From: a virus
Reading direction: 5' to 3' (one strand)
Length of the DNA stretch: 64,000 nt
IMG/VR virus record: IMGVR_UViG_3300028920_000037
Location: 1-64,000 of that record
Positions 1 through 64,000 of the stretch are shown here, in pieces. The first letter of the stretch is position 1, and the number at the start of each line of letters is the position of its first letter. Under the pieces are notes generated by a model. The model had not been told where the DNA came from. It did not search any database and was given only the letters and a program-made list of their open reading frames with translations. A program made the position numbers and the translations under genes.

Positions 1-1
1 G

Positions 2-706
2 AACATCCTCAATATGACAGATAAAGAGATCAGAGAGAATGCAGCAGGCGGCGGCGGAGGCGCTGGTGGAGGAGGCGGGGGAGGTAGCCTTGCTGGTGAC
101 CTCGGCGGTGGAGAAGATATCTTTGGCGGCGGCGACGAAAGCGGAGGAGACTTTGATCTTGGGGGTGACCTTGGCGGAGACGAAGCGGGCGGTGAAGAGG
201 ACACCACAGGAGGCGAAGAAGACGAAGAAGATCTCACTGCAGCTGATGATCATGATGAGGACGAAAACAACAATAGGATCCTTACGTCAGGAGACGACCA
301 AGGAAAGTCAGAACGACTACCTGTCAAGCCCAGCGCTCGAACTACGCACAATAGAAAGGTTCGATACGCTAAGAGCGGTCATACAGACGTTGGATTGGTT
401 GATTTTGCAAAGATGCTAAAACCAGATACGCTTGGTAGCGTCTATGATAGCGACTTCTTTAGGGTGTTTGGTAAGAATAGCGTCAGCGAAAGTGATGATC
501 GTACAACAAAAACAACGCTTGTCATGTCGCCAGATATTGTCTCGATGCTCGAGCGCATGAGGATCAAGGTTGGCATCAAGTCCAAGGGTTCTGTTTCGTC
601 TGGAAGCATCATCTCTGAAGGAATCGATGTCCAAGATGAGATCGATGTTACGCATACCGACGTCATCGACGGGCTAGATATTGATGATTGGAGAGAACAG
701 AAATGA
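2..706 (+). CDS. Portal protein (T4 gp20-like), C-terminal part with long Gly/acidic tail; 5'-truncated by window
   Basis: Frame open from window start; NILNMTDKEI resembles the gp20 C-terminal ILxMTDEEI motif; upstream of protease, scaffold and MCP. Confidence 0.7.
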   Translation, partial: NILNMTDKEIRENAAGGGGGAGGGGGGGSLAGDLGGGEDIFGGGDESGGDFDLGGDLGGDEAGGEEDTTGGEEDEEDLTAADDHDEDENNNRILTSGDDQGKSERLPVKPSARTTHNRKVRYAKSGHTDVGLVDFAKMLKPDTLGSVYDSDFFRVFGKNSVSESDDRTTKTTLVMSPDIVSMLERMRIKVGIKSKGSVSSGSIISEGIDVQDEIDVTHTDVIDGLDIDDWREQK

Positions 707-1539
707 GCTCGCGAACCCACAACAAGAAGCGAAACGTGATCTTGGTGTACGAGTTCCTGATTCGAGCCATCTCGAAGGCGCTGATGGAAGACGACAAGCG
801 TCGTCAGGCCGCGGCGCTGAAGGTCATCAGGAGGAACTTCAAGCCAGGAACTGAACTCTACAAGGAGTTTAGGCTTGCAAATGCGATGTACACGTCGACG
901 GTCTCAACTTCTTCGGTCGCCTCATCGATCATGAGTGAGGCAAAGACCGCTGTGAGGGACATCGATGAGCGGAAGTTGAATCGAGAAAAATCGATCCTCA
1001 TCCGTGAGATCAACTATTCACTTGGACAGGACGTTTACGACGAACCGATTCCAGACTATACAATTCTGGCAACAATCCAGACGTTATTCAACGAGTGGCG
1101 TCGTACTTCTGACCTCGGTCGCCTTGCGGAATACGAAGACAAAGTGAATAGGTGGTTGGTCACTGAGAAGACGCGAGAGGAGACGCCCATTTCCGATCTA
1201 GATCCAGGCACGTCGCGTCTGATGACGAGCATCATCTCTCGCAAGCTCAACGAGAAGTACGCCGATAAGCTTACGTCAGAGCAGAAAGAGATCATCAGGA
1301 TCTATGCACTCAGTGAGGCGGCTGGAGCGGATACAAGGATCGAGGCGTTCCTCTCTGATATCAAGGAACGCCTCGAAATCCAGCTCGCTCATACAGATTC
1401 GAATGGAAAGCAGATCGATGAGATCAAGCAGATGCTTCTTGATGAGAACCTTGAGACCGTCGACGATGACACGATTACGAGGTTTATGCTGTACGTAAAG
1501 CTCGGTTCAGAGCTGACAGGAGGGAAGAATGTCCAATAA
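703..1539 (+). CDS. Hypothetical head-module protein
   Basis: ATGA overlap with portal stop (ATG 703); helical 278-aa ORF between portal and protease. Confidence 0.6.
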   Translation: MSSRTHNKKRNVILVYEFLIRAISKALMEDDKRRQAAALKVIRRNFKPGTELYKEFRLANAMYTSTVSTSSVASSIMSEAKTAVRDIDERKLNREKSILIREINYSLGQDVYDEPIPDYTILATIQTLFNEWRRTSDLGRLAEYEDKVNRWLVTEKTREETPISDLDPGTSRLMTSIISRKLNEKYADKLTSEQKEIIRIYALSEAAGADTRIEAFLSDIKERLEIQLAHTDSNGKQIDEIKQMLLDENLETVDDDTITRFMLYVKLGSELTGGKNVQ

Positions 1540-2182
1540 ACGCCTCCTGAGGTCATGGCCGACATTTGAAGAACCACCCAGGCGTATCAGCGAAGCTGCA
1601 AACGTATCGAAGGAAAAGGGACGTATCGTCCTGACAGGTATCCTTCAAAAGGCAGATACGTTGAATCAGAACGGTCGCATCTATCCGTGTTCGGTGTTGA
1701 GCAGAGAAGTTGAGAACTATCAGAAGTACATCCTTGAACGTCGTGCTACTGGAGAGCTTGATCATCCCGATTCTTCTGTCGTCAGTCTGAAGAACGCCAG
1801 TCACAACATCATCGAAGCTTGGATGGAAGGCAACGTTGTCTATGGTCGTGCCATGCTGCTGAATACGCCGTCCGGAAGGATCCTGCAAAATCTGCATGAG
1901 GACGGAATTAAGCTGGGCATCTCCTCGCGAGGTGTCGGTTCGACTGAGCGTGACGGTGACTACTACATTGTTCAGGACGATTTCCAACTGATCTGTTGGG
2001 ATTTTGTCAGCGAACCTTCAACGCCGGGTGCGTTCATGCTCCCGGAGCACGCAGCGTTCATGCCTGAGGGTATGGAAATCAAGGGAGAGATGACAATTGC
2101 TGAGCGCGTTCGAGAATCACGCGCGCCAGTAGATACGATAGATGCAATTGTGTCAGACCTTCTTTCAATGAGGAACAGGTGA
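1529..2182 (+). CDS. Prohead core protease (T4 gp21-like)
   Basis: Motifs NQNGRIYP, GELDHP, LGISSRGVGS, WDFVSEPSTPGA. Confidence 0.93.
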   Translation: MSNKRLLRSWPTFEEPPRRISEAANVSKEKGRIVLTGILQKADTLNQNGRIYPCSVLSREVENYQKYILERRATGELDHPDSSVVSLKNASHNIIEAWMEGNVVYGRAMLLNTPSGRILQNLHEDGIKLGISSRGVGSTERDGDYYIVQDDFQLICWDFVSEPSTPGAFMLPEHAAFMPEGMEIKGEMTIAERVRESRAPVDTIDAIVSDLLSMRNR

Positions 2183-2186
2183 AGAA

Positions 2187-2537
2187 ATGCCGCTAGGTAA
2201 CCCAAGTGAAGGATTCCAGAACGCTCAGGCGTACCAGGCACCTGGGCTTCCGTTCGTTCGTACGACATCGTCGCAGGAGCAGATCAAGTTTCCAAACGTA
2301 TCACGATCGATCCACGTCACCGCAGACGGTGGAGACGTTGCGGTGTACTTCGCAGAAAATGCGCCAGCCACTCGTCAGTTCACAGTGAAGTCGGGTACGA
2401 CGATAGAGCTATCTGTACGTGTGAAGGACCTATGGGTGAACCCTGCGTCTGCTGTGAGCGTGTTTGCAGCGCTAACGACAATTCCCAGAGATGCTATGCC
2501 TGTCTTGACGGGAAGCAACTGGGAAGGTATCGAGTGA
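2187..2537 (+). CDS. Hypothetical small beta-rich protein
   Basis: 116-aa ORF, AGGTGA RBS, operon context. Confidence 0.6.
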   Translation: MPLGNPSEGFQNAQAYQAPGLPFVRTTSSQEQIKFPNVSRSIHVTADGGDVAVYFAENAPATRQFTVKSGTTIELSVRVKDLWVNPASAVSVFAALTTIPRDAMPVLTGSNWEGIE

Positions 2538-3037
2538 TCGTCAAACATCCATCGAAGGTGCTCGAACGTACGTGCAAGGAAGTTTTTGATTTTAATATGG
2601 CTTGGCCTATTGGTGAGGTCATGCTTGGTGCCTTGTTTGATTCGAAGGATGCTGTAGGCCTTGCGGCACCGCAGCTGAACCATTCCATACGAGTGATTGT
2701 TGTTGATCCATTTCCGAAGTTCAAGGATGGGAAGAGGATTGCAAGTGAATCAACAAGGATCATGGTAAATCCTCGTGTGATGTTTGAGTCCGTCGAACGA
2801 GACGTTGCGCTCGAGGGATGTCTTTCTTTCCCTGGACTGCAAATTCCAGTCGATCGCCCGAGAGATGTTACAATAGAGTACATGTTTAGCGATGGAGACA
2901 CCTGTAAAGAGCTATTGAACGGATGGCATGCTCGTGTTGTGCAACACGAAATAGATCATCTTGACGGCGTGACGATTCTTAGCAAGGCAAACAGGCAGCT
3001 TCGTCGGTCGTATACGAAGAAGATGAGGGCACGATGA
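2534..3037 (+). CDS. def: Peptide deformylase
   Basis: GLAAPQ, EGCLS and HEIDH motifs; probable GTG start at 2534 overlapping upstream stop. Confidence 0.93.
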   Translation: MIVKHPSKVLERTCKEVFDFNMAWPIGEVMLGALFDSKDAVGLAAPQLNHSIRVIVVDPFPKFKDGKRIASESTRIMVNPRVMFESVERDVALEGCLSFPGLQIPVDRPRDVTIEYMFSDGDTCKELLNGWHARVVQHEIDHLDGVTILSKANRQLRRSYTKKMRAR

Positions 3038-3483
3038 AGGTTACGAAGCAGCAGCTCAAGGCACTGATCAAGGAGTGTCTCGTTGAGATCCTTGTTGAAG
3101 GAATCGAAAAGTCGCATGCTGATGTTGTTGCTGAGGCAGCCGAACGTTCTCGAACTGTGTCTCAACGTCCTCGACAATCGCAACAGCAACCGCGTGGCCT
3201 GCAACCGAGACCTGCGCTACACGCTGCTGTCAATGAGGTTGCAGGCCACGACAATACGTTGAGAGGGATCCTGACTGACACGGTTGTCACAACGATGCCT
3301 GCACAGTATGCCGCCGAAGGTCCCATGGCAATGTCAGGTGCTGCAGCGTTAGTTGAGTCGACAGATTCAGCCACACCAGTTGAGGATGGCAACAGCGCAT
3401 GGGCTGACATGGCATTCAATACATCCCGTCCTGATCCAACGAAGATTCTTGCATTGGGATTCAATCCGTCGTCGCAGGCGTGA
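3034..3483 (+). CDS. Hypothetical, probable prohead/core protein
   Basis: N-terminus MKVTKQQLKALIKECLVEIL; head operon. Confidence 0.6.
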   Translation: MKVTKQQLKALIKECLVEILVEGIEKSHADVVAEAAERSRTVSQRPRQSQQQPRGLQPRPALHAAVNEVAGHDNTLRGILTDTVVTTMPAQYAAEGPMAMSGAAALVESTDSATPVEDGNSAWADMAFNTSRPDPTKILALGFNPSSQA

Positions 3484-3525
3484 CTAGCCGCTAGCGTAAA
3501 TCGGCGTAATCTCTGTGAGTGTACC

Positions 3526-3531
3526 TATTTA
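3526..3531 (+). promoter_or_regulatory. Putative late promoter motif TATTTA
   Basis: Instance of the recurrent intergenic TAnTTA motif upstream of structural genes. Confidence 0.55.
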
Positions 3532-3561
3532 CTTGTAGCACACCCGCAGGGAGACGTACAA

Positions 3562-3861
3562 ATGATCAAGAAGATCCGCTTGGATGCCAAGGCGCTTCGC
3601 GCACTAGTTCTTGACGAAGCCAAGAAGTTCAGCAAGATGAAGGATGTTGATTCCGTTTCAGCAAAGGAAGTCGACGCTGACGAGCTTGCTAATACCTTGG
3701 AGAAGAAGCACGACTTCACGATGGAGGAGGCAAAGGATGCCGCCGTAGCCATCATTGAAGCTCGCCGGCTTAAGGAAGAGGAAGTGAAGCTCATCCAACG
3801 TATCAAGAAGGTTCGCACAAAGCGAGCAGAGATCGGTCGAAAGTTGGGAAGCATCCTGTAA
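3562..3861 (+). CDS. Hypothetical small head-module protein
   Basis: GGGAG RBS; N-terminus KIRLDAKALRALVLDE resembles that of 39314..39670. Confidence 0.65.
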   Translation: MIKKIRLDAKALRALVLDEAKKFSKMKDVDSVSAKEVDADELANTLEKKHDFTMEEAKDAAVAIIEARRLKEEEVKLIQRIKKVRTKRAEIGRKLGSIL

Positions 3862-3871
3862 GGAGTAACAG

Positions 3872-4501
3872 ATGCCCGGACAAGGTAAGTACACAGCCTA
3901 TTACGATCAGGCGTTCACTGGAAACGAAGACAAGAAGACCAAACTAGAGGAGATCTACGCAAAGGGAGTTTTCACTGAGGGAGGACCATACAACCAGTCA
4001 GACGTGATCGAGACTGGAAACGAGCGTATCCTTGCGATCGGTGATGCTGAGTCTGGGACAGGGTTTCTGCAGAAGGGTGACGCCGGCATGTTTCCAGATG
4101 GCGTTTATATGGACTTCAGGGGTTCTCCAAACAACCCCGACGAAGCAGACATCTCGACTGTTGGGTGGAAGAAAGCGGGTGATCCGCTCAACGCGTACAC
4201 TCCAGACGTTCGTTCGCCTGGTCCGGCACCAGGTGTCGACCTGTCGAGTACAGACACAAGCACCATTTCCGTTAACGCAGATGCGTCCGGTGGAGACTCA
4301 CGTGATGAGGCGCCTGGCGACCTTTCAAATGTTGAGGTTCTTAACCCGAACTACGATCCTGCGGAATCTGACGCTGAGAAGTACGACAACAAGGGAACGA
4401 GGAACCCGATCCACACAGGTCGCAAGATTCATGAGGTCGCAGCTGTTTCTGTTGACAGGCCGTTGAAGCTTGGAGACTCGATGCACCACGCAGATGAGTG
4501 A
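3872..4501 (+). CDS. Hypothetical virion protein
   Basis: AAGGAG RBS; 209-aa Pro/Gly/Asp-rich ORF in head operon. Confidence 0.6.
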   Translation: MPGQGKYTAYYDQAFTGNEDKKTKLEEIYAKGVFTEGGPYNQSDVIETGNERILAIGDAESGTGFLQKGDAGMFPDGVYMDFRGSPNNPDEADISTVGWKKAGDPLNAYTPDVRSPGPAPGVDLSSTDTSTISVNADASGGDSRDEAPGDLSNVEVLNPNYDPAESDAEKYDNKGTRNPIHTGRKIHEVAAVSVDRPLKLGDSMHHADE

Positions 4502-4521
4502 TCGTGTGCGATTGCGTCATA

Positions 4522-4527
4522 TAGTTA
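4522..4527 (+). promoter_or_regulatory. Putative late promoter motif TAGTTA
   Basis: Recurrent motif, 21 nt before the scaffold ATG. Confidence 0.55.
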
Positions 4528-4548
4528 GTCTCTAGGAGAACTACGAGG

Positions 4549-6435
4549 ATGCCAACGACTAAGGAGCTGTACACAGAGGCGCTTGCAGACGCTCGCAAGG
4601 TTCGTGAGGTCGCTGTCAAAGATGCTCAGATGTCTGTACTTGAGGCGCTGACGCCTCGGATTAGGAACCTTGTTGAAGAACAGCTCCTCGGTGAAGAGTC
4701 TGTTGAAGGACCGCCTCGTATCCCACCGGGTGAAGAGACAGATGCTGAGACATCTGCTGACCAGGGACCCGGCACTGGGGCTGCTATGGGCGACGTAGCG
4801 GTCGTTGCTACTGCACCTGTAGGTCCTGTTTCATCGGGTGAAGAGTCCCCGTGTTGTGCCGATGAAGGCATGGTTGGCGTCTCCGATCCAGTAGCTGCCA
4901 TCATCAGGCAGTTTGAACTGAACATCGAAGGGATTGCTGCCCTTCAGCCGCTCCTTGAGGCAACGAGAGAGGGTGGAACGAAGGAAATCGAGCTTGCAAT
5001 GTACAAGCTTGCTGAGGAAATAGGCCGTTTAAGGAAGGCAAATGCCGACCTCCTGCACACAGCAGCATTTGGTCGAAAAATCACTCAGATGATTTCTGGA
5101 ATGGAGAATATGTATGACTACGTGCAGGAGGTAGTTTCCGATCCTGCACTCAAGACTTCTCTGTCAGAGAAGCTTGAAACCCACTACCAGGAACTGAAGA
5201 CACTCCGAGAGGGTACGATGAAGAACCGAAATCGCAATCGCAAGTTGAATGAAGACGCCGAACTCGACGCGGTCGGTGGTTCTGAGGAAGGCGCCGGCGA
5301 AGAGACGAAGACTGTTTCTTTGAACGTTGATGTGCCCGTGGATTTGGCTGATGAGCTCGTTGATAGTCTTAGTGACATTGAAATCGAACTCGATGATGAA
5401 GGCGGCGATGACCTCGGTGGCGAAGACGACCTCGGTGGCGATGACCTCGGTGGTGGAGAAGATGATGTCCTCGACGTTGGTGGCGGAGAGGGTGAAGAGG
5501 AGGATGAATTGCAGCTCAACTCAGTACAACTTTCTGACGATACGATCGTCGAGATCGATGAGAATATGCTGCGCCGCGAGCTGAGCAGGGAGCGCAAACG
5601 CCTTAGCGAGGAGGGCTTCCCAACGCCTTCGGCAGACGGTGCAGGCGTCGATTCGGCCGCGATGGATGACTTCGGCGGTGGAGCAGACGAAGGTGAACCC
5701 TTCTCTGATCTGGATGTCGAAGCTGACTGGCCTGGCGCACGAAACGCATCGGCAACGACAGAGTCGACCCGCGCAGATCATGATTCGACACAGTCGATGA
5801 CTGAGATGGACGAGCCTCCTGTCGCTGAAGGTGAAGGCATGGAAGACGAAGGCGCGACCTGCGAGAGTCTCGAGAAGAAGCTCGCCTACGAATTCCGAGT
5901 CCAGAAAGCAGCCAAGTCGAAGGGTGCAGAGCTTAAGCGCGAAGGTGCCAAGGCACGCAATGCTCGAAACACCAAGGCGTTCCAGGCCGTGAAGGCAAGG
6001 TACGTTGCGGAAGCGAAGCGCTATAGGGAAAGCGTTGAGCGTGCAAAGCAAATTAAGGCCAGCCTCACTGAGGCCAAGGCAAGGGGCCGCTCGAATAGCG
6101 GTTCGAACGCGGACGGAGACATCCGCAAGAAGTTGGCAGAATCGAATCTGAACAACGTGAAGCTGCAGTATGCAAACAAGCTCCTGCAGACTCAACTCCC
6201 GAACGCAAAGAAGCTGCAGATCGTCGAGCAGCTCGATGAGGCTAAGTCTCCTCGCGAGGCAAAGCTGATCTTCGAGAGCTCAGTGAAGCTGCTTGGTTCG
6301 GGTGAAAAGCCGAACAACCAGCGCCAGGGTGCCGGCACGGCATCGAGGGCGACGCGCTCCGGCAGCGCATCACAGACGACCCTTAATGAGGGTTTCGAGA
6401 TCAACCGCTGGTCACGACTCGCGGGGATCAAGTAA
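4549..6435 (+). CDS. Prohead scaffolding protein
   Basis: Immediately upstream of MCP; acidic/coiled-coil; several LxE sites; C-terminal RWSRLAGIK. Confidence 0.8.
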   Translation: MPTTKELYTEALADARKVREVAVKDAQMSVLEALTPRIRNLVEEQLLGEESVEGPPRIPPGEETDAETSADQGPGTGAAMGDVAVVATAPVGPVSSGEESPCCADEGMVGVSDPVAAIIRQFELNIEGIAALQPLLEATREGGTKEIELAMYKLAEEIGRLRKANADLLHTAAFGRKITQMISGMENMYDYVQEVVSDPALKTSLSEKLETHYQELKTLREGTMKNRNRNRKLNEDAELDAVGGSEEGAGEETKTVSLNVDVPVDLADELVDSLSDIEIELDDEGGDDLGGEDDLGGDDLGGGEDDVLDVGGGEGEEEDELQLNSVQLSDDTIVEIDENMLRRELSRERKRLSEEGFPTPSADGAGVDSAAMDDFGGGADEGEPFSDLDVEADWPGARNASATTESTRADHDSTQSMTEMDEPPVAEGEGMEDEGATCESLEKKLAYEFRVQKAAKSKGAELKREGAKARNARNTKAFQAVKARYVAEAKRYRESVERAKQIKASLTEAKARGRSNSGSNADGDIRKKLAESNLNNVKLQYANKLLQTQLPNAKKLQIVEQLDEAKSPREAKLIFESSVKLLGSGEKPNNQRQGAGTASRATRSGSASQTTLNEGFEINRWSRLAGIK

Positions 6436-6462
6436 CGATTCTGACCAATCACGGAGAAACAA

Positions 6463-8355
6463 ATGTCCAAGTACTTTACTCTAGAGCAGCTTAGCGAAGG
6501 CGTCATGGAGAGGCACGTCGGTGCCGAACGCTCCCGCCTCGTTGAGAAGTGGAGCCGTACGGGTCTCCTGCGAGGCCTCGAAGGCAAGCGTCGTGAAAGC
6601 ATGGCGCAGCTCCTCGAGAACCAGGCTGTCCAGGTCCTCAAGGAAAGCAACGCACTGTCGACTGGTGGAGCAGGCCTGACGTCGTCCGGCCAGATCCAGG
6701 GCTTCAGCAACATCGCATTCCCGATCGTCCGCCGAGTGTTCGGTGGCCTTGTCGCGAACGAACTGGTTTCAATCCAGCCGATGTCACTGCCTTCGGGCCT
6801 GATCTTCTACATCGACTACACCTACGGGTCAAACGTCGGTGGAGACGCTGGCGTCGACCTTTCGTCATCCTCGACGAATGAGACCTACACTCGTGGCCAG
6901 TCACTGTACAACAACCCAGCAGGTAGGGGAGTCCAGAGTGGTTCTCTTGCGGCGGGTGGTATGTACGACCTCGTCGGCTCGGGTTACTCAAAGGTTCATA
7001 CTGGTTCGACAGCTGTGACAGTCGCCACGACGGCAATCGGTGCATGGACCGGCGCGAATGACACATTCGTTTCCGGAACAACTGTTGCTGCATCGACTGA
7101 CTTCACGGGCTCAAACGCCCAGTACGTCAGCTACGATGGCCAGATTGCAAAGGACCTCGACCTTGGCACTCTCGATCTCACCTACGTCCACCTCGCGGTC
7201 ACGGACCTCGCTTCGGCGATTCCGACGGGCAACGTCCTCGACGTTGACCAGATCGCAGTCACTGGCCTTTCTGTCCCGGGCGGCGCTCAGGCATGGGGAG
7301 AGGCATACCAGGCAGGAACAGGTGTCCTCAACCTGCGTCGTCACAACAAGCGTGGTAACTTCTCTGGTGGTGTTTGGACTCCAAACCCGCTGAACGGTAC
7401 GCACGTTCAGATGGCGCTTCGTCTGTCAAACGGTGGTGGAGCTCCTCAGGTCGGTACGGCAACGGTTTCGATGGCGGTTGCAGATACAGTCCAGACAGGA
7501 GACGCCGTCGGTGCTACGCTGACGATCCCGTCCTTCGAGTCTGACTTTGGCGCGACTCCTTCGCCTTCGATCCCGGACATCGACATCAAGATCGAGACGA
7601 TCTCGATCACTGCAACAACCCGCAAGCTTCGTGCTCGCTGGACGCCGGAACTCGCACAGGACCTCAACGCATACCACAGCACGGATGCAGAGGTTGAGCT
7701 CACCAGCATCCTGTCTGAGCAGGTTGCGCTCGAGATCGACCGTGAGATCCTCCACGAGCTCCTCACGCAGGCCAACGGTGCAAACCTCTACTGGAGCCGC
7801 GCGCCTGGCAAGTTCGTCGATAAGGAGACAGGCAAGCCGATCCGGCTCGCGAACTCGCTGTCCGTGGGTCCTGCATTCACGGGTACGGTTCAGGATTGGT
7901 ACCAGACGCTGGTTGAGACCATCGTCGATGTCGCCAACACGATTCACAGGAAGACCCTCCGCGGCGCAGCCAACTTTGTTGTGACTGGTCCGGACGTCTG
8001 CACGATCCTGGAATCCAGCGTCCTCTACAAGCCGAAGTACACGATCGATGGTGAAGGCCAGGTCGGCAACCCGATGACAATCGGTGCCGAGGCGATCGGT
8101 ACTGTGTCGAATCGCTTCACGGTCTACAAGGACCCGTACTTCCCGCGTAACCGCATCCTTGTCGGTTTCAAGGGTGGAAGCTACCTCGAAACGGGCTTCG
8201 TATACGCACCTTACGTGCCGCTCATCGTCACCCCGACGATCTACGCACCTGAGGACTTCACGCCTCGCAAGGGTGTGATGACCCGCTACGGCAAGAAGAT
8301 GGTCAGGAGCGATTATTATGGGACCGTTACGATTTTGGACATGAACATAATTTGA
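6463..8355 (+). CDS. Major capsid protein (T4 gp23-like)
   Basis: LVEKWS, AQLLENQ, SIQPMSLPSGLIF, RKLRARWTPELAQDLNAYH, YAPYVPL, PRKGVMTRYG. Confidence 0.96.
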   Translation: MSKYFTLEQLSEGVMERHVGAERSRLVEKWSRTGLLRGLEGKRRESMAQLLENQAVQVLKESNALSTGGAGLTSSGQIQGFSNIAFPIVRRVFGGLVANELVSIQPMSLPSGLIFYIDYTYGSNVGGDAGVDLSSSSTNETYTRGQSLYNNPAGRGVQSGSLAAGGMYDLVGSGYSKVHTGSTAVTVATTAIGAWTGANDTFVSGTTVAASTDFTGSNAQYVSYDGQIAKDLDLGTLDLTYVHLAVTDLASAIPTGNVLDVDQIAVTGLSVPGGAQAWGEAYQAGTGVLNLRRHNKRGNFSGGVWTPNPLNGTHVQMALRLSNGGGAPQVGTATVSMAVADTVQTGDAVGATLTIPSFESDFGATPSPSIPDIDIKIETISITATTRKLRARWTPELAQDLNAYHSTDAEVELTSILSEQVALEIDREILHELLTQANGANLYWSRAPGKFVDKETGKPIRLANSLSVGPAFTGTVQDWYQTLVETIVDVANTIHRKTLRGAANFVVTGPDVCTILESSVLYKPKYTIDGEGQVGNPMTIGAEAIGTVSNRFTVYKDPYFPRNRILVGFKGGSYLETGFVYAPYVPLIVTPTIYAPEDFTPRKGVMTRYGKKMVRSDYYGTVTILDMNII

Positions 8356-8381
8356 CATGAATGTCATCTGAACTTTCGCTT

Positions 8382-8421
8382 GAGCGCCCTAGCATGTCTA
8401 GGGCGTTCGCTTTATCTTTTT
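8382..8421 (+). terminator. Rho-independent terminator after MCP
   Basis: GAGCGCCCTAG-catgt-CTAGGGCGTTC followed by T-rich tract. Confidence 0.8.
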
Positions 8422-8423
8422 AA

Positions 8424-8452
8424 TTGTCATTCAACTCTTGAAGTGGTATAAT
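8424..8452 (+). promoter_or_regulatory. Sigma70-type promoter (leaderless) for the downstream endonuclease
   Basis: TTGTCA-N17-TATAAT with TGn extension; ATG 7 nt downstream. Confidence 0.75.
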
Positions 8453-8459
8453 ACAAACC

Positions 8460-9395
8460 ATGCAAGAGGAAACACTTTGTCGCGAGTGTGGACAGGAATT
8501 CGATACATCTGAACAGGTTCGTCGTCACTTAAGAAAACACAAGATGTCCTATAAAGATTACGTGTTGAAGTGGAAGTACGATAACATCAAACCAATTTGC
8601 AAGTGTGGTTGCGGCCAAGAGACGCTTTGGAACATAGCGTTGAAGGATTTTGCTGTTCACGTCCAAGGACATCACGCGTGGGGTTGTAAGAAGTCCGACG
8701 AAGAAAAGCAAAAAATTGGTCGCAAGAACAGCGAAAACATGAAGCGTTATTATGCTGAACATCATGATGAAGCAATGCGAAAAGTTGCGTTAATGAACGC
8801 GGCACATACACCAGAAGTTGAAGCAAAACGTATCAAAGCAACCCGTCGAGCCTACGAGACTATGTCGTTCGAAGACAAGCAGAAGTTTTCAGACAACACA
8901 AAAAAGCTCTGGAGAGAGTCTCGAGAACTCATGGATGCGGCACGTGAAAAAGCTGCTATAACGTTCAAAGAACGTGCTGCAAACGGTGAATATGACCTTG
9001 AAAGTCGTAACAGAAAGATTTCAAAAGCGATAACTCAACTGTACATCGACGGTGGACAAGCATGGGGCACGGGTCACTATACGTCTACAAAAACAGGAAA
9101 GACGATTTATCATCGTTCGTCTTGGGAGCTTCAATATGCTCAGCTGTTGGATGAAGATCCTGATGTACTAACATGGGAGTTTGAATGGGAAGGCATCCCA
9201 TATGAAATTGATGGTGTAATTCATCATTACGTTCCTGATTTTCACGTTGTGATGAATGATAAGTCTCACCTCTTTGTTGAGGTCAAGCCCCAGGCGCTTG
9301 TTGAAACTGATGTAAATGCGGCAAAACGCAATGCAGCACTAAGGGTATGTGAACACCGAGGGTGGAAGTACGTTTCATGGGCTCCTGTTGTATAA
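8460..9395 (+). CDS. Free-standing endonuclease: C2H2 Zn finger + CKCGCG module + TnsA-N-like PD-(D/E)xK domain
   Basis: CRECG..HLRKH, CKCGCG, RSSWE, YVPDF..VEVK; AT-richer than neighbours. Confidence 0.75.
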   Translation: MQEETLCRECGQEFDTSEQVRRHLRKHKMSYKDYVLKWKYDNIKPICKCGCGQETLWNIALKDFAVHVQGHHAWGCKKSDEEKQKIGRKNSENMKRYYAEHHDEAMRKVALMNAAHTPEVEAKRIKATRRAYETMSFEDKQKFSDNTKKLWRESRELMDAAREKAAITFKERAANGEYDLESRNRKISKAITQLYIDGGQAWGTGHYTSTKTGKTIYHRSSWELQYAQLLDEDPDVLTWEFEWEGIPYEIDGVIHHYVPDFHVVMNDKSHLFVEVKPQALVETDVNAAKRNAALRVCEHRGWKYVSWAPVV

Positions 9396-9403
9396 TCCAT
9401 CAC

Positions 9404-9895
9404 ATGTCAAACGTCACGCAGGAAGACAAAGAAAGAAGCAAGCTACTTCAATTGCAGCATGTAATACTCGTCAGGGATTTGATGAACGAAGCCGTGATGG
9501 TCCTGCTTCGCAGAGCCGCGCTTCACGATAAGTCGAAGCTCGAGGAACCTGAGTTGTCCATATTTGCAGAATACGCCGGTCGTCTCAAGGGGCTTACATA
9601 CATGAGCGACGAGTACAGGCAGTGCCTCAAAGAGATGGCACCAGCGCTTGAACACCACTATGCCGCGAACCGACATCATCCTCAACACTTTCCAAACGGG
9701 ATCGATGATATGAACTTGTTTGATCTACTTGAGATGTTCATCGACTGGTACGCATCTACGAAAAGACATGACGATGGAGATATCAACGACAGCATTGACA
9801 AGAACAAGACACGGTTTGAGCTAAGCGACCAGCTTGAACGCATCCTGCGCAACACAATTGTAGAATTCGATCCAAGCGTTGAAGGAGATAGTTAG
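9404..9895 (+). CDS. HD-like metal-binding protein (DUF5662-like)
   Basis: HDKSK, HHYAANRHHPQHF, EMFIDW motifs; ATG 9404 is 7 nt after TATAAT. Confidence 0.65.
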   Translation: MSNVTQEDKERSKLLQLQHVILVRDLMNEAVMVLLRRAALHDKSKLEEPELSIFAEYAGRLKGLTYMSDEYRQCLKEMAPALEHHYAANRHHPQHFPNGIDDMNLFDLLEMFIDWYASTKRHDDGDINDSIDKNKTRFELSDQLERILRNTIVEFDPSVEGDS

Positions 9896-9929
9896 ACAAG
9901 GGTTCCATGTTCACGGGTGAAGACAAGAT

Positions 9930-10625
9930 ATGACTGTTTACACTGATGAGGAAACGTACCTGGCAGGTGCGATAAAGGACCACGCTCAACGCCTCGCAAT
10001 GTTGGCAGTCGCCGGAGATGAGATTGGTCTGATGAACGAGCTCGATACGATGATCACCAGCGCGATCGGTGGTGGACGTCCAAAGAAGCGTGCTGAAGAT
10101 CCACGACGTCGCGTCATCAGGAACTTTGAGAAGCCATCGATACGCCAGCGTACCGAAGCTGTGATGTTTGAGTATGTTGACAAGGACGCCGTGGTTGCGG
10201 TCACAAAGATCCTCAGTGGAGAAGGATCGAAGGCAGCGAATTCAAGGATGCAGCTCGCCCAAAACATGCTTAGGGCGTACAATAGTGGGTCAAAGTCGTA
10301 CATTACAATGTTCAAGCGTGCGATTCAACTCATCAAAAAGCACCTCGGTCTACTGGAAGGCATAGACGAGTTTGAGGCCGTGAAGGCGCTTCTTCGCGAA
10401 GAGGAGAACAACGCTACGACAGCAGGTCCGTCCAAGGATAGAGATACCGGTGAGATCCTCTACCACCTCGACATGGCAACGCGTCACCTTGACGTCCTTG
10501 TCGACTATACGTTGATTGCTGGACACGAAGACGAGATCACGCAGATCTCGTCAGCAGTGCAACGGCTCGCCCAGGGACTCAGGTCAGAACTCGAGGCAAC
10601 TCGTACACCTTACGATGAGGTTTAA
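9930..10625 (+). CDS. Hypothetical protein
   Basis: 231-aa ORF; TAGTTA at 9889-9894 upstream. Confidence 0.6.
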   Translation: MTVYTDEETYLAGAIKDHAQRLAMLAVAGDEIGLMNELDTMITSAIGGGRPKKRAEDPRRRVIRNFEKPSIRQRTEAVMFEYVDKDAVVAVTKILSGEGSKAANSRMQLAQNMLRAYNSGSKSYITMFKRAIQLIKKHLGLLEGIDEFEAVKALLREEENNATTAGPSKDRDTGEILYHLDMATRHLDVLVDYTLIAGHEDEITQISSAVQRLAQGLRSELEATRTPYDEV

Positions 10626-10982
10626 CGAGAACATTCGACAGATCGTTAGATAATTCTAAAGGTCCCATAAAGGGGACAATGGGCAAGGGTACACGAATTA
10701 TTTTGAGCCTTCTCGTGCCTTCTTGAGATGGCTTGTGTCGTTCGTTTGATACAACAAACGTACGCGGTGTAAGGTTTCTGTCTAAGACATACTGTTATGA
10801 TCTTTCATCGAGCCAGATCGGGACACTCAGAAGGGTCATCAACAAACACTTCAATTGTTGAACATCGGTCTGCTGTGGGATATATTTTGAATGTTTGTAG
10901 TCACACTGCTGCGATGTTGGCTTGAGGTACATCTGCAGAAGAGAATGTTTACATCGCACGAGATGTTTATGAAGTTCAACAA

Positions 10983-11381
10983 ATGATAAAACTCACGCTG
11001 ACTCCAGAAGAGGTGGTTGCTCTGAACAACCACCTCGGCAAAAGGTTTTCCAGCGGGCCCAAACCACAAAGCGGGTCCGCTGACTCACAACTTCAATCGA
11101 TCTCAGCAAAGGTTGCGCAGATCATTGCGATCTCTGTAAAGTTTGCAGCGGAAGAGCTCATCAATATCGGAGTGTCACTGAACGACTCCCCAGAAGAGGC
11201 ACGGGTGGCGTTCAAACGCTTTCAGGCACAAGAATCAAAGAAGATCAGTGACCTGACACGTGCAAACAGGGACGTCGGTAGACAAGGCAGCAAGTTCCTG
11301 ACGCTCGACGACGAGAATAGCGATGAACCAAAACAGCAGTATCCTCAACGACAGCGTCGTCGTTCAAGACGTTCATCCTAG
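10983..11381 (+). CDS. Hypothetical protein with Arg-rich C-terminus
   Basis: 132-aa ORF. Confidence 0.55.
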   Translation: MIKLTLTPEEVVALNNHLGKRFSSGPKPQSGSADSQLQSISAKVAQIIAISVKFAAEELINIGVSLNDSPEEARVAFKRFQAQESKKISDLTRANRDVGRQGSKFLTLDDENSDEPKQQYPQRQRRRSRRSS

Positions 11382-11591
11382 TGTCAACGTTGACTCGTTT
11401 GTCCAGGCATAGCAGCTTGCTTCGAACGATAGCGATGTCTTCATCATCAGGATGAAACTTGGTCAGAAGACGCAGCGCGGTGAAGGCTTCAGGTGGACAA
11501 CGATCGTTGTGCTCAGATTGAAACGCCCGAAGATACGTATGTTGATCTGCTCGTGATCCATCACGGTGCAACAAGCGTTTCTGATGGCGTA

Positions 11592-11597
11592 TAGTTA
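11592..11597 (+). promoter_or_regulatory. Putative late promoter motif TAGTTA upstream of tmRNA
   Basis: Recurrent motif 12 nt before the tmRNA 5' end. Confidence 0.55.
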
Positions 11598-11609
11598 GCT
11601 TTACGATAA

Positions 11610-11965
11610 GGGGCCGACTGGCTTCGACGTGGGAAGAGAAGGTAGGAACGATCACGTAGGGTTTCTGGGTACCCTTAACTGCTCAGGCGTAAACAACTGC
11701 GAACGATAACGCATTCGCTGACGTACCGCGAGCAATCGCTGCGTAAGCCGTCTCAGTGAATACGGCCTTTCGGTATCACTGAGGCGTCAATCCCAGAAAG
11801 GAAACCGGCGCGGTAAGGCTCATAATCCGCACGGTAAAATTTTGAGCTAGGATTGTTGCCTGCTGAATCGCAACAAACCCGCCGCAGGGTCAAGCGGCTA
11901 AGCGTGTGAACAAGGTTCTATTGGACTTTTTGCGGATTTGGGTTCGACTCCCAACGGTCCCGCCA
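11610..11965 (+). ncRNA. ssrA: tmRNA (one-piece, ~356 nt)
   Basis: 5' GGGGCCGACTGGCTTCGAC; PK1-like GGGT/ACCC + CTGGG/CTCAG; tag ORF; T-arm TTGGG-TTCGACT-CCCAA; acceptor 3' strand CGGTCCC-G-CCA. Confidence 0.95.
11699..11746 (+). other. tmRNA tag reading frame ANDNAFADVPRAIAA*
   Basis: Resume context AAACAACT|GCG AAC GAT AAC ... GCA ATC GCT GCG TAA. Confidence 0.9.
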
Positions 11966-12125
11966 ACTTCAATTAATAACGGTTCCAAAAGGAGTAAAAT
12001 TAAAATGAGGACATGCCCAACGGTTTACAATTTGTATGCTGATCAACACAATTCATAGATAGTTTAGTGGCGGTTTACGCCCCCTTGTGGGGCGTTACCT
12101 TATTTATCGTTCGGGAGAACGATAA

Positions 12126-12311
12126 ATGTCAGCAACATCAGAACTTTTGGGTGAACGCGTCAGAGCACTCGAAACCTGCCTCGCAGAGGCAAAGGAACGA
12201 GGCGACGATGTGGAGGTCGCACGTCTTATGGCGGAGCGAGATCGGGTCAGCAGCAACTTCGCAAGCGCTACAAGTGCGCTCCGCGAGGGCAAGCAGCTAC
12301 TGAAGGGATGA
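12126..12311 (+). CDS. Small hypothetical protein
   Basis: TATTTA at 12101, GGGAG RBS; 61 aa helical. Confidence 0.6.
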   Translation: MSATSELLGERVRALETCLAEAKERGDDVEVARLMAERDRVSSNFASATSALREGKQLLKG

Positions 12312-12315
12312 GGAT

Positions 12316-12537
12316 ATGAACAACTCAGCAGACCTCTATCAACCGATTGTATCGTCTCGCGTCGGACCTCCACCCGTTGTGATTAGGACAGTCGTGACGC
12401 CGAGGAACGACGGTCTTGTCGAAGGCGTTCCACAGACCACACGTCGTGGAGAGGCGTACATCCTCCTGTCAGCCCTACCTGAAGAGCTTCGGCGTCGTGT
12501 TGAGTTAGCCGCTCAGGCGATCATTGCAGCAGGATAA
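12316..12537 (+). CDS. Small hypothetical protein
   Basis: 73-aa ORF; 3' end overlaps the convergent gene. Confidence 0.5.
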   Translation: MNNSADLYQPIVSSRVGPPPVVIRTVVTPRNDGLVEGVPQTTRRGEAYILLSALPEELRRRVELAAQAIIAAG

Positions 12538-13154
12538 CGCCCAGCGGCGTACGTAAACCACGAACGCTTGACCTTTGCAAGCGTCGCGATGACCATACGT
12601 TTGTCAACGCCACTGTTGAGCATCTTCCTAGCAAACGGAGTGATGCGGTCGTTGAACGCGACCTTGAATGGTCGACGTGTCTTCTTTGCGTTTAGATAAA
12701 CGTCACTGACGAATGCTTCTATCTCGTTGGGATCTGTGAGGTACCGTAGCATCTCGTTGGGATCGCCCGAAAGGGCATTGTCAGGATCGTAACCAGGTTC
12801 TGCGTCACCCCTCTTTAGTTGGAGAGAGTGTTCGTATTCGTGCCGTAACACGCTCCTGAGCTTGTGATACGTCTGTTCGTAGTGATCGGGTCCAAACGTT
12901 GGGCCCAACGATACGTCCAACGTCACGCAGTCCTCGTCCGTCATGGCGTTAAACCTGATGGGATCGCGTTGTCGATCGTCGAATCCAACCTTCGTCTGAA
13001 CCTCCCAGTCGTCCAACTCGTCTACGTTGTTCACGGGGGTTCCATCGAAGTTCTTGATATGATCAAATACGATTGCAACGGCAATGTTTGCCTTGCGCTC
13101 TGCGTACGACTCTGCAACGAGCACCCTTACATATCGCTCTAATAGCGACGACAT
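12513..13154 (-). CDS. Putative zincin-like metalloprotein (HExxH)
   Basis: RHEYEH..Q and downstream PNEIEAF; N-terminus LLERYVRVLVAE. Confidence 0.6.
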   Translation of the reverse strand: MSSLLERYVRVLVAESYAERKANIAVAIVFDHIKNFDGTPVNNVDELDDWEVQTKVGFDDRQRDPIRFNAMTDEDCVTLDVSLGPTFGPDHYEQTYHKLRSVLRHEYEHSLQLKRGDAEPGYDPDNALSGDPNEMLRYLTDPNEIEAFVSDVYLNAKKTRRPFKVAFNDRITPFARKMLNSGVDKRMVIATLAKVKRSWFTYAAGRYPAAMIA

Positions 13155-13242
13155 GCATTTACATATGCACTCTCGCGCAACGACAATGTCCCTGGACGGA
13201 ATGAATGTTGTGTTGGCTATTTAATCGCCAAGGAGCGCCAAG

Positions 13243-13743
13243 ATGGAAGATTTTACAGTGTCAGAAAAGTTAATCGATGCCGCAACATCCGCAAGGATGA
13301 CAGGTGACCTCCCAGGTGGGACAAACTACGAACAGGCACATCCTACTGTGCCTCTGTACTATGATCACAAGAGGTTAAAGCAGGTGATAGCGCTCGCTCG
13401 TGCAATCACGCCACCGTCTCAGCTGATGATGGCACAGTCGATCGCTCGAGAGGAGAGCGACAACTCGATCATTGTTGATGTCACTGGAATGTCGGGTATC
13501 GAAGCCGCGAATAAGGTGCTGACAATTGCAAGGGACAACCCCAAAAAGCACGTCTATCCGATCGACGTGTCTGAGGGATTGAAGGACATTGATGCATCTT
13601 CGATCGAAGAGTTTGAACATCAAACGATGGCACTGAACGTTGCGCTAAGCGTAAAGCGCGGTGTTTGCTCAATTGATGAGATTCCAAAACAGTATCAAAG
13701 CGAAGCCGCAGCGCTTCTCGGTGTGATCGGAGACGACGAATGA
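13243..13743 (+). CDS. Hypothetical protein
   Basis: TATTTA at 13218; AAGGAG RBS. Confidence 0.6.
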   Translation: MEDFTVSEKLIDAATSARMTGDLPGGTNYEQAHPTVPLYYDHKRLKQVIALARAITPPSQLMMAQSIAREESDNSIIVDVTGMSGIEAANKVLTIARDNPKKHVYPIDVSEGLKDIDASSIEEFEHQTMALNVALSVKRGVCSIDEIPKQYQSEAAALLGVIGDDE

Positions 13744-14534
13744 GGTTGCTCTTTAAGGGAATGCACGGCGAGGACGTTGCACGTTGGCAGTTGTTTCTCA
13801 GAGGTACAAATCCCTACAGTGAGGTCATCGTCAGTGGAGAATTTGACGATATCACTCATGAGGAGACGAAGGATTTTCAAGAGATCTACGGCCTCAAGTT
13901 GGATGGAAGGGTCGGAGGGAAGACGCTCGCCCGGGCCCTCGACAATGACTTTTACGTCTTTGATGAAGACGCTGACGTGGACTATCAGGATACATGGGGA
14001 CAACACTGGCCAGCTCCTCCAGATTTTTCTCCATTGAACTACAGCGAACGAGTGAAGCTGTTTGGCAGGTTTAGCTACAAACATACTCCGATCAAGGGAA
14101 TGCCAGAGCTGATCACCATCACTGACGGTTGGCAGTCAAAGAACGTGAAGTTCTTTGAAATCCCACAATTGGAAAACGTCCAGGGTGCGCCAAGAAACTG
14201 TCGAGTGCTTCTTCACCAAAAGGTGGGTGACCAGATCGTGCAGACCTTCAAGGACTGGGAGGACGCCCACCTCCATAACAAGGTCCTCGGTTGGGCGGGA
14301 TCGTTCGTGCCAAGGTTTGTGAGGGGATCAAGGCAGACGCTTTCGAACCATGCACATGCAACGGCGTTTGACATCAACGTCCCATGGAACCTGATGGGGC
14401 GTACACCTGCGTTGAAGGGCAAGAAGGGTTCAGTTCGCGAGCTTGTACGGATCGCAAACAATAACGGTCTTTACTGGGGTGGGCACTTTAAGCGACCCGA
14501 CGGTATGCACTTTGAGGTAGCTCGCGTCCTATAA
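13740..14534 (+). CDS. Endolysin: peptidoglycan-binding domain + M15-family peptidase
   Basis: G.DVARWQ..L/FQ...GLKLDGRVG PG-binding motif; SNHAHATAFDIN and DGMHFE Zn-peptidase motifs. Confidence 0.88.
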   Translation: MRLLFKGMHGEDVARWQLFLRGTNPYSEVIVSGEFDDITHEETKDFQEIYGLKLDGRVGGKTLARALDNDFYVFDEDADVDYQDTWGQHWPAPPDFSPLNYSERVKLFGRFSYKHTPIKGMPELITITDGWQSKNVKFFEIPQLENVQGAPRNCRVLLHQKVGDQIVQTFKDWEDAHLHNKVLGWAGSFVPRFVRGSRQTLSNHAHATAFDINVPWNLMGRTPALKGKKGSVRELVRIANNNGLYWGGHFKRPDGMHFEVARVL

Positions 14535-14582
14535 GAAGGTCATCGGGTATTCAAGTGTGTATTTTGGTGAAACGAGTGCCAG

Positions 14583-16400
14583 ATGACAGCGATTCGGGTC
14601 ATAGAAGAACATTGTGAACTTGGGGGCATCGGTGAGACGACACACGTAGAGATCGACAATCACATCAGTGGGTCGAGCTTTCTTATCCTGTCGTCATCAA
14701 CCGAACTGTCGCCGAACGCTCGTACCCTGTGCCTTGGGTACGGCCTCGTCTCTGACGATCATGGTCCACAAAATCAGTTCTGTATCTACCTTGATCCTGA
14801 CGTCTTTCCGATTCCATACAGGTCGCATTGGGACCAGGCTGACGGCACGAATGGATCACAGGCTGTTACTGAATCGTTGTCTCGTACGACTACGCGTATC
14901 TCGACTCCTGCAAACGGTGAAGGTGACCCATTCAAAACAGGGGGCTGGGCGGCATCGAACCGCGATACGCACATCTCAAGCCCATTTACGCTAACTACGC
15001 CTGATTCTGTTACTGGGTTTGGGTCTGGTAGCTTCTTTGACATAGCAATCGTTGATCCCGATGGTATTGCTGTACAAGGCTGGCGTACTCCCTACCTTTC
15101 TGGATCTGGTGTGTTCACAAGCGGCGCGTTTACGTTGACGCTGACAGGTTACGATGAAGACTCAGACAGGTTTGCAGCGACGGCGAGCATATCGATCGAC
15201 ATAGCATCAGCGCTATCAGAATCCGGCCGCTACTACGTAACCGCAACGCACTACACAGATCCTGCTACTGACAACATCGGTCCATTCACGTATACGCAAG
15301 AGGACGTTTTCTACGATAGCAACCCAACGACGCCGTCGATCGACGGTTCAGTAGGCATATCTGAAACGTCTGGTTCTGTCGTCACGCGCCATCTATCTGG
15401 AATCGAGTACTATACCCGTCCCAGTCACTTTACGGTTGCCATCAGCGGTGTGAACAACTTGAACGAGGACACGATCAGGACATCAGCGAACCTGGTGATC
15501 GTAGGTTCTGATTACGGGCTGTCTACGTTGTCGCACAGTCCGTTTGGTGCTGGGTCATCGTATTTTTCTGGGTGGTCGAATGACAACGACAATGTCAGCG
15601 CATCGTACCTGAGGACCGATTGGGAGATAACTCAGGCGAACTACAGGTACATTGGTCCTACTGCAAACGTGTCAGCATACCCTCGCGATCCTTGGAACAA
15701 CGGTACGACGAGGACGTCTGGAAACGATGACATTCTAATCGACACATACGGAATTTCATCAACGAATACGTACGAGCCTTTTAATGATGAGGACCGACGT
15801 CAGACGGAATCGTACAACAGTGGCTCATCATCCAGCGATTGGGATTCATCAAAGACGCTTGTATCTGGAGAGGCGCTGGTGTTCGGCGGCCAGCTGATGA
15901 TACCCGCGTTCTCGACATACATCAGGAGTGACGGTGCGAATTCAGCGAATGCCGATTGGACAGGATACAGGCCAGATGCGTCAGGAAGCAATCCTGATTA
16001 CTCGTCGTTGACAGGAAGCGCTTCCTACTACAGAACATTCCCAGACACAGTAGGATCAGACAGGGCGTCATTTACTGTTGTGATCAATGGTTCGTTTGCA
16101 AGTGGATCTGCGCTCGCGGATCTACAGTCCAACGCGCTCGAGATCGATATCAGGAAAGTTGCTGGTCTTGGTAACACAGGTTCATTGCACTCGTATCCAT
16201 TGAAGCTTCACGGTGCCGTATACAACTTTGCGACGTTTGACGACGGCGTGACAGATGGCCAGTGCAGAGAGGCAACATCATCTGGGAACACTATCAACGG
16301 AACGTTTGGAGGATTCGCGATGAACGATGGGATCTATGCAATGATCAGGATCAACGACTCAAACACAAAGCTGAGCAGCGTCTCGTGGACGTTCATCTGA
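14583..16400 (+). CDS. Ser/Thr/Gly-rich putative virion protein
   Basis: 605 aa, beta-strand-like composition, many SGS/TGS. Confidence 0.6.
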   Translation: MTAIRVIEEHCELGGIGETTHVEIDNHISGSSFLILSSSTELSPNARTLCLGYGLVSDDHGPQNQFCIYLDPDVFPIPYRSHWDQADGTNGSQAVTESLSRTTTRISTPANGEGDPFKTGGWAASNRDTHISSPFTLTTPDSVTGFGSGSFFDIAIVDPDGIAVQGWRTPYLSGSGVFTSGAFTLTLTGYDEDSDRFAATASISIDIASALSESGRYYVTATHYTDPATDNIGPFTYTQEDVFYDSNPTTPSIDGSVGISETSGSVVTRHLSGIEYYTRPSHFTVAISGVNNLNEDTIRTSANLVIVGSDYGLSTLSHSPFGAGSSYFSGWSNDNDNVSASYLRTDWEITQANYRYIGPTANVSAYPRDPWNNGTTRTSGNDDILIDTYGISSTNTYEPFNDEDRRQTESYNSGSSSSDWDSSKTLVSGEALVFGGQLMIPAFSTYIRSDGANSANADWTGYRPDASGSNPDYSSLTGSASYYRTFPDTVGSDRASFTVVINGSFASGSALADLQSNALEIDIRKVAGLGNTGSLHSYPLKLHGAVYNFATFDDGVTDGQCREATSSGNTINGTFGGFAMNDGIYAMIRINDSNTKLSSVSWTFI

Positions 16401-16408
16401 GGAGACAC

Positions 16409-16579
16409 ATGGAGAACAAGCATTATCCTGACGATGTCAAGTTTAAGCTCGATAAGGAACAGCGAAAGGTCATCATCAGTGTCAAGCTCGGTGATGACGC
16501 AGTGTTGTTGAAGCGTATGCCTGTCGAAGAGTTCAAGGTTCGCATCGACCAGATACGTCAAGAACTGGAGGAGCTGTAA
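16409..16579 (+). CDS. Small hypothetical protein (56 aa)
   Basis: GAGGAG RBS, ATG 16409, fills gap between virion genes. Confidence 0.6.
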   Translation: MENKHYPDDVKFKLDKEQRKVIISVKLGDDAVLLKRMPVEEFKVRIDQIRQELEEL

Positions 16580-16599
16580 CTTCGGCTTGGTGAGTCACT

Positions 16600-17601
16600 G
16601 TGGGCTTCACAAATCAAGAACGAATCAACCTAAACTCTAAGGCTCTTGCTGCTAAGGTCCTCGACGCGAACGAGATTGCACAGTGGTATGAGTCACGCTT
16701 CCCGTTTGAGTTCGTTCTTGACGCAAAGAAGGTCTGGACAGAGGGAGACGCGCTCCGCGCAGCACCGGCGGCGAACGTAACGGTCGCTCGAGCCAATGCT
16801 TCAGGATCACTATCCGGCATCATTGAGGATAAAAGCCAACCAGCTGACGCTGTGAGGTTGACGCCTGTTCCTGGAACGAACAACTCTACGTACGTTGCAT
16901 ACGAAACTTTCAACGATCCCTCATCAGAGCGAGTTGACAACTGGTTACAACCGCAGCAAATACCCCAGTCGAACGGCGCTCCTTCGATTGGGTACTCTGT
17001 TGCGTTGTACGATGGGCATCCGTCTACGTCTGGAACGCTCGTCACGACGACAGACGGCCAGACAGGTACAGGAGTAAACAAGTCTGTCGGTTGGGTATGG
17101 GACTACGGCAACGGTTTGTTGTTCCTATCTGATGATTTTAGGGATACACTGACGTACGATGACGTCTGGGTCCTTGGTTTTCGGTACATTGGAAATACAG
17201 CGGCGGACATCTCAGGATCGAGCGGGAGTGAGGGTGCTCCTGATGACGCGCAGTACGTTGTCCTTCAACCTGACGTTGACCTCCCGAATGCCCGGCAGCT
17301 TGTCACAGGTTCCGGAATAAACATAACTGATAACGGGTCGACTGTTGAGGTTTCTGTCGATGCCGGATACATCAATTCGTTACAGGTTTGGAACGAAGTT
17401 CCATCAGGAAACGCCGATGGATTTAACACGTCGTTCAGCCTTGCAAACACGCCAAGCGGGTCAAACACGTTGATGCTATTTGTCAATGGTGTGCTTCAGT
17501 GTGAAGATGGAGACTACACTCTTACGGGAACTACGATATCGATGGCGTATTCCCCTAGGTCTGGAAGCAACATCCTCGCGACATACCCAAGGTTGTCCTA
17601 G
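16600..17601 (+). CDS. Putative virion structural protein
   Basis: C-terminal E.PSG..DG.N..F.LANTP..LFVNGVLQ..DYTL beta-domain typical of phage fibre/decoration proteins. Confidence 0.65.
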   Translation: MGFTNQERINLNSKALAAKVLDANEIAQWYESRFPFEFVLDAKKVWTEGDALRAAPAANVTVARANASGSLSGIIEDKSQPADAVRLTPVPGTNNSTYVAYETFNDPSSERVDNWLQPQQIPQSNGAPSIGYSVALYDGHPSTSGTLVTTTDGQTGTGVNKSVGWVWDYGNGLLFLSDDFRDTLTYDDVWVLGFRYIGNTAADISGSSGSEGAPDDAQYVVLQPDVDLPNARQLVTGSGINITDNGSTVEVSVDAGYINSLQVWNEVPSGNADGFNTSFSLANTPSGSNTLMLFVNGVLQCEDGDYTLTGTTISMAYSPRSGSNILATYPRLS

Positions 17602-17631
17602 AACACAATTGTTTGCGCTTTGGCTGACTGA

Positions 17632-17637
17632 TACTTA
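17632..17637 (+). promoter_or_regulatory. Putative late promoter motif TACTTA
   Basis: Recurrent motif in intergenic gap. Confidence 0.55.
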
Positions 17638-17671
17638 TCACAGTCGGAAAATCGGACTTGGAGAATACTAG

Positions 17672-19669
17672 ATGGCGGGACGTACGTTTATCTCTCAACC
17701 AGAGCAGATCTTTGCTACCGAAGAGTATCTTGACTCTCTTGCAGCGGGCTCAGGACTTGAGACTGGATCATTAACTCTTGAATATGACCTGAATGCGCTG
17801 CGTTCACAGGTCAAGAGGATCATGTGGACTGGCCTCTCAGGAAGCTGGTACGACGACATCACACCTACTTCGGGACCGCAGCGTGGTCTTAACCTCATGA
17901 GTTCGGACCTTTACGACTTCGAGCAGCAGAGGATCATTGTTCGTACACAGAAGATCATCTCTGGCGTCAATGTTCCTGCTTCGCAGAACTGGGCGTCTCT
18001 ATCGATCACCGGTTCGACGGCGCCTACGAATTTCATTGCAGTCGGTGTGACGACCCAAACGGGCTCAGTTGCAGCGGAGCTGGTGACGGGTTCCTACGAT
18101 GCATGGTCGAGCGTTGTTGTCGATGGTACAACTGCAATCTCTCCGAAGAACCTTGTCCTTGTCCGAAACGCAGCAAACGGCGAGATCATCCAGGATACTG
18201 CTAACGACAATAGGGACGTTTACGGGTTGATGCAGGTCGAGTTCGGGGCGACAGACGGAACGAACTACGACGATCTTGATCAGCGTGCTCAGATTTCGTT
18301 CGTCATTGAGGTCTCTGGAACGTTGACGGCATCTTCTGTCGCCGCGATTGAAAACAAGACTATCAACTACTCGTATCCGACAAGGGTTGCGTTGAGCGAG
18401 CTACCAGAAGACGCGATGCTCTCGAACCACGTCTTCTTGGATGTTCCTGTTGATGCGCTGAACCTTTCTGGCTACGCTCAACTGACAGATATCACCCTTG
18501 ATAGGGCGATTGATAACCAGGGCGCGACTCCAGTCACGCAGGACACGGACATCAACATTCAGATTGCCTCTGGATCAGCATGGAGGTACTACGACGAGGC
18601 AGGCACAGGCCTGTACATGGAAGTCGAGTCAGACTACCTCGGTCAGGGTTCTGCCGTTAGAGTTACAACTGACAACCTCATCTATTCTGGCGTCAATTCT
18701 GCACAGTTCCATCAGGGCCTGCAGGTCTATGATGACGAGCAACCAAACAAGATCATCTACATCAATACCGATCCTGGTGAGATCGGTTCGTCAGAGGACC
18801 TACACGTTGTCTCTGGAGATGGCTACGACCTGACGTTGTCAGGTGGGTTGAGCCTGCGTTTCATCGATTCTGGTTCGCTTGAATCAACATACAATGCAAA
18901 TGGAATCCTCTTCTCGTCGGGTACGTCAGAGTGGAACGACTTTGCAACATACTTCAGCGTTGATGAAACGATCCTTGGCGCATTCGTGACACTGTCGGGT
19001 GCGATCGATTCTCTCTCGTCATCGCTCAACGTGACATCACTTCAGGACGCGATTGATGAACAGGGAGCGACGCCAGTCGTCCTTGGAAACGACGTCTTTA
19101 TCAATGTAGGTGACCAGGTCTGGCAGTTCACTGACGATGGAAACAACGTCCTGCTGGTGTCAACGGCGTCTGTTGCCGTCAACTCTGACAACATCGCTTT
19201 GCTTTCGAATGGAAACCTTGAGTTTCTTGACTCTGGTTCATTAGAGAGCGCGTTTAGTGGAAGTACGATTCTCTTCTCGTCGGGAACGACCGAGTGGAAC
19301 GATTTTCACTCGTACTTTGGACCCGAGGCGACGATCCTGAACGCGTTTACATCGATCTCAGCATCGTTATCGGCATCGAGCGGTGGCAGAACAAGGACGA
19401 ACGGTGGAACGACACCTCCGCAGATTCCTGCAGGTACGAATATTGTTTATCCAACAAACATAGACGTCCAGTTCCCAGACCTTTCGGGTTACGACTTTAT
19501 CAATGACATCAACATCTATCTCAATGGTGTGCTCCTCTATCCGGCGCTCACGTCAGGCGAGGGCGACGTCTATCCAGGCGCCAGCCTTGCGAACGGAGAA
19601 CTGAGGTTTGAACAGAAGCTTCGCTCTGGTTCAATCATCACGGTTGAGACGTTTGGTCCGATCGCATAA
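17672..19669 (+). CDS. Putative virion fibre/structural protein with internal duplication
   Basis: 665 aa; AIDxQGATPV and DSGSLES..ILFSSGT.EWNDF each occur twice; C-terminal YLNGVLL domain. Confidence 0.65.
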   Translation: MAGRTFISQPEQIFATEEYLDSLAAGSGLETGSLTLEYDLNALRSQVKRIMWTGLSGSWYDDITPTSGPQRGLNLMSSDLYDFEQQRIIVRTQKIISGVNVPASQNWASLSITGSTAPTNFIAVGVTTQTGSVAAELVTGSYDAWSSVVVDGTTAISPKNLVLVRNAANGEIIQDTANDNRDVYGLMQVEFGATDGTNYDDLDQRAQISFVIEVSGTLTASSVAAIENKTINYSYPTRVALSELPEDAMLSNHVFLDVPVDALNLSGYAQLTDITLDRAIDNQGATPVTQDTDINIQIASGSAWRYYDEAGTGLYMEVESDYLGQGSAVRVTTDNLIYSGVNSAQFHQGLQVYDDEQPNKIIYINTDPGEIGSSEDLHVVSGDGYDLTLSGGLSLRFIDSGSLESTYNANGILFSSGTSEWNDFATYFSVDETILGAFVTLSGAIDSLSSSLNVTSLQDAIDEQGATPVVLGNDVFINVGDQVWQFTDDGNNVLLVSTASVAVNSDNIALLSNGNLEFLDSGSLESAFSGSTILFSSGTTEWNDFHSYFGPEATILNAFTSISASLSASSGGRTRTNGGTTPPQIPAGTNIVYPTNIDVQFPDLSGYDFINDINIYLNGVLLYPALTSGEGDVYPGASLANGELRFEQKLRSGSIITVETFGPIA

Positions 19670-19692
19670 TAGCGCTTCCTAGTCCGTAAACT

Positions 19693-19730
19693 CTCGCCCA
19701 TGACGACTTACATTGTTCGTCATGGGCGAG
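19693..19730 (+). promoter_or_regulatory. Perfect 14-bp hairpin occluding ATG 19722
   Basis: CTCGCCCATGACGA / TCGTCATGGGCGAG; loop contains TACATT. Confidence 0.7.
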
Positions 19731-20447
19731 TATCATAATGGGCGCAAGACAGCCATCCACGCGGTTGGGTCGAAGGTTGAGCACAGGCTTGTTGAACAGG
19801 AAAAAGAGATTGTTCGGTTCACACACAAGATCGAAGCATTTGATGCCGCAGGCGAAAGGCTGAAGTCACTCATCATTCAGCTACGCCGCGAGATCACCAG
19901 TGGCAAGGTCCCTGTTAAGATGGGAGCTGAGGCTGAACGTTGGTTGAAGAAGGCTGCGGGCGACATCTATTCACTGCATGTGGAAACATCAGAATCAAAA
20001 CAGAAGGCGGAGGGTGCACATCTCGCGTTGAAGGAAACCGTCGAATCTCTCAAGAAGATGTTTGATGAGGAAGAACGCAAGAAGTCCGAGATAGAAGAGT
20101 GGGAGTCTCGTGACAACAAGACACTTGAGGATTTTAAGGAACGACCTATCGGTGCAGAGATCGAACCCGGCGCGCTGGTAATGGCACGAGAACATCGTAC
20201 GCAGATAGCGATCCAAGAGGAAGCGAAAGTTGCCGCCGCAAGAGAAAATACGTCGCAGCTTGAACTCGTTTATGATGAAAGAAAGAACGACGAGGGCACA
20301 CCAGAAAAGCCCGCACGGCGTAGGAGGAAGCCAAAGGCCGATGTTCAAGAGAATCTTGAACCAAAACCTCGAAGGACCCGCCGCCGCAAGAAGGGTCAAG
20401 GAGAGCAGGCACAGGTGGAGCCCCCTGCTGCGTCGCTTGATACTTAA
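19722..20447 (+). CDS. Hypothetical coiled-coil protein with basic C-terminal tail
   Basis: ATG 19722; RRRRK clusters. Confidence 0.6.
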   Translation: MGEYHNGRKTAIHAVGSKVEHRLVEQEKEIVRFTHKIEAFDAAGERLKSLIIQLRREITSGKVPVKMGAEAERWLKKAAGDIYSLHVETSESKQKAEGAHLALKETVESLKKMFDEEERKKSEIEEWESRDNKTLEDFKERPIGAEIEPGALVMAREHRTQIAIQEEAKVAAARENTSQLELVYDERKNDEGTPEKPARRRRKPKADVQENLEPKPRRTRRRKKGQGEQAQVEPPAASLDT

Positions 20448-20452
20448 GATCG

Positions 20453-20776
20453 ATGTCCGGACGAACACCAGATAGTTTTCCAGGCGTAAGGCTTGATGAA
20501 GGAATCATCCTTGACCCTATCGTTTCCGCCTCGCAAGAAGGTGAGATGCGGTACATCTCAGGTTCGTTTTCATTCTATGATTCGCAGGGAGAGTTTAATC
20601 CAAGGTCCTCTGGTTCTATTCAGGAACAGACGGGTTCATTGCCCACGCCTCAAGCAGTTGGACAGGTATTGTTTGCGCTTACGACGGCATCATTTGATAG
20701 AGCATTGCCAATAACAAGCAAGAATGGGTGGTTAGCAAATAGAGGTGGATACCTCCTGGTTAGGAAAGATTCATAA
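20453..20776 (+). CDS. Hypothetical (virion-associated?) protein
   Basis: 107 aa with SGS/TGS motifs. Confidence 0.55.
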   Translation: MSGRTPDSFPGVRLDEGIILDPIVSASQEGEMRYISGSFSFYDSQGEFNPRSSGSIQEQTGSLPTPQAVGQVLFALTTASFDRALPITSKNGWLANRGGYLLVRKDS

Positions 20777-21366
20777 TGTCATACTCTGGGTATCATGGCT
20801 CTCAGCAACCAGCGGACGGTATTCATTCGATTGCCGCGTGGTGGTTTGCGAACAATACTGATCGTGAAAACTTTTCACCGATTTACGGAGAACCGTTTAC
20901 CGCTGCCCAACTAACTTCTGACGATCTAGGAAAGGTCGCGTGGGTACATTCGGACGATAGCATTTGGTTGTTGAAGGCGACGACTCCAACGTGGGTTCAG
21001 ATATCATTTTCATCGGCAGACAACCAAGACGTTCTTGTCTTTGGCGCCTCGCGCGGCAATACGGCAACAAACATCTACCTCAGGTATCATCAGAACGTTC
21101 CTACGAATGTTTCTCCAATTGTCTCTCCATTTGATACTACGTTGATTGCAATATCAGCCTCCGGCGCGTCTGCGCAGACATGGCAGGCACAGGTACACTT
21201 GAGTGGTTCACTTGTAGCTGGGGCATACCTAGACATTAACGCTTCGCAGAACGCGTTTCGTAATGATCTTTCAATTGACTTCGATGCCGGCGACGCGATA
21301 GAGCTCTTCTGCTCGGGAACAGGCATACAGTTTCCAACGATAACGGCGTTCTTTAAGAAGAGGTAG
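20776..21366 (+). CDS. Hypothetical tail fibre-associated protein
   Basis: TAATG coupling; 196 aa. Confidence 0.55.
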   Translation: MSYSGYHGSQQPADGIHSIAAWWFANNTDRENFSPIYGEPFTAAQLTSDDLGKVAWVHSDDSIWLLKATTPTWVQISFSSADNQDVLVFGASRGNTATNIYLRYHQNVPTNVSPIVSPFDTTLIAISASGASAQTWQAQVHLSGSLVAGAYLDINASQNAFRNDLSIDFDAGDAIELFCSGTGIQFPTITAFFKKR

Positions 21367-21367
21367 G

Positions 21368-23683
21368 ATGGCACAATTTTTAGTTACAACGACCGGCACG
21401 CAGAATCCTGTTGTATTCACTGATTTGGGCGCTCGATCGATCTCGCACCCGACGACAGACCTTGATCTTTTGCTTGAGTTTTCTCTAGAGGAACTTAGGT
21501 TGTCGAGCGATGTTCAGGCCGCGCTGACGGCTGGATACATTACGGCAAAGGATGAAAACGATCAGGTTATCACGAACATTGCCACGCAACAGGTATGGGT
21601 TACACAGAAAACATTTGATTCTCACGCGCTCGATACGTCATCGAACCCTCACGGAGTAACACCAGCACAGATCGGCGCCGAGGTAACCGGTTCTGTGTCT
21701 GCATCCATCGATGCTCACCTGTCCGCAAGCAATCCACATCCCCAGTATACAAATGTATCGGAGTTTGTCGATGACGAGTTTCGATTGTTGTCGGCCGGAG
21801 ACCAGACAAAACAAATCCAATTCTTATTGTCAGCAATCTCATCTGGGACGACTAGGACACTTACGTTGCCAGATAAGGACATCACACTTAACTTCATTGA
21901 TAACATGGATACTGCCGTTACAGGTTCAGGTCACATATATCAGGTGCTTGCAGCCGACGGAAGTGGGAGCGTTGACTTCATTAGCCTAGCAACATCATAT
22001 GATGCCGTGGTTGCTCCCGACGGCTCGGGCGATTTTACGTCAATCGCCGCAGCGTTTGATGCTGGACATATAACCGTGTTTGCTCACGTTGGTACTTACG
22101 TAGAAACGTCAGACATCAACATACCACAAAACGGAGAGTTACACTGCGAAGAAGGAACGACAATCTCCTTTAACGGGCAACCGTATTCTATAAAGGTCGA
22201 TGCCGGCGCGGACATTGAAGTTTCTGGAACGATCACTGCAACATATGGTTCACCGGTGCTCGTTGGGTCGGGAACGACGTTTACAAATGCGTCAGTGGGA
22301 GACAATATCATAGTTGATGGTATCATCCTGCTTCCGGTCGTTGCGATCAATTCAGACACCCAACTTGTTGTTGCTTTAACATGGTTGGGCCCCAGCGCCT
22401 CTGGAATGACGTACCAGTTGCGTCCTACTCGTCGTTTTCGTTTGACTGGATTTTTGGTCACTGGATCAACAACGTTTGGATTGTGGATTCGCGGTGGATC
22501 GAGCTCGTTTATCTACAAAGTGTTGAGTATGGGCAACGCTGTAAATTTGAAGCTTGAGGAGTGCGCATCTGTACAGATTGATTCGTGTGCATTTTATAGC
22601 TCAACGTCAGGGGTCAATGTTGACATTAGCAGCTGTAGTTCTATTGTCTTTGATACCATTGCGTCAATTGCTGCCGCGGTGTGTGGGTTTAAGATCGAAA
22701 ATTCACAAACAACTGGCTTTAGCAAGATTTTTGCGGCGCTGAACAACTGCAATGGAATTACAGTAGGTGATGGTTGCGTAGGTACTGTTATTTCTGACTC
22801 CAACGTACGTCGAAATTTTTTGACGGGCGCAGCATTCCTTTCTGGCTCAGATAGGACGACGATTCATTCATTGTTGTCATTCGATAACGGCGGCGACGGT
22901 ATCTACCTCGCAGGGTCCAACACAGTATGCGAAGGTGCCGTTGTAACAGCAAACAGCGGCAGCGGAATTTTTTGCGGTCCGAATTCCTTGTTGTCGAACA
23001 GCAAGATCAATGAAAATGTTGGTGCTGGTATCAGTATTCAAGGAGACTCTTGCGTCATTACCTCGAATGAAGTACGAAACAACAACGGTAATGGTATCGA
23101 GATTCCAGAATCTGGAGACAGCGATTATTCCATCATTTTAGGTAATCGTGTCGCGAGCAACGGAGGCACAGGGATCTTTGTTGCAGACGGAAACATTGCA
23201 AACAAGATTGGCGTCAACTACGTTAATGGACACGTAACGAACGTAGACATCAATGATGATTCAACAATCATCATCATGGAAAATCTCATAGATGATCTAA
23301 CGCCGCAGCTAGGCGGAAATCTTGACGCGCAGAGCAAGAGCATCTATGACATCAAGCGAGCAAGCTTTGATCAAGAGTACGATATCGGCAATGTTTCTGG
23401 CTCTATGAGCGTCGATTGGTCGAACGGAAACATACAAGTCGCAACGCTGGTCGCCAATGTTACCTCTGTGACATTCTCAAGTTCTACGCCAGGAAGGTAT
23501 TCCCTAAGGGTCGTACAAGGTGGTTCAGGAGGTTATGCCTTGTCTGGTTGGTCATCTACCAAATGGAGACAAAGCCAGGTACCAGACATTAGCTCGGGCG
23601 CGGCGGGCGATGAGTATATCTTTACGTTTGAATACAGGGGTGTCTCACCTGGCTTTTACGGCGACGTTGATTCATGGAGATAA
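21368..23683 (+). CDS. Tailspike-like protein with right-handed beta-helix (pectate-lyase-like) domain
   Basis: VAPDGSGDFTSIAAA pectinesterase-like start; repeated NxGxGI turns; NPHGVTPAQIG, HPQY and TPQLGGNLD fibre motifs. Confidence 0.75.
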   Translation: MAQFLVTTTGTQNPVVFTDLGARSISHPTTDLDLLLEFSLEELRLSSDVQAALTAGYITAKDENDQVITNIATQQVWVTQKTFDSHALDTSSNPHGVTPAQIGAEVTGSVSASIDAHLSASNPHPQYTNVSEFVDDEFRLLSAGDQTKQIQFLLSAISSGTTRTLTLPDKDITLNFIDNMDTAVTGSGHIYQVLAADGSGSVDFISLATSYDAVVAPDGSGDFTSIAAAFDAGHITVFAHVGTYVETSDINIPQNGELHCEEGTTISFNGQPYSIKVDAGADIEVSGTITATYGSPVLVGSGTTFTNASVGDNIIVDGIILLPVVAINSDTQLVVALTWLGPSASGMTYQLRPTRRFRLTGFLVTGSTTFGLWIRGGSSSFIYKVLSMGNAVNLKLEECASVQIDSCAFYSSTSGVNVDISSCSSIVFDTIASIAAAVCGFKIENSQTTGFSKIFAALNNCNGITVGDGCVGTVISDSNVRRNFLTGAAFLSGSDRTTIHSLLSFDNGGDGIYLAGSNTVCEGAVVTANSGSGIFCGPNSLLSNSKINENVGAGISIQGDSCVITSNEVRNNNGNGIEIPESGDSDYSIILGNRVASNGGTGIFVADGNIANKIGVNYVNGHVTNVDINDDSTIIIMENLIDDLTPQLGGNLDAQSKSIYDIKRASFDQEYDIGNVSGSMSVDWSNGNIQVATLVANVTSVTFSSSTPGRYSLRVVQGGSGGYALSGWSSTKWRQSQVPDISSGAAGDEYIFTFEYRGVSPGFYGDVDSWR

Positions 23684-23686
23684 TTG

Positions 23687-25057
23687 ATGGCAATCACTAT
23701 TGATAGCGTCGTTGTTGATACTAATTCGAGTATTTCTACATGGAACAGGACGAACACCACCGTTGCCGGAGGTTCAAATCGTCGATTCATAGTAGGAGTC
23801 ATCATTGAAGACGCGTCAGCAGCCGTCGTACAGTCTGTCACGATAAACGGACAACCTCTCACTCAAGACGTTAGAGAGATCATCAGTTCAGGATTTTCAG
23901 CAATCGCCGAGGTTTGGTCGATCGGTGAGGCGGCATTACCTGTAGCCGGAAATTACACGTTGTCAGTCGTCTGTGACATTACTGTAGGTGAAATTGCGGT
24001 GTTTATCTGCAACGCCAATGGTGTGAAGGACCAGGACGCTGAGGCGACAACCGGCAACAATGCGACAAACGTTACTTCGATCAGCGATACAATAACAACA
24101 TTGACAGATGATGCGTTGATCTATAGCGTTTGTATAACGGGTGACGGTGGGCGCACATTGACACCAACGCAAGGCGGTCAAACGCTTCAGGGCCAGGCGG
24201 ACATGTCATCGTGTGAGGGTGCTGTGAGTACCCAAATAACAACGACGGCTGGCAACTATACGCACGGGTTTACGGGTCCTTCTCAAAGCAATCGTATGGC
24301 GATTGCCTTGGCGGCGTATGAAAAGTACGTAGAAAGCGAACCAACAACGCCTCAGGTCGTCGATTCGTTTACCGGATCATCGACTGGAACTACGCTGGAT
24401 ATAACTGTTGATGTAAATTCATATTCAAATAGGGTCTTTGGAGCGTTCATCACATCATTAGGCAGCAATTCGACCAACAACGCAATCAGTTCTGTTGTTT
24501 TGGATCCAGGCGGGTACAGCGTTAGTTTGACGCAGGCGTTTACACAACAGAGCGGTTTGCGGTTTGGATGGAACGCACGTTCGAGCGTTTGGTACATGCT
24601 AGACAGCGCTATGCCCACACCTGGGTCGTATACGCTGAGGATTACGTCAGCTGGAACACCACGTGCTATGCTGGCGACGGTGATGTCGCTTAGGTCTACC
24701 AAGCAGGAGGCTCCATTTGCGACCGCAGGGACAGGTACAATCATTAGTACGTCATCGATATCAACAAACATCAATACTAGCCCGAACAGCACGGCTCTAC
24801 TCGTAGATGTTGATACAGTCTATGGAACAGATCAAACCGGAACTTCGGGCGCCGGTCAGACAACCACGGCTGATCTATTCACGACGTACACAAATCACTT
24901 TACGAGCTATAAAACCGTATCATCGATTGGAACGTATCCGATGTCGTGGAATTTTTCTGGTACTACGTGGGCACAGGCGCACTCTGTTGTTGCGTTTGCC
25001 GTAGCACCCATTACGGCAATAGAACACTATGCAACCTGGTTTGGAGGAGGATTCTGA
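23687..25057 (+). CDS. Thr/Ser-rich two-domain putative receptor-binding/virion protein
   Basis: Two similar beta-sandwich-like halves (SNRRFIVG/SNRVFGA; AGNYTL/PGSYTL). Confidence 0.55.
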   Translation: MAITIDSVVVDTNSSISTWNRTNTTVAGGSNRRFIVGVIIEDASAAVVQSVTINGQPLTQDVREIISSGFSAIAEVWSIGEAALPVAGNYTLSVVCDITVGEIAVFICNANGVKDQDAEATTGNNATNVTSISDTITTLTDDALIYSVCITGDGGRTLTPTQGGQTLQGQADMSSCEGAVSTQITTTAGNYTHGFTGPSQSNRMAIALAAYEKYVESEPTTPQVVDSFTGSSTGTTLDITVDVNSYSNRVFGAFITSLGSNSTNNAISSVVLDPGGYSVSLTQAFTQQSGLRFGWNARSSVWYMLDSAMPTPGSYTLRITSAGTPRAMLATVMSLRSTKQEAPFATAGTGTIISTSSISTNINTSPNSTALLVDVDTVYGTDQTGTSGAGQTTTADLFTTYTNHFTSYKTVSSIGTYPMSWNFSGTTWAQAHSVVAFAVAPITAIEHYATWFGGGF

Positions 25058-26109
25058 TGGGCACTTGGTCTGGAGAAACATACTCAGCAACGTACATTGA
25101 GACAAAAAACAACAAGGTAAACGCTGCAGCGCTAGAACATCAAGTTCGCTATAGCCACTCGCTTGGATTGGGAACGATTAAGACGACAACGTTTAACTTT
25201 TTGAACGATGATAAGTCTGGAGAGAATGTTCATCTTCATTTTTGGAACGTTCCGACAGAAACCGAAAAGTTGGTCGTCGCCAACATAGTTGCTCAGCACG
25301 ATGGTACGCCCATCGATCAAAACGTCATAAAGATTGATATGCCTGCTGAGCCAGACGGACGTCTTTTGACTACGCCAACACCGGCTCCTTTGGCGTGGAA
25401 CATCATTTATACTAGTCATAGCGATGATCTCGTTCAGTATGCTGCGTACGTTGCGGCCGGTGGGTTTCATCCTAACGGTTCTGGAAGATGTAGTGGACCG
25501 GTACTACAAATAAATCCGCCAGGCAATGCATCGCAGCCTAATGACTTTGTTGATGGTGAATTTTCATACGCAGAGACTGTATTGATTCATGATGGTGAAT
25601 TGCATTGGGAGCCTGGCATCATAGACGGAGGCGAATGGACTAACGAAGACTGGGTCAGCGTCGGTGCGAGGTTTCCCCCGAGCGAAGTTATTTCGGGAGG
25701 TGAGGCAAACGCCGTCCTACAGGAGCTCGTCCCTAGTTCAGGGATGTACATAGTGATCCCCGTTCCGGAGGGGGCGGGTACACATCAAGTCACAAAGGCG
25801 GTCCCTGTACCTGTTGCTGATCGAATGTTACGTACTGGATTTTGGACGTGGGACTTTGAAAAAGGGCCAGCTGTAACGGCAAATCGATCACAGGACGGTA
25901 CACACAATCTCTACACGTTTCAGACTCCAGACGCGTGGTTTATGTCTCGAGTCTCAACGGTAGGCGTGCTGAAAAGCTTCCTTCCAGACGCGTATCGCGT
26001 TGAAGCGATACATCCGGCATGGAAAGTTGTTGTTCGAGCGTATAAAAGCTCGATTGGCACAGGAAGATTGACTGGTAGGATGACACTGTTCAGGAAGAAC
26101 GTAACATGA
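25057..26109 (+). CDS. Hypothetical protein
   Basis: GGAGG RBS and TGATG coupling give start 25057. Confidence 0.6.
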   Translation: MGTWSGETYSATYIETKNNKVNAAALEHQVRYSHSLGLGTIKTTTFNFLNDDKSGENVHLHFWNVPTETEKLVVANIVAQHDGTPIDQNVIKIDMPAEPDGRLLTTPTPAPLAWNIIYTSHSDDLVQYAAYVAAGGFHPNGSGRCSGPVLQINPPGNASQPNDFVDGEFSYAETVLIHDGELHWEPGIIDGGEWTNEDWVSVGARFPPSEVISGGEANAVLQELVPSSGMYIVIPVPEGAGTHQVTKAVPVPVADRMLRTGFWTWDFEKGPAVTANRSQDGTHNLYTFQTPDAWFMSRVSTVGVLKSFLPDAYRVEAIHPAWKVVVRAYKSSIGTGRLTGRMTLFRKNVT

Positions 26110-26996
26110 CGAGGGCTCTAGTTTTAAGTGGTGGTGGAGCAAAGGGTGCCTATCAGGTGGGTGTTATTATGCATCTAATGGGTGATCTTCATAGAGAATA
26201 TGACATCTTTACAGGTGTTTCTGTTGGTGCAATCAACGCTGCTGCGGTATCACAGCACCTTGGTACGATGACACCCCATCAGGCCTCCACGTGGCTTAGA
26301 GATTTTTGGGTGTCCACGGTCAAGGATAACACTTCAGTTTACAGGAAGCGTTTTTTGTGGGAGCTTGCAGCGCTCTGGAGCACCTCAGCCTATTCGACAA
26401 AACCACTTCAGAGATTGGTGTATGAAAACATTGACCTCGATCTTTTAAAGGGTTCTGGTAAGAAGGTTGCAGTCGGCGCAGTTAGCCTTGATACGGGTGA
26501 TTATGCCTATGGCCGTGAGTATAATCCGTACTTCAAAGATTGGATCCTTGCAAGCGCAGCGTTTCCGATCTTTTTAGAACCTATTAAGATCGATGGGCAG
26601 CTTTGGACTGACGGAGGCCTGAAGCGTGTCACTCCATTAGCTGAAGCGATTCGTCTTGGTGCCGACGAAGTTGATGTCATCATGTGTTCAAATTGGGAAC
26701 TCCCAATCCCATGGGAGACAGGAAAAAAGTGGCAGTTCTGGAAGCGCGCAGCATTCCCAGCACAGGTCTTGCGTATCATGAAGATTTACAACGATCAGAT
26801 CCTTGAAATGGATATCAAGATTACTGGGATGAAGAATGAGCTTGCTCAGGCAAATCCGAAGTATCGCCATGTGAAGATAAACCTTATTAGACCAAATAAA
26901 ATACTCATGGATGATTCTTTGCAGTTTTCAAATGCAGAGGTGAAGAGGTTGATCAGCCTCGGTTACAGGGACGCAACTAACACCGTCGTGGTATAA
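26106..26996 (+). CDS. Patatin-like phospholipase
   Basis: LSGGGAKG oxyanion loop, GVSVG nucleophile elbow, DGG catalytic Asp. Confidence 0.92.
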   Translation: MTRALVLSGGGAKGAYQVGVIMHLMGDLHREYDIFTGVSVGAINAAAVSQHLGTMTPHQASTWLRDFWVSTVKDNTSVYRKRFLWELAALWSTSAYSTKPLQRLVYENIDLDLLKGSGKKVAVGAVSLDTGDYAYGREYNPYFKDWILASAAFPIFLEPIKIDGQLWTDGGLKRVTPLAEAIRLGADEVDVIMCSNWELPIPWETGKKWQFWKRAAFPAQVLRIMKIYNDQILEMDIKITGMKNELAQANPKYRHVKINLIRPNKILMDDSLQFSNAEVKRLISLGYRDATNTVVV

Positions 26997-27003
26997 TTGA
27001 ATA

Positions 27004-27459
27004 GTGAGCCTACTTCAGTTACGTAGCGTAAACTTTGGACGTTCGTTTTCGAATTTGACTGGTTCGACGGGCGTGGGCTACACGTTGCTAAGTACGACAG
27101 GTGCTGAGTACCAGGCTCGTACGACGACGGGCGTTTATCAGGCTGTTTCGGGAAGCGGGCTCTACTCAGCAAACATTTCGTTCCCAGACGACTGGAACGG
27201 TCAGGTTGTTTGGGACACGGGGACCGTGTTTACGGGTTCGTGTGGTGGGCCAAAGTACGCCATCGAACAGTACAACTACGAAGAGAACAACCCAAAGGTT
27301 GATGATATATTCAATATTGAATATGGCCGTTGGCGTATTGTCAATGATCAGATGATTTTCTATCTTGATGACAATACGACAGAAGTTGCAAGGTTTGACC
27401 TGTATGATGAGAACGGGCTTCCGACCGTAGACGCTGTGTTCGAGCGTAGGAGGGTCTAG
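27004..27459 (+). CDS. Hypothetical virion protein
   Basis: GTG start 6 nt after TGgTATAAT; 151 aa. Confidence 0.6.
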   Translation: MSLLQLRSVNFGRSFSNLTGSTGVGYTLLSTTGAEYQARTTTGVYQAVSGSGLYSANISFPDDWNGQVVWDTGTVFTGSCGGPKYAIEQYNYEENNPKVDDIFNIEYGRWRIVNDQMIFYLDDNTTEVARFDLYDENGLPTVDAVFERRRV

Positions 27460-27806
27460 TGCCTGTCAACAAGGTCGTGACGCGTGGGTTTGGTCCTGCA
27501 CGTGACGGTGTCGGTAATCGAGCCGGTCCTGTGACGCGGGGATACGGTGGGCGCTTCATTAAGCAGATCGTCGAGCTCGTTGTTCGAAGGATACATGGTC
27601 GTTCTGGTCGAAAGAGCCATGAGGATGTTAATGAACTCGTCGTTTACGCAAAACTCATCGAAGTAAACGATCATGAGCCCAAACGAAAGATCGAGGGTTG
27701 GGTCAAGGTAAATGTCTCAGGAGAGTACGTCAGATCGTTAGTCGAACACATTACCTCGAAGGTGAAGGACGTCTGGGTCTCTGTGACGCGTGTCATCAGG
27801 GACTAG
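27459..27806 (+). CDS. Hypothetical protein
   Basis: VTRGFG/VTRGYG repeat; coupled start. Confidence 0.55.
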   Translation: MPVNKVVTRGFGPARDGVGNRAGPVTRGYGGRFIKQIVELVVRRIHGRSGRKSHEDVNELVVYAKLIEVNDHEPKRKIEGWVKVNVSGEYVRSLVEHITSKVKDVWVSVTRVIRD

Positions 27807-27822
27807 GGAATAGTTATCTGCC

Positions 27823-28425
27823 ATGCAGCCGCTGAAAGAAACCATCGAATTAAACATCGATGAGTCAAACGAGCTACTCTTCAAGGTACAGGTCGAAGGA
27901 AACGATGTGGCACCAGCACGTGTCAGGTTGGTGTGTGAAGGGGAAGATATCTCGTACCATTTCAATGGTGAAGGTACAGATGAGCCTGGAATCGTGCAGT
28001 TTGTGATCCCGAACATGACCGGACGCATCAAGGAAGGCGTCTATTCTTCGTCTGTCGAAGTTCTGATTGACAACAGGTACTTTGCGCCCGTTCAGTTTGA
28101 CTTGCAATTCAAGCAACCGGTCAAGGTCACTGCAGAGTCTGTAAGCGTACCGAAAAAGCGTGCCAGCAGGAAGCGGGACGTAACCGTCTCAGCGTCGCCT
28201 GTCCTTGTTGAGAAGAGCGATCGTAGGCCAAAGGTCGAGCCAACACCCACACCGAAGCCGCTTCAGATCGCCGAAGGCCGAAGGGCCCGCAAGGTAAAGA
28301 TCGAGGAAACGCTTGCAAAGCTTCCACGAGACAAGCCTGGTAAAAAGGACGAAGGACCGATCTCAGACGGCGAACTCCGCGATCTCATTGAGTCGATGAC
28401 TCGTAATGTCCTCAAGGAAAAGTGA
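27823..28425 (+). CDS. Hypothetical protein
   Basis: TAGTTA at 27811, leaderless ATG. Confidence 0.6.
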   Translation: MQPLKETIELNIDESNELLFKVQVEGNDVAPARVRLVCEGEDISYHFNGEGTDEPGIVQFVIPNMTGRIKEGVYSSSVEVLIDNRYFAPVQFDLQFKQPVKVTAESVSVPKKRASRKRDVTVSASPVLVEKSDRRPKVEPTPTPKPLQIAEGRRARKVKIEETLAKLPRDKPGKKDEGPISDGELRDLIESMTRNVLKEK

Positions 28426-28601
28426 TGTCATACGTGCTTAGGGTCTTCGTCAGAGAGGTCATTAAAAAGTGCAAAAGGAGTGATGCGAAGGACGGTGAAA
28501 ATGTCTGTCTCTATACAAAAGACGGTAAACACCTCCTCGGCAGGCACAAGACGAAGAAGGACGCGTACGACCAGGAGTATGCGATCAAGCAGCACAAGTA
28601 A
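28425..28601 (+). CDS. Small basic protein (58 aa; below ORF-track cutoff)
   Basis: MSYVLRVFVREVIKK...LYTKDGKHLLGRHKTKKDAYDQEYAIKQHK; TGATG coupling. Confidence 0.65.
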   Translation: MSYVLRVFVREVIKKCKRSDAKDGENVCLYTKDGKHLLGRHKTKKDAYDQEYAIKQHK

Positions 28602-28613
28602 TACCTAATCTCG

Positions 28614-29813
28614 ATGGCAAGTTTCATCGATACAGTCAGGCCGACGCCGTTCGGATATTTCGACGCAGACGTTGACTTTCAAACTGCTGCAGATCCGATG
28701 GTCACGTTTGTTAAGCGCCGCCTTGGTGATGACATCCTTTCCGTCGAGCTGACGAGAAAGCAGATCTGGGCGTGCTTTGAGGAGGCGTCGCTCGAGTACG
28801 CTCGACTCATTCAAGAGCTCAGGATCAAGAGCGACCTTGTCCAAGTACTCGGTCGTCCTACAGGAAGCTCTGACTACACGAACAAGTACCCTCAACAGAC
28901 GCTTGAGTACCTGATGAGAATGGCTGAACCGTATGCCACTGCGGCACAGGTCGGTGGAAGCTACAATGCGGAGCTTGGATACTTCGAGATTGAATCGGGC
29001 CGGCAGGATTACAATATCTACACGGAGCTGATGTCAGACACGTCGCCGGGCGTTCCTGTGTTCGATACGCTTCCAACAGGTTCACGTGGTAAGATGCGTA
29101 TCGCCGAGGTGTTTCACTTTGAACCTCTCGCTGCACAGCAGATGCTCCTCAACGCGTCGAACATCACGAATTTCCTGGCGACAAATTTCAATTACGAGAG
29201 CTATGTGAACAGCACTGTGTTCTACGTACTGCCCGTGTTCGAGGACGTCCTTCGTCGCGGCATGCTCGAGGAGGCGTTTCGCGTCAGGCGTTCGCACTAC
29301 AGCTGGGAGATCATCGGTACGAACCTGCGTATTTACCCTATCCCATCGACGACGCTGAACCTCGGTAAGCTCTATGTGAGGGTCATCCCACGCATCGACC
29401 CGCTGAATCCAGCGTTCAGTGATACGCTTCCAAACGGCGGTGATGATTCGATTAGCGGCGTAAGTGGACCTCACAACGCACCGTACTCGATCATTCCGTA
29501 CGCCTCGATTACAGAACCTGGTCGACAATGGATCAGGCAGTACACACTCGCGCTGTGCACTGTCACGCTTGGAAGGGTCAGAAGCAAGATCAAGACGATT
29601 CCAATTCCAAATGCCGATCTTGTCCTCGATGGTGAGCAGCTCGTCTCCGAAGGCAGAGAGGACCTTGAAAAGCTCTCTGATCAGCTGAAAGAATGGCTCG
29701 CAGAGATGACAAACGAGAAGCTTGCTGAAAGAGAGGCGAACCTCGCTGAGTCGATCAATAGGCAGCTGCGTTTCGTCCCGATCCCAGGTGGAAAAGCGAT
29801 ATCCATCTATTGA
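28614..29813 (+). CDS. Neck protein (T4 gp13-like)
   Basis: RRLG...VELT..Q N-terminus; WIRQYTLAL..LGRVRSK; synteny. Confidence 0.8.
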   Translation: MASFIDTVRPTPFGYFDADVDFQTAADPMVTFVKRRLGDDILSVELTRKQIWACFEEASLEYARLIQELRIKSDLVQVLGRPTGSSDYTNKYPQQTLEYLMRMAEPYATAAQVGGSYNAELGYFEIESGRQDYNIYTELMSDTSPGVPVFDTLPTGSRGKMRIAEVFHFEPLAAQQMLLNASNITNFLATNFNYESYVNSTVFYVLPVFEDVLRRGMLEEAFRVRRSHYSWEIIGTNLRIYPIPSTTLNLGKLYVRVIPRIDPLNPAFSDTLPNGGDDSISGVSGPHNAPYSIIPYASITEPGRQWIRQYTLALCTVTLGRVRSKIKTIPIPNADLVLDGEQLVSEGREDLEKLSDQLKEWLAEMTNEKLAEREANLAESINRQLRFVPIPGGKAISIY

Positions 29814-29837
29814 GGCACAGGTCCTAGTTATCACCGG

Positions 29838-30506
29838 ATGGCTCGTCTTTTTTTGACACAGCGCGAAGTAGACTTCATTTCTGACATCACGAAGGAAGTC
29901 GTGAAGGATGTCGTGGGCCAGAAGATCTACTACTACCCAATTTCAGAAGAAAGGACGCAGGCACATCCTGTTTATGATGAAGCGATCCGAAAGATCTTCG
30001 ATCAGCCGATCGAGATCGAGGCGCTGATCGACAACTCGTTCGAGAAGGATACTGTCATCAACCAGTTCGGTATCGACAAGGACTACAAGATTGAGGTCTT
30101 CATCCACTACAGGGACATGATCGAACGCGGAATCCAGTGTAGCATCGGAGACTTCTTCACGTTCTCAGACGTCATCTTTGAGGTCACTGAGGTACGTGTC
30201 ATGCGAAACATCTACGGTCTAGCAGAACATCCAGAAGGTGTCAGACTCGTTGGTTCACCCGCACGTCAGGAGTCGATCGATATCTATATCAAGGGTCCAA
30301 CAGACATCGGATACTCGGACGATGATGCTGTTCAGAAGACGTTTGTGCAGCAGCGCGGTTACGAGTCGAACGAGCTCGGCGACACCGCCGACCAGCGAGC
30401 GCTTGTTGATAACGGCGTGCTTGATCCTCCGTTGACGGGACCGAAGCAGGTATCGGAGAAGGGTGACGTGAAGGGCAGGAACGCGTTTTACGGTGAAGAG
30501 GATTGA
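29838..30506 (+). CDS. Neck/head-closure protein (gp14-like)
   Basis: GQKIYYY, VYDEA..KIF, FGID, IGDFF; synteny after gp13-like. Confidence 0.7.
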   Translation: MARLFLTQREVDFISDITKEVVKDVVGQKIYYYPISEERTQAHPVYDEAIRKIFDQPIEIEALIDNSFEKDTVINQFGIDKDYKIEVFIHYRDMIERGIQCSIGDFFTFSDVIFEVTEVRVMRNIYGLAEHPEGVRLVGSPARQESIDIYIKGPTDIGYSDDDAVQKTFVQQRGYESNELGDTADQRALVDNGVLDPPLTGPKQVSEKGDVKGRNAFYGEED

Positions 30507-31801
30507 TGACGACTAGGTTTACAGCGAATAGTAGCGGTCTACGTTCTGGATACGACAATGCGAACGTTTCGACGGACGTAACGATCCCTGCGTGTGGTGT
30601 CGAAGACGTTGATGTTGCTGTCTTTAGTCTTTTCAATGAGGAGATCCCGCTCCAGGTGTCAGCAAAGGAGGGCCTGAAGCGCGCAAAGGTCATATTTGCA
30701 GCCGGAGAGAAGTGGGCTGTCATCAAGAAAAAGAAGGACATCCGAGACAGACAGGGGCGACTGATCCTGCCACTCGTGACAGTCGGAAGGACGAACATCG
30801 TCCAAGATCCAGTTCAAGACATCACAGGACGTGGCATCAACCAACAGACAGGTGAGCTTAGGGTCCTGCGTAGGTTATCGAAGAACGATAGGACCTATCA
30901 GAACCTCATCAATAGGCTGTTTATCAAGAACCAGATGAACCTAGCAGTGAATCCCGACCAGGGTGTATCACCGCTGCCCGGACAGCTGACAACGACACGC
31001 ACAGTCGGTGACCTTGCGGCAAATCCAGACATCGTTGACGGAGCGTACCTCGCTCCTGTCAGGAACGACAACGTCTGGGAGACAATAACCATTCCAGCAC
31101 CTCAGTTCTTCACCGCGAACTACGAGGTGACGTTCTGGACGCAGTACACGGCACACATGACCGAAATGGTTCAGATGTTCATTGCAGCCCAGCTTCCGCA
31201 GGGTAACGCGTTTAGGATCTCGAACCCTGCGAATGACGGGTACTGGTTCGTTGCGAACGTTGAAGGGAACGAATACAATCCTGAGAACAACTTCGACAAC
31301 ATGTTTGAACAGGAAAGGGTGATCAAGTACACGTTCAACCTGAGGGTACCTGCATACGTTCTTGCAACTGATACACCCGGAGCGCCTATTCCTGTCAGGC
31401 GAAACCTCAGTGCGACAAGTATTGAGTTCGAGTCTGCAATCGGTGATGTTACAAAGTCTGACGCGACCGGTGACGACGATCCCTGGTTCGGAGCAGATGA
31501 TCCAACGCTTCCATACGATACGGATACACCTGAACGCCTACTTGGTATCGACAAGCGTAGGACCGGACATCCTCGGCTCGGCATCAGGACAAACGTACAT
31601 CCAGACGATCCTGCGCTTCGTAGTTATCCTCGAGGAACGACTCCGGCAAAGTACCTAAAGGTCCGCGTTGTTGGGCAGGATGGGAACGTAGGAATCAGAA
31701 ATGTTCGTATAACATCTACGAATCCACATACAGGTGAGTCGACGTTCTCCGCTCGAGACCTAACGCTGGGCGGATTCTCCTTGGTTGTCGTAGACGAGTG
31801 A
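30506..31801 (+). CDS. Tail completion/sheath stabiliser (gp15-like)
   Basis: EKW..RD..G.LILP, YEVTFWTQY; between neck and sheath. Confidence 0.65.
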   Translation: MTTRFTANSSGLRSGYDNANVSTDVTIPACGVEDVDVAVFSLFNEEIPLQVSAKEGLKRAKVIFAAGEKWAVIKKKKDIRDRQGRLILPLVTVGRTNIVQDPVQDITGRGINQQTGELRVLRRLSKNDRTYQNLINRLFIKNQMNLAVNPDQGVSPLPGQLTTTRTVGDLAANPDIVDGAYLAPVRNDNVWETITIPAPQFFTANYEVTFWTQYTAHMTEMVQMFIAAQLPQGNAFRISNPANDGYWFVANVEGNEYNPENNFDNMFEQERVIKYTFNLRVPAYVLATDTPGAPIPVRRNLSATSIEFESAIGDVTKSDATGDDDPWFGADDPTLPYDTDTPERLLGIDKRRTGHPRLGIRTNVHPDDPALRSYPRGTTPAKYLKVRVVGQDGNVGIRNVRITSTNPHTGESTFSARDLTLGGFSLVVVDE

Positions 31802-31825
31802 ACGGTCTTTTGGCTTCGTCGTCAA

Positions 31826-31831
31826 TACTTA
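31826..31831 (+). promoter_or_regulatory. Putative late promoter motif TACTTA
   Basis: Recurrent motif upstream of sheath 1. Confidence 0.55.
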
Positions 31832-31865
31832 TTCGAGATTCCTCACCGTTGTTAAGGAGAACGGC

Positions 31866-34800
31866 ATGCCTGAGCAGACTTTTAGGTCCCCAAATTTCTT
31901 TGAGAGGGAAATTAACCTCTCAGCGCCCGCAGTAGGCGGTCCTGTCGGGACTCCGGCGGGTGTCATCGGTACATCGAACAGGGGACCGGCATTCGTGCCT
32001 GTTACTGTTGCCAAGATGACTGAATTTGAAGAGGTCTTTGGCACACTCGATCCGAAGAAGTTCGGGCCGTACGCAGTGAACGAATTCCTGAAACACAAGA
32101 CTGCCCTGACCTTCCTGAGGGTCTTGGGTGCGGGTGCGAATGAATCCGAAGGTGACATCCTCGCCTATGAGACGACCGGCCGCGTGCGTAACGCAGGTCT
32201 AAAGGTCGAAGGTATTTCACCGGCGATTTCAGGTTCCGATGGTCAAGATAGCAGGCACACCGGAGTCGTGCAGTTCATCTCAGCTCGGCACCAGGTGACT
32301 GTAAACGAGGCATACGGAAACCCGATGTTTACCGATAACAACTCGGTGAGTGGAACAATTATCAACCTTGTTCGAGGTATGATAATCACGCCAACCGGGT
32401 CGAGGGTCATGGTGCTGGGCGGCGATGAACAGGTTACTACAGCATCATTTGTTCTGTCGGCTTCGAATACAGCGCCCTATGATTATGCTGCAACAGGATC
32501 CATTTTTGCGCCCGATAAGTTCAAACTTATCATTTCGTCTACGTTGGGCAATGTGTTCTACAACACAGACGGTCAGGCGGGTATCAAGATCTTTACTGCG
32601 TCACTTGATCCATCATCGGACGACTACTACGCCAAGATCCTCAACACCGATCCCGATAGGCTGATAACCGATCAACATGTCCTCTACGCAGACTTCCCGG
32701 TCGATGCAGAAGTGGCCGCGGCAGTTGATGTTGGAATCCTCTCTGGCACTGCAGGTACGACAGATTCTGGTGGCGAGACGACAACCTCGTTTAGAGCGCT
32801 TTTCGGTGCGTTCGATACGAGGTACACGACCCCGAAGACAACGTGGTTCATTTCGCAGCCGTTCGGCAACACCGAATACGACCTATTCTACTTCGAGACG
32901 CTCGACGACGGCGAGTATGCGAACAAGCTATTTAAGGTCTCAATCTCAAACATCCAGAAGTCTGTAGACGATTCGAACCCGTACGGAACCTTCAACGTTG
33001 AGATCAGGTCCTGGGAAGATACTGATACGAATCCTCGGGTCCTTGAACTCTTCCCAAACTGCTCGCTCGATCCAAAGTCAGACAATTACGTTGCGAAGGT
33101 CATCGGTGATAGGAAGATCTATTACAACTTTGATGCAACAGTAGAATCAGAACGTCGTGTTGCTACAAGTGGAAGGTATTCGAATGTTTCGAAGTACGTT
33201 CGCATTAGGATGGCAGACCAGGTCGATCGTAAGGTCATTCCTGGAGAGGCGCTTCCGTTTGGATTCCGCGGCGCGAAGGTTTTGAAGACCACTCCATACA
33301 ACAGGGACTATGATGTCACCGCCGACGAGGCGAGGGTAGCTGGCGTCCTTTCGGGTGACGGTGAGGCGCTTTCTGGTTCGATCCTACCGCCTGTACCGAT
33401 GAGGTTCAAGGTTACCCGTGGAGAGAGGCTTAATGGTGGTGGATTTGTCGGTGCGCCGAGTGTTACTGAGCTTGCGAACTCAATCTTCTATTGGGGTGTC
33501 AGGTTTGAGAGGCTGACAGATGTTCTCAATCCGAACATCATCACCGAGAAGAACGCGCTCCTTGAGAACTACACCAAGTTCCTCGGCATCGAGAAGCTTG
33601 ATGTCCTTGTGACAGGTTCTGGTGCGGACGACTTCAACCATAATAAGTTCTCGCTTTCCAAGGTTGCTCTCGCGGCTGGTACAGTTTCCGATCTTACAGC
33701 GTCTGTGAACGATCATATGAAGGAAGCAGCGTACTTCAGGAACGGCAAGCTCGACCTTACGAGATACACAGTTCTTGATAATTCAAATTCATCTGGAAGC
33801 TGGAACAGGATGACCTTTGCAACGCTGCTTACGGAAGGTACAGCCGCAGAGTTTAATAGGTACAGCCCGTACGCCAAGTTCACGAACTTCTTCCAGGGAG
33901 GATACGACGGCGTCAACTTCCTCGATCGTGATGCGCGAAGGATGAACGACAAGTCAACATCGTTCGAGGCAAACGGTGGTGCAGAAGCAACGTACACGAG
34001 CCCAGGCTATGCGACGAACATGAATGGAACGGGACAGGACAACTCGAACGTCGCATCGTACAAAGCAGCGATCAATATCATGACCGATCCAATGATCGTG
34101 AACCACAACGTGCTTGTCGTCCCAGGCATCAGGGAATCGTTCCTTACAGATTTCGCGTCCGATTCAGTGAGGGACTACGGTCTGGCATACTACGTTATGG
34201 ACATTGCGTCCTACAATGATGATGCGGCACGACTCTACGATGACGATACTTCAAGGCCGTCTGTCATCAAGACGTCAGCTCAGTTCGAGAGCCGCGTCGT
34301 TGACAACAACTTCGTGGGAACATATTGGCCAGACATCGTCATCGACGACGAGGTGAATAACCGTCGTGTTGCAGTTCCTGCTTCGATCGCAGCTGTCGGT
34401 GCCTTGGGCTTCAACGACAAGGTCAGGTACCCGTGGTTTGCGCCGGCTGGATTCAATAGGGCATCACTTGACTTCGTCAAGAATGTCAAGGTTCGCCTGA
34501 ACGTCGGTGACCGTGATACCCTCTACGATGCACGCATCAACCCGATCGCCACCTTCCCACGCCAGGGATTCGCGATCTGGGGGCAGAAGACGTTGCAGAT
34601 TAACAAGAGCGCCCTCGACCGCGTCAACGTACGTCGAATGCTGCTCGAGGTCAAGCGTATCATCATCAATATCGCTCGTCGCATCACCTTTGAGCAGAAC
34701 ACGCCAGAGGTCAGGAACAACTTTGTTGCACAGTCAACGCTGCAGCTTGGTGTGATCCAGGCACAGGCGGGAATCGAACAGTTCAAGGTCGTGATGAACG

Positions 34801-34931
34801 AATCGAACAACACACAGGAAGACATCGATCTGAACAGGCTCAACGGTCGCGTTGTGGTCGTGCCGACGAGGACAATCGAATTCATTGCGATTGACTTCAT
34901 TGTGACCCGCGCCGGCGTGGAGTTCGTGTGA
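31866..34931 (+). CDS. Tail sheath protein 1
   Basis: SP..FEREI, GPAFVP, PWFAPAGFNR, WGQKTLQ..SALDRVNVRR, EFIAIDF. Confidence 0.95.
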   Translation: MPEQTFRSPNFFEREINLSAPAVGGPVGTPAGVIGTSNRGPAFVPVTVAKMTEFEEVFGTLDPKKFGPYAVNEFLKHKTALTFLRVLGAGANESEGDILAYETTGRVRNAGLKVEGISPAISGSDGQDSRHTGVVQFISARHQVTVNEAYGNPMFTDNNSVSGTIINLVRGMIITPTGSRVMVLGGDEQVTTASFVLSASNTAPYDYAATGSIFAPDKFKLIISSTLGNVFYNTDGQAGIKIFTASLDPSSDDYYAKILNTDPDRLITDQHVLYADFPVDAEVAAAVDVGILSGTAGTTDSGGETTTSFRALFGAFDTRYTTPKTTWFISQPFGNTEYDLFYFETLDDGEYANKLFKVSISNIQKSVDDSNPYGTFNVEIRSWEDTDTNPRVLELFPNCSLDPKSDNYVAKVIGDRKIYYNFDATVESERRVATSGRYSNVSKYVRIRMADQVDRKVIPGEALPFGFRGAKVLKTTPYNRDYDVTADEARVAGVLSGDGEALSGSILPPVPMRFKVTRGERLNGGGFVGAPSVTELANSIFYWGVRFERLTDVLNPNIITEKNALLENYTKFLGIEKLDVLVTGSGADDFNHNKFSLSKVALAAGTVSDLTASVNDHMKEAAYFRNGKLDLTRYTVLDNSNSSGSWNRMTFATLLTEGTAAEFNRYSPYAKFTNFFQGGYDGVNFLDRDARRMNDKSTSFEANGGAEATYTSPGYATNMNGTGQDNSNVASYKAAINIMTDPMIVNHNVLVVPGIRESFLTDFASDSVRDYGLAYYVMDIASYNDDAARLYDDDTSRPSVIKTSAQFESRVVDNNFVGTYWPDIVIDDEVNNRRVAVPASIAAVGALGFNDKVRYPWFAPAGFNRASLDFVKNVKVRLNVGDRDTLYDARINPIATFPRQGFAIWGQKTLQINKSALDRVNVRRMLLEVKRIIINIARRITFEQNTPEVRNNFVAQSTLQLGVIQAQAGIEQFKVVMNESNNTQEDIDLNRLNGRVVVVPTRTIEFIAIDFIVTRAGVEFV

Positions 34932-34933
34932 TA

Positions 34934-35128
34934 ATGTTCTACGTTTATGTTGACTATCGTGAGGATTCAGGCGAGCCCTTTTATGTTGGAAAATGTAAGA
35001 GAGCTCGCGTTGACGACTATGTTCGACGTAATCGTAAGTGGCATAATATTGCTGATTTTGCGGTACGTGGTTCAAAATCAAAATTTTTGTTTGAATGGGC
35101 AAAACGGCTTGGGGTTACTGGCGAATGA
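34934..35128 (+). pseudogene. Truncated GIY-YIG endonuclease remnant
   Basis: FYVYVDY...PFYVGK N-terminus only, 64 aa, AT-rich. Confidence 0.65.
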
Positions 35129-35197
35129 CATGGAAGCACGTGCCATGACGTCTAAAAGGTTGATGGCACAATATCTAGTAGATAATCGGAGGCAATT

Positions 35198-38100
35198 TTG
35201 GCACAACTGAGATTCGGAAGCGCGGGCGTAACTGCAAGGGAAATCGATCTCTCAGCGCCGGTGAAGAGGTCACCGGTCGGAGTGCCCGCAGGTGTCATCG
35301 GAACGACAACGCGGGGCCCAGCATTCGTACCCATCACCGTCGGCCTGACGGACGACTTCTTTGCCAAGTTTGGTGCTACCGACGGTGAGAAGTTCGGCCC
35401 GCTTGCGGTCGTCGAGTGGTTGAGGAACGCCGGAGCGGTGACGTACATTCGCGTCATGGGAGTCGGCGATGGTCGCAAGAGGGTTACCGATGGTGTCCTC
35501 GCAGGTTCAGTCACGAACGCAGGGTTCGTCGTTGGTGAAGAGGAACCGAGGGAGACCGACGGCGCGCTTTCACCGAACCCGTACGCAAACGCAGGTGGAT
35601 CATCAGGAAGGACCTACTTCCTTGGTTGCCTCATGAGTGAGTCGGCCGGTTCGACGGTGTTCAGCTACGCCGGTCTGCATGATTCTGGCAACGATCCCAA
35701 CGCGCTTCCAATCGTTCGAGGCGTCCTGATGACGCCTTCGGGGGTCATCGCCAAGCTCGAGTCTTCCGGCACGATCGGAGCGTCAGCTCCGAATGCAGAC
35801 CTAATCGCCTCTGAGACGACGGCCACCGGTTCGGTCACGGGTTCTGTCACTCTGATGGAAGGCAACACTGCGAAGCAGGAGTTCGTTGTCCTGCTGAACG
35901 GACACAAGGGTACGGACACGCTGTATCCGAACGTTCTGACGGCGTCGTTCGATATGACGGCTCCGAACTATTTCGCGAACGTGTTCAACACGGATCCATA
36001 CAACTTCCAGAAGGCGGGTCACTGCCTCTACACCTACTGGGACGTTCACAGCGCCACAGCAACGGTGACGGGTTCGGGTATCTCGGTTTCTGGATCGTCT
36101 GCAGTTGCCGAGCTTGCGTTCTTGGCGAATGGTGCGCTTGACAGAAATGTCGGCAACTCTGAGGTTCCGAACTACGAAAACTTCGAAGATAGGTTCTCAT
36201 ACGCCAAGACGCCTTGGCTGGTCTCGCAGCGCTTTGGTGGAACGAGGTACAACCTCTTTAGGCTCCACGCATTGGATGCTGGTGCGGATATTTCGTCAGT
36301 CTACAAGTTCTCGATTGAAAACCTTGTAAACTCGACAGACCCGAATAACAAGTACGGTTCATTCGACCTTGTCATCCGAGATTGGAATGACAGGGATACA
36401 GACCAGATTCCAGTCGAGGCATGGAGAGGTCTCACGCTCGATCCGAACTCTGATCGATACATTGCAAGGGTTGTCGGTGACGCGTTCGGGTTCTTCGACT
36501 TCGACAGGACTGAGTCAGAGCAGAAGCTCGTTGTTGAGGGACAGTACGAGAACCAGTCGAACATCGTCAGGGTCGAGGTCGCAACATCAGTTGAGAACGA
36601 AGCAGTCGATCCGACAGCCCTTCCAATCGGCGTCCGTGGTCCTTACCACCTTGTGACATCAGGTTCCGCACCACTCGCAACAGGATCCGCTGACAACAGC
36701 TGGATCAAGAACGCTGTCACTCCACCTATCCCGTTCAGGTCAGACATCACTCAGGGTTCGGGAGCAAAGCAGTCTGTACAGGCCCAGTACTACTGGGGCT
36801 ATCAGTTCGAGCATGTCACCAGCCTCACTACTCCGAATGCATCGACGTTGAAGAACAAGTCGATGAAGGCTCACGTGAAGTTCTTCCCGAGCTTTATGAC
36901 GAACACGATGAACTTCGTGGTCGGTGATAACGAGGGCACAGTCGATACGGCAGCGAACGGAATCGTCGACGCTGATAGATTCAACAGGGGACTGTTCACG
37001 CTCGAAAACCTCCAGGTCGTCACGAGCTCTGCGGGTACTGCTGACCCGAACGCTTGGGCATCGGCAGTCTACGTCAGGGATGGTAACATCACTGCAGACG
37101 ATTCAGCAAAGACACGAAGGCTTCAGACGTCAGATTTTACTCAGCCGAATAGGCGCTTCCTGAAGTTCAACTTCTTCATGCAGGGTGGCTTCGACGGAAC
37201 GAACATCTTTGACAGAGACGAGGCTGCGTTGACAAACAACGCAGTCCGTGCCGATATCGACGATGTTGGTCGAGGCCAGAACAACGGTCCGAACGTCAGG
37301 GCGTTCGTCAAGGCGATCGACATCATGAGCAACGTTGTTGCGACAGACATCCAGCTGCTTGCGATCCCAGGCATCCGTACCCCGCTTGTCACCAACTACG
37401 CTGTCGAGCAGACGGAGGCTCGCTTCGATGCCATGTACATCATGGACATCGAGGAGATGGACACCCAGAACAACCGCGTCAGGTCAGGTTCACAGCCAGT
37501 GTCGGTGTCGTACACCTCGACGGACTTTGCATCACGTGCGATGGACAATAGCTTCGGTGCAGCGTACTTCCCAGACGTCCTCTTGACCGATCCGATGACA
37601 GAGACAAACCTCTTCGTCCCACCTTCGGTCGTCGTCTTGGGTGCGATGGCTCTGAACGATGCGGTTGGACACCCATGGTTCGCTCCAGCAGGTTTCACAC
37701 GTGGTGCGCTTCCGACGGCACTCGAGACGAGAGTGCAGCTCAGCAAGGACAACATGGACGCGTTGTACGACGTGAACATCAACCCGCTAACGAGCTTTCC
37801 GGGCAACGCACAGTCGGGTACAAACCCAAAGGGTGGTGTCATCGTCTGGGGACAGCGTACCCTGCAACAGGCGGCATCTGCACTCGATCGTGTCAACGTG
37901 CGTCGCCTCCTGATCGACATCAGGCGCCAGGTCAGACTGATCGCTAATACGATCGTCTTTGAACCGAATCGAGAGGCGACGCTTGCGAAATTCTCTGCCG
38001 CGGTCACTCCGCGCCTGCAGAGAGTCCAGGCGCTCTCTGGGCTCGAGAGGTTCAGGGTCGTGATCGATTCAAGCACAACGACCCAGCAGGATATTGAACA

Positions 38101-38200
38101 GAATACAATTCGGGGCAAGATTTTTGTCCAACCTACGAAAACGGTTGAGTTTGTATCGCTGGACTTCGTGGTGGCAAATAATATTCAACAGGTTCAGTAA
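35198..38200 (+). CDS. Tail sheath protein 2
   Basis: TTG start with GGAGG RBS; GPAFVP, PWFAPAGFTRG, WGQRTLQ..SALDRVNVRR. Confidence 0.95.
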   Translation: MAQLRFGSAGVTAREIDLSAPVKRSPVGVPAGVIGTTTRGPAFVPITVGLTDDFFAKFGATDGEKFGPLAVVEWLRNAGAVTYIRVMGVGDGRKRVTDGVLAGSVTNAGFVVGEEEPRETDGALSPNPYANAGGSSGRTYFLGCLMSESAGSTVFSYAGLHDSGNDPNALPIVRGVLMTPSGVIAKLESSGTIGASAPNADLIASETTATGSVTGSVTLMEGNTAKQEFVVLLNGHKGTDTLYPNVLTASFDMTAPNYFANVFNTDPYNFQKAGHCLYTYWDVHSATATVTGSGISVSGSSAVAELAFLANGALDRNVGNSEVPNYENFEDRFSYAKTPWLVSQRFGGTRYNLFRLHALDAGADISSVYKFSIENLVNSTDPNNKYGSFDLVIRDWNDRDTDQIPVEAWRGLTLDPNSDRYIARVVGDAFGFFDFDRTESEQKLVVEGQYENQSNIVRVEVATSVENEAVDPTALPIGVRGPYHLVTSGSAPLATGSADNSWIKNAVTPPIPFRSDITQGSGAKQSVQAQYYWGYQFEHVTSLTTPNASTLKNKSMKAHVKFFPSFMTNTMNFVVGDNEGTVDTAANGIVDADRFNRGLFTLENLQVVTSSAGTADPNAWASAVYVRDGNITADDSAKTRRLQTSDFTQPNRRFLKFNFFMQGGFDGTNIFDRDEAALTNNAVRADIDDVGRGQNNGPNVRAFVKAIDIMSNVVATDIQLLAIPGIRTPLVTNYAVEQTEARFDAMYIMDIEEMDTQNNRVRSGSQPVSVSYTSTDFASRAMDNSFGAAYFPDVLLTDPMTETNLFVPPSVVVLGAMALNDAVGHPWFAPAGFTRGALPTALETRVQLSKDNMDALYDVNINPLTSFPGNAQSGTNPKGGVIVWGQRTLQQAASALDRVNVRRLLIDIRRQVRLIANTIVFEPNREATLAKFSAAVTPRLQRVQALSGLERFRVVIDSSTTTQQDIEQNTIRGKIFVQPTKTVEFVSLDFVVANNIQQVQ

Positions 38201-38222
38201 AGCAAACATTCTAAAATTGTTG

Positions 38223-38258
38223 GAAGGCGATGATTATGTCATCGCCTTCTTGTATTTT
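38223..38258 (+). terminator. Rho-independent terminator after sheath 2
   Basis: GAAGGCGATGA-ttatg-TCATCGCCTTC then TTGTATTTT. Confidence 0.8.
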
Positions 38259-38272
38259 AATATTATTGTGTT

Positions 38273-39199
38273 ATGTACGGTATCATTTATGTCATAACAA
38301 ATAACGTAAACGATAAAAAGTATGTTGGATTAACAACAAAAACGATTGAAGCTCGTTTCAAACAACACCAGCGAACTGCAAACAGAGGTAGCAAATATCC
38401 AATTCATTGTGCAATTCGCAAATATGGCATTGAAAATTTCACGTATGATGTCATACAAGAGTGCAGTACGTTTGATGAACTTAACGCAGCAGAAATCGAT
38501 TGGATAGCAAAGCTTTGCACAATCGAACAAGGTTATAACATCTGTGAAGGCGGAAGAGGTGTTCGAGGTACAGGAATTTGGGTCCATTCTGAAGATGCAA
38601 AAAGAAAAATTTCGATCGGAAATTCTGGAAAGGTACGTTCCCAAGAGACAAAGAAGAAGATCTCAGAATCAGTGAAACGAATAATGACAAAAGATCATAG
38701 GTTGAAGTGTACCTTAGGGTTGAGAACTCCAGAAGCGAGAAAAAAAATTGAAGAGAACAACTACGCCAAGCGAAGAAAGCCTGTGTACAGGTATAGTACG
38801 TTCGGTACTTACCTTGGTAGCTTTACGTGTTGTAGGGATGCAGGTAAAAGGTGTGAGGCAAATGCATCAAATATTCTTCAATGTTGTCATGGTAGAATTC
38901 CAACGGTACACGATAGTTTTTGGTCATTTGTTCCTTTAGATGACAACGATATAAAAAGACGTCAAGTATTTCTTGTTAAGTACAGGAAGCGCTGCGCAGT
39001 TGCTGCAATAAAGGATGATGTGGTCGTTGGCATCTTTACGTCTGCTAAGATTACTGCACGTTTTGGATTTTCACCACAGCAGGTAAAAAGGTCAATCAAG
39101 GGTTCCTGTAGGGATCATAAAGGCTACACGTGGAAGAAGGTCGCTAAATTAAGCGATAATGAACAGTTACAACTATTAGACGCAGTTTTTTGTGATTGA
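38273..39199 (+). CDS. GIY-YIG homing endonuclease with NUMOD3/NUMOD1-like motifs
   Basis: GIIYVITN..KKYVG..RFKQH; GYN; HSEDAKRKIS, SQETKKKIS; AT-rich. Confidence 0.9.
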   Translation: MYGIIYVITNNVNDKKYVGLTTKTIEARFKQHQRTANRGSKYPIHCAIRKYGIENFTYDVIQECSTFDELNAAEIDWIAKLCTIEQGYNICEGGRGVRGTGIWVHSEDAKRKISIGNSGKVRSQETKKKISESVKRIMTKDHRLKCTLGLRTPEARKKIEENNYAKRRKPVYRYSTFGTYLGSFTCCRDAGKRCEANASNILQCCHGRIPTVHDSFWSFVPLDDNDIKRRQVFLVKYRKRCAVAAIKDDVVVGIFTSAKITARFGFSPQQVKRSIKGSCRDHKGYTWKKVAKLSDNEQLQLLDAVFCD

Positions 39200-39313
39200 C
39201 GTTGCCCACAACCACAAAGAGACTTACAAAATCATCAAGCGGATTTGCGTGGTGATATATTGTCGAATAGTTAACCTAGCAGGTCCAGTGATCGGCAACG
39301 AGGAAACTGACAC

Positions 39314-39670
39314 ATGAAGAAAGTCGTGAAGCTTGATGCAAAGCAGCTCGGGGCGTTGGTCACGGGTATCGTCAAAGAGGAACGCCAGAAGATCGCGTCG
39401 GTAAAGGGCGGCGTGATCCGGATGACAGAGGCCAACCTCCGTAGGATCGTCCGTGAGGAACTGACCGAGATGCTCGGTACGCAGCCTCATGGTGTTGAAT
39501 TCAAGTCGGGTCAAGGTCAGAAGGGTCCGCTTGCGGGTGCAATGGATGACGCAAAGGTCGATCAACTCGCAAGCAAGCTCTCTGGGTTTGACCTCTCAGA
39601 CGAGGAGATCGACGCGCTCGTCAGCAAGCTCAAGGCAGAGGCGAGGAAGCGTCGCGGTCGACGCATCTAA
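39314..39670 (+). CDS. Small late hypothetical protein
   Basis: TAGTTA at 39268; GAGG RBS; LRRIVREEL motif. Confidence 0.65.
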   Translation: MKKVVKLDAKQLGALVTGIVKEERQKIASVKGGVIRMTEANLRRIVREELTEMLGTQPHGVEFKSGQGQKGPLAGAMDDAKVDQLASKLSGFDLSDEEIDALVSKLKAEARKRRGRRI

Positions 39671-41334
39671 ACAGCAAGTGAATAGACGAGGTTTGAACAT
39701 CCCCAGATCTTAACAACACCTGCCTGTTCGGCTACCTGGGCCTCTGTGAGGCCCAGAGATTTATTTGCTCGGTACTTGAACCGGTCATATCGGTTAGTAA
39801 AATCAGTCCACCAGAAGCGAGGTGATGTACTCGAGACGTACTTGAATCCTGCTTGTTCGTAGCTTCTGTTCGTGCCACTAAGACGAGTATCAACGTACGT
39901 AATGATGTTAGACATTGCATTTTCACGCGCATAGCCAATCGCAACGCGTACAAGCCTGCTGAGTCCACCTGGTACAGATACAAACGTTTTTGTTGCTGAC
40001 CTTGCTATCTCCAACATACCAGCGTATTTTTTGTGAACAGGTTGCCTAAGAGAGATTGCACAGACAATTTGATCGTTGTATTTTAGGCCCCATGCAATCC
40101 TACACGCGACGTCACCATCAAGGTGATTTTCATTGAAGAATTTCTTTCTTTCGGCGCGAGGAAGTCTGACGACTGTACACTTCCTCGCGCCGATCTTCGT
40201 AGGGGTCTTGCCAAGGCGGTGCATGATTGTGCTTTCAACGATGCGCCTGTTGTTCATCCAATCATCTTGGAATACATGAAGCAAACGAATGTTTTTATCG
40301 ACACAGCTTTGCGTCTTGTTTGCGTGATAGATCTTGCTTTTAAACAATATCGAATGCCAGTAAAGTCCGTTGTATTCGATTGCAAACCCGTGCGAGGGAA
40401 CAAAAATATCGAGCTCTAGCTTGCCTGCGAACGTCTTTCTATCGTTTGTTATGACGTTCTGGCCGCCCACGACGCTTCGAACAAACTGGTCGATCTGGCC
40501 CTGGGTCGCGCTTCCGGCAGGAGTACAGTTCCAACACCTTCCATATTGGAGCTGTCGGAGCGATGATGTAAAGTTGGTTCCACAGGTCTTGCACTTGACC
40601 TCGATCACGCGAGATGCGTCATTGACGTATTCATCTAGGCCACCGACGACTTCGAGCGTATCATGGACCTCGATCCTACCGACGATCTCATCGTGTTGGA
40701 GGCGCTTGATACCATCAAGGTACTCTCTAAGGGACTTCTCATTTAGCTTCAACGAGACCCTTGCGGCCATGTCTGCAACACGTTCGTCTGTGTCCTTTGT
40801 AAGCCCCCTGGTCCAAGGGGCGCATTCTCCAGTCGTGTACTTCTGTTTCAACGTGTCAGCTGCTTCTGCAACGCGTTCGTCTGTCTCTTTTGTCAGGCCT
40901 TTGGACCAACACGTTAGCCTGCCTTCATCAAAGGCTGCCTTTCTTCCGATTGATGTTGCCTTGGCTCGAGATGCAACACGTTCGTCTGTCTCCTTAGTCA
41001 GGCCCTTTGCCCAACCTGTCCTACCGGTCAGGCTCGCCGAACGTTTTTGGGCGATCTTTTTGGCTTCTTCTTCTGAATATACGTCGTAGATTCGAGCGTT
41101 GTGTCCCTTAAGCAATCGAGCATATCCATGCCTCCAGTTCAACCATGCAGTCTGCGATCCACAACCACAGGCACACATGTTCGTCCTTGTGTCATCGAGC
41201 CTCAACCATTCGTCCTGTGGTACGATGCCGTGAACGTCTATGAGATGTTTTTCGAAGAATGTAATTCTCTTGGTTGAGAATCCACAGATGTGGCACTTCA
41301 CCGGTTCAAGAGACCTTCCTTTAACAGCACCCAT
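39667..41334 (-). CDS. Free-standing endonuclease (Zn finger + CACGCG + WxKGLTKETDERV repeats + Hef-like PD-(D/E)xK domain)
   Basis: ELDIFVP..AIEYNGLYWHS; LLHVFQDDW; KIGARKC; FFNENHLDG; KIWGCS. Confidence 0.8.
   Translation of the reverse strand: MGAVKGRSLEPVKCHICGFSTKRITFFEKHLIDVHGIVPQDEWLRLDDTRTNMCACGCGSQTAWLNWRHGYARLLKGHNARIYDVYSEEEAKKIAQKRSASLTGRTGWAKGLTKETDERVASRAKATSIGRKAAFDEGRLTCWSKGLTKETDERVAEAADTLKQKYTTGECAPWTRGLTKDTDERVADMAARVSLKLNEKSLREYLDGIKRLQHDEIVGRIEVHDTLEVVGGLDEYVNDASRVIEVKCKTCGTNFTSSLRQLQYGRCWNCTPAGSATQGQIDQFVRSVVGGQNVITNDRKTFAGKLELDIFVPSHGFAIEYNGLYWHSILFKSKIYHANKTQSCVDKNIRLLHVFQDDWMNNRRIVESTIMHRLGKTPTKIGARKCTVVRLPRAERKKFFNENHLDGDVACRIAWGLKYNDQIVCAISLRQPVHKKYAGMLEIARSATKTFVSVPGGLSRLVRVAIGYARENAMSNIITYVDTRLSGTNRSYEQAGFKYVSSTSPRFWWTDFTNRYDRFKYRANKSLGLTEAQVAEQAGVVKIWGCSNLVYSLAV
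40781..41013 (-). repeat. Three ~35-nt coding repeats (WxKGLTKETDERV)
   Basis: Copies at about 40781-40815, 40874-40908 and 40979-41013. Confidence 0.8.
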
Positions 41335-41409
41335 CGATTCTTACCTTTCGATTTGAATTAACATCTACTACAATTTTGTGTAGTGTTTAGTACATTTTTT
41401 TGTGTACAC

Positions 41410-41415
41410 TATTTA
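41410..41415 (+). promoter_or_regulatory. Putative late promoter motif TATTTA
   Basis: Recurrent motif upstream of tail tube. Confidence 0.55.
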
Positions 41416-41458
41416 CTACTATCGCAGGTGACGTTGCTCTGCGGTTTGGAGAATAACA

Positions 41459-41950
41459 ATGCCAGCAGAGACACTTGATGTAACATCGATGCTCCCTAAC
41501 AAATTCGAGCCAAAGCGAAAAAACCGATGGGTTTTGATGGTCGAAGGTATTGACGCATACATCTGCAAGACCACTGCGCGCCCGACCTACGAGACCGAGG
41601 AGATCGAAGTCCCGTTTGTTAACTCGCGTAGGTACCTCGCAGGGCCAACCAAGTTTGCAACGATGACCGTGACGCTTCACGATCCAATCGCGCCTTCAGG
41701 CGCTCAGCAGGTCATGGAATGGATCAGGCTTCACTTTGAGTCGGTTTCAGGCCGTGCTGGCTATGCTGACTTCTACAAGAGGGACATCCAACTGAAGGTT
41801 CTGGATCCGATCGGTACTGTTGTGGAACTTTGGGATATCAAAGGCGCATTCATCACAAACGCGACATTCGGAGAACTGACGTACGAGGACGGAACTCTCA
41901 CGGAAATCTCACTTACGCTCAGGTACGATAACGCGGTTTTGCAATTTTAA
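41459..41950 (+). CDS. Tail tube protein (gp19-like)
   Basis: FEPKRKNRW, DPIAPSGAQQVMEW, YKRDI, W.IKGAF, LRYD. Confidence 0.9.
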   Translation: MPAETLDVTSMLPNKFEPKRKNRWVLMVEGIDAYICKTTARPTYETEEIEVPFVNSRRYLAGPTKFATMTVTLHDPIAPSGAQQVMEWIRLHFESVSGRAGYADFYKRDIQLKVLDPIGTVVELWDIKGAFITNATFGELTYEDGTLTEISLTLRYDNAVLQF

Positions 41951-42018
41951 TGAGAGTATAATTCTTATCAAAACCATACGTCAGTATATTTTCTGGTCCA
42001 TTGTGGTTATTTTACTGC

Positions 42019-42929
42019 ATGGACCAGAGTGATATCGACTGTCAGTACTGTGGGAAAGAGTTCAAATCATTGAACTCGTTGCGTATTCATACGAGTAAAC
42101 TTCACAAGAAGTCATCGGAGCAGGTCTATATCGACATGTTCTGCGATGGAAAACATCCAACATGCAAGTGTGGATGTGGTCAATCGACGAAGTTTTGGAC
42201 TTTACAACGTGGATTTGCTGATTTTGTTCGTGGCCATCAGTCTCGTGTCAAAAACAACTGGGGACACAACAAGGAAGCGCTCGAACGTTCGCAGCAGGCA
42301 CGCCGTGAGATGCATGATCGTGGTGAGATCAAAATCTGGAATCGTGGTAAAACAAAAGAAACAGATGATCGTATTGTGGCGTATGGAGAAAAGCTAAAGG
42401 AAACATTTAAGGTTGATGTTTGTGAACGACAAAAACGTTCACAACGAATGACAAAGAATCGCTTAACAAAGATCGTGCCAGATTTAAAGGGTAAAAATCA
42501 TCCTCAATGGAAAGGCGGTGTTTCCGCTCTTCAGCCTATCGTTCGTGCTCGTCTTCATTTGTCTTGGGTCTATCCGATCCTCAAGCGTGATCAGTTTACA
42601 TGTCAACGTTGTGGATCAACGAAGGAACTTTGCGTTCATCATTCTGGCGTAAGATTCCCTCGCCCGTGAAGTTCGCGACCCAATACGGTTTCCCTCTGGG
42701 CGGGTCCCTCCTTGAGATTGAGCCGATCGAGGGCGAGTCCACCCTGTTTCGGGTCGACATACGTGCGTTCAACTTTCTGCGCCTTCCTGCCGAGCAAGTT
42801 GAGAATCGCGCGAGAACCTATTGGTCAGGTGTCACTATTAGACATGATCCACTAAACATTGAAGTTCTTCTTGAAGGATCATTTGTGATTCGTTCGATTC
42901 AATATTTACAACATGGACCTCCTCATTGA
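42019..42929 (+). pseudogene. Disrupted HNH endonuclease (Zn finger + CKCGCG + HNH start; stop at 42669, remnant in another frame)
   Basis: HPQWKGG, ILKRDQFTCQRCG..LCVHH then stop; SGVT remnant at 42825 lacks CxxCH. Confidence 0.7.
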
Positions 42930-43131
42930 ATACATCAAGGAGATCGTATCGATCCTACAAGAGTATCAACGCAAAGAGGATGTCATGCAGATGCTTCAGG
43001 CTGACATCGCAAGCAGGATTAAAGCCGGCGAGATCTCTGACGATGAAGGCGTTCGAGAGTATGTTGCGACCGTGCAGATGGCTGCGAACGCACTAAAGGA
43101 TGTCCCACTCATGGCGTTCAAGGTTCGTTGA
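42913..43131 (+). CDS. Small late hypothetical protein
   Basis: TATTTA at 42903, leaderless; MDLLIEYIKEIV. Confidence 0.65.
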   Translation: MDLLIEYIKEIVSILQEYQRKEDVMQMLQADIASRIKAGEISDDEGVREYVATVQMAANALKDVPLMAFKVR

Positions 43132-43319
43132 AGGGTCATTGAGGCCCACAGGGCGCTCACGGTTTATTCTACGCTCGTCAGATGGATTGTTCCATTGGTC
43201 AGGGATTGGTTTATCTGGTGGGCTCGAGTTAGCATATTTGTTGTCTGACTTGTGATAGCATGCGTATTTACGCCTCGGGTCGGGTTGCTTACAATTGCGA
43301 AGGCTCAAGAGGAAATCAC

Positions 43320-44285
43320 ATGTCAGACGACCGAAAGTCAAAGAACGAAGTTTTTCAAGGCGGCAAGGGTGAAGTTCCGCCTGCGGTACAGCAGCACATC
43401 GAAGCAATCTCAAAGATGTCAGGCGACGGTGACACGCCTGCGGCGGCACCTGCTCCTCGACCTGTGATCAGGACACCTGACGGAGTTGGTGCCAACGAGA
43501 ACATCATGGACATGTTGCAGAGGGACTTTGGAATCAAGATCCCGACAGAATCTGTCCCGCTACCTTCGCGAGGCCTGCTCTACCCACCGCAGCATCCGTT
43601 TCACAGGCGAGAGGTCGTTGACATCAAGATGATGACAGCTGTCGAGGAAGACATCCTCACCAGCCAGTCGCTCCTCAAGAAGGGGACGGTCATCACCGAG
43701 CTGATCAAGTCGTGTCTCGTCGACAACGTGAACCCGAACGACCTCCTTTCCGGCGATCGCAACGCGCTTATGATCGCAATCAGGATCACAGGCTACGGCG
43801 CGAGGTACGACGGAGAGGTCACGTGTTCAGAGTGTGGTGCAAAGACCCCTCGGGACTTCAACCTCGCAGACCTCGACATCAAATCCCTGAAGATCGAACC
43901 AGCAGTTGAAGGTCAGAACGTCTTTGACTTCAAGCTTCCCAGGCTCAAGGCACCCGTACAGTTCAGGTTCCTCACCGGACGTGACGAGGAGGACATCCTC
44001 AAGACGTCAGAGCGTCAGAAGAAGCTAGGTATCTCTCAGGACAACCTTGTCACGACAAACCTCATCCACAGCATCGTTTCCGTGAACGGTGTCGATGATA
44101 GAGCAAAGCTTTCTCACTTCGTCAGGATGATGCCGGCGAGCGATTCAAACGACCTGCGTAGGTACATCAAGGAGAACGAGCCTGGTGTTGACATGAAGGT
44201 CGAATCGGAGTGCAAGGCCTGTGGCCACGTCGAGGAGGTAGCGATGCCGATCGGCGTGACGTTTCTTTGGCCTAACGCCGAGTGA
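43320..44285 (+). CDS. Tail assembly chaperone / baseplate hub assembly protein (T4 gp26-like)
   Basis: LPSRG..Y, MTAVEEDIL, L..GDR, two CxxC pairs, C-terminal FLWP; start 43320 (AGAGGA RBS). Confidence 0.8.
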   Translation: MSDDRKSKNEVFQGGKGEVPPAVQQHIEAISKMSGDGDTPAAAPAPRPVIRTPDGVGANENIMDMLQRDFGIKIPTESVPLPSRGLLYPPQHPFHRREVVDIKMMTAVEEDILTSQSLLKKGTVITELIKSCLVDNVNPNDLLSGDRNALMIAIRITGYGARYDGEVTCSECGAKTPRDFNLADLDIKSLKIEPAVEGQNVFDFKLPRLKAPVQFRFLTGRDEEDILKTSERQKKLGISQDNLVTTNLIHSIVSVNGVDDRAKLSHFVRMMPASDSNDLRRYIKENEPGVDMKVESECKACGHVEEVAMPIGVTFLWPNAE

Positions 44286-44538
44286 TAAGGAAGATGTCTA
44301 CTTAGAACCCGCCTTCATGCTGATGTACTACGGCGGGTTCCTCTGGTCAGAGTACCAGAGGTTGCCTGTCATCTACAAGAGATGGTTCGCTGAACGTCTC
44401 GTCAAGGAGATCAATAGATCCAGCGAGGAAGGTGATGCAACGCAGTCACGAGCTGCACACCACAATTCCCCCGAACAGCGCGCGCTGCAGAACAGAGTCC
44501 GCCAGCAGTCACCTGCGAGGCTGAGGCGCTTTACATGA
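44260..44538 (+). CDS. Frameshift extension of tail chaperone (GT-like segment)
   Basis: +1 frame opens at 44260 across TTTCTTT; FFGLTPSDKEDVYLEPAFMLMYYGGF..LPV..KRWF. Confidence 0.7.
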   Translation, partial: RFFGLTPSDKEDVYLEPAFMLMYYGGFLWSEYQRLPVIYKRWFAERLVKEINRSSEEGDATQSRAAHHNSPEQRALQNRVRQQSPARLRRFT

Positions 44539-44557
44539 GATAGTTACTTGAAGCGCC

Positions 44558-44815
44558 ATGAAAGAAATGAGCAACAAGGCTCGCATCCTAAATGCAGCAG
44601 CGGGCACATGGGTCTTCGGGGGTCAAGACATCGGGTTCACCGGGAACAAACGACAGGTTGAGGTTGCATTAAAGGCGACAATCGCCACACGTAGGTTCAA
44701 GGATGAGCTTGAAAGATCGGGGGCGACCACGCGTTCGATCATGGAAGCACTTCACAGGAAGCACGAGGCATCCCGAGAGTTTGAGAGAGAGTTTGGAGTG
44801 AAGTGGCTGCTGTGA
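44558..44815 (+). CDS. Hypothetical protein
   Basis: TAGTTA at 44541; 85 aa before tape measure. Confidence 0.6.
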   Translation: MKEMSNKARILNAAAGTWVFGGQDIGFTGNKRQVEVALKATIATRRFKDELERSGATTRSIMEALHRKHEASREFEREFGVKWLL

Positions 44816-44829
44816 GGTAAGTACAGAAC

Positions 44830-47800
44830 GTGGCAGTCGATCCCAAAGAACTGAGAGAGGTCGCAAAGGCCGCTGATGCCGCTGCTGATAACATCAGAAG
44901 CGCAACTGAAGCGTTGTCTGAGCAGGCGTCTGTCGTCGCATCGCTTACAGAGGCCTACAAGGCGTTCTCATCGGCAGAGGTGACGCAGCAGGTCGTTGAT
45001 CTGACGTCTGCGCTACGTGATCTGTCTCCGATCGCTGATGAGGTCGCAAAGAGGACAAAATCAACGTCATCCTCTCTGAGGACGATGTCAAAGAACGTCG
45101 AAGGCGTAGACGCGACCGTAACGACGCTTACGGGTAGGATGAAGGACCTTTCATCCGCATTGCTTGGGCTAAATAAGGACGCCCAAGACGGGATGTTCGA
45201 TCCCAAGAAGATCAAGGATCTGAACGACGACCAGTCGAAGATGCAGAAGACCCTTGTATCCATACATGACACCCTCAAGGACATGAAGGACAATGTCGAA
45301 GGGTTTGGTAAGGGTGTCATCGACTCTGCACGCAGTGTCAAGGACCTCGGGAATACGCAGGGCATGCTCAACGACATGTCTGACAGCATTCTCGGGACGA
45401 GCGACGCGCTCAAGGAAACGAAAACGTCGTCAGAACAAACTGGATCATCGCTGCGGGGTCTAGAGACGAGCCTGCTCGCTGCAGCAGCAACGGGAAATAC
45501 GTTTACAGGCGCGTTGCTCGGGATAGCAACAGAGTCCAAGCTCGGTCAAAGGGCCTTGAAGTGGCTTGGTAATACGGCGTCAAAGCCGCTTACGGCGGGC
45601 ATAGGTGCGGCGATTGGCGCTGTCACAGGTCTGACTTCGGGCCTGATGGGAATCGCACGAGCGACAAAGACGGTCGGCGGATTCTTTGCAAACATGATCG
45701 GCTGGGCGTTCAAGCTCGGCGCAGCAATCATAGCAATCCCAGTCAGGTTCCTTGGTGGACTCGTTGAGATGGCGGCGTCGATGAACATGGGCGCCGCCGA
45801 ATACCTGCGACAGATCGAAGAAGTCAGAGACAAGTTCGGTAACTTCCGCGTGGGTCAGTCGCAGGCGATCAAGGAGATGCAGAAGTCGTTCGCCAAGACT
45901 ACTGAAACTGGCTTGAACGCGTATCGCATCTATGGCTACCTTCACGAGCGCCTGAAGATGATCACCGAGCTCGTTGAAGGTCTTGGCGCCACGTGGGGTG
46001 TCTTCCAGGATGAGTTTGCCCGAGACGGGTTCCTACAGGCAAAGAGGATCGATGAGTTTAGGATGGGCCTCGGTCTTTCTCATGAGCAGTTGAAGTCGAC
46101 GCTCATGATGTCAAAGGCAATGGGTAAGTCTGCTGGCGGCACGCTTACTGACCTGACGAAGCACGTCAAGGGATATGCAAAGACGCTGAACATCAGCCAC
46201 AAGACTTTGACTCGCGACATCGCTGATGCATTGAAGGACGCGGGCAGGTTCGGTGGAATAGCGATCCAGGCGATCGCAAGGGCGTCTGCGTACGCACGGG
46301 CGTTGGGCCACGAGCTCAAAGAGATTGCAGGCGTCCTTGACGCGTTCGAAACGTTTGACACAGCGGCAGAAGGCGCTGCAAAGCTCGCGCAATCGTTCGG
46401 TGCGACGGTAGACGCGTTCAAGCTCGTATCAGCTCAGTCACCTGATGAGATGATCCAGCACCTCCGTGATTCGTTCTTTGCGGCTGGCAAGTCCGCAGAA
46501 AACCTCACGCGACAGGAATTGAAGCTACTGTCTCAGCAGACAGGATTAAACGAAGAGGTCGCCAGGTCGGTTTTCTCGATGCAGAACCAGGGTCGTTCCG
46601 TCGACGAGCTGAAGAAGAAGCAGGAAGAGCAGGAGAACGCGCAGGTCACTCAAGCCAAGGCGCTGCGCTCTCTCGCTGATGACATCAAGCGTCTCGTGAA
46701 GGAGATGCAGCCCCTAAAGAAGTCATTCGTCAGCATGTTCATCGACGGTATGAAGAAGGGCGTGATGCGTTCGAAGGAGTTCCTCGGTCTGATGTTCAAG
46801 ATCAGGAGGGGACTGATTCTTACGTGGCGCGAGGGTTTCAAGCTCGGTCGAGTGATCATCGGGCAGGTGCCCGCATTGAAGAAACTCTTTGAAGGCCTGC
46901 ACGCGTTCTTTGACCCGTCGAAGTACAAGAACCTTGCAGCAAAGATGAGGCACATCCTCCTTGATTTCTTCAAGGGCAACGGCGGTGTGTCCGACATGCT
47001 TCACAAGGCACAGGAGGCGTTTACCCATTTCTTCAACATCCAGAACCCTGCAGCAAAGAAGATGATCGAGGGCGCCAAGATGATCATGAAGCGAGTTGCC
47101 GCCGCGATCGCTGAGGGTATCACATGGGTGTCTCAACAGCTCGTCGTCGGTTTAAAGTACATCGCTGGACTCATCTCAGGGAAGAATTCGGGTGACCTTG
47201 CGCTTGCAGGAACGTTCGGTGGTCAGGCGCTTGGGTTCCTGTACGACATCCTCAAGCCGGTGATAGACGCTGTCGTTGATGCTGCTCCGCTCCTATTGAA
47301 TGCGCTAGTCGATCTCATTGTTGTCGCCGGCCAGCGCCTGTGGACAGAGGTCAAGAAGGACCCCGTAAGAGGGATCCTCATAACGACAGCAAAGTACCTT
47401 GCGACTGGACTTGCGATTGCGATCGGCACAAAGATGCTGATGGGAATGGTTGCTGGCGCAATGACGTCTCTTGTCGTCGGTGGCATCAACAAGATGATCA
47501 CAGGCCCAGGGAGTAAGGCAATCTCGTCAGCGGGTTCGAGCCTAGCGTCTAAGTCAGCAAAGGCAGCAAGCGCAATGCCGAAGGGTGGCGCGGCGCTTGG
47601 ACACCAGACGGGTGGAATCATCGGAGGATGGGTCACAGCTGCAAAGCGTGCAAGGAAGGTGACGATACCAGGTCTTGTCAAGCTGTTCCTTGTTATCGCG
47701 ACTATCGGTGCTGGCCTCGGTGCTGGTGTCTACCTCCTCGCAAAGGGTTTGAAGGTCGCGTTGGCTGAACTGAAGCCCGCTCTTCAGACACCTGGTGATG

Positions 47801-50250
47801 TCGTTGCAATGATTTCTCTTGTCACGACGATGCTCGTCGGTTCTACGCTCGCTGCAAACGCAGCAAAGGCCGTCAAGCCGACATACATGTTGAAGATGAG
47901 CCTCGTTTTGGTCGCCGTCGGCGCAGCACTCGCTGTCGGCGGTGTCATGCTTGCCAAGGGCGTCAAGCAGATGGTCAAGGAACTCGGCGGCGTTTCGATC
48001 GTTGAGATGGGTAAGGTCATGATCGGCCTCGCGGGATTCATGGCGTTGACTGTCGGCGTTGCTGCGGGTGCTGCACTGGTTGGTAAGATCGGAGATCCGA
48101 CGAGCATCGCGATCGGTGGCCTTGTCATCGGTGTATTGGGAGTCTTCATGGTCGGCCTTCTTGTGCTGATCGGTGGCGTCGTTGCAACAATGAAGAAGTG
48201 GGGCGTGTCTGCTCAGGCGATGCTCGCTGCAACGAAGGCGATGCAGGCACTTGCAATGACGATGCTCATAATGATACCTGTCGTGCTCGCTGCAACTGCG
48301 CTCGGTGCCGCGATCGTCGCGACAAGCGGCGTCCTGGCCGTCGCAATGGCTGCAGGGTTGCAGGTTATCGCTGCCGGTGTGGCATCGCTCGCTGCGATGG
48401 CAATGTCTATCACCAAGGACCTGAACAACATGAAGGAGGCACCTGGCCTCGAGCGCAAAGCGCAGGTGTTCACGTCGGTGATGGGCGCGATCAACAACAT
48501 GGTCAGCATCCTTGCAAAGATCATGAAGGAGATGTCACCAGGCCTGACCGACCTCGTCAATGTTTTGAGGGGCGGTGACATCGACTCGCGCATCAAGAGC
48601 ACGACCAAGTTTATTGAGATCCTTTTACCAGAGATTCGCAGCATCGTCAAGCAGGTCATGACGGTGATCAAGGACCTTTCGAGCGGTCCCGATACGATGC
48701 TGAAGGGTGCGGAAATCTTTGCAAACATCCTTCAGGCTCTCGGTACCTTTACTCAGGCACTGGTTCCTCCAAAGGAACTTATGGAGAAAAAGACCGTCAA
48801 GTACGGGATCCTTGCCAATGAGATATCAACTGTAACGTCCTCTGCGTCTAACTTCACGGAAAAGATTTCTGGGTCTGTGAAGGAATTCATGGGTCAGATC
48901 ATTGGATTCATCAAAGAGATCACGACGTTGCCGATCTCCGATGAGATGCTCCAGCAAGGAATTCCGGCGATCACAAACATCTTGAGGGCTACGGCCGGCC
49001 TGATGTCAGCGTTGGTCCCTGACGCGAATACACTTCAGCAGTTTAGAGAGACAAGAGAGGCGTCGTCTAAAATCGGTATCATGGTTGATGAACACAAGAA
49101 CATCACTAAGACGCTGAACGTCGGTGCGCTCAAGAACATGCTCGACAGTACAAAGGAGAACTTTAAGGAACTGATCAAGTTCCTTACGAACGCAAGCTTC
49201 ACAAAGTTCCTGAACGACGCTGCGAAAGTTGCAGACAACGAGACAAAGATCAAGTCACTGTCCGCGGTCGGAAACATCATGGGTGCCATCGCGTCTGTAA
49301 TTCAGTCGCTTGCGAAGGCTGGCAGGCAGCAGAGCGTCGGAAACATTGACGCGTCTGGTGAGGGAGCGAACGTAATCATCAGGTTCCCAAAGACTGAAGG
49401 TATCAATACAACATTGAAGGAACTTTCAAAGGATCAAGGTGGCATCGCAAAGATGTTCAACCTCATCAAGAAGCTGTCAAAGGGGCTCAGCGTTGACGAA
49501 AAGCTTCAAAGCGATCTTGAAGTTCTCGGAAAGATCTTTGCGTCGATAGGAGACATCTCGAAGTTTATGAGTACGGTCTCTGCGCTGTCAAAGGGCAAAA
49601 AGGTTGCAGGGGTTACAGAGGACGCACTTAAGAAGGTTGTTGCTCCGGTGAAGCTGCTGGGAAGCTTCATCGACCAGCTTGCCGGTTCAGGTAGCGCATC
49701 GATCTCAAAGATCATCGACAAGGTTAAGACCGTTTCAGTCGGCGGCGAAGGCAGCACCGCGGCAATCGAAAACATGGCAAAGATGACAGGTGTCATCAAA
49801 CAGGCGGACGAGATGCTAGGACAGGTCCAGAGGATCGCCGGAAGGTCATTCAAGAAGGACATCGTTGAAAAGGGGCTTGTACCTGCGCTTGAAGCTGTTG
49901 GTAAGATGGTCGAATCTGTCAATGAAATGAACAAGGCATTGAGCAGTGTTCAGGCCGGTAAGGCGAAGGTCGAGGTTGGCCTACGCAAGGTTGCAGGCGA
50001 GATGGGTGTCGGCGGAAAGGCAAACTATTCGATTCGTAACAACCCGATCAACATACACCTTGCGATCCAGGTTGAGATGCAGGCCGCTGAGCTCGAAAGG
50101 GTCATCGTGTTCAGGAAGGACAGCGTGATCAGGGACCAATTGAAGTGGGTACGTGGTTCGGAACTTCGTGAGGACAAGGGACCTTGGACACGCGATCAGG
50201 CAGACCTCGATGGACCTGGAAAGAACTACATCAGGCACACCGCGAATTGA
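44830..50250 (+). CDS. Tape measure protein
   Basis: 1806 aa, Ala/Gly/Leu-rich helical with hydrophobic segments; follows tube and chaperone. Confidence 0.88.
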   Translation: MAVDPKELREVAKAADAAADNIRSATEALSEQASVVASLTEAYKAFSSAEVTQQVVDLTSALRDLSPIADEVAKRTKSTSSSLRTMSKNVEGVDATVTTLTGRMKDLSSALLGLNKDAQDGMFDPKKIKDLNDDQSKMQKTLVSIHDTLKDMKDNVEGFGKGVIDSARSVKDLGNTQGMLNDMSDSILGTSDALKETKTSSEQTGSSLRGLETSLLAAAATGNTFTGALLGIATESKLGQRALKWLGNTASKPLTAGIGAAIGAVTGLTSGLMGIARATKTVGGFFANMIGWAFKLGAAIIAIPVRFLGGLVEMAASMNMGAAEYLRQIEEVRDKFGNFRVGQSQAIKEMQKSFAKTTETGLNAYRIYGYLHERLKMITELVEGLGATWGVFQDEFARDGFLQAKRIDEFRMGLGLSHEQLKSTLMMSKAMGKSAGGTLTDLTKHVKGYAKTLNISHKTLTRDIADALKDAGRFGGIAIQAIARASAYARALGHELKEIAGVLDAFETFDTAAEGAAKLAQSFGATVDAFKLVSAQSPDEMIQHLRDSFFAAGKSAENLTRQELKLLSQQTGLNEEVARSVFSMQNQGRSVDELKKKQEEQENAQVTQAKALRSLADDIKRLVKEMQPLKKSFVSMFIDGMKKGVMRSKEFLGLMFKIRRGLILTWREGFKLGRVIIGQVPALKKLFEGLHAFFDPSKYKNLAAKMRHILLDFFKGNGGVSDMLHKAQEAFTHFFNIQNPAAKKMIEGAKMIMKRVAAAIAEGITWVSQQLVVGLKYIAGLISGKNSGDLALAGTFGGQALGFLYDILKPVIDAVVDAAPLLLNALVDLIVVAGQRLWTEVKKDPVRGILITTAKYLATGLAIAIGTKMLMGMVAGAMTSLVVGGINKMITGPGSKAISSAGSSLASKSAKAASAMPKGGAALGHQTGGIIGGWVTAAKRARKVTIPGLVKLFLVIATIGAGLGAGVYLLAKGLKVALAELKPALQTPGDVVAMISLVTTMLVGSTLAANAAKAVKPTYMLKMSLVLVAVGAALAVGGVMLAKGVKQMVKELGGVSIVEMGKVMIGLAGFMALTVGVAAGAALVGKIGDPTSIAIGGLVIGVLGVFMVGLLVLIGGVVATMKKWGVSAQAMLAATKAMQALAMTMLIMIPVVLAATALGAAIVATSGVLAVAMAAGLQVIAAGVASLAAMAMSITKDLNNMKEAPGLERKAQVFTSVMGAINNMVSILAKIMKEMSPGLTDLVNVLRGGDIDSRIKSTTKFIEILLPEIRSIVKQVMTVIKDLSSGPDTMLKGAEIFANILQALGTFTQALVPPKELMEKKTVKYGILANEISTVTSSASNFTEKISGSVKEFMGQIIGFIKEITTLPISDEMLQQGIPAITNILRATAGLMSALVPDANTLQQFRETREASSKIGIMVDEHKNITKTLNVGALKNMLDSTKENFKELIKFLTNASFTKFLNDAAKVADNETKIKSLSAVGNIMGAIASVIQSLAKAGRQQSVGNIDASGEGANVIIRFPKTEGINTTLKELSKDQGGIAKMFNLIKKLSKGLSVDEKLQSDLEVLGKIFASIGDISKFMSTVSALSKGKKVAGVTEDALKKVVAPVKLLGSFIDQLAGSGSASISKIIDKVKTVSVGGEGSTAAIENMAKMTGVIKQADEMLGQVQRIAGRSFKKDIVEKGLVPALEAVGKMVESVNEMNKALSSVQAGKAKVEVGLRKVAGEMGVGGKANYSIRNNPINIHLAIQVEMQAAELERVIVFRKDSVIRDQLKWVRGSELREDKGPWTRDQADLDGPGKNYIRHTAN

Positions 50251-50262
50251 TATGATTAGGGC

Positions 50263-50556
50263 ATGTTTGATGAAGACGAACTCATCAAGAGGTTCAAGCA
50301 AAACAGGCTCTATAAGGATGCGATCTCACGGTTGACGGCCGATGAAGCAAGATACGTTGAGGAAAGCGTCGAGGCGTTTTATCGTACGATGATCAGGTCA
50401 CTCGCTCCGTTCGGAGCGCGTCTTGGTTCAGACCCAGAATTTCTCAAAGGCATGCAGGAGGAGCTCGATCGTCGCGCAGGTGTAGTTACTCAGAGAAAGA
50501 GTGACGAACCTGTGTCGATGACGTCCGAAAAGGACGGCAAGAAGAGAGATGCCTGA
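50263..50556 (+). CDS. Small hypothetical protein
   Basis: TATGAT 6 nt upstream, leaderless. Confidence 0.6.
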   Translation: MFDEDELIKRFKQNRLYKDAISRLTADEARYVEESVEAFYRTMIRSLAPFGARLGSDPEFLKGMQEELDRRAGVVTQRKSDEPVSMTSEKDGKKRDA

Positions 50557-53500
50557 TTCTACGAACAATAACATCACGAATGAGCCTGGGTTTGTCATAG
50601 AACCTGATGAGGAACGTCGTGTTCTTGTAAACGATCCTGATAGGAATGACGATATCCAAAAGGAAACCGTTATTCGTATCGGACAGTACTTGAGCGATCT
50701 GACGAACGCAAAAGTAGGTTCTTCTACACATGAAAACAGCTATCCGATCGACAGGTCTGTCGTCGAAAGATCGACTCATGATAGCACGACTGGCCGTCCT
50801 GCTGCGCTTGCTGATGCGGAAAATTCAAGAACGTATGTCGCTCGTGAGGGAGCAACAGGTACGGTCATTGACGGCACACTCCAACAACCTGATCCAGGAA
50901 TCATCGGTCTCAACGATACGTGGCAGAGGGGCGAAACAAACGAACGTGATGTTCAGGACGGACACGAACTGCTTCCCGGCGCGGTCGAACAGACGAGTCC
51001 GGTTAGGACAATCCAGTCCGCAATCCTATCGAACAACAGGTTCAATACAGACCTCAGGCTCAACGAAACGGTTGCCGCCGGTGGTCGTTCCGCACCACGC
51101 AACGGATTTAATCCGACAATCAGGCTTCCAGATCCGAATTCAAGGGCTGAATCGTTAGGAAAGTACAACAGGGGCGTTGAGGATACGACATACAACAACC
51201 TCGCAAAGATCGGTATGATCCTGTCGCTTAGGGGTTCAGGTGAAGTCGGATCCAACAGCAGCGGATACAATCCATTGAACGGTGGTGAGGAGGCAAAGGC
51301 GATCCTACCGTCTCCTGCACAGCTCGGTATCGATAGAACTGAGTGGGAGAAACTATCCGTCTCAGATGTCATGAGGCAGATGTCAAACGCAGATATCTCT
51401 GACGGAGCGTTGATCGATATCGCAGAGAAGAGCTGGGGCGTGATGAACAACATCTACGACCCATTTGACGGAATCACGGCAACAGGCATGCCGATCCTTG
51501 CATTTACGCTCATTCTCGCGATGCTCGCAGTTGCCGAGCTGATCTCAACGCTTGTTGGATTGATTAGTCCGGGCAAGCCAGTGAACGCGCCGACGCTTCA
51601 CACGAACGGCCGTGCAGTATTCGGCAGATGGAAGTCAGACCTGCCCGGTGATGCGCCAAGGGGTTCGTCGTTCGGTCCAACGTTGAACTTTGACTTTCCG
51701 CCTCCGGTGGGAGAAATCCTCGGTATACATGAAACAGCATACCCGTTCGGCGATTCACTCAAAAAAGGAACGTACCTGTTCTTTGGTATTGAGGCATCAG
51801 CGAGCGGTGTCGTAGGAGCGGCTGTCGGCGCCGCCGCGTCATCGTTTGGGTTGGGAGGACTTGTTGAAGAGACGCCATCGGCACCGGGATACAACGCGGT
51901 GTTTTGTCGCGCTGTGATGCGCTCAACGCTTTTGATCATCGATTCGATGAAACAGCTCGCTTCATCGCCGAACTTCATCTCAGGCGTCAAGAATTTTCTC
52001 AACATCTTTGAGGTCATCAAGCGCAGCAAGCTTATCGCGGCGATCAACGTATTCACAACGCTCGGCGACAACGCGCTTAGGCAGTCGCCTGCTGATGATG
52101 TCTCGTCTGACGGGTTGATCTATACGTCAAAGATCGATGCAATCAAGAACGATGATCCCGGTGCAACGATCTCAAAGAGCAAACTTCAGGGAACAAACAA
52201 GCTTGCATGGGCAGGTAACAGGACGCATTCATCGTTCCTGATGCCACAAACGGTGTTCGGTCTTAGCATTGCAATCGCAAACTCCAACAACCAAGGCGCG
52301 TTTGGTGGACCCGGTACGCAGGTCCTTCCTGCAGAATCGTGGTCAAAGCACCATGTTGCAATCGTTCAACCTGAGTCGCCGTCATCGATTGCCTCTGCCG
52401 GTGCAAAGATCCCGCAGGTCAGCGATGATCCAGACGGAGTATCAGTTGAAAACATTGAAAAGTTGCTCGAGGCTGAGTACGTCCCATTCTACATGCATGA
52501 CCTGCGGACAAACGAAATCGTCAGCTTCCACGCATTTTTGACTGCACTCAATGAGGACTTTGCACCTGGGTGGGAGACGAGTGATGGATACGGTCGCGTC
52601 GATCCGGTTAGCATTTACAAGAATACGACGCGAAAGATCAACATTAGCTTCTGGATTGTGTCAACGGGAGCGAACGACTTCAATGACATGTGGACGAAGA
52701 TCAACAAGCTCGTGACGTTCGTTTACCCACAGTTTTCGCGTGGAAGGAAGCTGTCCGTTAAGGACAAGTGGCAGTTCACCATGCCGTTTAGCCAGATCAT
52801 GACATCATCACCGATCATTAGGCTGCGTATCGGTGACCTTGTTAGATCGAACTACTCGAGGTTCAATATCGCAAGGGTATTTGGGCTTACGGATCCTGAC
52901 ACGAAGCTCGATGGTTCTGACATAAATCTTGAAGTCAATCAGGCGGGATTGATTGCCCTACAGGGATTGTTTTGGTCGTTGAAGAAGGCACCGTGGACGC
53001 GCAAAGAACACATGTACGTCATCAAGAACGATGGCGTGAATATCGCGGCAGACCAAGGTATCTCTCTTAGTGTACCGATCCCGGTCGTCGGTTCGAGCGG
53101 AGAACCTGCAGGACAACCATGGAAGATTCCGATGGATCTTCTTCCTTACTATAAGCTGACCGCAGAGGGGCCAGCTACGCTATCGTCACAGTCATCTGCT
53201 TTGAGTGTGAACGTAAGTCTCGGTGGAGGCGGGGGCGGAGGAAGCGAACCTGACATTCCCGCAGGTATGTTCAAAATTGAGGCAATGACTTCGAGCGAGC
53301 TTCATGAAAACTATGGGTATTCGTTCGCCGACCTAGGACGTATCACCAAACGTATCAAAGACTTTGAAGACAACGGGGGAAACGCTGAGAAGACGAAGGA
53401 CAGGAGGTACATCGTTCCTACGTCGATGATTGACATTGCGCCGCTATCGAAGCGAAAGATCATCGATGAAGCGAATCTCATTGCAACAGACGCCGCCGAC

Positions 53501-53785
53501 TCGATCGTCGAATTCCTGAACCCAGAAAAGAATGCTATCGTGAAGTCTTTCGAAGAGACGGGCGGCATGGGACTTGCGTGTAGGGTAGATTCGCTTTCGT
53601 TTGATTGGCTTGATCAGACGATGTGGGAAACGAGCACACCAGGAGCAGTGGCGCCAAACCGAGTCAAGGCAACGATGTCGTTCACAGCGATCCATGACAT
53701 CGCTCCTGGTCTAGACCATCAAGGTTACAACAGAGGTCCCATATATCCAGTTGGACCGTGGAACACTCGCATCGTAAGGGGATAG
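50549..53785 (+). CDS. Baseplate/tail-tube initiator-like protein
   Basis: FHAFLT.LNEDF...W...GYGRVDP..IYKNTTRKI..F tube-like domain; synteny. Confidence 0.65.
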   Translation: MPDSTNNNITNEPGFVIEPDEERRVLVNDPDRNDDIQKETVIRIGQYLSDLTNAKVGSSTHENSYPIDRSVVERSTHDSTTGRPAALADAENSRTYVAREGATGTVIDGTLQQPDPGIIGLNDTWQRGETNERDVQDGHELLPGAVEQTSPVRTIQSAILSNNRFNTDLRLNETVAAGGRSAPRNGFNPTIRLPDPNSRAESLGKYNRGVEDTTYNNLAKIGMILSLRGSGEVGSNSSGYNPLNGGEEAKAILPSPAQLGIDRTEWEKLSVSDVMRQMSNADISDGALIDIAEKSWGVMNNIYDPFDGITATGMPILAFTLILAMLAVAELISTLVGLISPGKPVNAPTLHTNGRAVFGRWKSDLPGDAPRGSSFGPTLNFDFPPPVGEILGIHETAYPFGDSLKKGTYLFFGIEASASGVVGAAVGAAASSFGLGGLVEETPSAPGYNAVFCRAVMRSTLLIIDSMKQLASSPNFISGVKNFLNIFEVIKRSKLIAAINVFTTLGDNALRQSPADDVSSDGLIYTSKIDAIKNDDPGATISKSKLQGTNKLAWAGNRTHSSFLMPQTVFGLSIAIANSNNQGAFGGPGTQVLPAESWSKHHVAIVQPESPSSIASAGAKIPQVSDDPDGVSVENIEKLLEAEYVPFYMHDLRTNEIVSFHAFLTALNEDFAPGWETSDGYGRVDPVSIYKNTTRKINISFWIVSTGANDFNDMWTKINKLVTFVYPQFSRGRKLSVKDKWQFTMPFSQIMTSSPIIRLRIGDLVRSNYSRFNIARVFGLTDPDTKLDGSDINLEVNQAGLIALQGLFWSLKKAPWTRKEHMYVIKNDGVNIAADQGISLSVPIPVVGSSGEPAGQPWKIPMDLLPYYKLTAEGPATLSSQSSALSVNVSLGGGGGGGSEPDIPAGMFKIEAMTSSELHENYGYSFADLGRITKRIKDFEDNGGNAEKTKDRRYIVPTSMIDIAPLSKRKIIDEANLIATDAADSIVEFLNPEKNAIVKSFEETGGMGLACRVDSLSFDWLDQTMWETSTPGAVAPNRVKATMSFTAIHDIAPGLDHQGYNRGPIYPVGPWNTRIVRG

Positions 53786-53786
53786 G

Positions 53787-54080
53787 ATGTCAGTCAGTAG
53801 GTACATTTCTGCACCGAGGTTGTCGTTGGGCCGAAGCCTTGGTACGACGCGCACAATCTCGGCGATACGTTCAGCTGTCGCAAAGGGAAACCTCAAGTGT
53901 AAGACGATCATTGTTCGTGGTAGGGAACGCCTCGATACGATCTCATATGATGTCTACAAGGACGGACGTTACTGGTGGATCCTCGCCGCAGCATCAAACA
54001 TTGGATGGGGACTTCAGGTCCCGCCTGGTACTGTTGTCAAGGTTCCAAACCTTCAAGAGGCCTTATCATTTGTGATCTAA
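53787..54080 (+). CDS. LysM-like baseplate protein (gp53/gpX-like)
   Basis: ERLDTISYDVYKDGRYWWILAAAS...PG..VKVP. Confidence 0.8.
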   Translation: MSVSRYISAPRLSLGRSLGTTRTISAIRSAVAKGNLKCKTIIVRGRERLDTISYDVYKDGRYWWILAAASNIGWGLQVPPGTVVKVPNLQEALSFVI

Positions 54081-54081
54081 C

Positions 54082-57000
54082 ATGCCAATACCAGCAGGAC
54101 TACGTCAATTCTTCAGGATGGTCGAAACGGCAGACATCTTTGCTGCAAAGCAGATGGCCGATTCGGACGCCTATGACCGCGCATTGAAGTCAGGTGCGGG
54201 GGAGGATACGTATGCTGTCCAGGGAGTCGCTGGATTCTATCACTACCTTTTGAGCATCATGATCGAAGCGGATGCTCGAGGAGTGTATCCGATCAGAACG
54301 TTGATGGAAGTCGTTGCAGAACGTATGAAGAACGGCATCCAGAATGGTGATAAGAACATTCCGGTTGCCGACGAGCTTCTGAAGACTGTGCTTTTTGCGC
54401 TGCGCATGTATTCAACGAAGGGTAAGTTTGTTATCAATGATGCCGACATGTTGTTTCAGAATTCGTACGCTGCTCACGAGGGCGCAAAGCAGATCGACAA
54501 CCTCGTAGAGATCATGGGATGGACAGACGATCAGGTTGAAGAGAACAGCGAAATCGGTGTTGTGCTTGCGACAACACCGCTCGTTACACCACACATGCGT
54601 AACGTAGACAACATCCAGTTCTGGTTGAACAGCATTCCGTCGTATGCTGCTTCACGAATGATGCCGTACTTCGATGTCAAGTTTCAGTTTCAACGCGACC
54701 AAGGAGACGAAGAAGAGGCCGCAAACACAACGTTTGGTCTTCTGAAGTTCCTTGAAGGAGCACAACTGTCTTTTCCTGAGGATTCTGCGAACAAGGCGAT
54801 GTTCGATGGAAACCACTACAGCGGTGAACAGATCGCGGCAGCGGAACAGGATGCTCCACGTCACAATCACCATTACCGTGCGGGTATGGAGGTTTTTCTT
54901 TCACCGCAGACATTGGTGAATCCGAATCCTGAAGGCCACAACGACAGGTACGTTGATGTCATAGATAGGTTTCGACCGCTTGCGAGTCTAAAGTCAGCAG
55001 ACATCAACATTCAACCGTTGATTGGATTCATGACGTACAAGAACGGAACATTGACGTTCGTTGTACACGATCGTTCGCGTCTTCACGAGATCGCCGATAT
55101 GATCAGACCGCAGCTGTTCAAGGGGACAACGTTGTGGCTAACATACGGTTGGCGTCACCCTGAAGAACTTAACAATCCGTTTGCAAACTTCATCAACCAG
55201 ACGATGCTTGTTCGTGAAGCGTTTATGGTTGTTAATGCTGAGTTTTCGTTTGACAATGTCGGTCAGGTCGAGGTAAAGCTTCACATTGCAACTCAGGGTG
55301 CACGCACCGCAGAGGTCACAAGCATCGTCGGTGAGAACAACGAAATCGATAGACAGCTTCGACAACTTGAAGACATCAGACGTAGGATCGAACACATCAA
55401 GCAGAGATTGAACCTTGTACCTCCACATGGCGTCAAGGATGAAGTTAGGGCGTATGAGCTCTTGGATGCTGCAGCGCGAGGCGCGCAGCCTGACATGGAA
55501 AAGAACGAGCTTAAGAAGGCGCTGAAGGCATTGAAGTCGTTATTGAATACTTCGGCTGCCGATGACGCGCTCGCTGCCGAACTGAACAACGTCCAGACCG
55601 CGCTCGAGAAGATGTACAGCGCAAAATCTAATGAAGACACTAAGGAAGGCTTCAACTTTGAGAATCTGAAGAACACATACGAGCAGGTCATCGCCGACAA
55701 GTTCGCAAACCTATCTTCCACGCCTGATCCATGGAAGATGACCGAAGATACTGTGCAGGCCGCTGTCGACGCCGGCGAAATACCAGATGGATTCGTTGAT
55801 CAAGAGCTGCTTGGACAGTACAAGTTTGCCGATGATCCAAAGAACGCCATCGCAAACATTCAGATGCAAAATAGGGTCGTTTCGTTTGGCAAGCTGTTCA
55901 TGATGTTTGTCGGTAACGCAATAGCAAACCTTGAAGAGGTCGATGAGGTTCAGGTCTGGTTTTACAAGCTAAACGATCACTGTGGTCCTGCAAGCGGAAT
56001 CAACATCGCGTCGTTTCCGATCGAGGTGGCGTCGTTCCTCAGGAAGTACAACGACTATGTCTTTAGAAAGAGGTCTCAGCGTGTTTCTGTGAAGGAATTC
56101 ATGAGCATCCTCATCGGGACGCAGTTTGGAGATGTCAGGGGTCTTGGATATGGGATGAGAAACTTCTACGAACCCTACGATCCCAAGAACATCGATCCAA
56201 AGGTGAAGAAAGGACAGCAAAAGGCGCTTGAGAGCGCTGTGAAAGAACGTCAGCTCAAATACGGTGTGTTTCAGAAGCCGGCGCTTCAGGTGTTCATTGA
56301 GACTGTTCACGCTAGGACGGACAAGACGTCATCTGGAATCGACCTCCTGCAGCTGCTCGACTACGTTGACTCACCAGATGCCCAGAAGTTCGGTGCCTCT
56401 CCTTCGGCGGCGGCGGGTTCATACAAACGTGTGATGCGCATCCACATTTACGACAAGGCGATGAATCCGTATCCTGCAGAGAGTCACATGCTTCGTGACA
56501 AGTTAGGAAACATCCTGGAGATCCCTGGCGGCAAGACAGGCGAATCATTCTACAACAAGCTGATCGACATCCAGCGACGTTGGGGTTCTGACAACGAGAA
56601 CGCTGAGAACGCGGCACGAAATCTTGTCCTCTACAGGGGAGGGACGGAAACAGAACCTGGTACCGTTAGGTTCAAGACGCACGACATCCAACCCAACGAA
56701 GGTGACGGCGTAAACGTAAGACAGCAGTTGACAGAGATGATATCGCGACGCATGCCGTCGATCTACTACGGGAACAACGGAACTGTGATCCACAACGCGT
56801 CGCTATCGACGAAGGCGGATTCACGTGTATCGACGATCAACATGATCAGGCCCGTTGGAAATCAGGTGACGATGCAACCGAACGGTGCGGCAGTCGGCAA
56901 CCTACCCGTGAGAGTCATTCCCGCGACAATGAACATGTCGTCGCTTGGTTGTCCACTTTGCGCACCTGCCCAGCTCTACTATTTTGATTTCAACACAGGA

Positions 57001-57168
57001 ACGACGGTTGATAACCTCTACATCCTTACGCATGTGAATCATACGTTTGGTCCTGGAAAGTTTGAAACGAGCTGGCAGTTCGGGTATTCTGACGGTTACG
57101 CTCGATACGAAAACCTTCCGACGATCATGGCGAACTTTGCGAAGGAAGTCGAAGAGTTCAATGCCTGA
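54082..57168 (+). CDS. Baseplate hub-like protein
   Basis: LTYGW motif; C-terminal LGCP..DFNTGT..Y..THVNH.F..GKFET; synteny. Confidence 0.6.
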   Translation: MPIPAGLRQFFRMVETADIFAAKQMADSDAYDRALKSGAGEDTYAVQGVAGFYHYLLSIMIEADARGVYPIRTLMEVVAERMKNGIQNGDKNIPVADELLKTVLFALRMYSTKGKFVINDADMLFQNSYAAHEGAKQIDNLVEIMGWTDDQVEENSEIGVVLATTPLVTPHMRNVDNIQFWLNSIPSYAASRMMPYFDVKFQFQRDQGDEEEAANTTFGLLKFLEGAQLSFPEDSANKAMFDGNHYSGEQIAAAEQDAPRHNHHYRAGMEVFLSPQTLVNPNPEGHNDRYVDVIDRFRPLASLKSADINIQPLIGFMTYKNGTLTFVVHDRSRLHEIADMIRPQLFKGTTLWLTYGWRHPEELNNPFANFINQTMLVREAFMVVNAEFSFDNVGQVEVKLHIATQGARTAEVTSIVGENNEIDRQLRQLEDIRRRIEHIKQRLNLVPPHGVKDEVRAYELLDAAARGAQPDMEKNELKKALKALKSLLNTSAADDALAAELNNVQTALEKMYSAKSNEDTKEGFNFENLKNTYEQVIADKFANLSSTPDPWKMTEDTVQAAVDAGEIPDGFVDQELLGQYKFADDPKNAIANIQMQNRVVSFGKLFMMFVGNAIANLEEVDEVQVWFYKLNDHCGPASGINIASFPIEVASFLRKYNDYVFRKRSQRVSVKEFMSILIGTQFGDVRGLGYGMRNFYEPYDPKNIDPKVKKGQQKALESAVKERQLKYGVFQKPALQVFIETVHARTDKTSSGIDLLQLLDYVDSPDAQKFGASPSAAAGSYKRVMRIHIYDKAMNPYPAESHMLRDKLGNILEIPGGKTGESFYNKLIDIQRRWGSDNENAENAARNLVLYRGGTETEPGTVRFKTHDIQPNEGDGVNVRQQLTEMISRRMPSIYYGNNGTVIHNASLSTKADSRVSTINMIRPVGNQVTMQPNGAAVGNLPVRVIPATMNMSSLGCPLCAPAQLYYFDFNTGTTVDNLYILTHVNHTFGPGKFETSWQFGYSDGYARYENLPTIMANFAKEVEEFNA

Positions 57169-57211
57169 TTTATCGCCTGTAGTGTAGATGTATGCAGTGT
57201 AAAATTCCACG

Positions 57212-58453
57212 GTGCACTATCTGATAGACTGTGATGTTCTAGGAACGCGAGAACACCTTGTTGTCGTAGGTGACAAAAACGGTAGCAAGGCTCGCTGGAT
57301 AAACTACGTACCAGAAGGTGTCTGGTACCTTTCGGGAAAGCTGAAGGACGATGGATGGTGTCTTGATACGTTGCTGCGCCTGAATCACATCAACATCGAC
57401 CTTCTACCGGACGAGAGGTACAAGAACGTCATCGAGACGGTGATGTCAGGATCGAATGTTTCGCCTCCTTGGTCAAAAGTGATGAAGCGTGGCCATCACA
57501 TAGACCACGTCAAAAAAATCGTTGACCAGATCAATGAGGCCATAAGCAGTCTTGATGAAAGTTATTACAGGGACACGTGGGTGCCTGAGACGGCAATATT
57601 CGATCGTCTAAACCCTGCCTACATTGATGAGGCGCTTTGGCGAGAATGGATGCTCCGTGAGGTTGGAAACAAGCATGTCATCAAGACGTTCAAGCCCACG
57701 GACGGCGTGGCGCGTCACGTTGAGTACAACAGGTTTGGAACACGCACTGGTCGCCTTACGGTCGCCCGCGGGCCGAACATACTGACGCTTCGCAAGGACG
57801 CGAGGAACATCGTCAAATCGCGTTATCCGTTTGGATCAGTCGCGATGTACGACTTTTCTGCGCTCGAGGTCAGGCTCGTACTGTACGAAGCAGGGTATAG
57901 GTGCGACGATGTTGACCTCTACGGATTCCTGAGGGACGAGCTCTACAAGGGAAAGGTCGAGAGGGACGCCATCAAGCAGGCAGTCATTTCGGAGCTCTAC
58001 GGACAGAACAAGTTTGCACTCGGCGACAACCTTGGGATAGGTGGAAAGGTTCTTGATAGGTTCGTGCGCAAGATCAAGACGTACTTTCAGTTTGATAACC
58101 TCAAAAAGAGGACGAAGGATGGTTACGTCTCTACGGGATACGTGACAAACAGGTATGGTCGTCATATCACAATCGATGAACCGCTAGATCACATCATTTT
58201 CAATTCATACGTCCAGTCAACCGGTGTTGATGTGACGCTTCTCGGTTTTGAAGAGCTATGCAAGCGGTTGCCAGAAGGATGTGTTCCTCTGTACCTTTTG
58301 CATGACGCGTTGCTCATAGACTGCCCCAGCTTTGATGCGCTTGAAAAGGTCATCTGGCTAAAGGTGCCCGGTTACGTGCAGCGATGGCCCTTGAAACTTG
58401 AACAAGTGTCCGTTAATGGAGTATGTTCGCAAGAAGAGGCACAAGATGACTAA
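57212..58453 (+). CDS. Compact family-A DNA polymerase (polymerase domain only)
   Basis: TRTGRL..PNI; motif A DFSALEVR; motif B R...K.......YG; VQSTG.D; motif C LHDA. Confidence 0.8.
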   Translation: MHYLIDCDVLGTREHLVVVGDKNGSKARWINYVPEGVWYLSGKLKDDGWCLDTLLRLNHINIDLLPDERYKNVIETVMSGSNVSPPWSKVMKRGHHIDHVKKIVDQINEAISSLDESYYRDTWVPETAIFDRLNPAYIDEALWREWMLREVGNKHVIKTFKPTDGVARHVEYNRFGTRTGRLTVARGPNILTLRKDARNIVKSRYPFGSVAMYDFSALEVRLVLYEAGYRCDDVDLYGFLRDELYKGKVERDAIKQAVISELYGQNKFALGDNLGIGGKVLDRFVRKIKTYFQFDNLKKRTKDGYVSTGYVTNRYGRHITIDEPLDHIIFNSYVQSTGVDVTLLGFEELCKRLPEGCVPLYLLHDALLIDCPSFDALEKVIWLKVPGYVQRWPLKLEQVSVNGVCSQEEAQDD

Positions 58454-59069
58454 AAAAATGCAAGAAATCACACCAGAAGAAATCAATGAGAACTTTGAAA
58501 AGTTCACTGGTTTTTTGCAGAAGCTTGAGGACACTCCCGATAGAAAGGGGGCAGCGCTTCAGATGTGTGATGAGCTCGGTGAACGCCTTGCCCTCTGTCC
58601 GGCATCAGGCAGGCTCGACTATCACAACTGCTTTCCAGGCGGACTTGTTGAGCATTCGAATCGTGTTCTCGGCAATGGGCTCAGGCTTCGCAAGCAGTTC
58701 TCGAGCGTAGAAATGGTTCCTACGTCATCATTGATCATTGGGTGCCTCTTCCATGATCTAGGCAAGGTGGGCGACCTCACAGACGACTACTATATCCCTC
58801 AAGATAGTGATTGGCATCGTGATAAGCTTGGTGAGTTTTACAAGGTCAATACCGAGATGAAATATATGACCGTTCCTCACAGGAGCGTGTTCCTATGTCA
58901 ACACTTCGGGCTGCGTCTTACACATGATGAGATGGTCGCGATTCTGATCCATGATGGACAGTACGTCGATGATAATAAATCGTACAAGATGAAAGAACCC
59001 GCCCTTGCTGACATCGTTCATTTGGCTGACTACCTTGCTGGCAAGGAAGAGAAAGGTATGCTTGTATGA
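58446..59069 (+). CDS. HD-domain phosphohydrolase (YhaM-like)
   Basis: PAS...YH...GGLVEHS, FHDLGK, HDG, HLAD. Confidence 0.85.
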   Translation: MTKKMQEITPEEINENFEKFTGFLQKLEDTPDRKGAALQMCDELGERLALCPASGRLDYHNCFPGGLVEHSNRVLGNGLRLRKQFSSVEMVPTSSLIIGCLFHDLGKVGDLTDDYYIPQDSDWHRDKLGEFYKVNTEMKYMTVPHRSVFLCQHFGLRLTHDEMVAILIHDGQYVDDNKSYKMKEPALADIVHLADYLAGKEEKGMLV

Positions 59070-59311
59070 TCTACGAAAATGTTGTTGTTGAGCTCGATGG
59101 AACGCGAAACACGCAGGATATCATCGATGAGTTTACGTCTCATGGAGCGACCGTCTCACCCGATGAGACAGATCCTGACGTGTTGTATGTCTCAGGCGTT
59201 CCTCATGACCTTGTTGATTATGTTGAAGGGATCGCGGAATACGCCCCCTTTGACGGAGACACAAAGGATATGCTTGACACTTTTGAAGCGATTCAAGACG
59301 AAGAATTGTAG
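59066..59311 (+). CDS. Small acidic hypothetical protein
   Basis: ATGA coupling; 81 aa. Confidence 0.55.
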   Translation: MIYENVVVELDGTRNTQDIIDEFTSHGATVSPDETDPDVLYVSGVPHDLVDYVEGIAEYAPFDGDTKDMLDTFEAIQDEEL

Positions 59312-59362
59312 TTCAAACAGTACAAAATATCGCCACAAGCTTCATGGTGCGATATTTATACC

Positions 59363-59611
59363 GTGCGCTATGGCATTCTGAGAGAGTACGTTCGGATGCT
59401 CGTGGAGTCTGATGTAGACGATCCACGTGTGCCCGATCAGCCGTTTGATCCGGACGACATCGATAGCCAAGGCGACGTTGATTCTGAGGAAGACAAAGAG
59501 AAGCAGCTTAGAGGCAAAGAAGAGGTAGACGAGTTTTGTGCTGTCGGTGGTGCCGGAGGCCCACAGATCATGGGACACGTTGGAGCGGAAAACGGACGAC
59601 GCAGGAAATAG
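59363..59611 (+). CDS. Small late hypothetical protein
   Basis: TATTTA at 59353, leaderless GTG; ILREYVRMLVE. Confidence 0.6.
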   Translation: MRYGILREYVRMLVESDVDDPRVPDQPFDPDDIDSQGDVDSEEDKEKQLRGKEEVDEFCAVGGAGGPQIMGHVGAENGRRRK

Positions 59612-59645
59612 TTAACACTCGCGCAGCATGAGGTAAAAATAGGGC

Positions 59646-60266
59646 ATGGCTACAAAGCGGGCATTTACACCGTACGACGCGGATCTTGAGAAGCGTACGT
59701 ACGACGCAGCATACTACGAGAATCACGTCAAGTACTACGAGAAGGGCATTCCGTTCTTTGAATCGTACGTACGAGACAACTTTGAGTTTGAATCGATCGC
59801 TGATTGTGGTTGCGGAACGGGTGCCTTCGTCGCCGGGTTCCAAGACGACAAGAAGGTCTTTGGATTCGACTATTCTAACGGCTCAAAGGAAGTTACATTT
59901 CTCAAACCTGAAAACTTCCATGAGGCTGACCTTACTGAATCAGGTGCAACGGCGATCGCGCAGGGGGTCGACATCGTGATCTCGCTTGAGGTGTATGAAC
60001 ACATCAAACCGGCGTTTGAGGACAACTACCTTGAAAACGTTTTCGGTCTTGGCGCAAAACACGTCATCATCAGCTGCGCACCACCTAAGCAGTGGGGACG
60101 ACATCACTACAACTGCAAGTCAACAGATGAGGTCAAGGAAACGGTTGGAGAAAAGTTTCCTCAGTATGAGATCGACGAAGAGCGCACCGAAGCGTTCAAG
60201 AGGATCAAGAAGCTTGCGTCATTCTATCGTAAGAACACAATGGTCTTTCGTAAGAAGGGCGTCTGA
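59646..60266 (+). CDS. Class I SAM-dependent methyltransferase
   Basis: DCGCGTG, GFD, ADL, SLEVYEHI. Confidence 0.85.
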   Translation: MATKRAFTPYDADLEKRTYDAAYYENHVKYYEKGIPFFESYVRDNFEFESIADCGCGTGAFVAGFQDDKKVFGFDYSNGSKEVTFLKPENFHEADLTESGATAIAQGVDIVISLEVYEHIKPAFEDNYLENVFGLGAKHVIISCAPPKQWGRHHYNCKSTDEVKETVGEKFPQYEIDEERTEAFKRIKKLASFYRKNTMVFRKKGV

Positions 60267-60314
60267 ACATAAACAAACGGATAAAGTAAGGTAAAAGAAC
60301 CGAAAGGAACAAAG

Positions 60315-61232
60315 ATGGCAATCGATCTTGAAGCAATTCGACGGAAGATGGAAAAACTTGGTGGAAAGCGCTCAGGAGTCCAGCTGTGGAAGCCGACGGA
60401 ACCCGGCGACTACAGGATAAGGGCCCTTCCATGGCCAGACGCTCTCACCGCAGACGGTACACCGTTTGTTGAGCGTTACTTCTACTACATTGGTGACAAT
60501 AGCGGAATCCTCGCACCAAAGCAGTTCGGCGAAGAAGATCCAGTCGCAGTTCTTATCGATGCACTGTTTAAGTCAGGTGAAGAAAGCGATCGTACGATCG
60601 CGAAGAAGCTACTGCCCAAGATGAGAGCGTACCTTCCGGTCATCGTCAAAGGTGAGGAAGATAAAGGCGTTCAGATCTACTCGTTCAATAGGGACGCGTA
60701 CAAACGTCTTTTGTCGTTCTTTATCAACGAAGAGATCGGTGACTTCCTCGATCCGCTTGATGGCTTTGACCTCACCGTCACCTTGACCGACAACGGACGT
60801 AGGTGGAAGGATAGGACAATGTACGATCAGACGATCGATGTATCGCGCTGGCCGTCGCCGCTATCAAAGTGGTTTGATGGTGACGAGGACAAGACCGAAG
60901 AAGTCCTGAAGAAGCTTCCAAACGTTGATGATCTCTATACCAACGCACGCAAGACGCCTGCTGAGGTTAAGGAAATCCTTGATAAGTGGCTGGCTGGTGA
61001 CGAAGAGGATACCGGCGAAGGCACGACTCGCGGCAAGAAGGAAGATGCGAAGCCTGAAAAGATCTCTGAGGGTAAGGGCGACAAGTCGGAGCCAGACGAT
61101 GAAAAGAAGGCTCCTGATGACGAGAAGCCCAAGGCACGCAAGCGTCGCGTCAAGAAGTCAGATTCTGACGATGTTGGTGAGGAAACGAGCCAATCGCTCG
61201 ACGAGGCGTTCGACGAGTTAATGGACGAGTAA
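60315..61232 (+). CDS. Single-stranded DNA-binding protein (gp32-like)
   Basis: LWKP..G...IRALP, GDFLDP.DGFDL, acidic tail LDEAFDELMDE. Confidence 0.8.
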   Translation: MAIDLEAIRRKMEKLGGKRSGVQLWKPTEPGDYRIRALPWPDALTADGTPFVERYFYYIGDNSGILAPKQFGEEDPVAVLIDALFKSGEESDRTIAKKLLPKMRAYLPVIVKGEEDKGVQIYSFNRDAYKRLLSFFINEEIGDFLDPLDGFDLTVTLTDNGRRWKDRTMYDQTIDVSRWPSPLSKWFDGDEDKTEEVLKKLPNVDDLYTNARKTPAEVKEILDKWLAGDEEDTGEGTTRGKKEDAKPEKISEGKGDKSEPDDEKKAPDDEKPKARKRRVKKSDSDDVGEETSQSLDEAFDELMDE

Positions 61233-61247
61233 GGCCTGACGTTGGAA

Positions 61248-61273
61248 GCTGCGCGGTACTTGTACCGCGCAGC
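61248..61273 (+). promoter_or_regulatory. Perfect 12-bp inverted repeat after SSB gene
   Basis: GCTGCGCGGTAC-tt-GTACCGCGCAGC, no U-tract. Confidence 0.6.
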
Positions 61274-61319
61274 ACGTCTATGCCTGAAGTGCGTGTGCAC
61301 GCCATGCAAGAGGACGAAA

Positions 61320-61595
61320 ATGGTCAGGAAAGACGTTTACAAGGTGATCGATGGTGAAAGGACGTACCAAGACGAGAAGTGGGGTGATACACTGTCTGGC
61401 GGACGTCCTGGAAACGGTGAGAGATCCGTCGACGAATTTGTATGCTATATCGCGGGATACACTAACGACATGGTGAAGGTTGCAAGTCACTTCGGAGATA
61501 CACAAGCAAAGCTTGATGTGATGCGAAAGGTCGCAGGTCTGTGCGTTGCCTGCTTCGAACAGCATGGTTGTCCAGAACGTAGGGTAGAGGAGTAA
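61320..61595 (+). CDS. Small helical protein, remote MazG-like
   Basis: ER.YQD.KWG...RKVAGLCVACFE; AGAGGA RBS. Confidence 0.5.
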   Translation: MVRKDVYKVIDGERTYQDEKWGDTLSGGRPGNGERSVDEFVCYIAGYTNDMVKVASHFGDTQAKLDVMRKVAGLCVACFEQHGCPERRVEE

Positions 61596-61597
61596 AG

Positions 61598-62842
61598 ATG
61601 GCGGCGAAAAAGAAGAAGGAACCTCAACTTGAACTTGATCCGACTGACGACATTGCAAAGGCCCTTATCAAGGACCTGAACAAGGAATTCGGCACCAGGA
61701 TCGCTTACAATCTTGCTGAAGCGTCTGCTCCGACGATCGTGAAGCACTGGATCGGCACAGGATCGCTGATGCTCAACTACGCCATTGCTAACAAACGTGG
61801 TGGAGGATATCCGGGTGGTCGCATTATCGAAGTCTCTGGTCTTGCGTCGACAGGAAAGTCACACCTTGCCTACGAGGCGGCACGGACTGTACAGCGACTC
61901 GGCGGCCTTGTTATCTACGTTGATACGGAGAACGCAACGCCTGTTGATAAGCTCGGAAGCATGGGAATCGATGTCAAGAAGCGCTTCGTTTATGTTGATA
62001 CGCATTGCACTGAAGAGGTCCTCACGGTGATCGATTCGATTATCAGGAAGGCGAAGTCTGTCTCAGGAAACATCCCGATCCTTGCGATCTGGGACTCTGT
62101 CGCTGCGACGGCACCGAAGGCAGAACTCGAAGGTGAGTATGATCAGAACACAGTCGGACTGCAAGCGAGGACCCTCAGCAAAGGCATGAGGAAGATCGTC
62201 GGCGTGTTGGGTGAGCACGGTGTCACGCTTCTGTGCATCAACCAGCTTCGCACGAAGATCGGTGTGAACTTTGGTGATCCATATGTGACTCCGGGCGGCG
62301 CAGCGATACCGTTCCATTCCTCAGTCCGTGTCAGGCTTACTGGCGAAGGTTCTCCGGTCAAGGACAAGTTTGGCAACGTCATCGGTATCAGGGTGCCGTT
62401 GAAGATCATGAAGAACAAGGTTGGCCCTCCGTTCAGGAACTTCTCGATCGAGATCCACTTCGGCAAGGGGATTGTGGAGACGGATGCCTTGATCGACGTT
62501 GGGATCGAGTACTGTGTCAAGCACGGTTCTGTACGACGCGACGGCAAGCTCCTGTCGATGACGGGCAAGGGAAAGCCCTGGAAGACGTTCATGGTCACGA
62601 CTGAAGACGGAGAGGTCCTGCTCGAAAAAAAGTTCCAGAAGGATTCGTTCGACAGCCTCTTGTACAATGAACCGGGCGTCAGCGACCTCATGTTGGAGTT
62701 CTACGACGGTGTACTCACGGTCGTTTACGGTGATGCAGATGTTGCCGAAGAAGATCTAAATCCAGAGACAGACGAAGAGGATATGGGCGAAGAGGAGAAC
62801 GTCAAGGCGACCAAGGAAGTGGAAGATGCTGCGGAGCTATGA
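61598..62842 (+). CDS. recA: RecA/UvsX recombinase
   Basis: Walker A GLASTGKS, YVDTE, WDSVAA, INQLR, TPGG, KNKVGPPF. Confidence 0.95.
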   Translation: MAAKKKKEPQLELDPTDDIAKALIKDLNKEFGTRIAYNLAEASAPTIVKHWIGTGSLMLNYAIANKRGGGYPGGRIIEVSGLASTGKSHLAYEAARTVQRLGGLVIYVDTENATPVDKLGSMGIDVKKRFVYVDTHCTEEVLTVIDSIIRKAKSVSGNIPILAIWDSVAATAPKAELEGEYDQNTVGLQARTLSKGMRKIVGVLGEHGVTLLCINQLRTKIGVNFGDPYVTPGGAAIPFHSSVRVRLTGEGSPVKDKFGNVIGIRVPLKIMKNKVGPPFRNFSIEIHFGKGIVETDALIDVGIEYCVKHGSVRRDGKLLSMTGKGKPWKTFMVTTEDGEVLLEKKFQKDSFDSLLYNEPGVSDLMLEFYDGVLTVVYGDADVAEEDLNPETDEEDMGEEENVKATKEVEDAAEL

Positions 62843-63304
62843 AGACATCAACAGGCAGCTGCATCCGAACGTTGGTGCTGTAGACGTTCACATCGAATCA
62901 CCCGATCTCGTTCCGACGCTGGGATCTGAACAGGCGGCTGGTTACGATATCAAGTCGAAAGAGGACTATGTTCTGAAACCAGGAGAGCGTAGGCTCTTTA
63001 GGCAGGTGTGTTTCTAAAGCTTCCTGATGAACTTGCGGCCATGGTTTGTTCGCGTTCGGGGCTGGCCCTTAAGAAGGGCGTTTACGTGCTGAACTCACCA
63101 GGCATCATCGATACAGACTATCGTGGTGAGATCGGCGCGATCCTACACAACGTAGGTGTCAACGCCGCGATGATTCAACGTGGTGATAGAATTGCTCAGC
63201 TCGTGTTCTTCCCGCGCTTCATCGTGCGGGGTGTAGAGATACCCCTTAGCGCGCTTGAAGATTCTTCTCGAGGTGCCGGTGGGTTCGGAAGCACCGGAGA
63301 GTGA
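62826..63304 (+). pseudogene. dut: Trimeric dUTPase split by a 1-nt frameshift near 63003
   Basis: AGYD (motif 1) in 62826..63017; SRSG, GIIDTDYRGE, RIAQ, RGAGGFGSTG in 63008..63304. Confidence 0.85.
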
Positions 63305-63570
63305 TGCCTGTTCATCCAACAAGAGTTGAGGTCTCTATCGAGCTTGAAGACCTTGCGCGAAGAGTCGCAGACCTCAGGTATGATGCGTTGGCGAGGTTCC
63401 TTGGGAACCTTGTCTGTGAGCTTTCGTCGGATGCCTCGAAGGACGAGGTGAGGGGCAGAAAACAGCTTGCGGCAAAGATGGACAACGCAATCAGAAACCT
63501 GAGGTTTGCTCGCTCGCATATGGACGAGGCGTGGCGTGTTTGTGCGCCACGCATGGATGAAGGTAAATGA
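63304..63570 (+). CDS. Hypothetical protein
   Basis: 88 aa, TGATG coupling. Confidence 0.55.
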   Translation: MPVHPTRVEVSIELEDLARRVADLRYDALARFLGNLVCELSSDASKDEVRGRKQLAAKMDNAIRNLRFARSHMDEAWRVCAPRMDEGK

Positions 63571-63622
63571 TAGTTCTGGAAGAACTTTTAAAAGATCATA
63601 AACCTTCGATCATTGATGTTAG

Positions 63623-64000
63623 TCAGGTTTCTTCATTTTCAAAGAAGCGTCGTTTTGCATCGCGCATTTTACGCCTTGTTTCTTCAGAGTGTCTTTTGCC
63701 TGTCATTGGTGCGTTTTCTCGCATCCATTGTGAATGTTTTTGAGAATGTTTTTCAAAAAAACCGTTCGCTCGCTTTGTTGCTACTGCTCGAACAGCAAGT
63801 TCTTTGCGTAATCCTGGATGTTCCTCGTTGAATTTCTGGCAGCTTTCTGAAATCTTCCTACGACGTGGAGCAGGTATCTTTCGACCTCGTTGCGCATCAC
63901 TGATCTTTTTACGTTGTTCAACGGGCATAGGACCGTGCTTACGTCCTTTGAGCTTTTGAGCTGATTTCTTGCCACAACCTGCTATGATCTTGCGTGCGTA
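63623..64000 (-). CDS. C-terminal NUMOD3-repeat part of a homing endonuclease; 5'-truncated by window
   Basis: Frame open to window edge; RKKISDAQRG, RRKISES, MTGKRHSEETRRKM. Confidence 0.7.
   Translation of the reverse strand, partial: YARKIIAGCGKKSAQKLKGRKHGPMPVEQRKKISDAQRGRKIPAPRRRKISESCQKFNEEHPGLRKELAVRAVATKRANGFFEKHSQKHSQWMRENAPMTGKRHSEETRRKMRDAKRRFFENEET

Follow-up and report, generated by a model that had tools for sequence, protein, structure and literature searches.

Common leaderless-type starts and candidate start-codon hairpin switches at a few genes of a T4-superfamily phage

In bacteriophage T4, e (lysozyme), soc, 49 and the genes of the intron endonucleases I-TevI/II/III have their late promoter within a hairpin, which conceals the start of translation when the RNA is an early or middle read-through transcript (PMC3014915, PMC2988022). 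I-TevI is also an autorepressor that binds across its late promoter (PMC2988022). Precedents for control by hairpin include T4 segB and Aeromonas phage Aeh1 mobE (PMC2988022, PMC3014915), free-standing endonucleases with hairpins that sequester the ribosome binding site (RBS), according to the account of Gibb and Edgell (2007, 2009) given in PMC2988022. The promoter-early stem-loop (PeSL) cassettes of RB49 and phi1 are repeated, similar in sequence, end in a Shine-Dalgarno (SD) sequence and are terminators (PMC2839356).

The first 64 kb of a T4-superfamily phage of 140.5 kb, with a gp23 capsid, a gp19 tube and a T4 baseplate, make up the stretch of DNA analysed here (the window). A preliminary description of the window had proposed that at least eight genes, throughout its length and in both directions, combine a promoter-like hexamer just before the start codon with a hairpin that holds the start codon in its stem; all eight of its sequence strings (8/8) lie where it placed them. 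The promoter part of this proposal goes well beyond chance: 26 candidate starts have TAnnnT 6–7 nt upstream, where 5.3 would be expected (16 vs 2.7 at 6 nt, 10 vs 2.6 at 7 nt), TAnTTA lies 3–30 nt upstream of starts 27 times against ~1.5 expected, and the layout at one named gene, 8460, is kept in ~7/8 relatives. Many genes with a -10 hexamer 6–7 nt before the start and no SD also have a -35 at exactly 17 nt. The arrangement by which genes for leaderless mRNAs are recognised (-10 about 6–7 nt before the start, no SD) is present in this phage. Judged by sequence, leaderless-type starts are real and common here, and genes whose start lies 6–7 nt behind a -10 hexamer probably yield leaderless or near-leaderless mRNAs. 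The pattern speaks for leaderless expression on a wide scale in a T4-superfamily phage, with consequences for gene calling: in genomes of this kind, start codons without SD are easily mis-set, as in the example of gene 69830.

To assess the hairpins as a class, we calculated the extra opening cost, defined as the additional kcal/mol needed to open the start codon in the long (read-through) RNA relative to the gene's own RNA, with 1500 internal ATG/GTG controls as the null (maximum 13.2 kcal/mol), and derived fold z-scores for each named site from 200 dinucleotide shuffles. The median extra cost of 41 promoter-adjacent starts was 2.0 kcal/mol vs 1.95 kcal/mol in the controls (p 0.42). Only 42019 (15.8 kcal/mol) and 19722 (15.7 kcal/mol) lay above every one of the 1500 controls, the chance probability of at least two such starts among 41 being 4e-4, and only these two of the eight named sites folded better than all of their shuffles (0/200 each). 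Compared with SD-led genes, promoter-adjacent starts had a marginally lower mean shuffle z (-0.75 vs -0.13, p 0.07; p 0.15 with the two outliers removed), and the -10-before-start layout by itself brings no special hairpin.

That promoter-in-loop, start-in-stem hairpins filter translation by transcript origin across the genome, at eight or more early and late genes, is therefore hardly tenable, and the shuffle and null tests already largely refute it. The median long-RNA opening cost is indeed higher for promoter-adjacent than for SD-led starts (3.6 vs 2.6 kcal/mol, p 0.04), and the null's 97th percentile is exceeded by 4/41 starts vs an expected 1.1 (p 0.024); however, because the promoter-adjacent values equal those of random internal ATGs, this lower openness is what the absence of selection for openness would produce. 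Moreover, the class median matches the null, and of the eight named stems, six lie at chance level both in z and in opening cost (p 0.14–0.88). The sites concerned are:

8424..8468, plus strand: TTGTCA-17 nt-TATAAT promoter, followed after 7 nt by ATG 8460 of a TnsA-like endonuclease gene
8435–8440 with 8463–8468, plus strand: proposed weak stem at 8460, together with TGGT paired to ACCA
9370..9414, plus strand: TATAAT at 9391–9396, 7 nt, ATG 9404 of a DUF5662 gene
50229..50272, plus strand: TATGAT at 50251–50256, 6 nt, ATG 50263, with a 9-bp stem and 26-nt loop
57186..57222, plus strand: TAAAAT at 57200–57205, 6 nt, GTG 57212 of a family A polymerase fragment, with an interrupted stem
59332..59374, plus strand: TATTTA at 59353–59358, 4 nt, GTG 59363, with an interrupted stem
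13145..13176, minus strand: TATGTA, 5 nt, ATG 13154, with a small stem; the hexamer fits neither motif class

At 8460 (z -1.8, 7/200 shuffles as good; extra opening cost 4.7 kcal/mol, p 0.14), the promoter and near-leaderless start recur in ~7/8 relatives (L089–L096), the exceptions being L090 with a leader of 21 nt and L094 with a poor -10, whereas the stem is not kept (-1.5 to 4.5 kcal/mol extra opening cost in the 8 relatives). Likewise, the stem at 29838, a candidate that we added, is not kept across 52 orthologous loci. The stem proposed at 9404 is absent from the best fold (z +1.4, 187/200; -0.1 kcal/mol), and those at 50263 (z -1.1, 30/200; 3.4 kcal/mol, p 0.27) and 57212 (z -1.6, 13/200; 3.2 kcal/mol, p 0.29) are no better than chance. 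Neither case assigned to the late motif, 59363 (z -0.7, 54/200; 1.1 kcal/mol, p 0.63) or 13154 (z -0.3, 72/200; 1.7 kcal/mol, p 0.54), passed any test. These six stems are chance pairings, which corrects an over-general claim: in this phage, a promoter beside the start codon carries no built-in hairpin filter.

Instead, we favour, with a probability of about 0.6, a reading in which leaderless-type starts are common and a T4-type switch is confined to a few genes, best supported at 42019 and extending to 19722 and 69830. The features at 42019 are:

41459..41950, plus strand: gp19-like tail-tube gene (Pfam Phage_T4_gp19; 84% identity to the tube of L005)
41992..42028, plus strand: RNA hairpin with a 10-bp lower stem (41992–42001 with 42019–42028) and T42002 bulged
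42003–42007 with 42014–42018, plus strand: upper stem of the hairpin, 5 bp including 2 G·U, with loop 42008–42013
42008..42013, plus strand: -10-like sequence motif TATTTT, located in the loop 5 nt upstream of the ATG
42019..42669, plus strand: HNH endonuclease gene with N-terminal zinc finger (Pfam zf-C2H2), without SD

The start codon (42019–42021) lies entirely within the 3' arm of this hairpin, which has a best fold of -28.1 kcal/mol (z -5.2) and raises the cost of opening the start from 0.5 kcal/mol in the gene's own RNA to 16.3 kcal/mol in the long RNA. The tail-tube gene adjoins the HNH gene directly upstream, and read-through RNA probably originates from it; a tube gene lies upstream in ~77/84 homologous loci. 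Among 10 sequences (9 distinct) behind an 82–86% identical tube gene, 14 pairs are kept with 99.2% of cells paired, and compensatory changes occur at 7/14 pairs, some of them in codons 2–4 of the gene; this level of covariation was reached by 0/500 shuffles, and slid controls pair in only 24–45% of cells. At 43/71 (61%) distinct loci of the family, a hairpin with an energy of at most -12 kcal/mol contains the start or stops immediately before it, vs 4.6% of 568 control ATGs. The loops are AT-rich and -10-like, with TAnnnT in or around 30/43 (70%) of them vs 39/495 (8%) of generic hairpins (Fisher 3e-20), and alignment places TGnTATATT or TGnTACAAT 7 nt upstream of the ATG in the relatives. Taken together, the comparison of sequences indicates that the 42019 hairpin is real, conserved and guards the HNH endonuclease gene, so that the T4-like dependence on transcript origin put forward in the preliminary description is well supported at this locus.

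The second strong hairpin precedes a gene within the tail-fibre gene cluster:

19693..19730, plus strand: perfect 14-bp hairpin (19693–19706 with 19717–19730) with a 10-nt loop (19707–19716)
19709..19714, plus strand: -10-like motif TACATT, located in the loop 7 nt upstream of the ATG and seen in a single sequence
19722..20447, plus strand: orphan ORF of 241 aa, charged and helical

Here, too, the ATG (19722–19724) sits in the 3' arm (z -6.7), and opening it costs 19.3 kcal/mol in the long RNA vs 3.6 kcal/mol in the gene's own RNA. The encoded protein has no Pfam or PHROG match, finds only itself among 5.8 billion proteins and has no relatives in IMG/VR. A T4-type switch at 19722 is probable from the hairpin, which exceeds all controls; the case comes from a single sequence, and its resemblance to a promoter is weak (GTAAAC in the -35 zone, at 17 nt).

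Both inverted repeats overlap a promoter-like element and the one at 19722 is a perfect DNA palindrome, so they might act in DNA, bound as operators by a dimeric repressor or by the endonuclease, in the manner of the documented I-TevI autorepression (PMC2988022). We regard this as quite improbable, since two stem positions of the 42019 family carry G·U or U·G pairs, one in 4 and the other in 6 of the 9 distinct sequences (on the sense strand, 4 U·G and 6 G·U), and such pairs would not match in DNA or on the opposite strand. In addition, the arm sequences differ wholly between families with pairing kept, and, at 14–15 bp, the arms are rather long to be half-sites of an operator.

The hairpins could also mainly serve the upstream gene, as a terminator or 3'-end stabiliser of the tail-tube and 17672–19669 mRNAs, with the overlap of the start being a by-product of tight packing. 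Both lie 23–42 nt past the upstream stop codon, other strong hairpins without T-run trail genes in this genome (e.g. 61243–61280), and transcription does end at PeSL stem-loops overlapping a -10 box (PMC2839356). Further, when no energy cut-off is applied, a T-run follows the stem in 13/29 loci of the 42019 family whose hairpin ends before the ATG, and such hairpins look like the terminator of the tube gene; with the energy cut-off, ~17 loci have a hairpin that stops short of the ATG. In the window, however, neither hairpin is followed by the T-run that marks an intrinsic terminator behind its GC-rich stem, or receives a plus-strand terminator call, the tails behind them being TATCATAA and GTGATATC. 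Moreover, the loops are specifically -10-like, and the 3' arm runs 10 nt into the coding sequence, where the 5' arm tracks amino-acid-changing substitutions, which a mere terminator would not need. We consider a mainly upstream role unlikely, although one hairpin could both end an upstream mRNA and hide a start. What the window hairpins have in common with PeSL cassettes is a host-type promoter-like element and an intergenic stem-loop able to overlap the -10 and insulate an inserted ORF, but the two hairpins are unlike each other in sequence, lack T-run and SD, and include the AUG, which sets them apart from PeSL cassettes.

Outside the window, a second endonuclease family, that of gene 69830, located after the ribonucleotide reductase gene, shows extra opening costs of 7.3, 13.8 and 10.1 kcal/mol at three loci, and at a fourth the AUG lies inside the loop of a 15-bp hairpin. 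This bears out the earlier remark that endonucleases would profit from such an arrangement. As far as PMC2988022 describes segB and mobE, the common ground is a hairpin-guarded gene for a free-standing endonuclease, HNH or other, that sits directly behind an essential gene or inside one, with mobE also sharing the ribonucleotide reductase location; on the same account, the phages studied here differ in endonuclease families and hosts, in hiding the start codon instead of the RBS, and in keeping the device across dozens of uncultivated T4-like phages.

How would a T4-type switch operate here? RNA reading through from the upstream gene would fold a 14–15 bp hairpin with the AUG and next codons as its 3' arm, and ribosomes would be unable to start at an AUG held in the stem; RNA begun at the -10-like loop element would lack the 5' arm and leave the AUG free at its 5' end. 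No terminator-like site is present on the plus strand between the upstream stop and the hairpin at 42019 or 19722, so read-through is possible at both. From these features we infer the transcript start sites, leaderless translation and the silence of read-through RNA. With T4 e, soc, 49 and I-Tev, the proposed device shares a stable hairpin over the start (on read-through RNA, at 42019 and 19722 only), a promoter-like element within it (at the motif level, a -10-like hexamer in the loop 5–7 nt before the AUG), a gene's own transcript that would lack the 5' arm, and a gene that probably sits in a foreign transcription unit; at 42019 and 69830 the gene is an endonuclease gene. Unlike in T4, no SD precedes 42019 or 19722 to be sequestered; the AUG and first codons themselves form the 3' arm, and a -10 only 5–7 nt before the AUG means that the free transcript would be leaderless. 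The device proposed at 42019 is that of T4 e, soc, I-TevI and mobE in a variant without SD.

The loop motif of close 42019 relatives resembles a host-type extended -10, not TATAAATA, and timing could therefore be reversed relative to T4, with an endonuclease promoter embedded in a late operon. Time classes of transcription were assigned by motif. Tentatively, and with odds somewhat below even, an uncultivated T4-like lineage may have rebuilt the T4 switch for leaderless mRNAs, the start codon being locked in a stem and a host-type loop promoter freeing a 5'-terminal AUG, with the lock also placed on at least one non-endonuclease gene, 19722. An internal AUG without SD should already be poorly read, and a strong hairpin then seems superfluous, unless translation in the host can begin at open AUGs that lack an SD; if the rebuilt switch is real, hosts can do so at internal AUGs, which would explain the retention of the lock. 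On the favoured reading, the textbook mechanism of T4 extends to many uncultivated relatives in a form that would suit leaderless mRNA, and the dozens of covarying hairpins offer a natural test set for the silencing of selfish endonuclease genes in highly expressed late operons.

In the window itself, the loop motif at 42019 is poor (TATTTT or TTATTT, without -35). The HNH gene also ends early, after 'VHHSGVRF', with ~50 C-terminal residues of the HNH motif missing relative to a 260-aa homologue and no remainder found in other frames by tblastn, and the switch at this copy may be a relic because of this truncation and the poor motif. Across the HNH family, counted without an energy cut-off, an SD-like word occurs in the 3' arm of 14/29 hairpins that end before the ATG and 13/33 that hold it.

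Start codons lying closely behind a -10-like hexamer (promoter-adjacent starts) were found well beyond expectation. Every in-frame candidate start close to an ORF 5' end was considered, with 4691 internal start-like codons as the control: TAnnnT ended 6 nt before the start in 16 cases (2.7 expected) and stood 7 nt upstream in 10 (2.6 expected), and TAnTTA occurred 27 times at 3–30 nt before starts, against approximately 1.5 expected. Many starts of the TAnnnT class carry TTGAAC, GTGTAG or TTGTCA exactly 17 nt upstream; an ordinary Shine-Dalgarno (SD) sequence is present in approximately 74 genes. Peptide-pattern scans of IMG/VR found no relatives of the endonuclease genes starting at 8460 and at 69830 (the latter outside the window), and those described here were obtained via the protein database. 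Most of the eight 8460 relatives keep the -35 element, 17-nt spacer, -10 element and 6–7 nt to the ATG, the exceptions being L090, with a 21-nt leader, and L094, with a poor -10. Motif enrichment and this conservation thus argue that leaderless-type starts are a true and common feature of the phage, bearing out the proposal in the preliminary description that promoters sit next to start codons.

That description had also placed eight such starts (8460, 9404, 13154 on the minus strand, 19722, 42019, 50263, 57212 and 59363) in hairpins that would bury the start codon in read-through RNA, as a cassette possibly used throughout the window. We folded positions -50 to +25 around every start and compared the energies with dinucleotide shuffles. 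The mean z of 41 promoter-adjacent starts (-0.75) was marginally lower than that of SD-led genes (-0.13; p 0.07, or p 0.15 minus the two outliers), and the named sites ranged widely: 19722, -6.7; 42019, -5.2; 8460, -1.8; 57212, -1.6; 50263, -1.1; 59363, -0.7; 13154, -0.3; and 9404, +1.4, where the proposed stem is absent from the best fold.

As a further measure, superseding a simple perfect-stem scan (loop of at most 14 nt) that returned approximately 159 plus-strand hairpins of -15 kcal/mol or stronger and missed the bulged 42019 hairpin, we calculated how much free energy it takes to open the start codon together with the codon after it in the long, read-through RNA, minus the same value for an RNA beginning at the start codon. 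This extra opening cost had a median of 1.95 kcal/mol at 1500 internal ATG/GTG codons (95th percentile 6.3, 99th 8.7, maximum 13.2) and of 2.0 kcal/mol in the promoter-adjacent class (p 0.42 versus this null). Only 42019 (15.8 kcal/mol) and 19722 (15.7 kcal/mol) exceeded every control, 29838 (8.5) and 69830 (7.3) being marginal; the six other named sites gave p 0.14–0.88. With the class median at the null and only two sites beyond the controls, the cassette is therefore not a property of the class, and start-burying hairpins stand at two of the eight sites. The extra candidate at 29838 was rejected, its 52 orthologous starts being null-like (median 1.8 kcal/mol) and its stem not kept. SD-led starts are more open in the long RNA than random internal ATGs (opening cost 2.6 versus 3.6 kcal/mol, p 3e-4), whereas promoter-adjacent starts across the whole genome are not; they resemble sequence unselected in either direction, and the contrast fits their not being read from the long RNA.

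The record is 140,495 bp long with 51% G+C, the window being its first 64 kb, and 172 genes were called with a codon-usage model. Because it encodes a Gp23 capsid protein, a gp19-like tube and a T4 baseplate protein (Pfam), the phage belongs, as a distant member, to the T4 superfamily; among GenBank phages, no close or near-identical relatives were found. The tmRNA was the sole match in an Rfam search, with no other family found. The features concerned are as follows.

6463–8355, Gp23-family major capsid protein gene (E 2e-73)
11610–11965, phage-encoded tmRNA (Rfam, 94 bits), tag ANDNAFADVPRAIAA
41459–41950, gp19-like tail tube gene
42019–42669, zinc-finger HNH endonuclease gene, 68 nt behind the tail tube gene
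Tail sheath, a weak match (E 7e-4, under the Pfam cut-off)

The 42019 ORF ends right after 'VHHSGVRF' inside the HNH motif, lacking approximately 50 C-terminal residues of a 260-aa homologue, and the remainder of the motif was not found in other frames; the gene is probably a decaying copy still keeping its hairpin. The same layout occurs in the IMG/VR contig L005, with a tube 84% and an endonuclease 49% identical and a hairpin of different sequence (z -5.0), and we added to this the best 80 of 202 loci from a metagenome scan. Across these loci (L005–L088), a gp19-like gene of 38–86% identity lies directly upstream of the HNH gene in approximately 77 of 84. Synteny kept at such tube identities is unusual for a selfish gene and may mean that the gene has long descended vertically or has been domesticated.

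Of 71 distinct sequences, 43 (61%) had a hairpin of at least -12 kcal/mol strength, compared with 4.6% of 568 control ATGs from the same loci; the start codon lies inside 26 of them, and the other 17 end at most 14 nt before it. Their loops are 88% A+T with TAnnnT in 70%, versus 54% and 8% in a set of 495 generic hairpins from these loci (Fisher 3e-20). The extra opening cost exceeded 6.3 kcal/mol in 20 of 81 family loci, the best 80 of 202 scanned loci included, and 12 kcal/mol in 13.

The loci most closely related to the window form a group that has no SD sequence and holds the AUG within the stem. Their loop motif is TGnTATATT or TGnTACAAT, placed 7 nt upstream of the ATG; the TATTTT of the window itself is weaker. 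MAFFT mis-aligned the tube–HNH spacer of the window and L005, so we anchored it on the ATG. In ten sequences of this group, 14 pairs formed in 99.2% of cells, the single unpaired cell in the ATG-anchored alignment arising from a one-column shift of the window's upper stem. In seven of the 14 pairs both partners changed, in some cases following amino-acid substitutions in codons 3–4 (MDQ, MDL, MDV); none of 500 shuffles was as good, and slid registers paired 24–45%. The pairing is thus kept in relatives, as the covariation check proposed earlier had asked, and this comparison shows the 42019 hairpin to be a conserved RNA structure. At two stem positions, four and six of nine distinct sequences, respectively, have U·G or G·U, and such sense-strand pairs point to RNA on the sense strand; a DNA operator is accordingly very improbable.

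Our preferred reading, to which we give a probability of about 0.6, is that these hairpins are the device of T4 e, soc, I-TevI, segB and mobE (PMC2988022, PMC3014915), differing in the absent SD sequence and acting at a few genes, mainly free-standing endonucleases that immediately follow strongly expressed genes, no terminator intervening. The earlier interpretation would thereby hold at those few genes and fail as a general cassette. An internal AUG without an SD sequence should be weak anyway, so that a strong lock is puzzling. Some HNH loci with a hairpin ending before the ATG match the T4 pattern itself, having GGAGG-like words in the 3' arm, a TATAAATA-like loop and then a T-run, and these hairpins possibly double as the tube gene's terminator. 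A main role in ending or stabilising the upstream mRNA, like that of PeSL stem-loops (PMC2839356), seems to us unlikely, and such a role may coexist with a start lock.

At 19722, the hairpin has 14 uninterrupted base pairs and a loop of 10 nt; it begins 23 nt past the upstream gene's stop, with no T-run. Apart from a loop TTG, the 3'-arm ATG is the one plausible start, the next in-frame ATG lying 66 codons on; TACATT stands 7 nt before the 3'-arm ATG with a weak -35, and a consensus promoter scan at the 42019 and 19722 hairpins gave chance-level matches only. The gene, part of a tail-fibre cluster, encodes an orphan protein that is charged and helical. Neither it nor its upstream neighbour has relatives in IMG/VR or any match but itself among 5.8 billion proteins, with no encoding contig recorded, and the neighbourhood had no match in the one viral record searched; support for this hairpin is its rarity, from a single sequence.

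The other endonuclease genes are listed below.

69830–70837 of the genome (L001 5830–6837; relatives L177–L179), gene of a Vsr/DUF559-type endonuclease, immediately following the gene for the ribonucleotide reductase large subunit
8378–9395 of the window, TnsA-like endonuclease (8460), with an N-terminal zinc-finger module as in the HNH gene
38222–39199 of the window, GIY-YIG (SegE-like) endonuclease gene starting at 38273

Homologue N-termini back the GTG start at 69830, the protein-database start lying 8 codons too far upstream. Its relatives carry a hairpin that occludes the start: three homologous loci, likewise behind reductase genes, had extra opening costs of 13.8, 10.1 and -0.1 kcal/mol, and at the last of these a 15-bp hairpin has the AUG in its loop. 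The 8460-type gene lies directly behind the gp23 capsid gene in the window and in seven of eight relatives (L089–L096), always with a terminator, then a promoter of host type and a start that is near-leaderless; its weak stem, proposed as a start lock, was not kept in the eight relatives (-1.5 to 4.5 kcal/mol) while the promoter layout was kept. At 38273, a terminator is followed by TATTAT 6 nt before the ATG, so both use a true terminator and then a promoter instead of a start-burying hairpin.

A short ORF after the first sheath gene (34934–35128), beginning MFYVYVDYRE...PFYVGKC, looks like a GIY-YIG remnant, with no Pfam match. In the ORF at genome 109331–110569 (L003 5331–6569), a weak TnsA-like or DUF1064-like nuclease segment shares the reading frame with a dCMP/cytidine deaminase domain (E 1e-16); this may be a fusion of an endonuclease with the deaminase, or an endonuclease gene that has run on into it. 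Three very long hairpins have perfect stems of 11–15 bp, with longer best folds of -26 to -32 kcal/mol. They lie at window 40151–40193 and 1337–1381 and at genome 79549–79584; two are inside coding regions (one in the minus-strand gene 39667–41334), and one precedes the start at 79606 by 21 nt. At 61243–61280, 10 nt past the stop of gene 60315–61232, stands a GC-rich hairpin of 11 bp that has no T-run; directly after it comes the in-frame ATG of the next ORF (61281), with no SD sequence, and the called TTG start at 61242 is probably wrong.

Follow-up and report, generated by a model that had tools for sequence, protein, structure and literature searches.

A phage tmRNA gene in the stretch of viral DNA analyzed here (64,000 nucleotides; the window) has G3:C70 in its acceptor stem in place of G3:U70, and a single wobble pair, G4:U69, one step away. 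The G3:U70 pair is the textbook case of an amino-acid identity determined by one base pair, and in tmRNA it is regarded as invariant. The same exchange was found in a phage tmRNA of another lineage, and relatives that carry both G:U pairs suggest how the shift came about. Judging from the sequences, this is a genuine and structurally intact phage tmRNA; we tentatively favor, with somewhat less than even confidence, the interpretation that host AlaRS would still charge it through G4:U69, probably with alanine.

ARAGORN called a one-piece tmRNA (Table 1) as the single RNA gene of both the 64-kb window and the whole 140,495-bp record, and Rfam model RF00023 matched it over the full model (positions 1-374) with 94.3 bits (E 1.9e-35; gathering score 47), which confirmed the original prediction of a tmRNA at this place. 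Direct reading of the sequence gave the same stem as had been proposed: all seven acceptor pairs form (G1-C72, G2-C71, G3-C70, G4:U69, C5-G68, C6-G67 and G7-C66), the sole wobble among them being G4:U69, and they are followed by G73 and an encoded CCA. The minimum-free-energy fold of the RNA contains the same acceptor stem and T-arm. At position 73, all 12 relatives in the family described below have A. The claim that the remainder of the molecule is intact, T-arm and tag frame included, was borne out by the consensus T-loop (TTCGACT), a complete tag and the extent of the Rfam match. Columns 11620-11628, aligned to the Rfam consensus, are invariant in the 13 tmRNAs of the family; all 13 tags start with ANDN, and they end before the stop with AA in 11 cases, including the window, and with VA in the other two. 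With its full-model Rfam match, its 7-bp acceptor stem, 5-bp T-arm and CCA, and its tag frame, the RNA can be classed by homology as a tmRNA gene, yet its sequence would not place it among the canonical alanyl-tmRNAs. A scan for promoters and terminators 5' of the gene gave nothing informative.

Table 1. Features of the tmRNA gene in the window (positions are those of the window).
Feature	Position	Strand	Description	Basis
One-piece tmRNA gene	11610..11965	+	356 nt	ARAGORN; Rfam RF00023
5' acceptor strand	11610..11616	+	GGGGCCG; G3 = 11612, G4 = 11613	sequence read
D-loop-like GG, then conserved UUCGAC of the tRNA-like domain	11620..11628	+		
Tag reading frame	11699..11746	+	GCG resume codon to TAA; encodes ANDNAFADVPRAIAA	ARAGORN
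T-arm	11938..11954	+	5-bp stem TTGGG/CCCAA, loop TTCGACT	sequence read; Rfam alignment
3' acceptor strand	11955..11961	+	CGGTCCC; U69 = 11958, C70 = 11959	sequence read
Discriminator and encoded CCA	11962..11965	+	G73 = 11962, CCA = 11963-11965	

Two other registers of the acceptor stem were rejected, one that starts at G2 with C72 as discriminator and a tRNA-His-like one with G-1:C73. In the window as in L019, the second shifted tmRNA, the canonical register has an encoded N73-CC(A) end; position +1 is fixed by the stack of 7 + 5 bp; and the acceptor stem of L019 differs from that of L076, a relative with both G:U pairs, solely by U70 to C.

The window belongs to an IMG/VR fragment of 140,495 bp, which CheckV estimates to be 39% complete. 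A T4-type Gp23 major capsid gene (6463-8355) precedes the tmRNA by 3.3 kb, and an endolysin of the M15 peptidase and peptidoglycan-binding type is found downstream. The capsid protein of the window is also known from a 331-kb contig and relatives reach 309-324 kb, indicating that the source is an uncultured jumbo phage. Among the INPHARED phages, blastn with the tmRNA gave zero matches and tblastn with the capsid protein did not find a close cultured relative; the best full-length capsid match had 34% identity (a Microcystis phage) and partial matches reached at most 52%. Directly 3' of the capsid gene, the gene at 8460-9395 (+) matches the N-terminal domain of TnsA-like endonucleases (PF08722) as well as the PHROG families 'head closure' and 'endonuclease'; the same gene follows the capsid gene in L499-L501, and its product may be a mobile endonuclease that has settled among the head genes. 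Pfam marks intein-splicing and HNH domains in the portal gene of a related phage (L499:1-930). ARAGORN found no tRNA gene in the 140-kb fragment. A relative (G005; 324 kb, 86% complete) has about 44 tRNAs, two of which are canonical tRNA-Ala. None of these 44 tRNAs has G4:U69, and one of them, a tRNA-Pro(CGG) (L495:17775-17846), combines C1:G72 and A2:U71 with G3:U70, which by textbook rules is the alanine mark in a non-Ala tRNA.

The family set comprised 13 phage tmRNAs, obtained from capsid-anchored loci and from whole-record searches; their occurrence is patchy, with 10 ARAGORN tmRNA calls in 80 capsid-anchored loci. Nine have the canonical G3:U70 with A73 (L067, L072, L077, L079, L083, L100, L110, L134 and L346), L079 and L346 having A4:U69 as well; two have both G3:U70 and G4:U69 (L076 and L347); and the window and L019 have G3:C70 with G4:U69. 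Position 70 is T in 11 of the 13 and C only in the latter two, and U69 is present in 4 of the 11 members that keep U70. The relatives with a canonical stem score 80-125 bits in Rfam, and the score of the window is in the middle of this range, so that its RNA is no more degenerate than theirs.

L019 is syntenic with the window over about 12 kb, with 40-83% protein identity, and has its tmRNA at the same place (83.1 bits in Rfam). The acceptor strands of this tmRNA, GGGGGCG/CGCTCCC, are followed by A73 and CC. L149, a partial contig from a metagenome, matches the 3' half of the L019 tmRNA with 91% identity (8.5% divergence) and keeps CGCTCCC-A-CC. In the tag, the codons for ANDN and for the terminal AA differ synonymously between the window and L019 (GCG/GCC, GAT/GAC, GCT/GCG and GCG/GCC), as fits a translated tag. 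RNAalifold did not reproduce the pseudoknotted tmRNA fold on the L019/L149 fragment; one plausible compensatory change between the two, C-G to U-A, was noted by eye and is not relied on.

The combination of G3:C70 and G4:U69 arose twice, as the capsid and tmRNA trees put the window and L019 in different lineages. In the capsid tree, the window groups with L065/L066, and L019 with L067/L073 in a separate, well-supported clade; in the tmRNA tree, the window groups with L346 (support 0.95), and L019 falls inside the L072/L134/L079 cluster. The first step was a change of A4 to G in the line of the window, whose sister L346 has GGGACCG/CGGTTCC, and of C69 to U in the line of L019, where L072 has GGGGGCG/CGCCTCC. 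These stems indicate that a Watson-Crick A4:U69 pair was probably replaced by a wobble G4:U69 in the line of the window, and that the change of U70 to C probably followed as the second step in both lines.

One of the two tmRNAs with both G:U pairs, L347:1501-1868 (-) (IMGVR_UViG_3300033075_000639, record G008), has a T-loop that reads GGCAGTA where TTCGANT is expected and scores only 51.9 bits in Rfam; it looks like a decaying copy. The tmRNA is absent from the syntenic place in the closest capsid relatives of the window, and a search with the flanking proteins, together with the capsid homologues (76-84% identity), yielded contigs that were too short or had no tmRNA at that place. In L499 and L501, whose capsid protein is 79% identical to that of the window, the stretch 3' of the capsid gene contains a tRNA-Phe (L499:11704-11777 and L501:5766-5839) and no tmRNA; relatives differ in the small RNAs carried at this location. 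Its absence from the closest capsid relatives and its broken T-loop in L347 show that phages of this group can do without the tmRNA.

The frequency of the shift was assessed by pattern scans. Among the matches listed, all 120 viral tmRNA-type 3' ends have T70, bases 69-70 being CT in 86, GT in 21, TT in 8 and AT in 5. Apart from the window's own record, two patterns with TCCC at positions 69-72 retrieved L019 as the sole tmRNA from 2.9 million viral contigs, and a control pattern, V-CCC (base 69 not T), retrieved zero tmRNAs with C70 from the same number of viral contigs, its matches being tRNAs, ssrA-like attachment-site fragments and a few uncharacterized stretches. Thus, every C70 tmRNA found in these viral scans has G4:U69. 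In a set of 185,579 bacterial and archaeal species, each represented by one genome, the shifted 3' strand had 33 matches, none of them a tmRNA by Rfam and one, in L064, a doubtful ARAGORN call of a permuted tmRNA; the idea, raised with the original prediction, that the variant might simply be common among host tmRNAs is therefore not borne out. As a control, the canonical pattern matched 198 of 401 sampled Pseudomonadota (49%), meaning that the scan detects roughly half of such tmRNAs, and the absence of the shift from the cellular tmRNAs detectable in this way suggests that bacterial AlaRS is generally intolerant of it. A scan of metagenomes for the shifted strand gave 79 matches, mostly tRNAs, of which only L149 and L207 were relevant. 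L207:1440-1777 (+) (metagenome contig Ga0075738_121) is a tmRNA of low GC content (37%) that scores 90 bits and ends with CGTTCCC-C-CAA; Rfam does not align its 5' tRNA-like domain, and the best visible 5' partner, GGGAATC, does not give G3:U70. Possibly, this tmRNA also does without the canonical alanine mark; alternatively, its 5' end may have been overlooked.

A recurring element that resembles the 3' half of a tRNA, …GGGCCCTCGATAAAAGGGTCCGG…CGGATGCGGGTTCGACTCCCGCCGGTCCCA, was seen in L014:1200-1290, L160:1640-1715, L168 and L182; its T-arm fits the consensus and its end reads CGGTCCC-A, and it received no tRNA or tmRNA call from ARAGORN or Rfam. Four Eremiobacterota genomes (L032, L040, L044 and L064) share a conserved stretch, …GGCTGGAATCCCCGGA…GGGTTCGACTCCCGGCCATCCCA, in which a tRNA-type T-arm seems to precede the 3' strand of an acceptor stem. 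ARAGORN called a permuted tmRNA there in L064 only, and Rfam found nothing; the L064 call was not counted, the proposed acceptor stem having no G:U and no Rfam support.

Identity for AlaRS rests on G3:U70, and charging through G4:U69 has been described as a eukaryotic gain of function, prokaryotic AlaRS being reported not to have it (PMC8583063, PMC7337962). The specificity of AlaRS does vary in nature, as indicated by this eukaryotic activity and by the AlaRS of Nanoarchaeum equitans, which charges minihelices independently of G:U (PMC11392972).

In the mechanism that we propose, a transition would have created G4:U69 beside G3:U70, as now found together in L076 and L347, and U70 would have changed to C later, becoming dispensable only as G4:U69 would still support enough aminoacylation in this host. 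The amino acid would most likely be alanine, added by host AlaRS with the help of host SmpB, and in infected cells the RNA would enter stalled ribosomes and append its degradation tag, ANDN...AA; G73, for its part, would be either tolerated in the window copy or a secondary adjustment. SmpB (PF01668) was not found in the 140-kb fragment, in G001 (a relative, 91% complete), in G002, in G003 or in the record of L019 (G004), so that the partner would have to be host SmpB. We favor continued charging because U70 was lost twice, each time beside G4:U69, with all other elements of trans-translation kept; the existence of the double-G:U forms and the persistence of the L019-type 3' strand in L149 are also in its favor. 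On the opposite side, prokaryotic AlaRS reportedly rejects G4:U69 (PMC8583063, PMC7337962), and the window has also lost A73, a second change in alanine identity. Furthermore, the shift occurs in no scanned cellular tmRNA, the gene is dispensable in the phage group, and the association of C70 with G4:U69 rests on two events. Tandem G:U pairs are destabilizing, and C70 might be fixed preferentially once selection on identity is relaxed; such relief would produce the same association without any function of G4:U69. The broader proposition, that bacterial AlaRS, possibly only when tmRNA is presented by SmpB, reads a G:U pair at 4:69 and that jumbo phages have relocated the determinant twice, is conceivable from the sequences, though we consider it more doubtful than probable.

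We considered the possibility that the tmRNA is a recently inactivated accessory gene, in which the change of U70 to C, accompanied in the window by that of A73 to G, destroyed alanine identity while G4:U69 was neutral. This simple loss of a dispensable gene was not among the options of the original prediction, and it is a serious rival, even if we judge it rather unlikely. It agrees with the patchy distribution of the tmRNA and its absence from the syntenic site in the closest capsid relatives, with the decay of L347, with a background in which U69 is common, and with the changes at two identity positions in the window, given that prokaryotic AlaRS is reported to refuse G4:U69 (PMC7337962). 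Yet both independent cases of C70 have G4:U69, the scans yielded no C70 tmRNA in which base 69 is other than U, and the line of the window exchanged a Watson-Crick pair for a wobble. Moreover, the tag frame is intact, as is every other functional element, the Rfam score is not below that of the canonical relatives, and the L019-type end has been kept across 8.5% divergence.

A second possibility is that the RNA was selected to be non-chargeable, and that it would bind host SmpB, and perhaps ribosomes, as an uncharged decoy that titrates the host rescue system during infection. According to Hudson et al. 2014 (PMC4131195), citing Mao 2009, a tmRNA fragment that consists of the tRNA-like domain only strongly inhibits tmRNA whether or not it can be charged, perhaps through titration of SmpB, and a fragment of this kind occurs naturally in mycobacteriophage DS6A. 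In DS6A and the engineered fragments there may thus be a precedent for phage RNAs that disturb trans-translation by titrating SmpB instead of carrying it out, and the window RNA has changed exactly at the two identity positions while preserving the tRNA-like domain that binds SmpB, with no phage smpB found. However, the DS6A fragment is devoid of the mRNA part, whereas the window RNA keeps a tag frame and pseudoknots, which a decoy does not need, and its ANDN and AA codons differ from those of L019 only synonymously. The presence of G4:U69 beside C70 in both lineages is also left unexplained, unless it reflects relief of a tandem G:U. We regard this explanation as unlikely.

A change of identity, by which the tmRNA would receive another amino acid from a synthetase that reads the acceptor end, or from an enzyme of the phage itself, with its gene in the unsequenced 60%, appears improbable. 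Trans-translation tolerates other charged amino acids, and a histidine-accepting E. coli tmRNA was reportedly engineered in vitro by Nameki et al. in 1999. The end available for reading is G73 with G1:C72, G2:C71 and G3:C70, and the combination of G73, G2:C71 and G3:C70 resembles the acceptor elements of some synthetases, e.g. E. coli GlnRS and SerRS; only 39% of the genome is in hand. Most candidate synthetases, however, additionally rely on features absent from tmRNA, an anticodon or a long variable arm, and L019 keeps A73, so that no new discriminator is common to the two shifted tmRNAs. The AlaRS core was not found in the 140-kb fragment, in G001, G002 or G003, in the record of L019 or in G005, and neither the class-II 2b core nor tRNA_SAD was found in the fragment, the record of L019, G005 (86%) or G001 (91%); a CCA-adding enzyme is present only in G001. 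The search for smpB and synthetase genes suggested along with the original prediction thus found none in the 140-kb fragment, and the option of a phage enzyme is unsupported, with about 60% of the phage missing from this fragment; it was one of four mechanisms that had been put forward without a preference, next to another amino acid, a relaxed host AlaRS and a decoy. Of the initial interpretation, there remains a phage tmRNA that has lost G3:U70 and A73 and is otherwise intact, and the recurrence of the shift together with the double-G:U relatives makes the observation stronger than it first was.

An artifact at 11958-11962 (an assembly or sequencing error hiding a CGGCTCCACCA-type end) is very improbable: although the contig is a metagenome assembly, three separate changes (G4, C70 and G73) would be needed in a helix that is still perfectly paired, which is atypical of assembly errors, the Logan assembly of SRR8554435 has an identical upstream neighbor protein and a gap, also of 745 nt, between the genes on either side of the tmRNA, and two contigs from other samples, L019 and L149, show the same 69/70 state and the same 3' strand, respectively.

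A natural translocation of the alanine G:U determinant by one step is said to exist in Drosophila mitochondrial tRNA-Ala, for which Lovato, Chihade and Schimmel reportedly described in 2001 a G2:U71 pair and a co-adapted AlaRS; this case differs in the direction of the shift (opposite, to 2:71), in concerning an organelle tRNA and in having a known cognate enzyme. With canonical SsrA (RF00023), the window RNA shares its one-piece organization, the 7-bp acceptor stem and 5-bp T-arm, the pseudoknots, the resume codon, an AA-ending tag and the stop. Where SsrA has G3:U70, a Watson-Crick pair at 4:69 and A73, the window RNA has G3:C70, G4:U69 and G73; it also differs by a much lower Rfam score (94 bits, against 151-198 bits for the five cellular tmRNAs measured) and in being phage-encoded, with smpB not found in the phage fragment. 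The eukaryotic tRNAs with G4:U69 (Sun et al. 2016, reviewed in PMC8583063 and PMC7337962) have the same wobble position acting as an alanine determinant; this is reported, however, as a eukaryote-specific mischarging side reaction on tRNAs of other identity, where G4:U69 is not the sole determinant of the RNA. In the window and L019, G4:U69 is found without G3:U70.

Like the tmRNAs of the Bxz1 group, Bacillus phage G, huge phages and Melnitz-like marine myophages, the present one represents an accessory gene for translation in a large phage. tmRNA has been found in about 2.3% of phage genomes (PMC9004378), including huge phages (PMC7162821), and phage tmRNAs have been listed by Hudson et al. 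(PMC4131195); a shifted G:U is not described for phage tmRNAs in these three papers. In the curated tmRNA database, calls with poor AlaRS-discrimination features were rejected (Hudson et al., PMC4131195), so that shifted variants would be missing from curated sets. Alanine-identity filters in database curation thus hide such variants.

Taken together, G3:U70 was lost twice in phage tmRNAs that look intact, each time with a G:U pair one step away, and the relatives with both pairs suggest the route. If the relocation proposed above is true, this would be the first translocated alanine identity element in a prokaryotic system and the first functional tmRNA without G3:U70. If these RNAs are charged, recognition by bacterial AlaRS would be more flexible than thought; if they are not chargeable, phages would deploy tmRNA mimics against the ribosome rescue of their hosts. 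Both outcomes bear on the takeover of translation by large phages.
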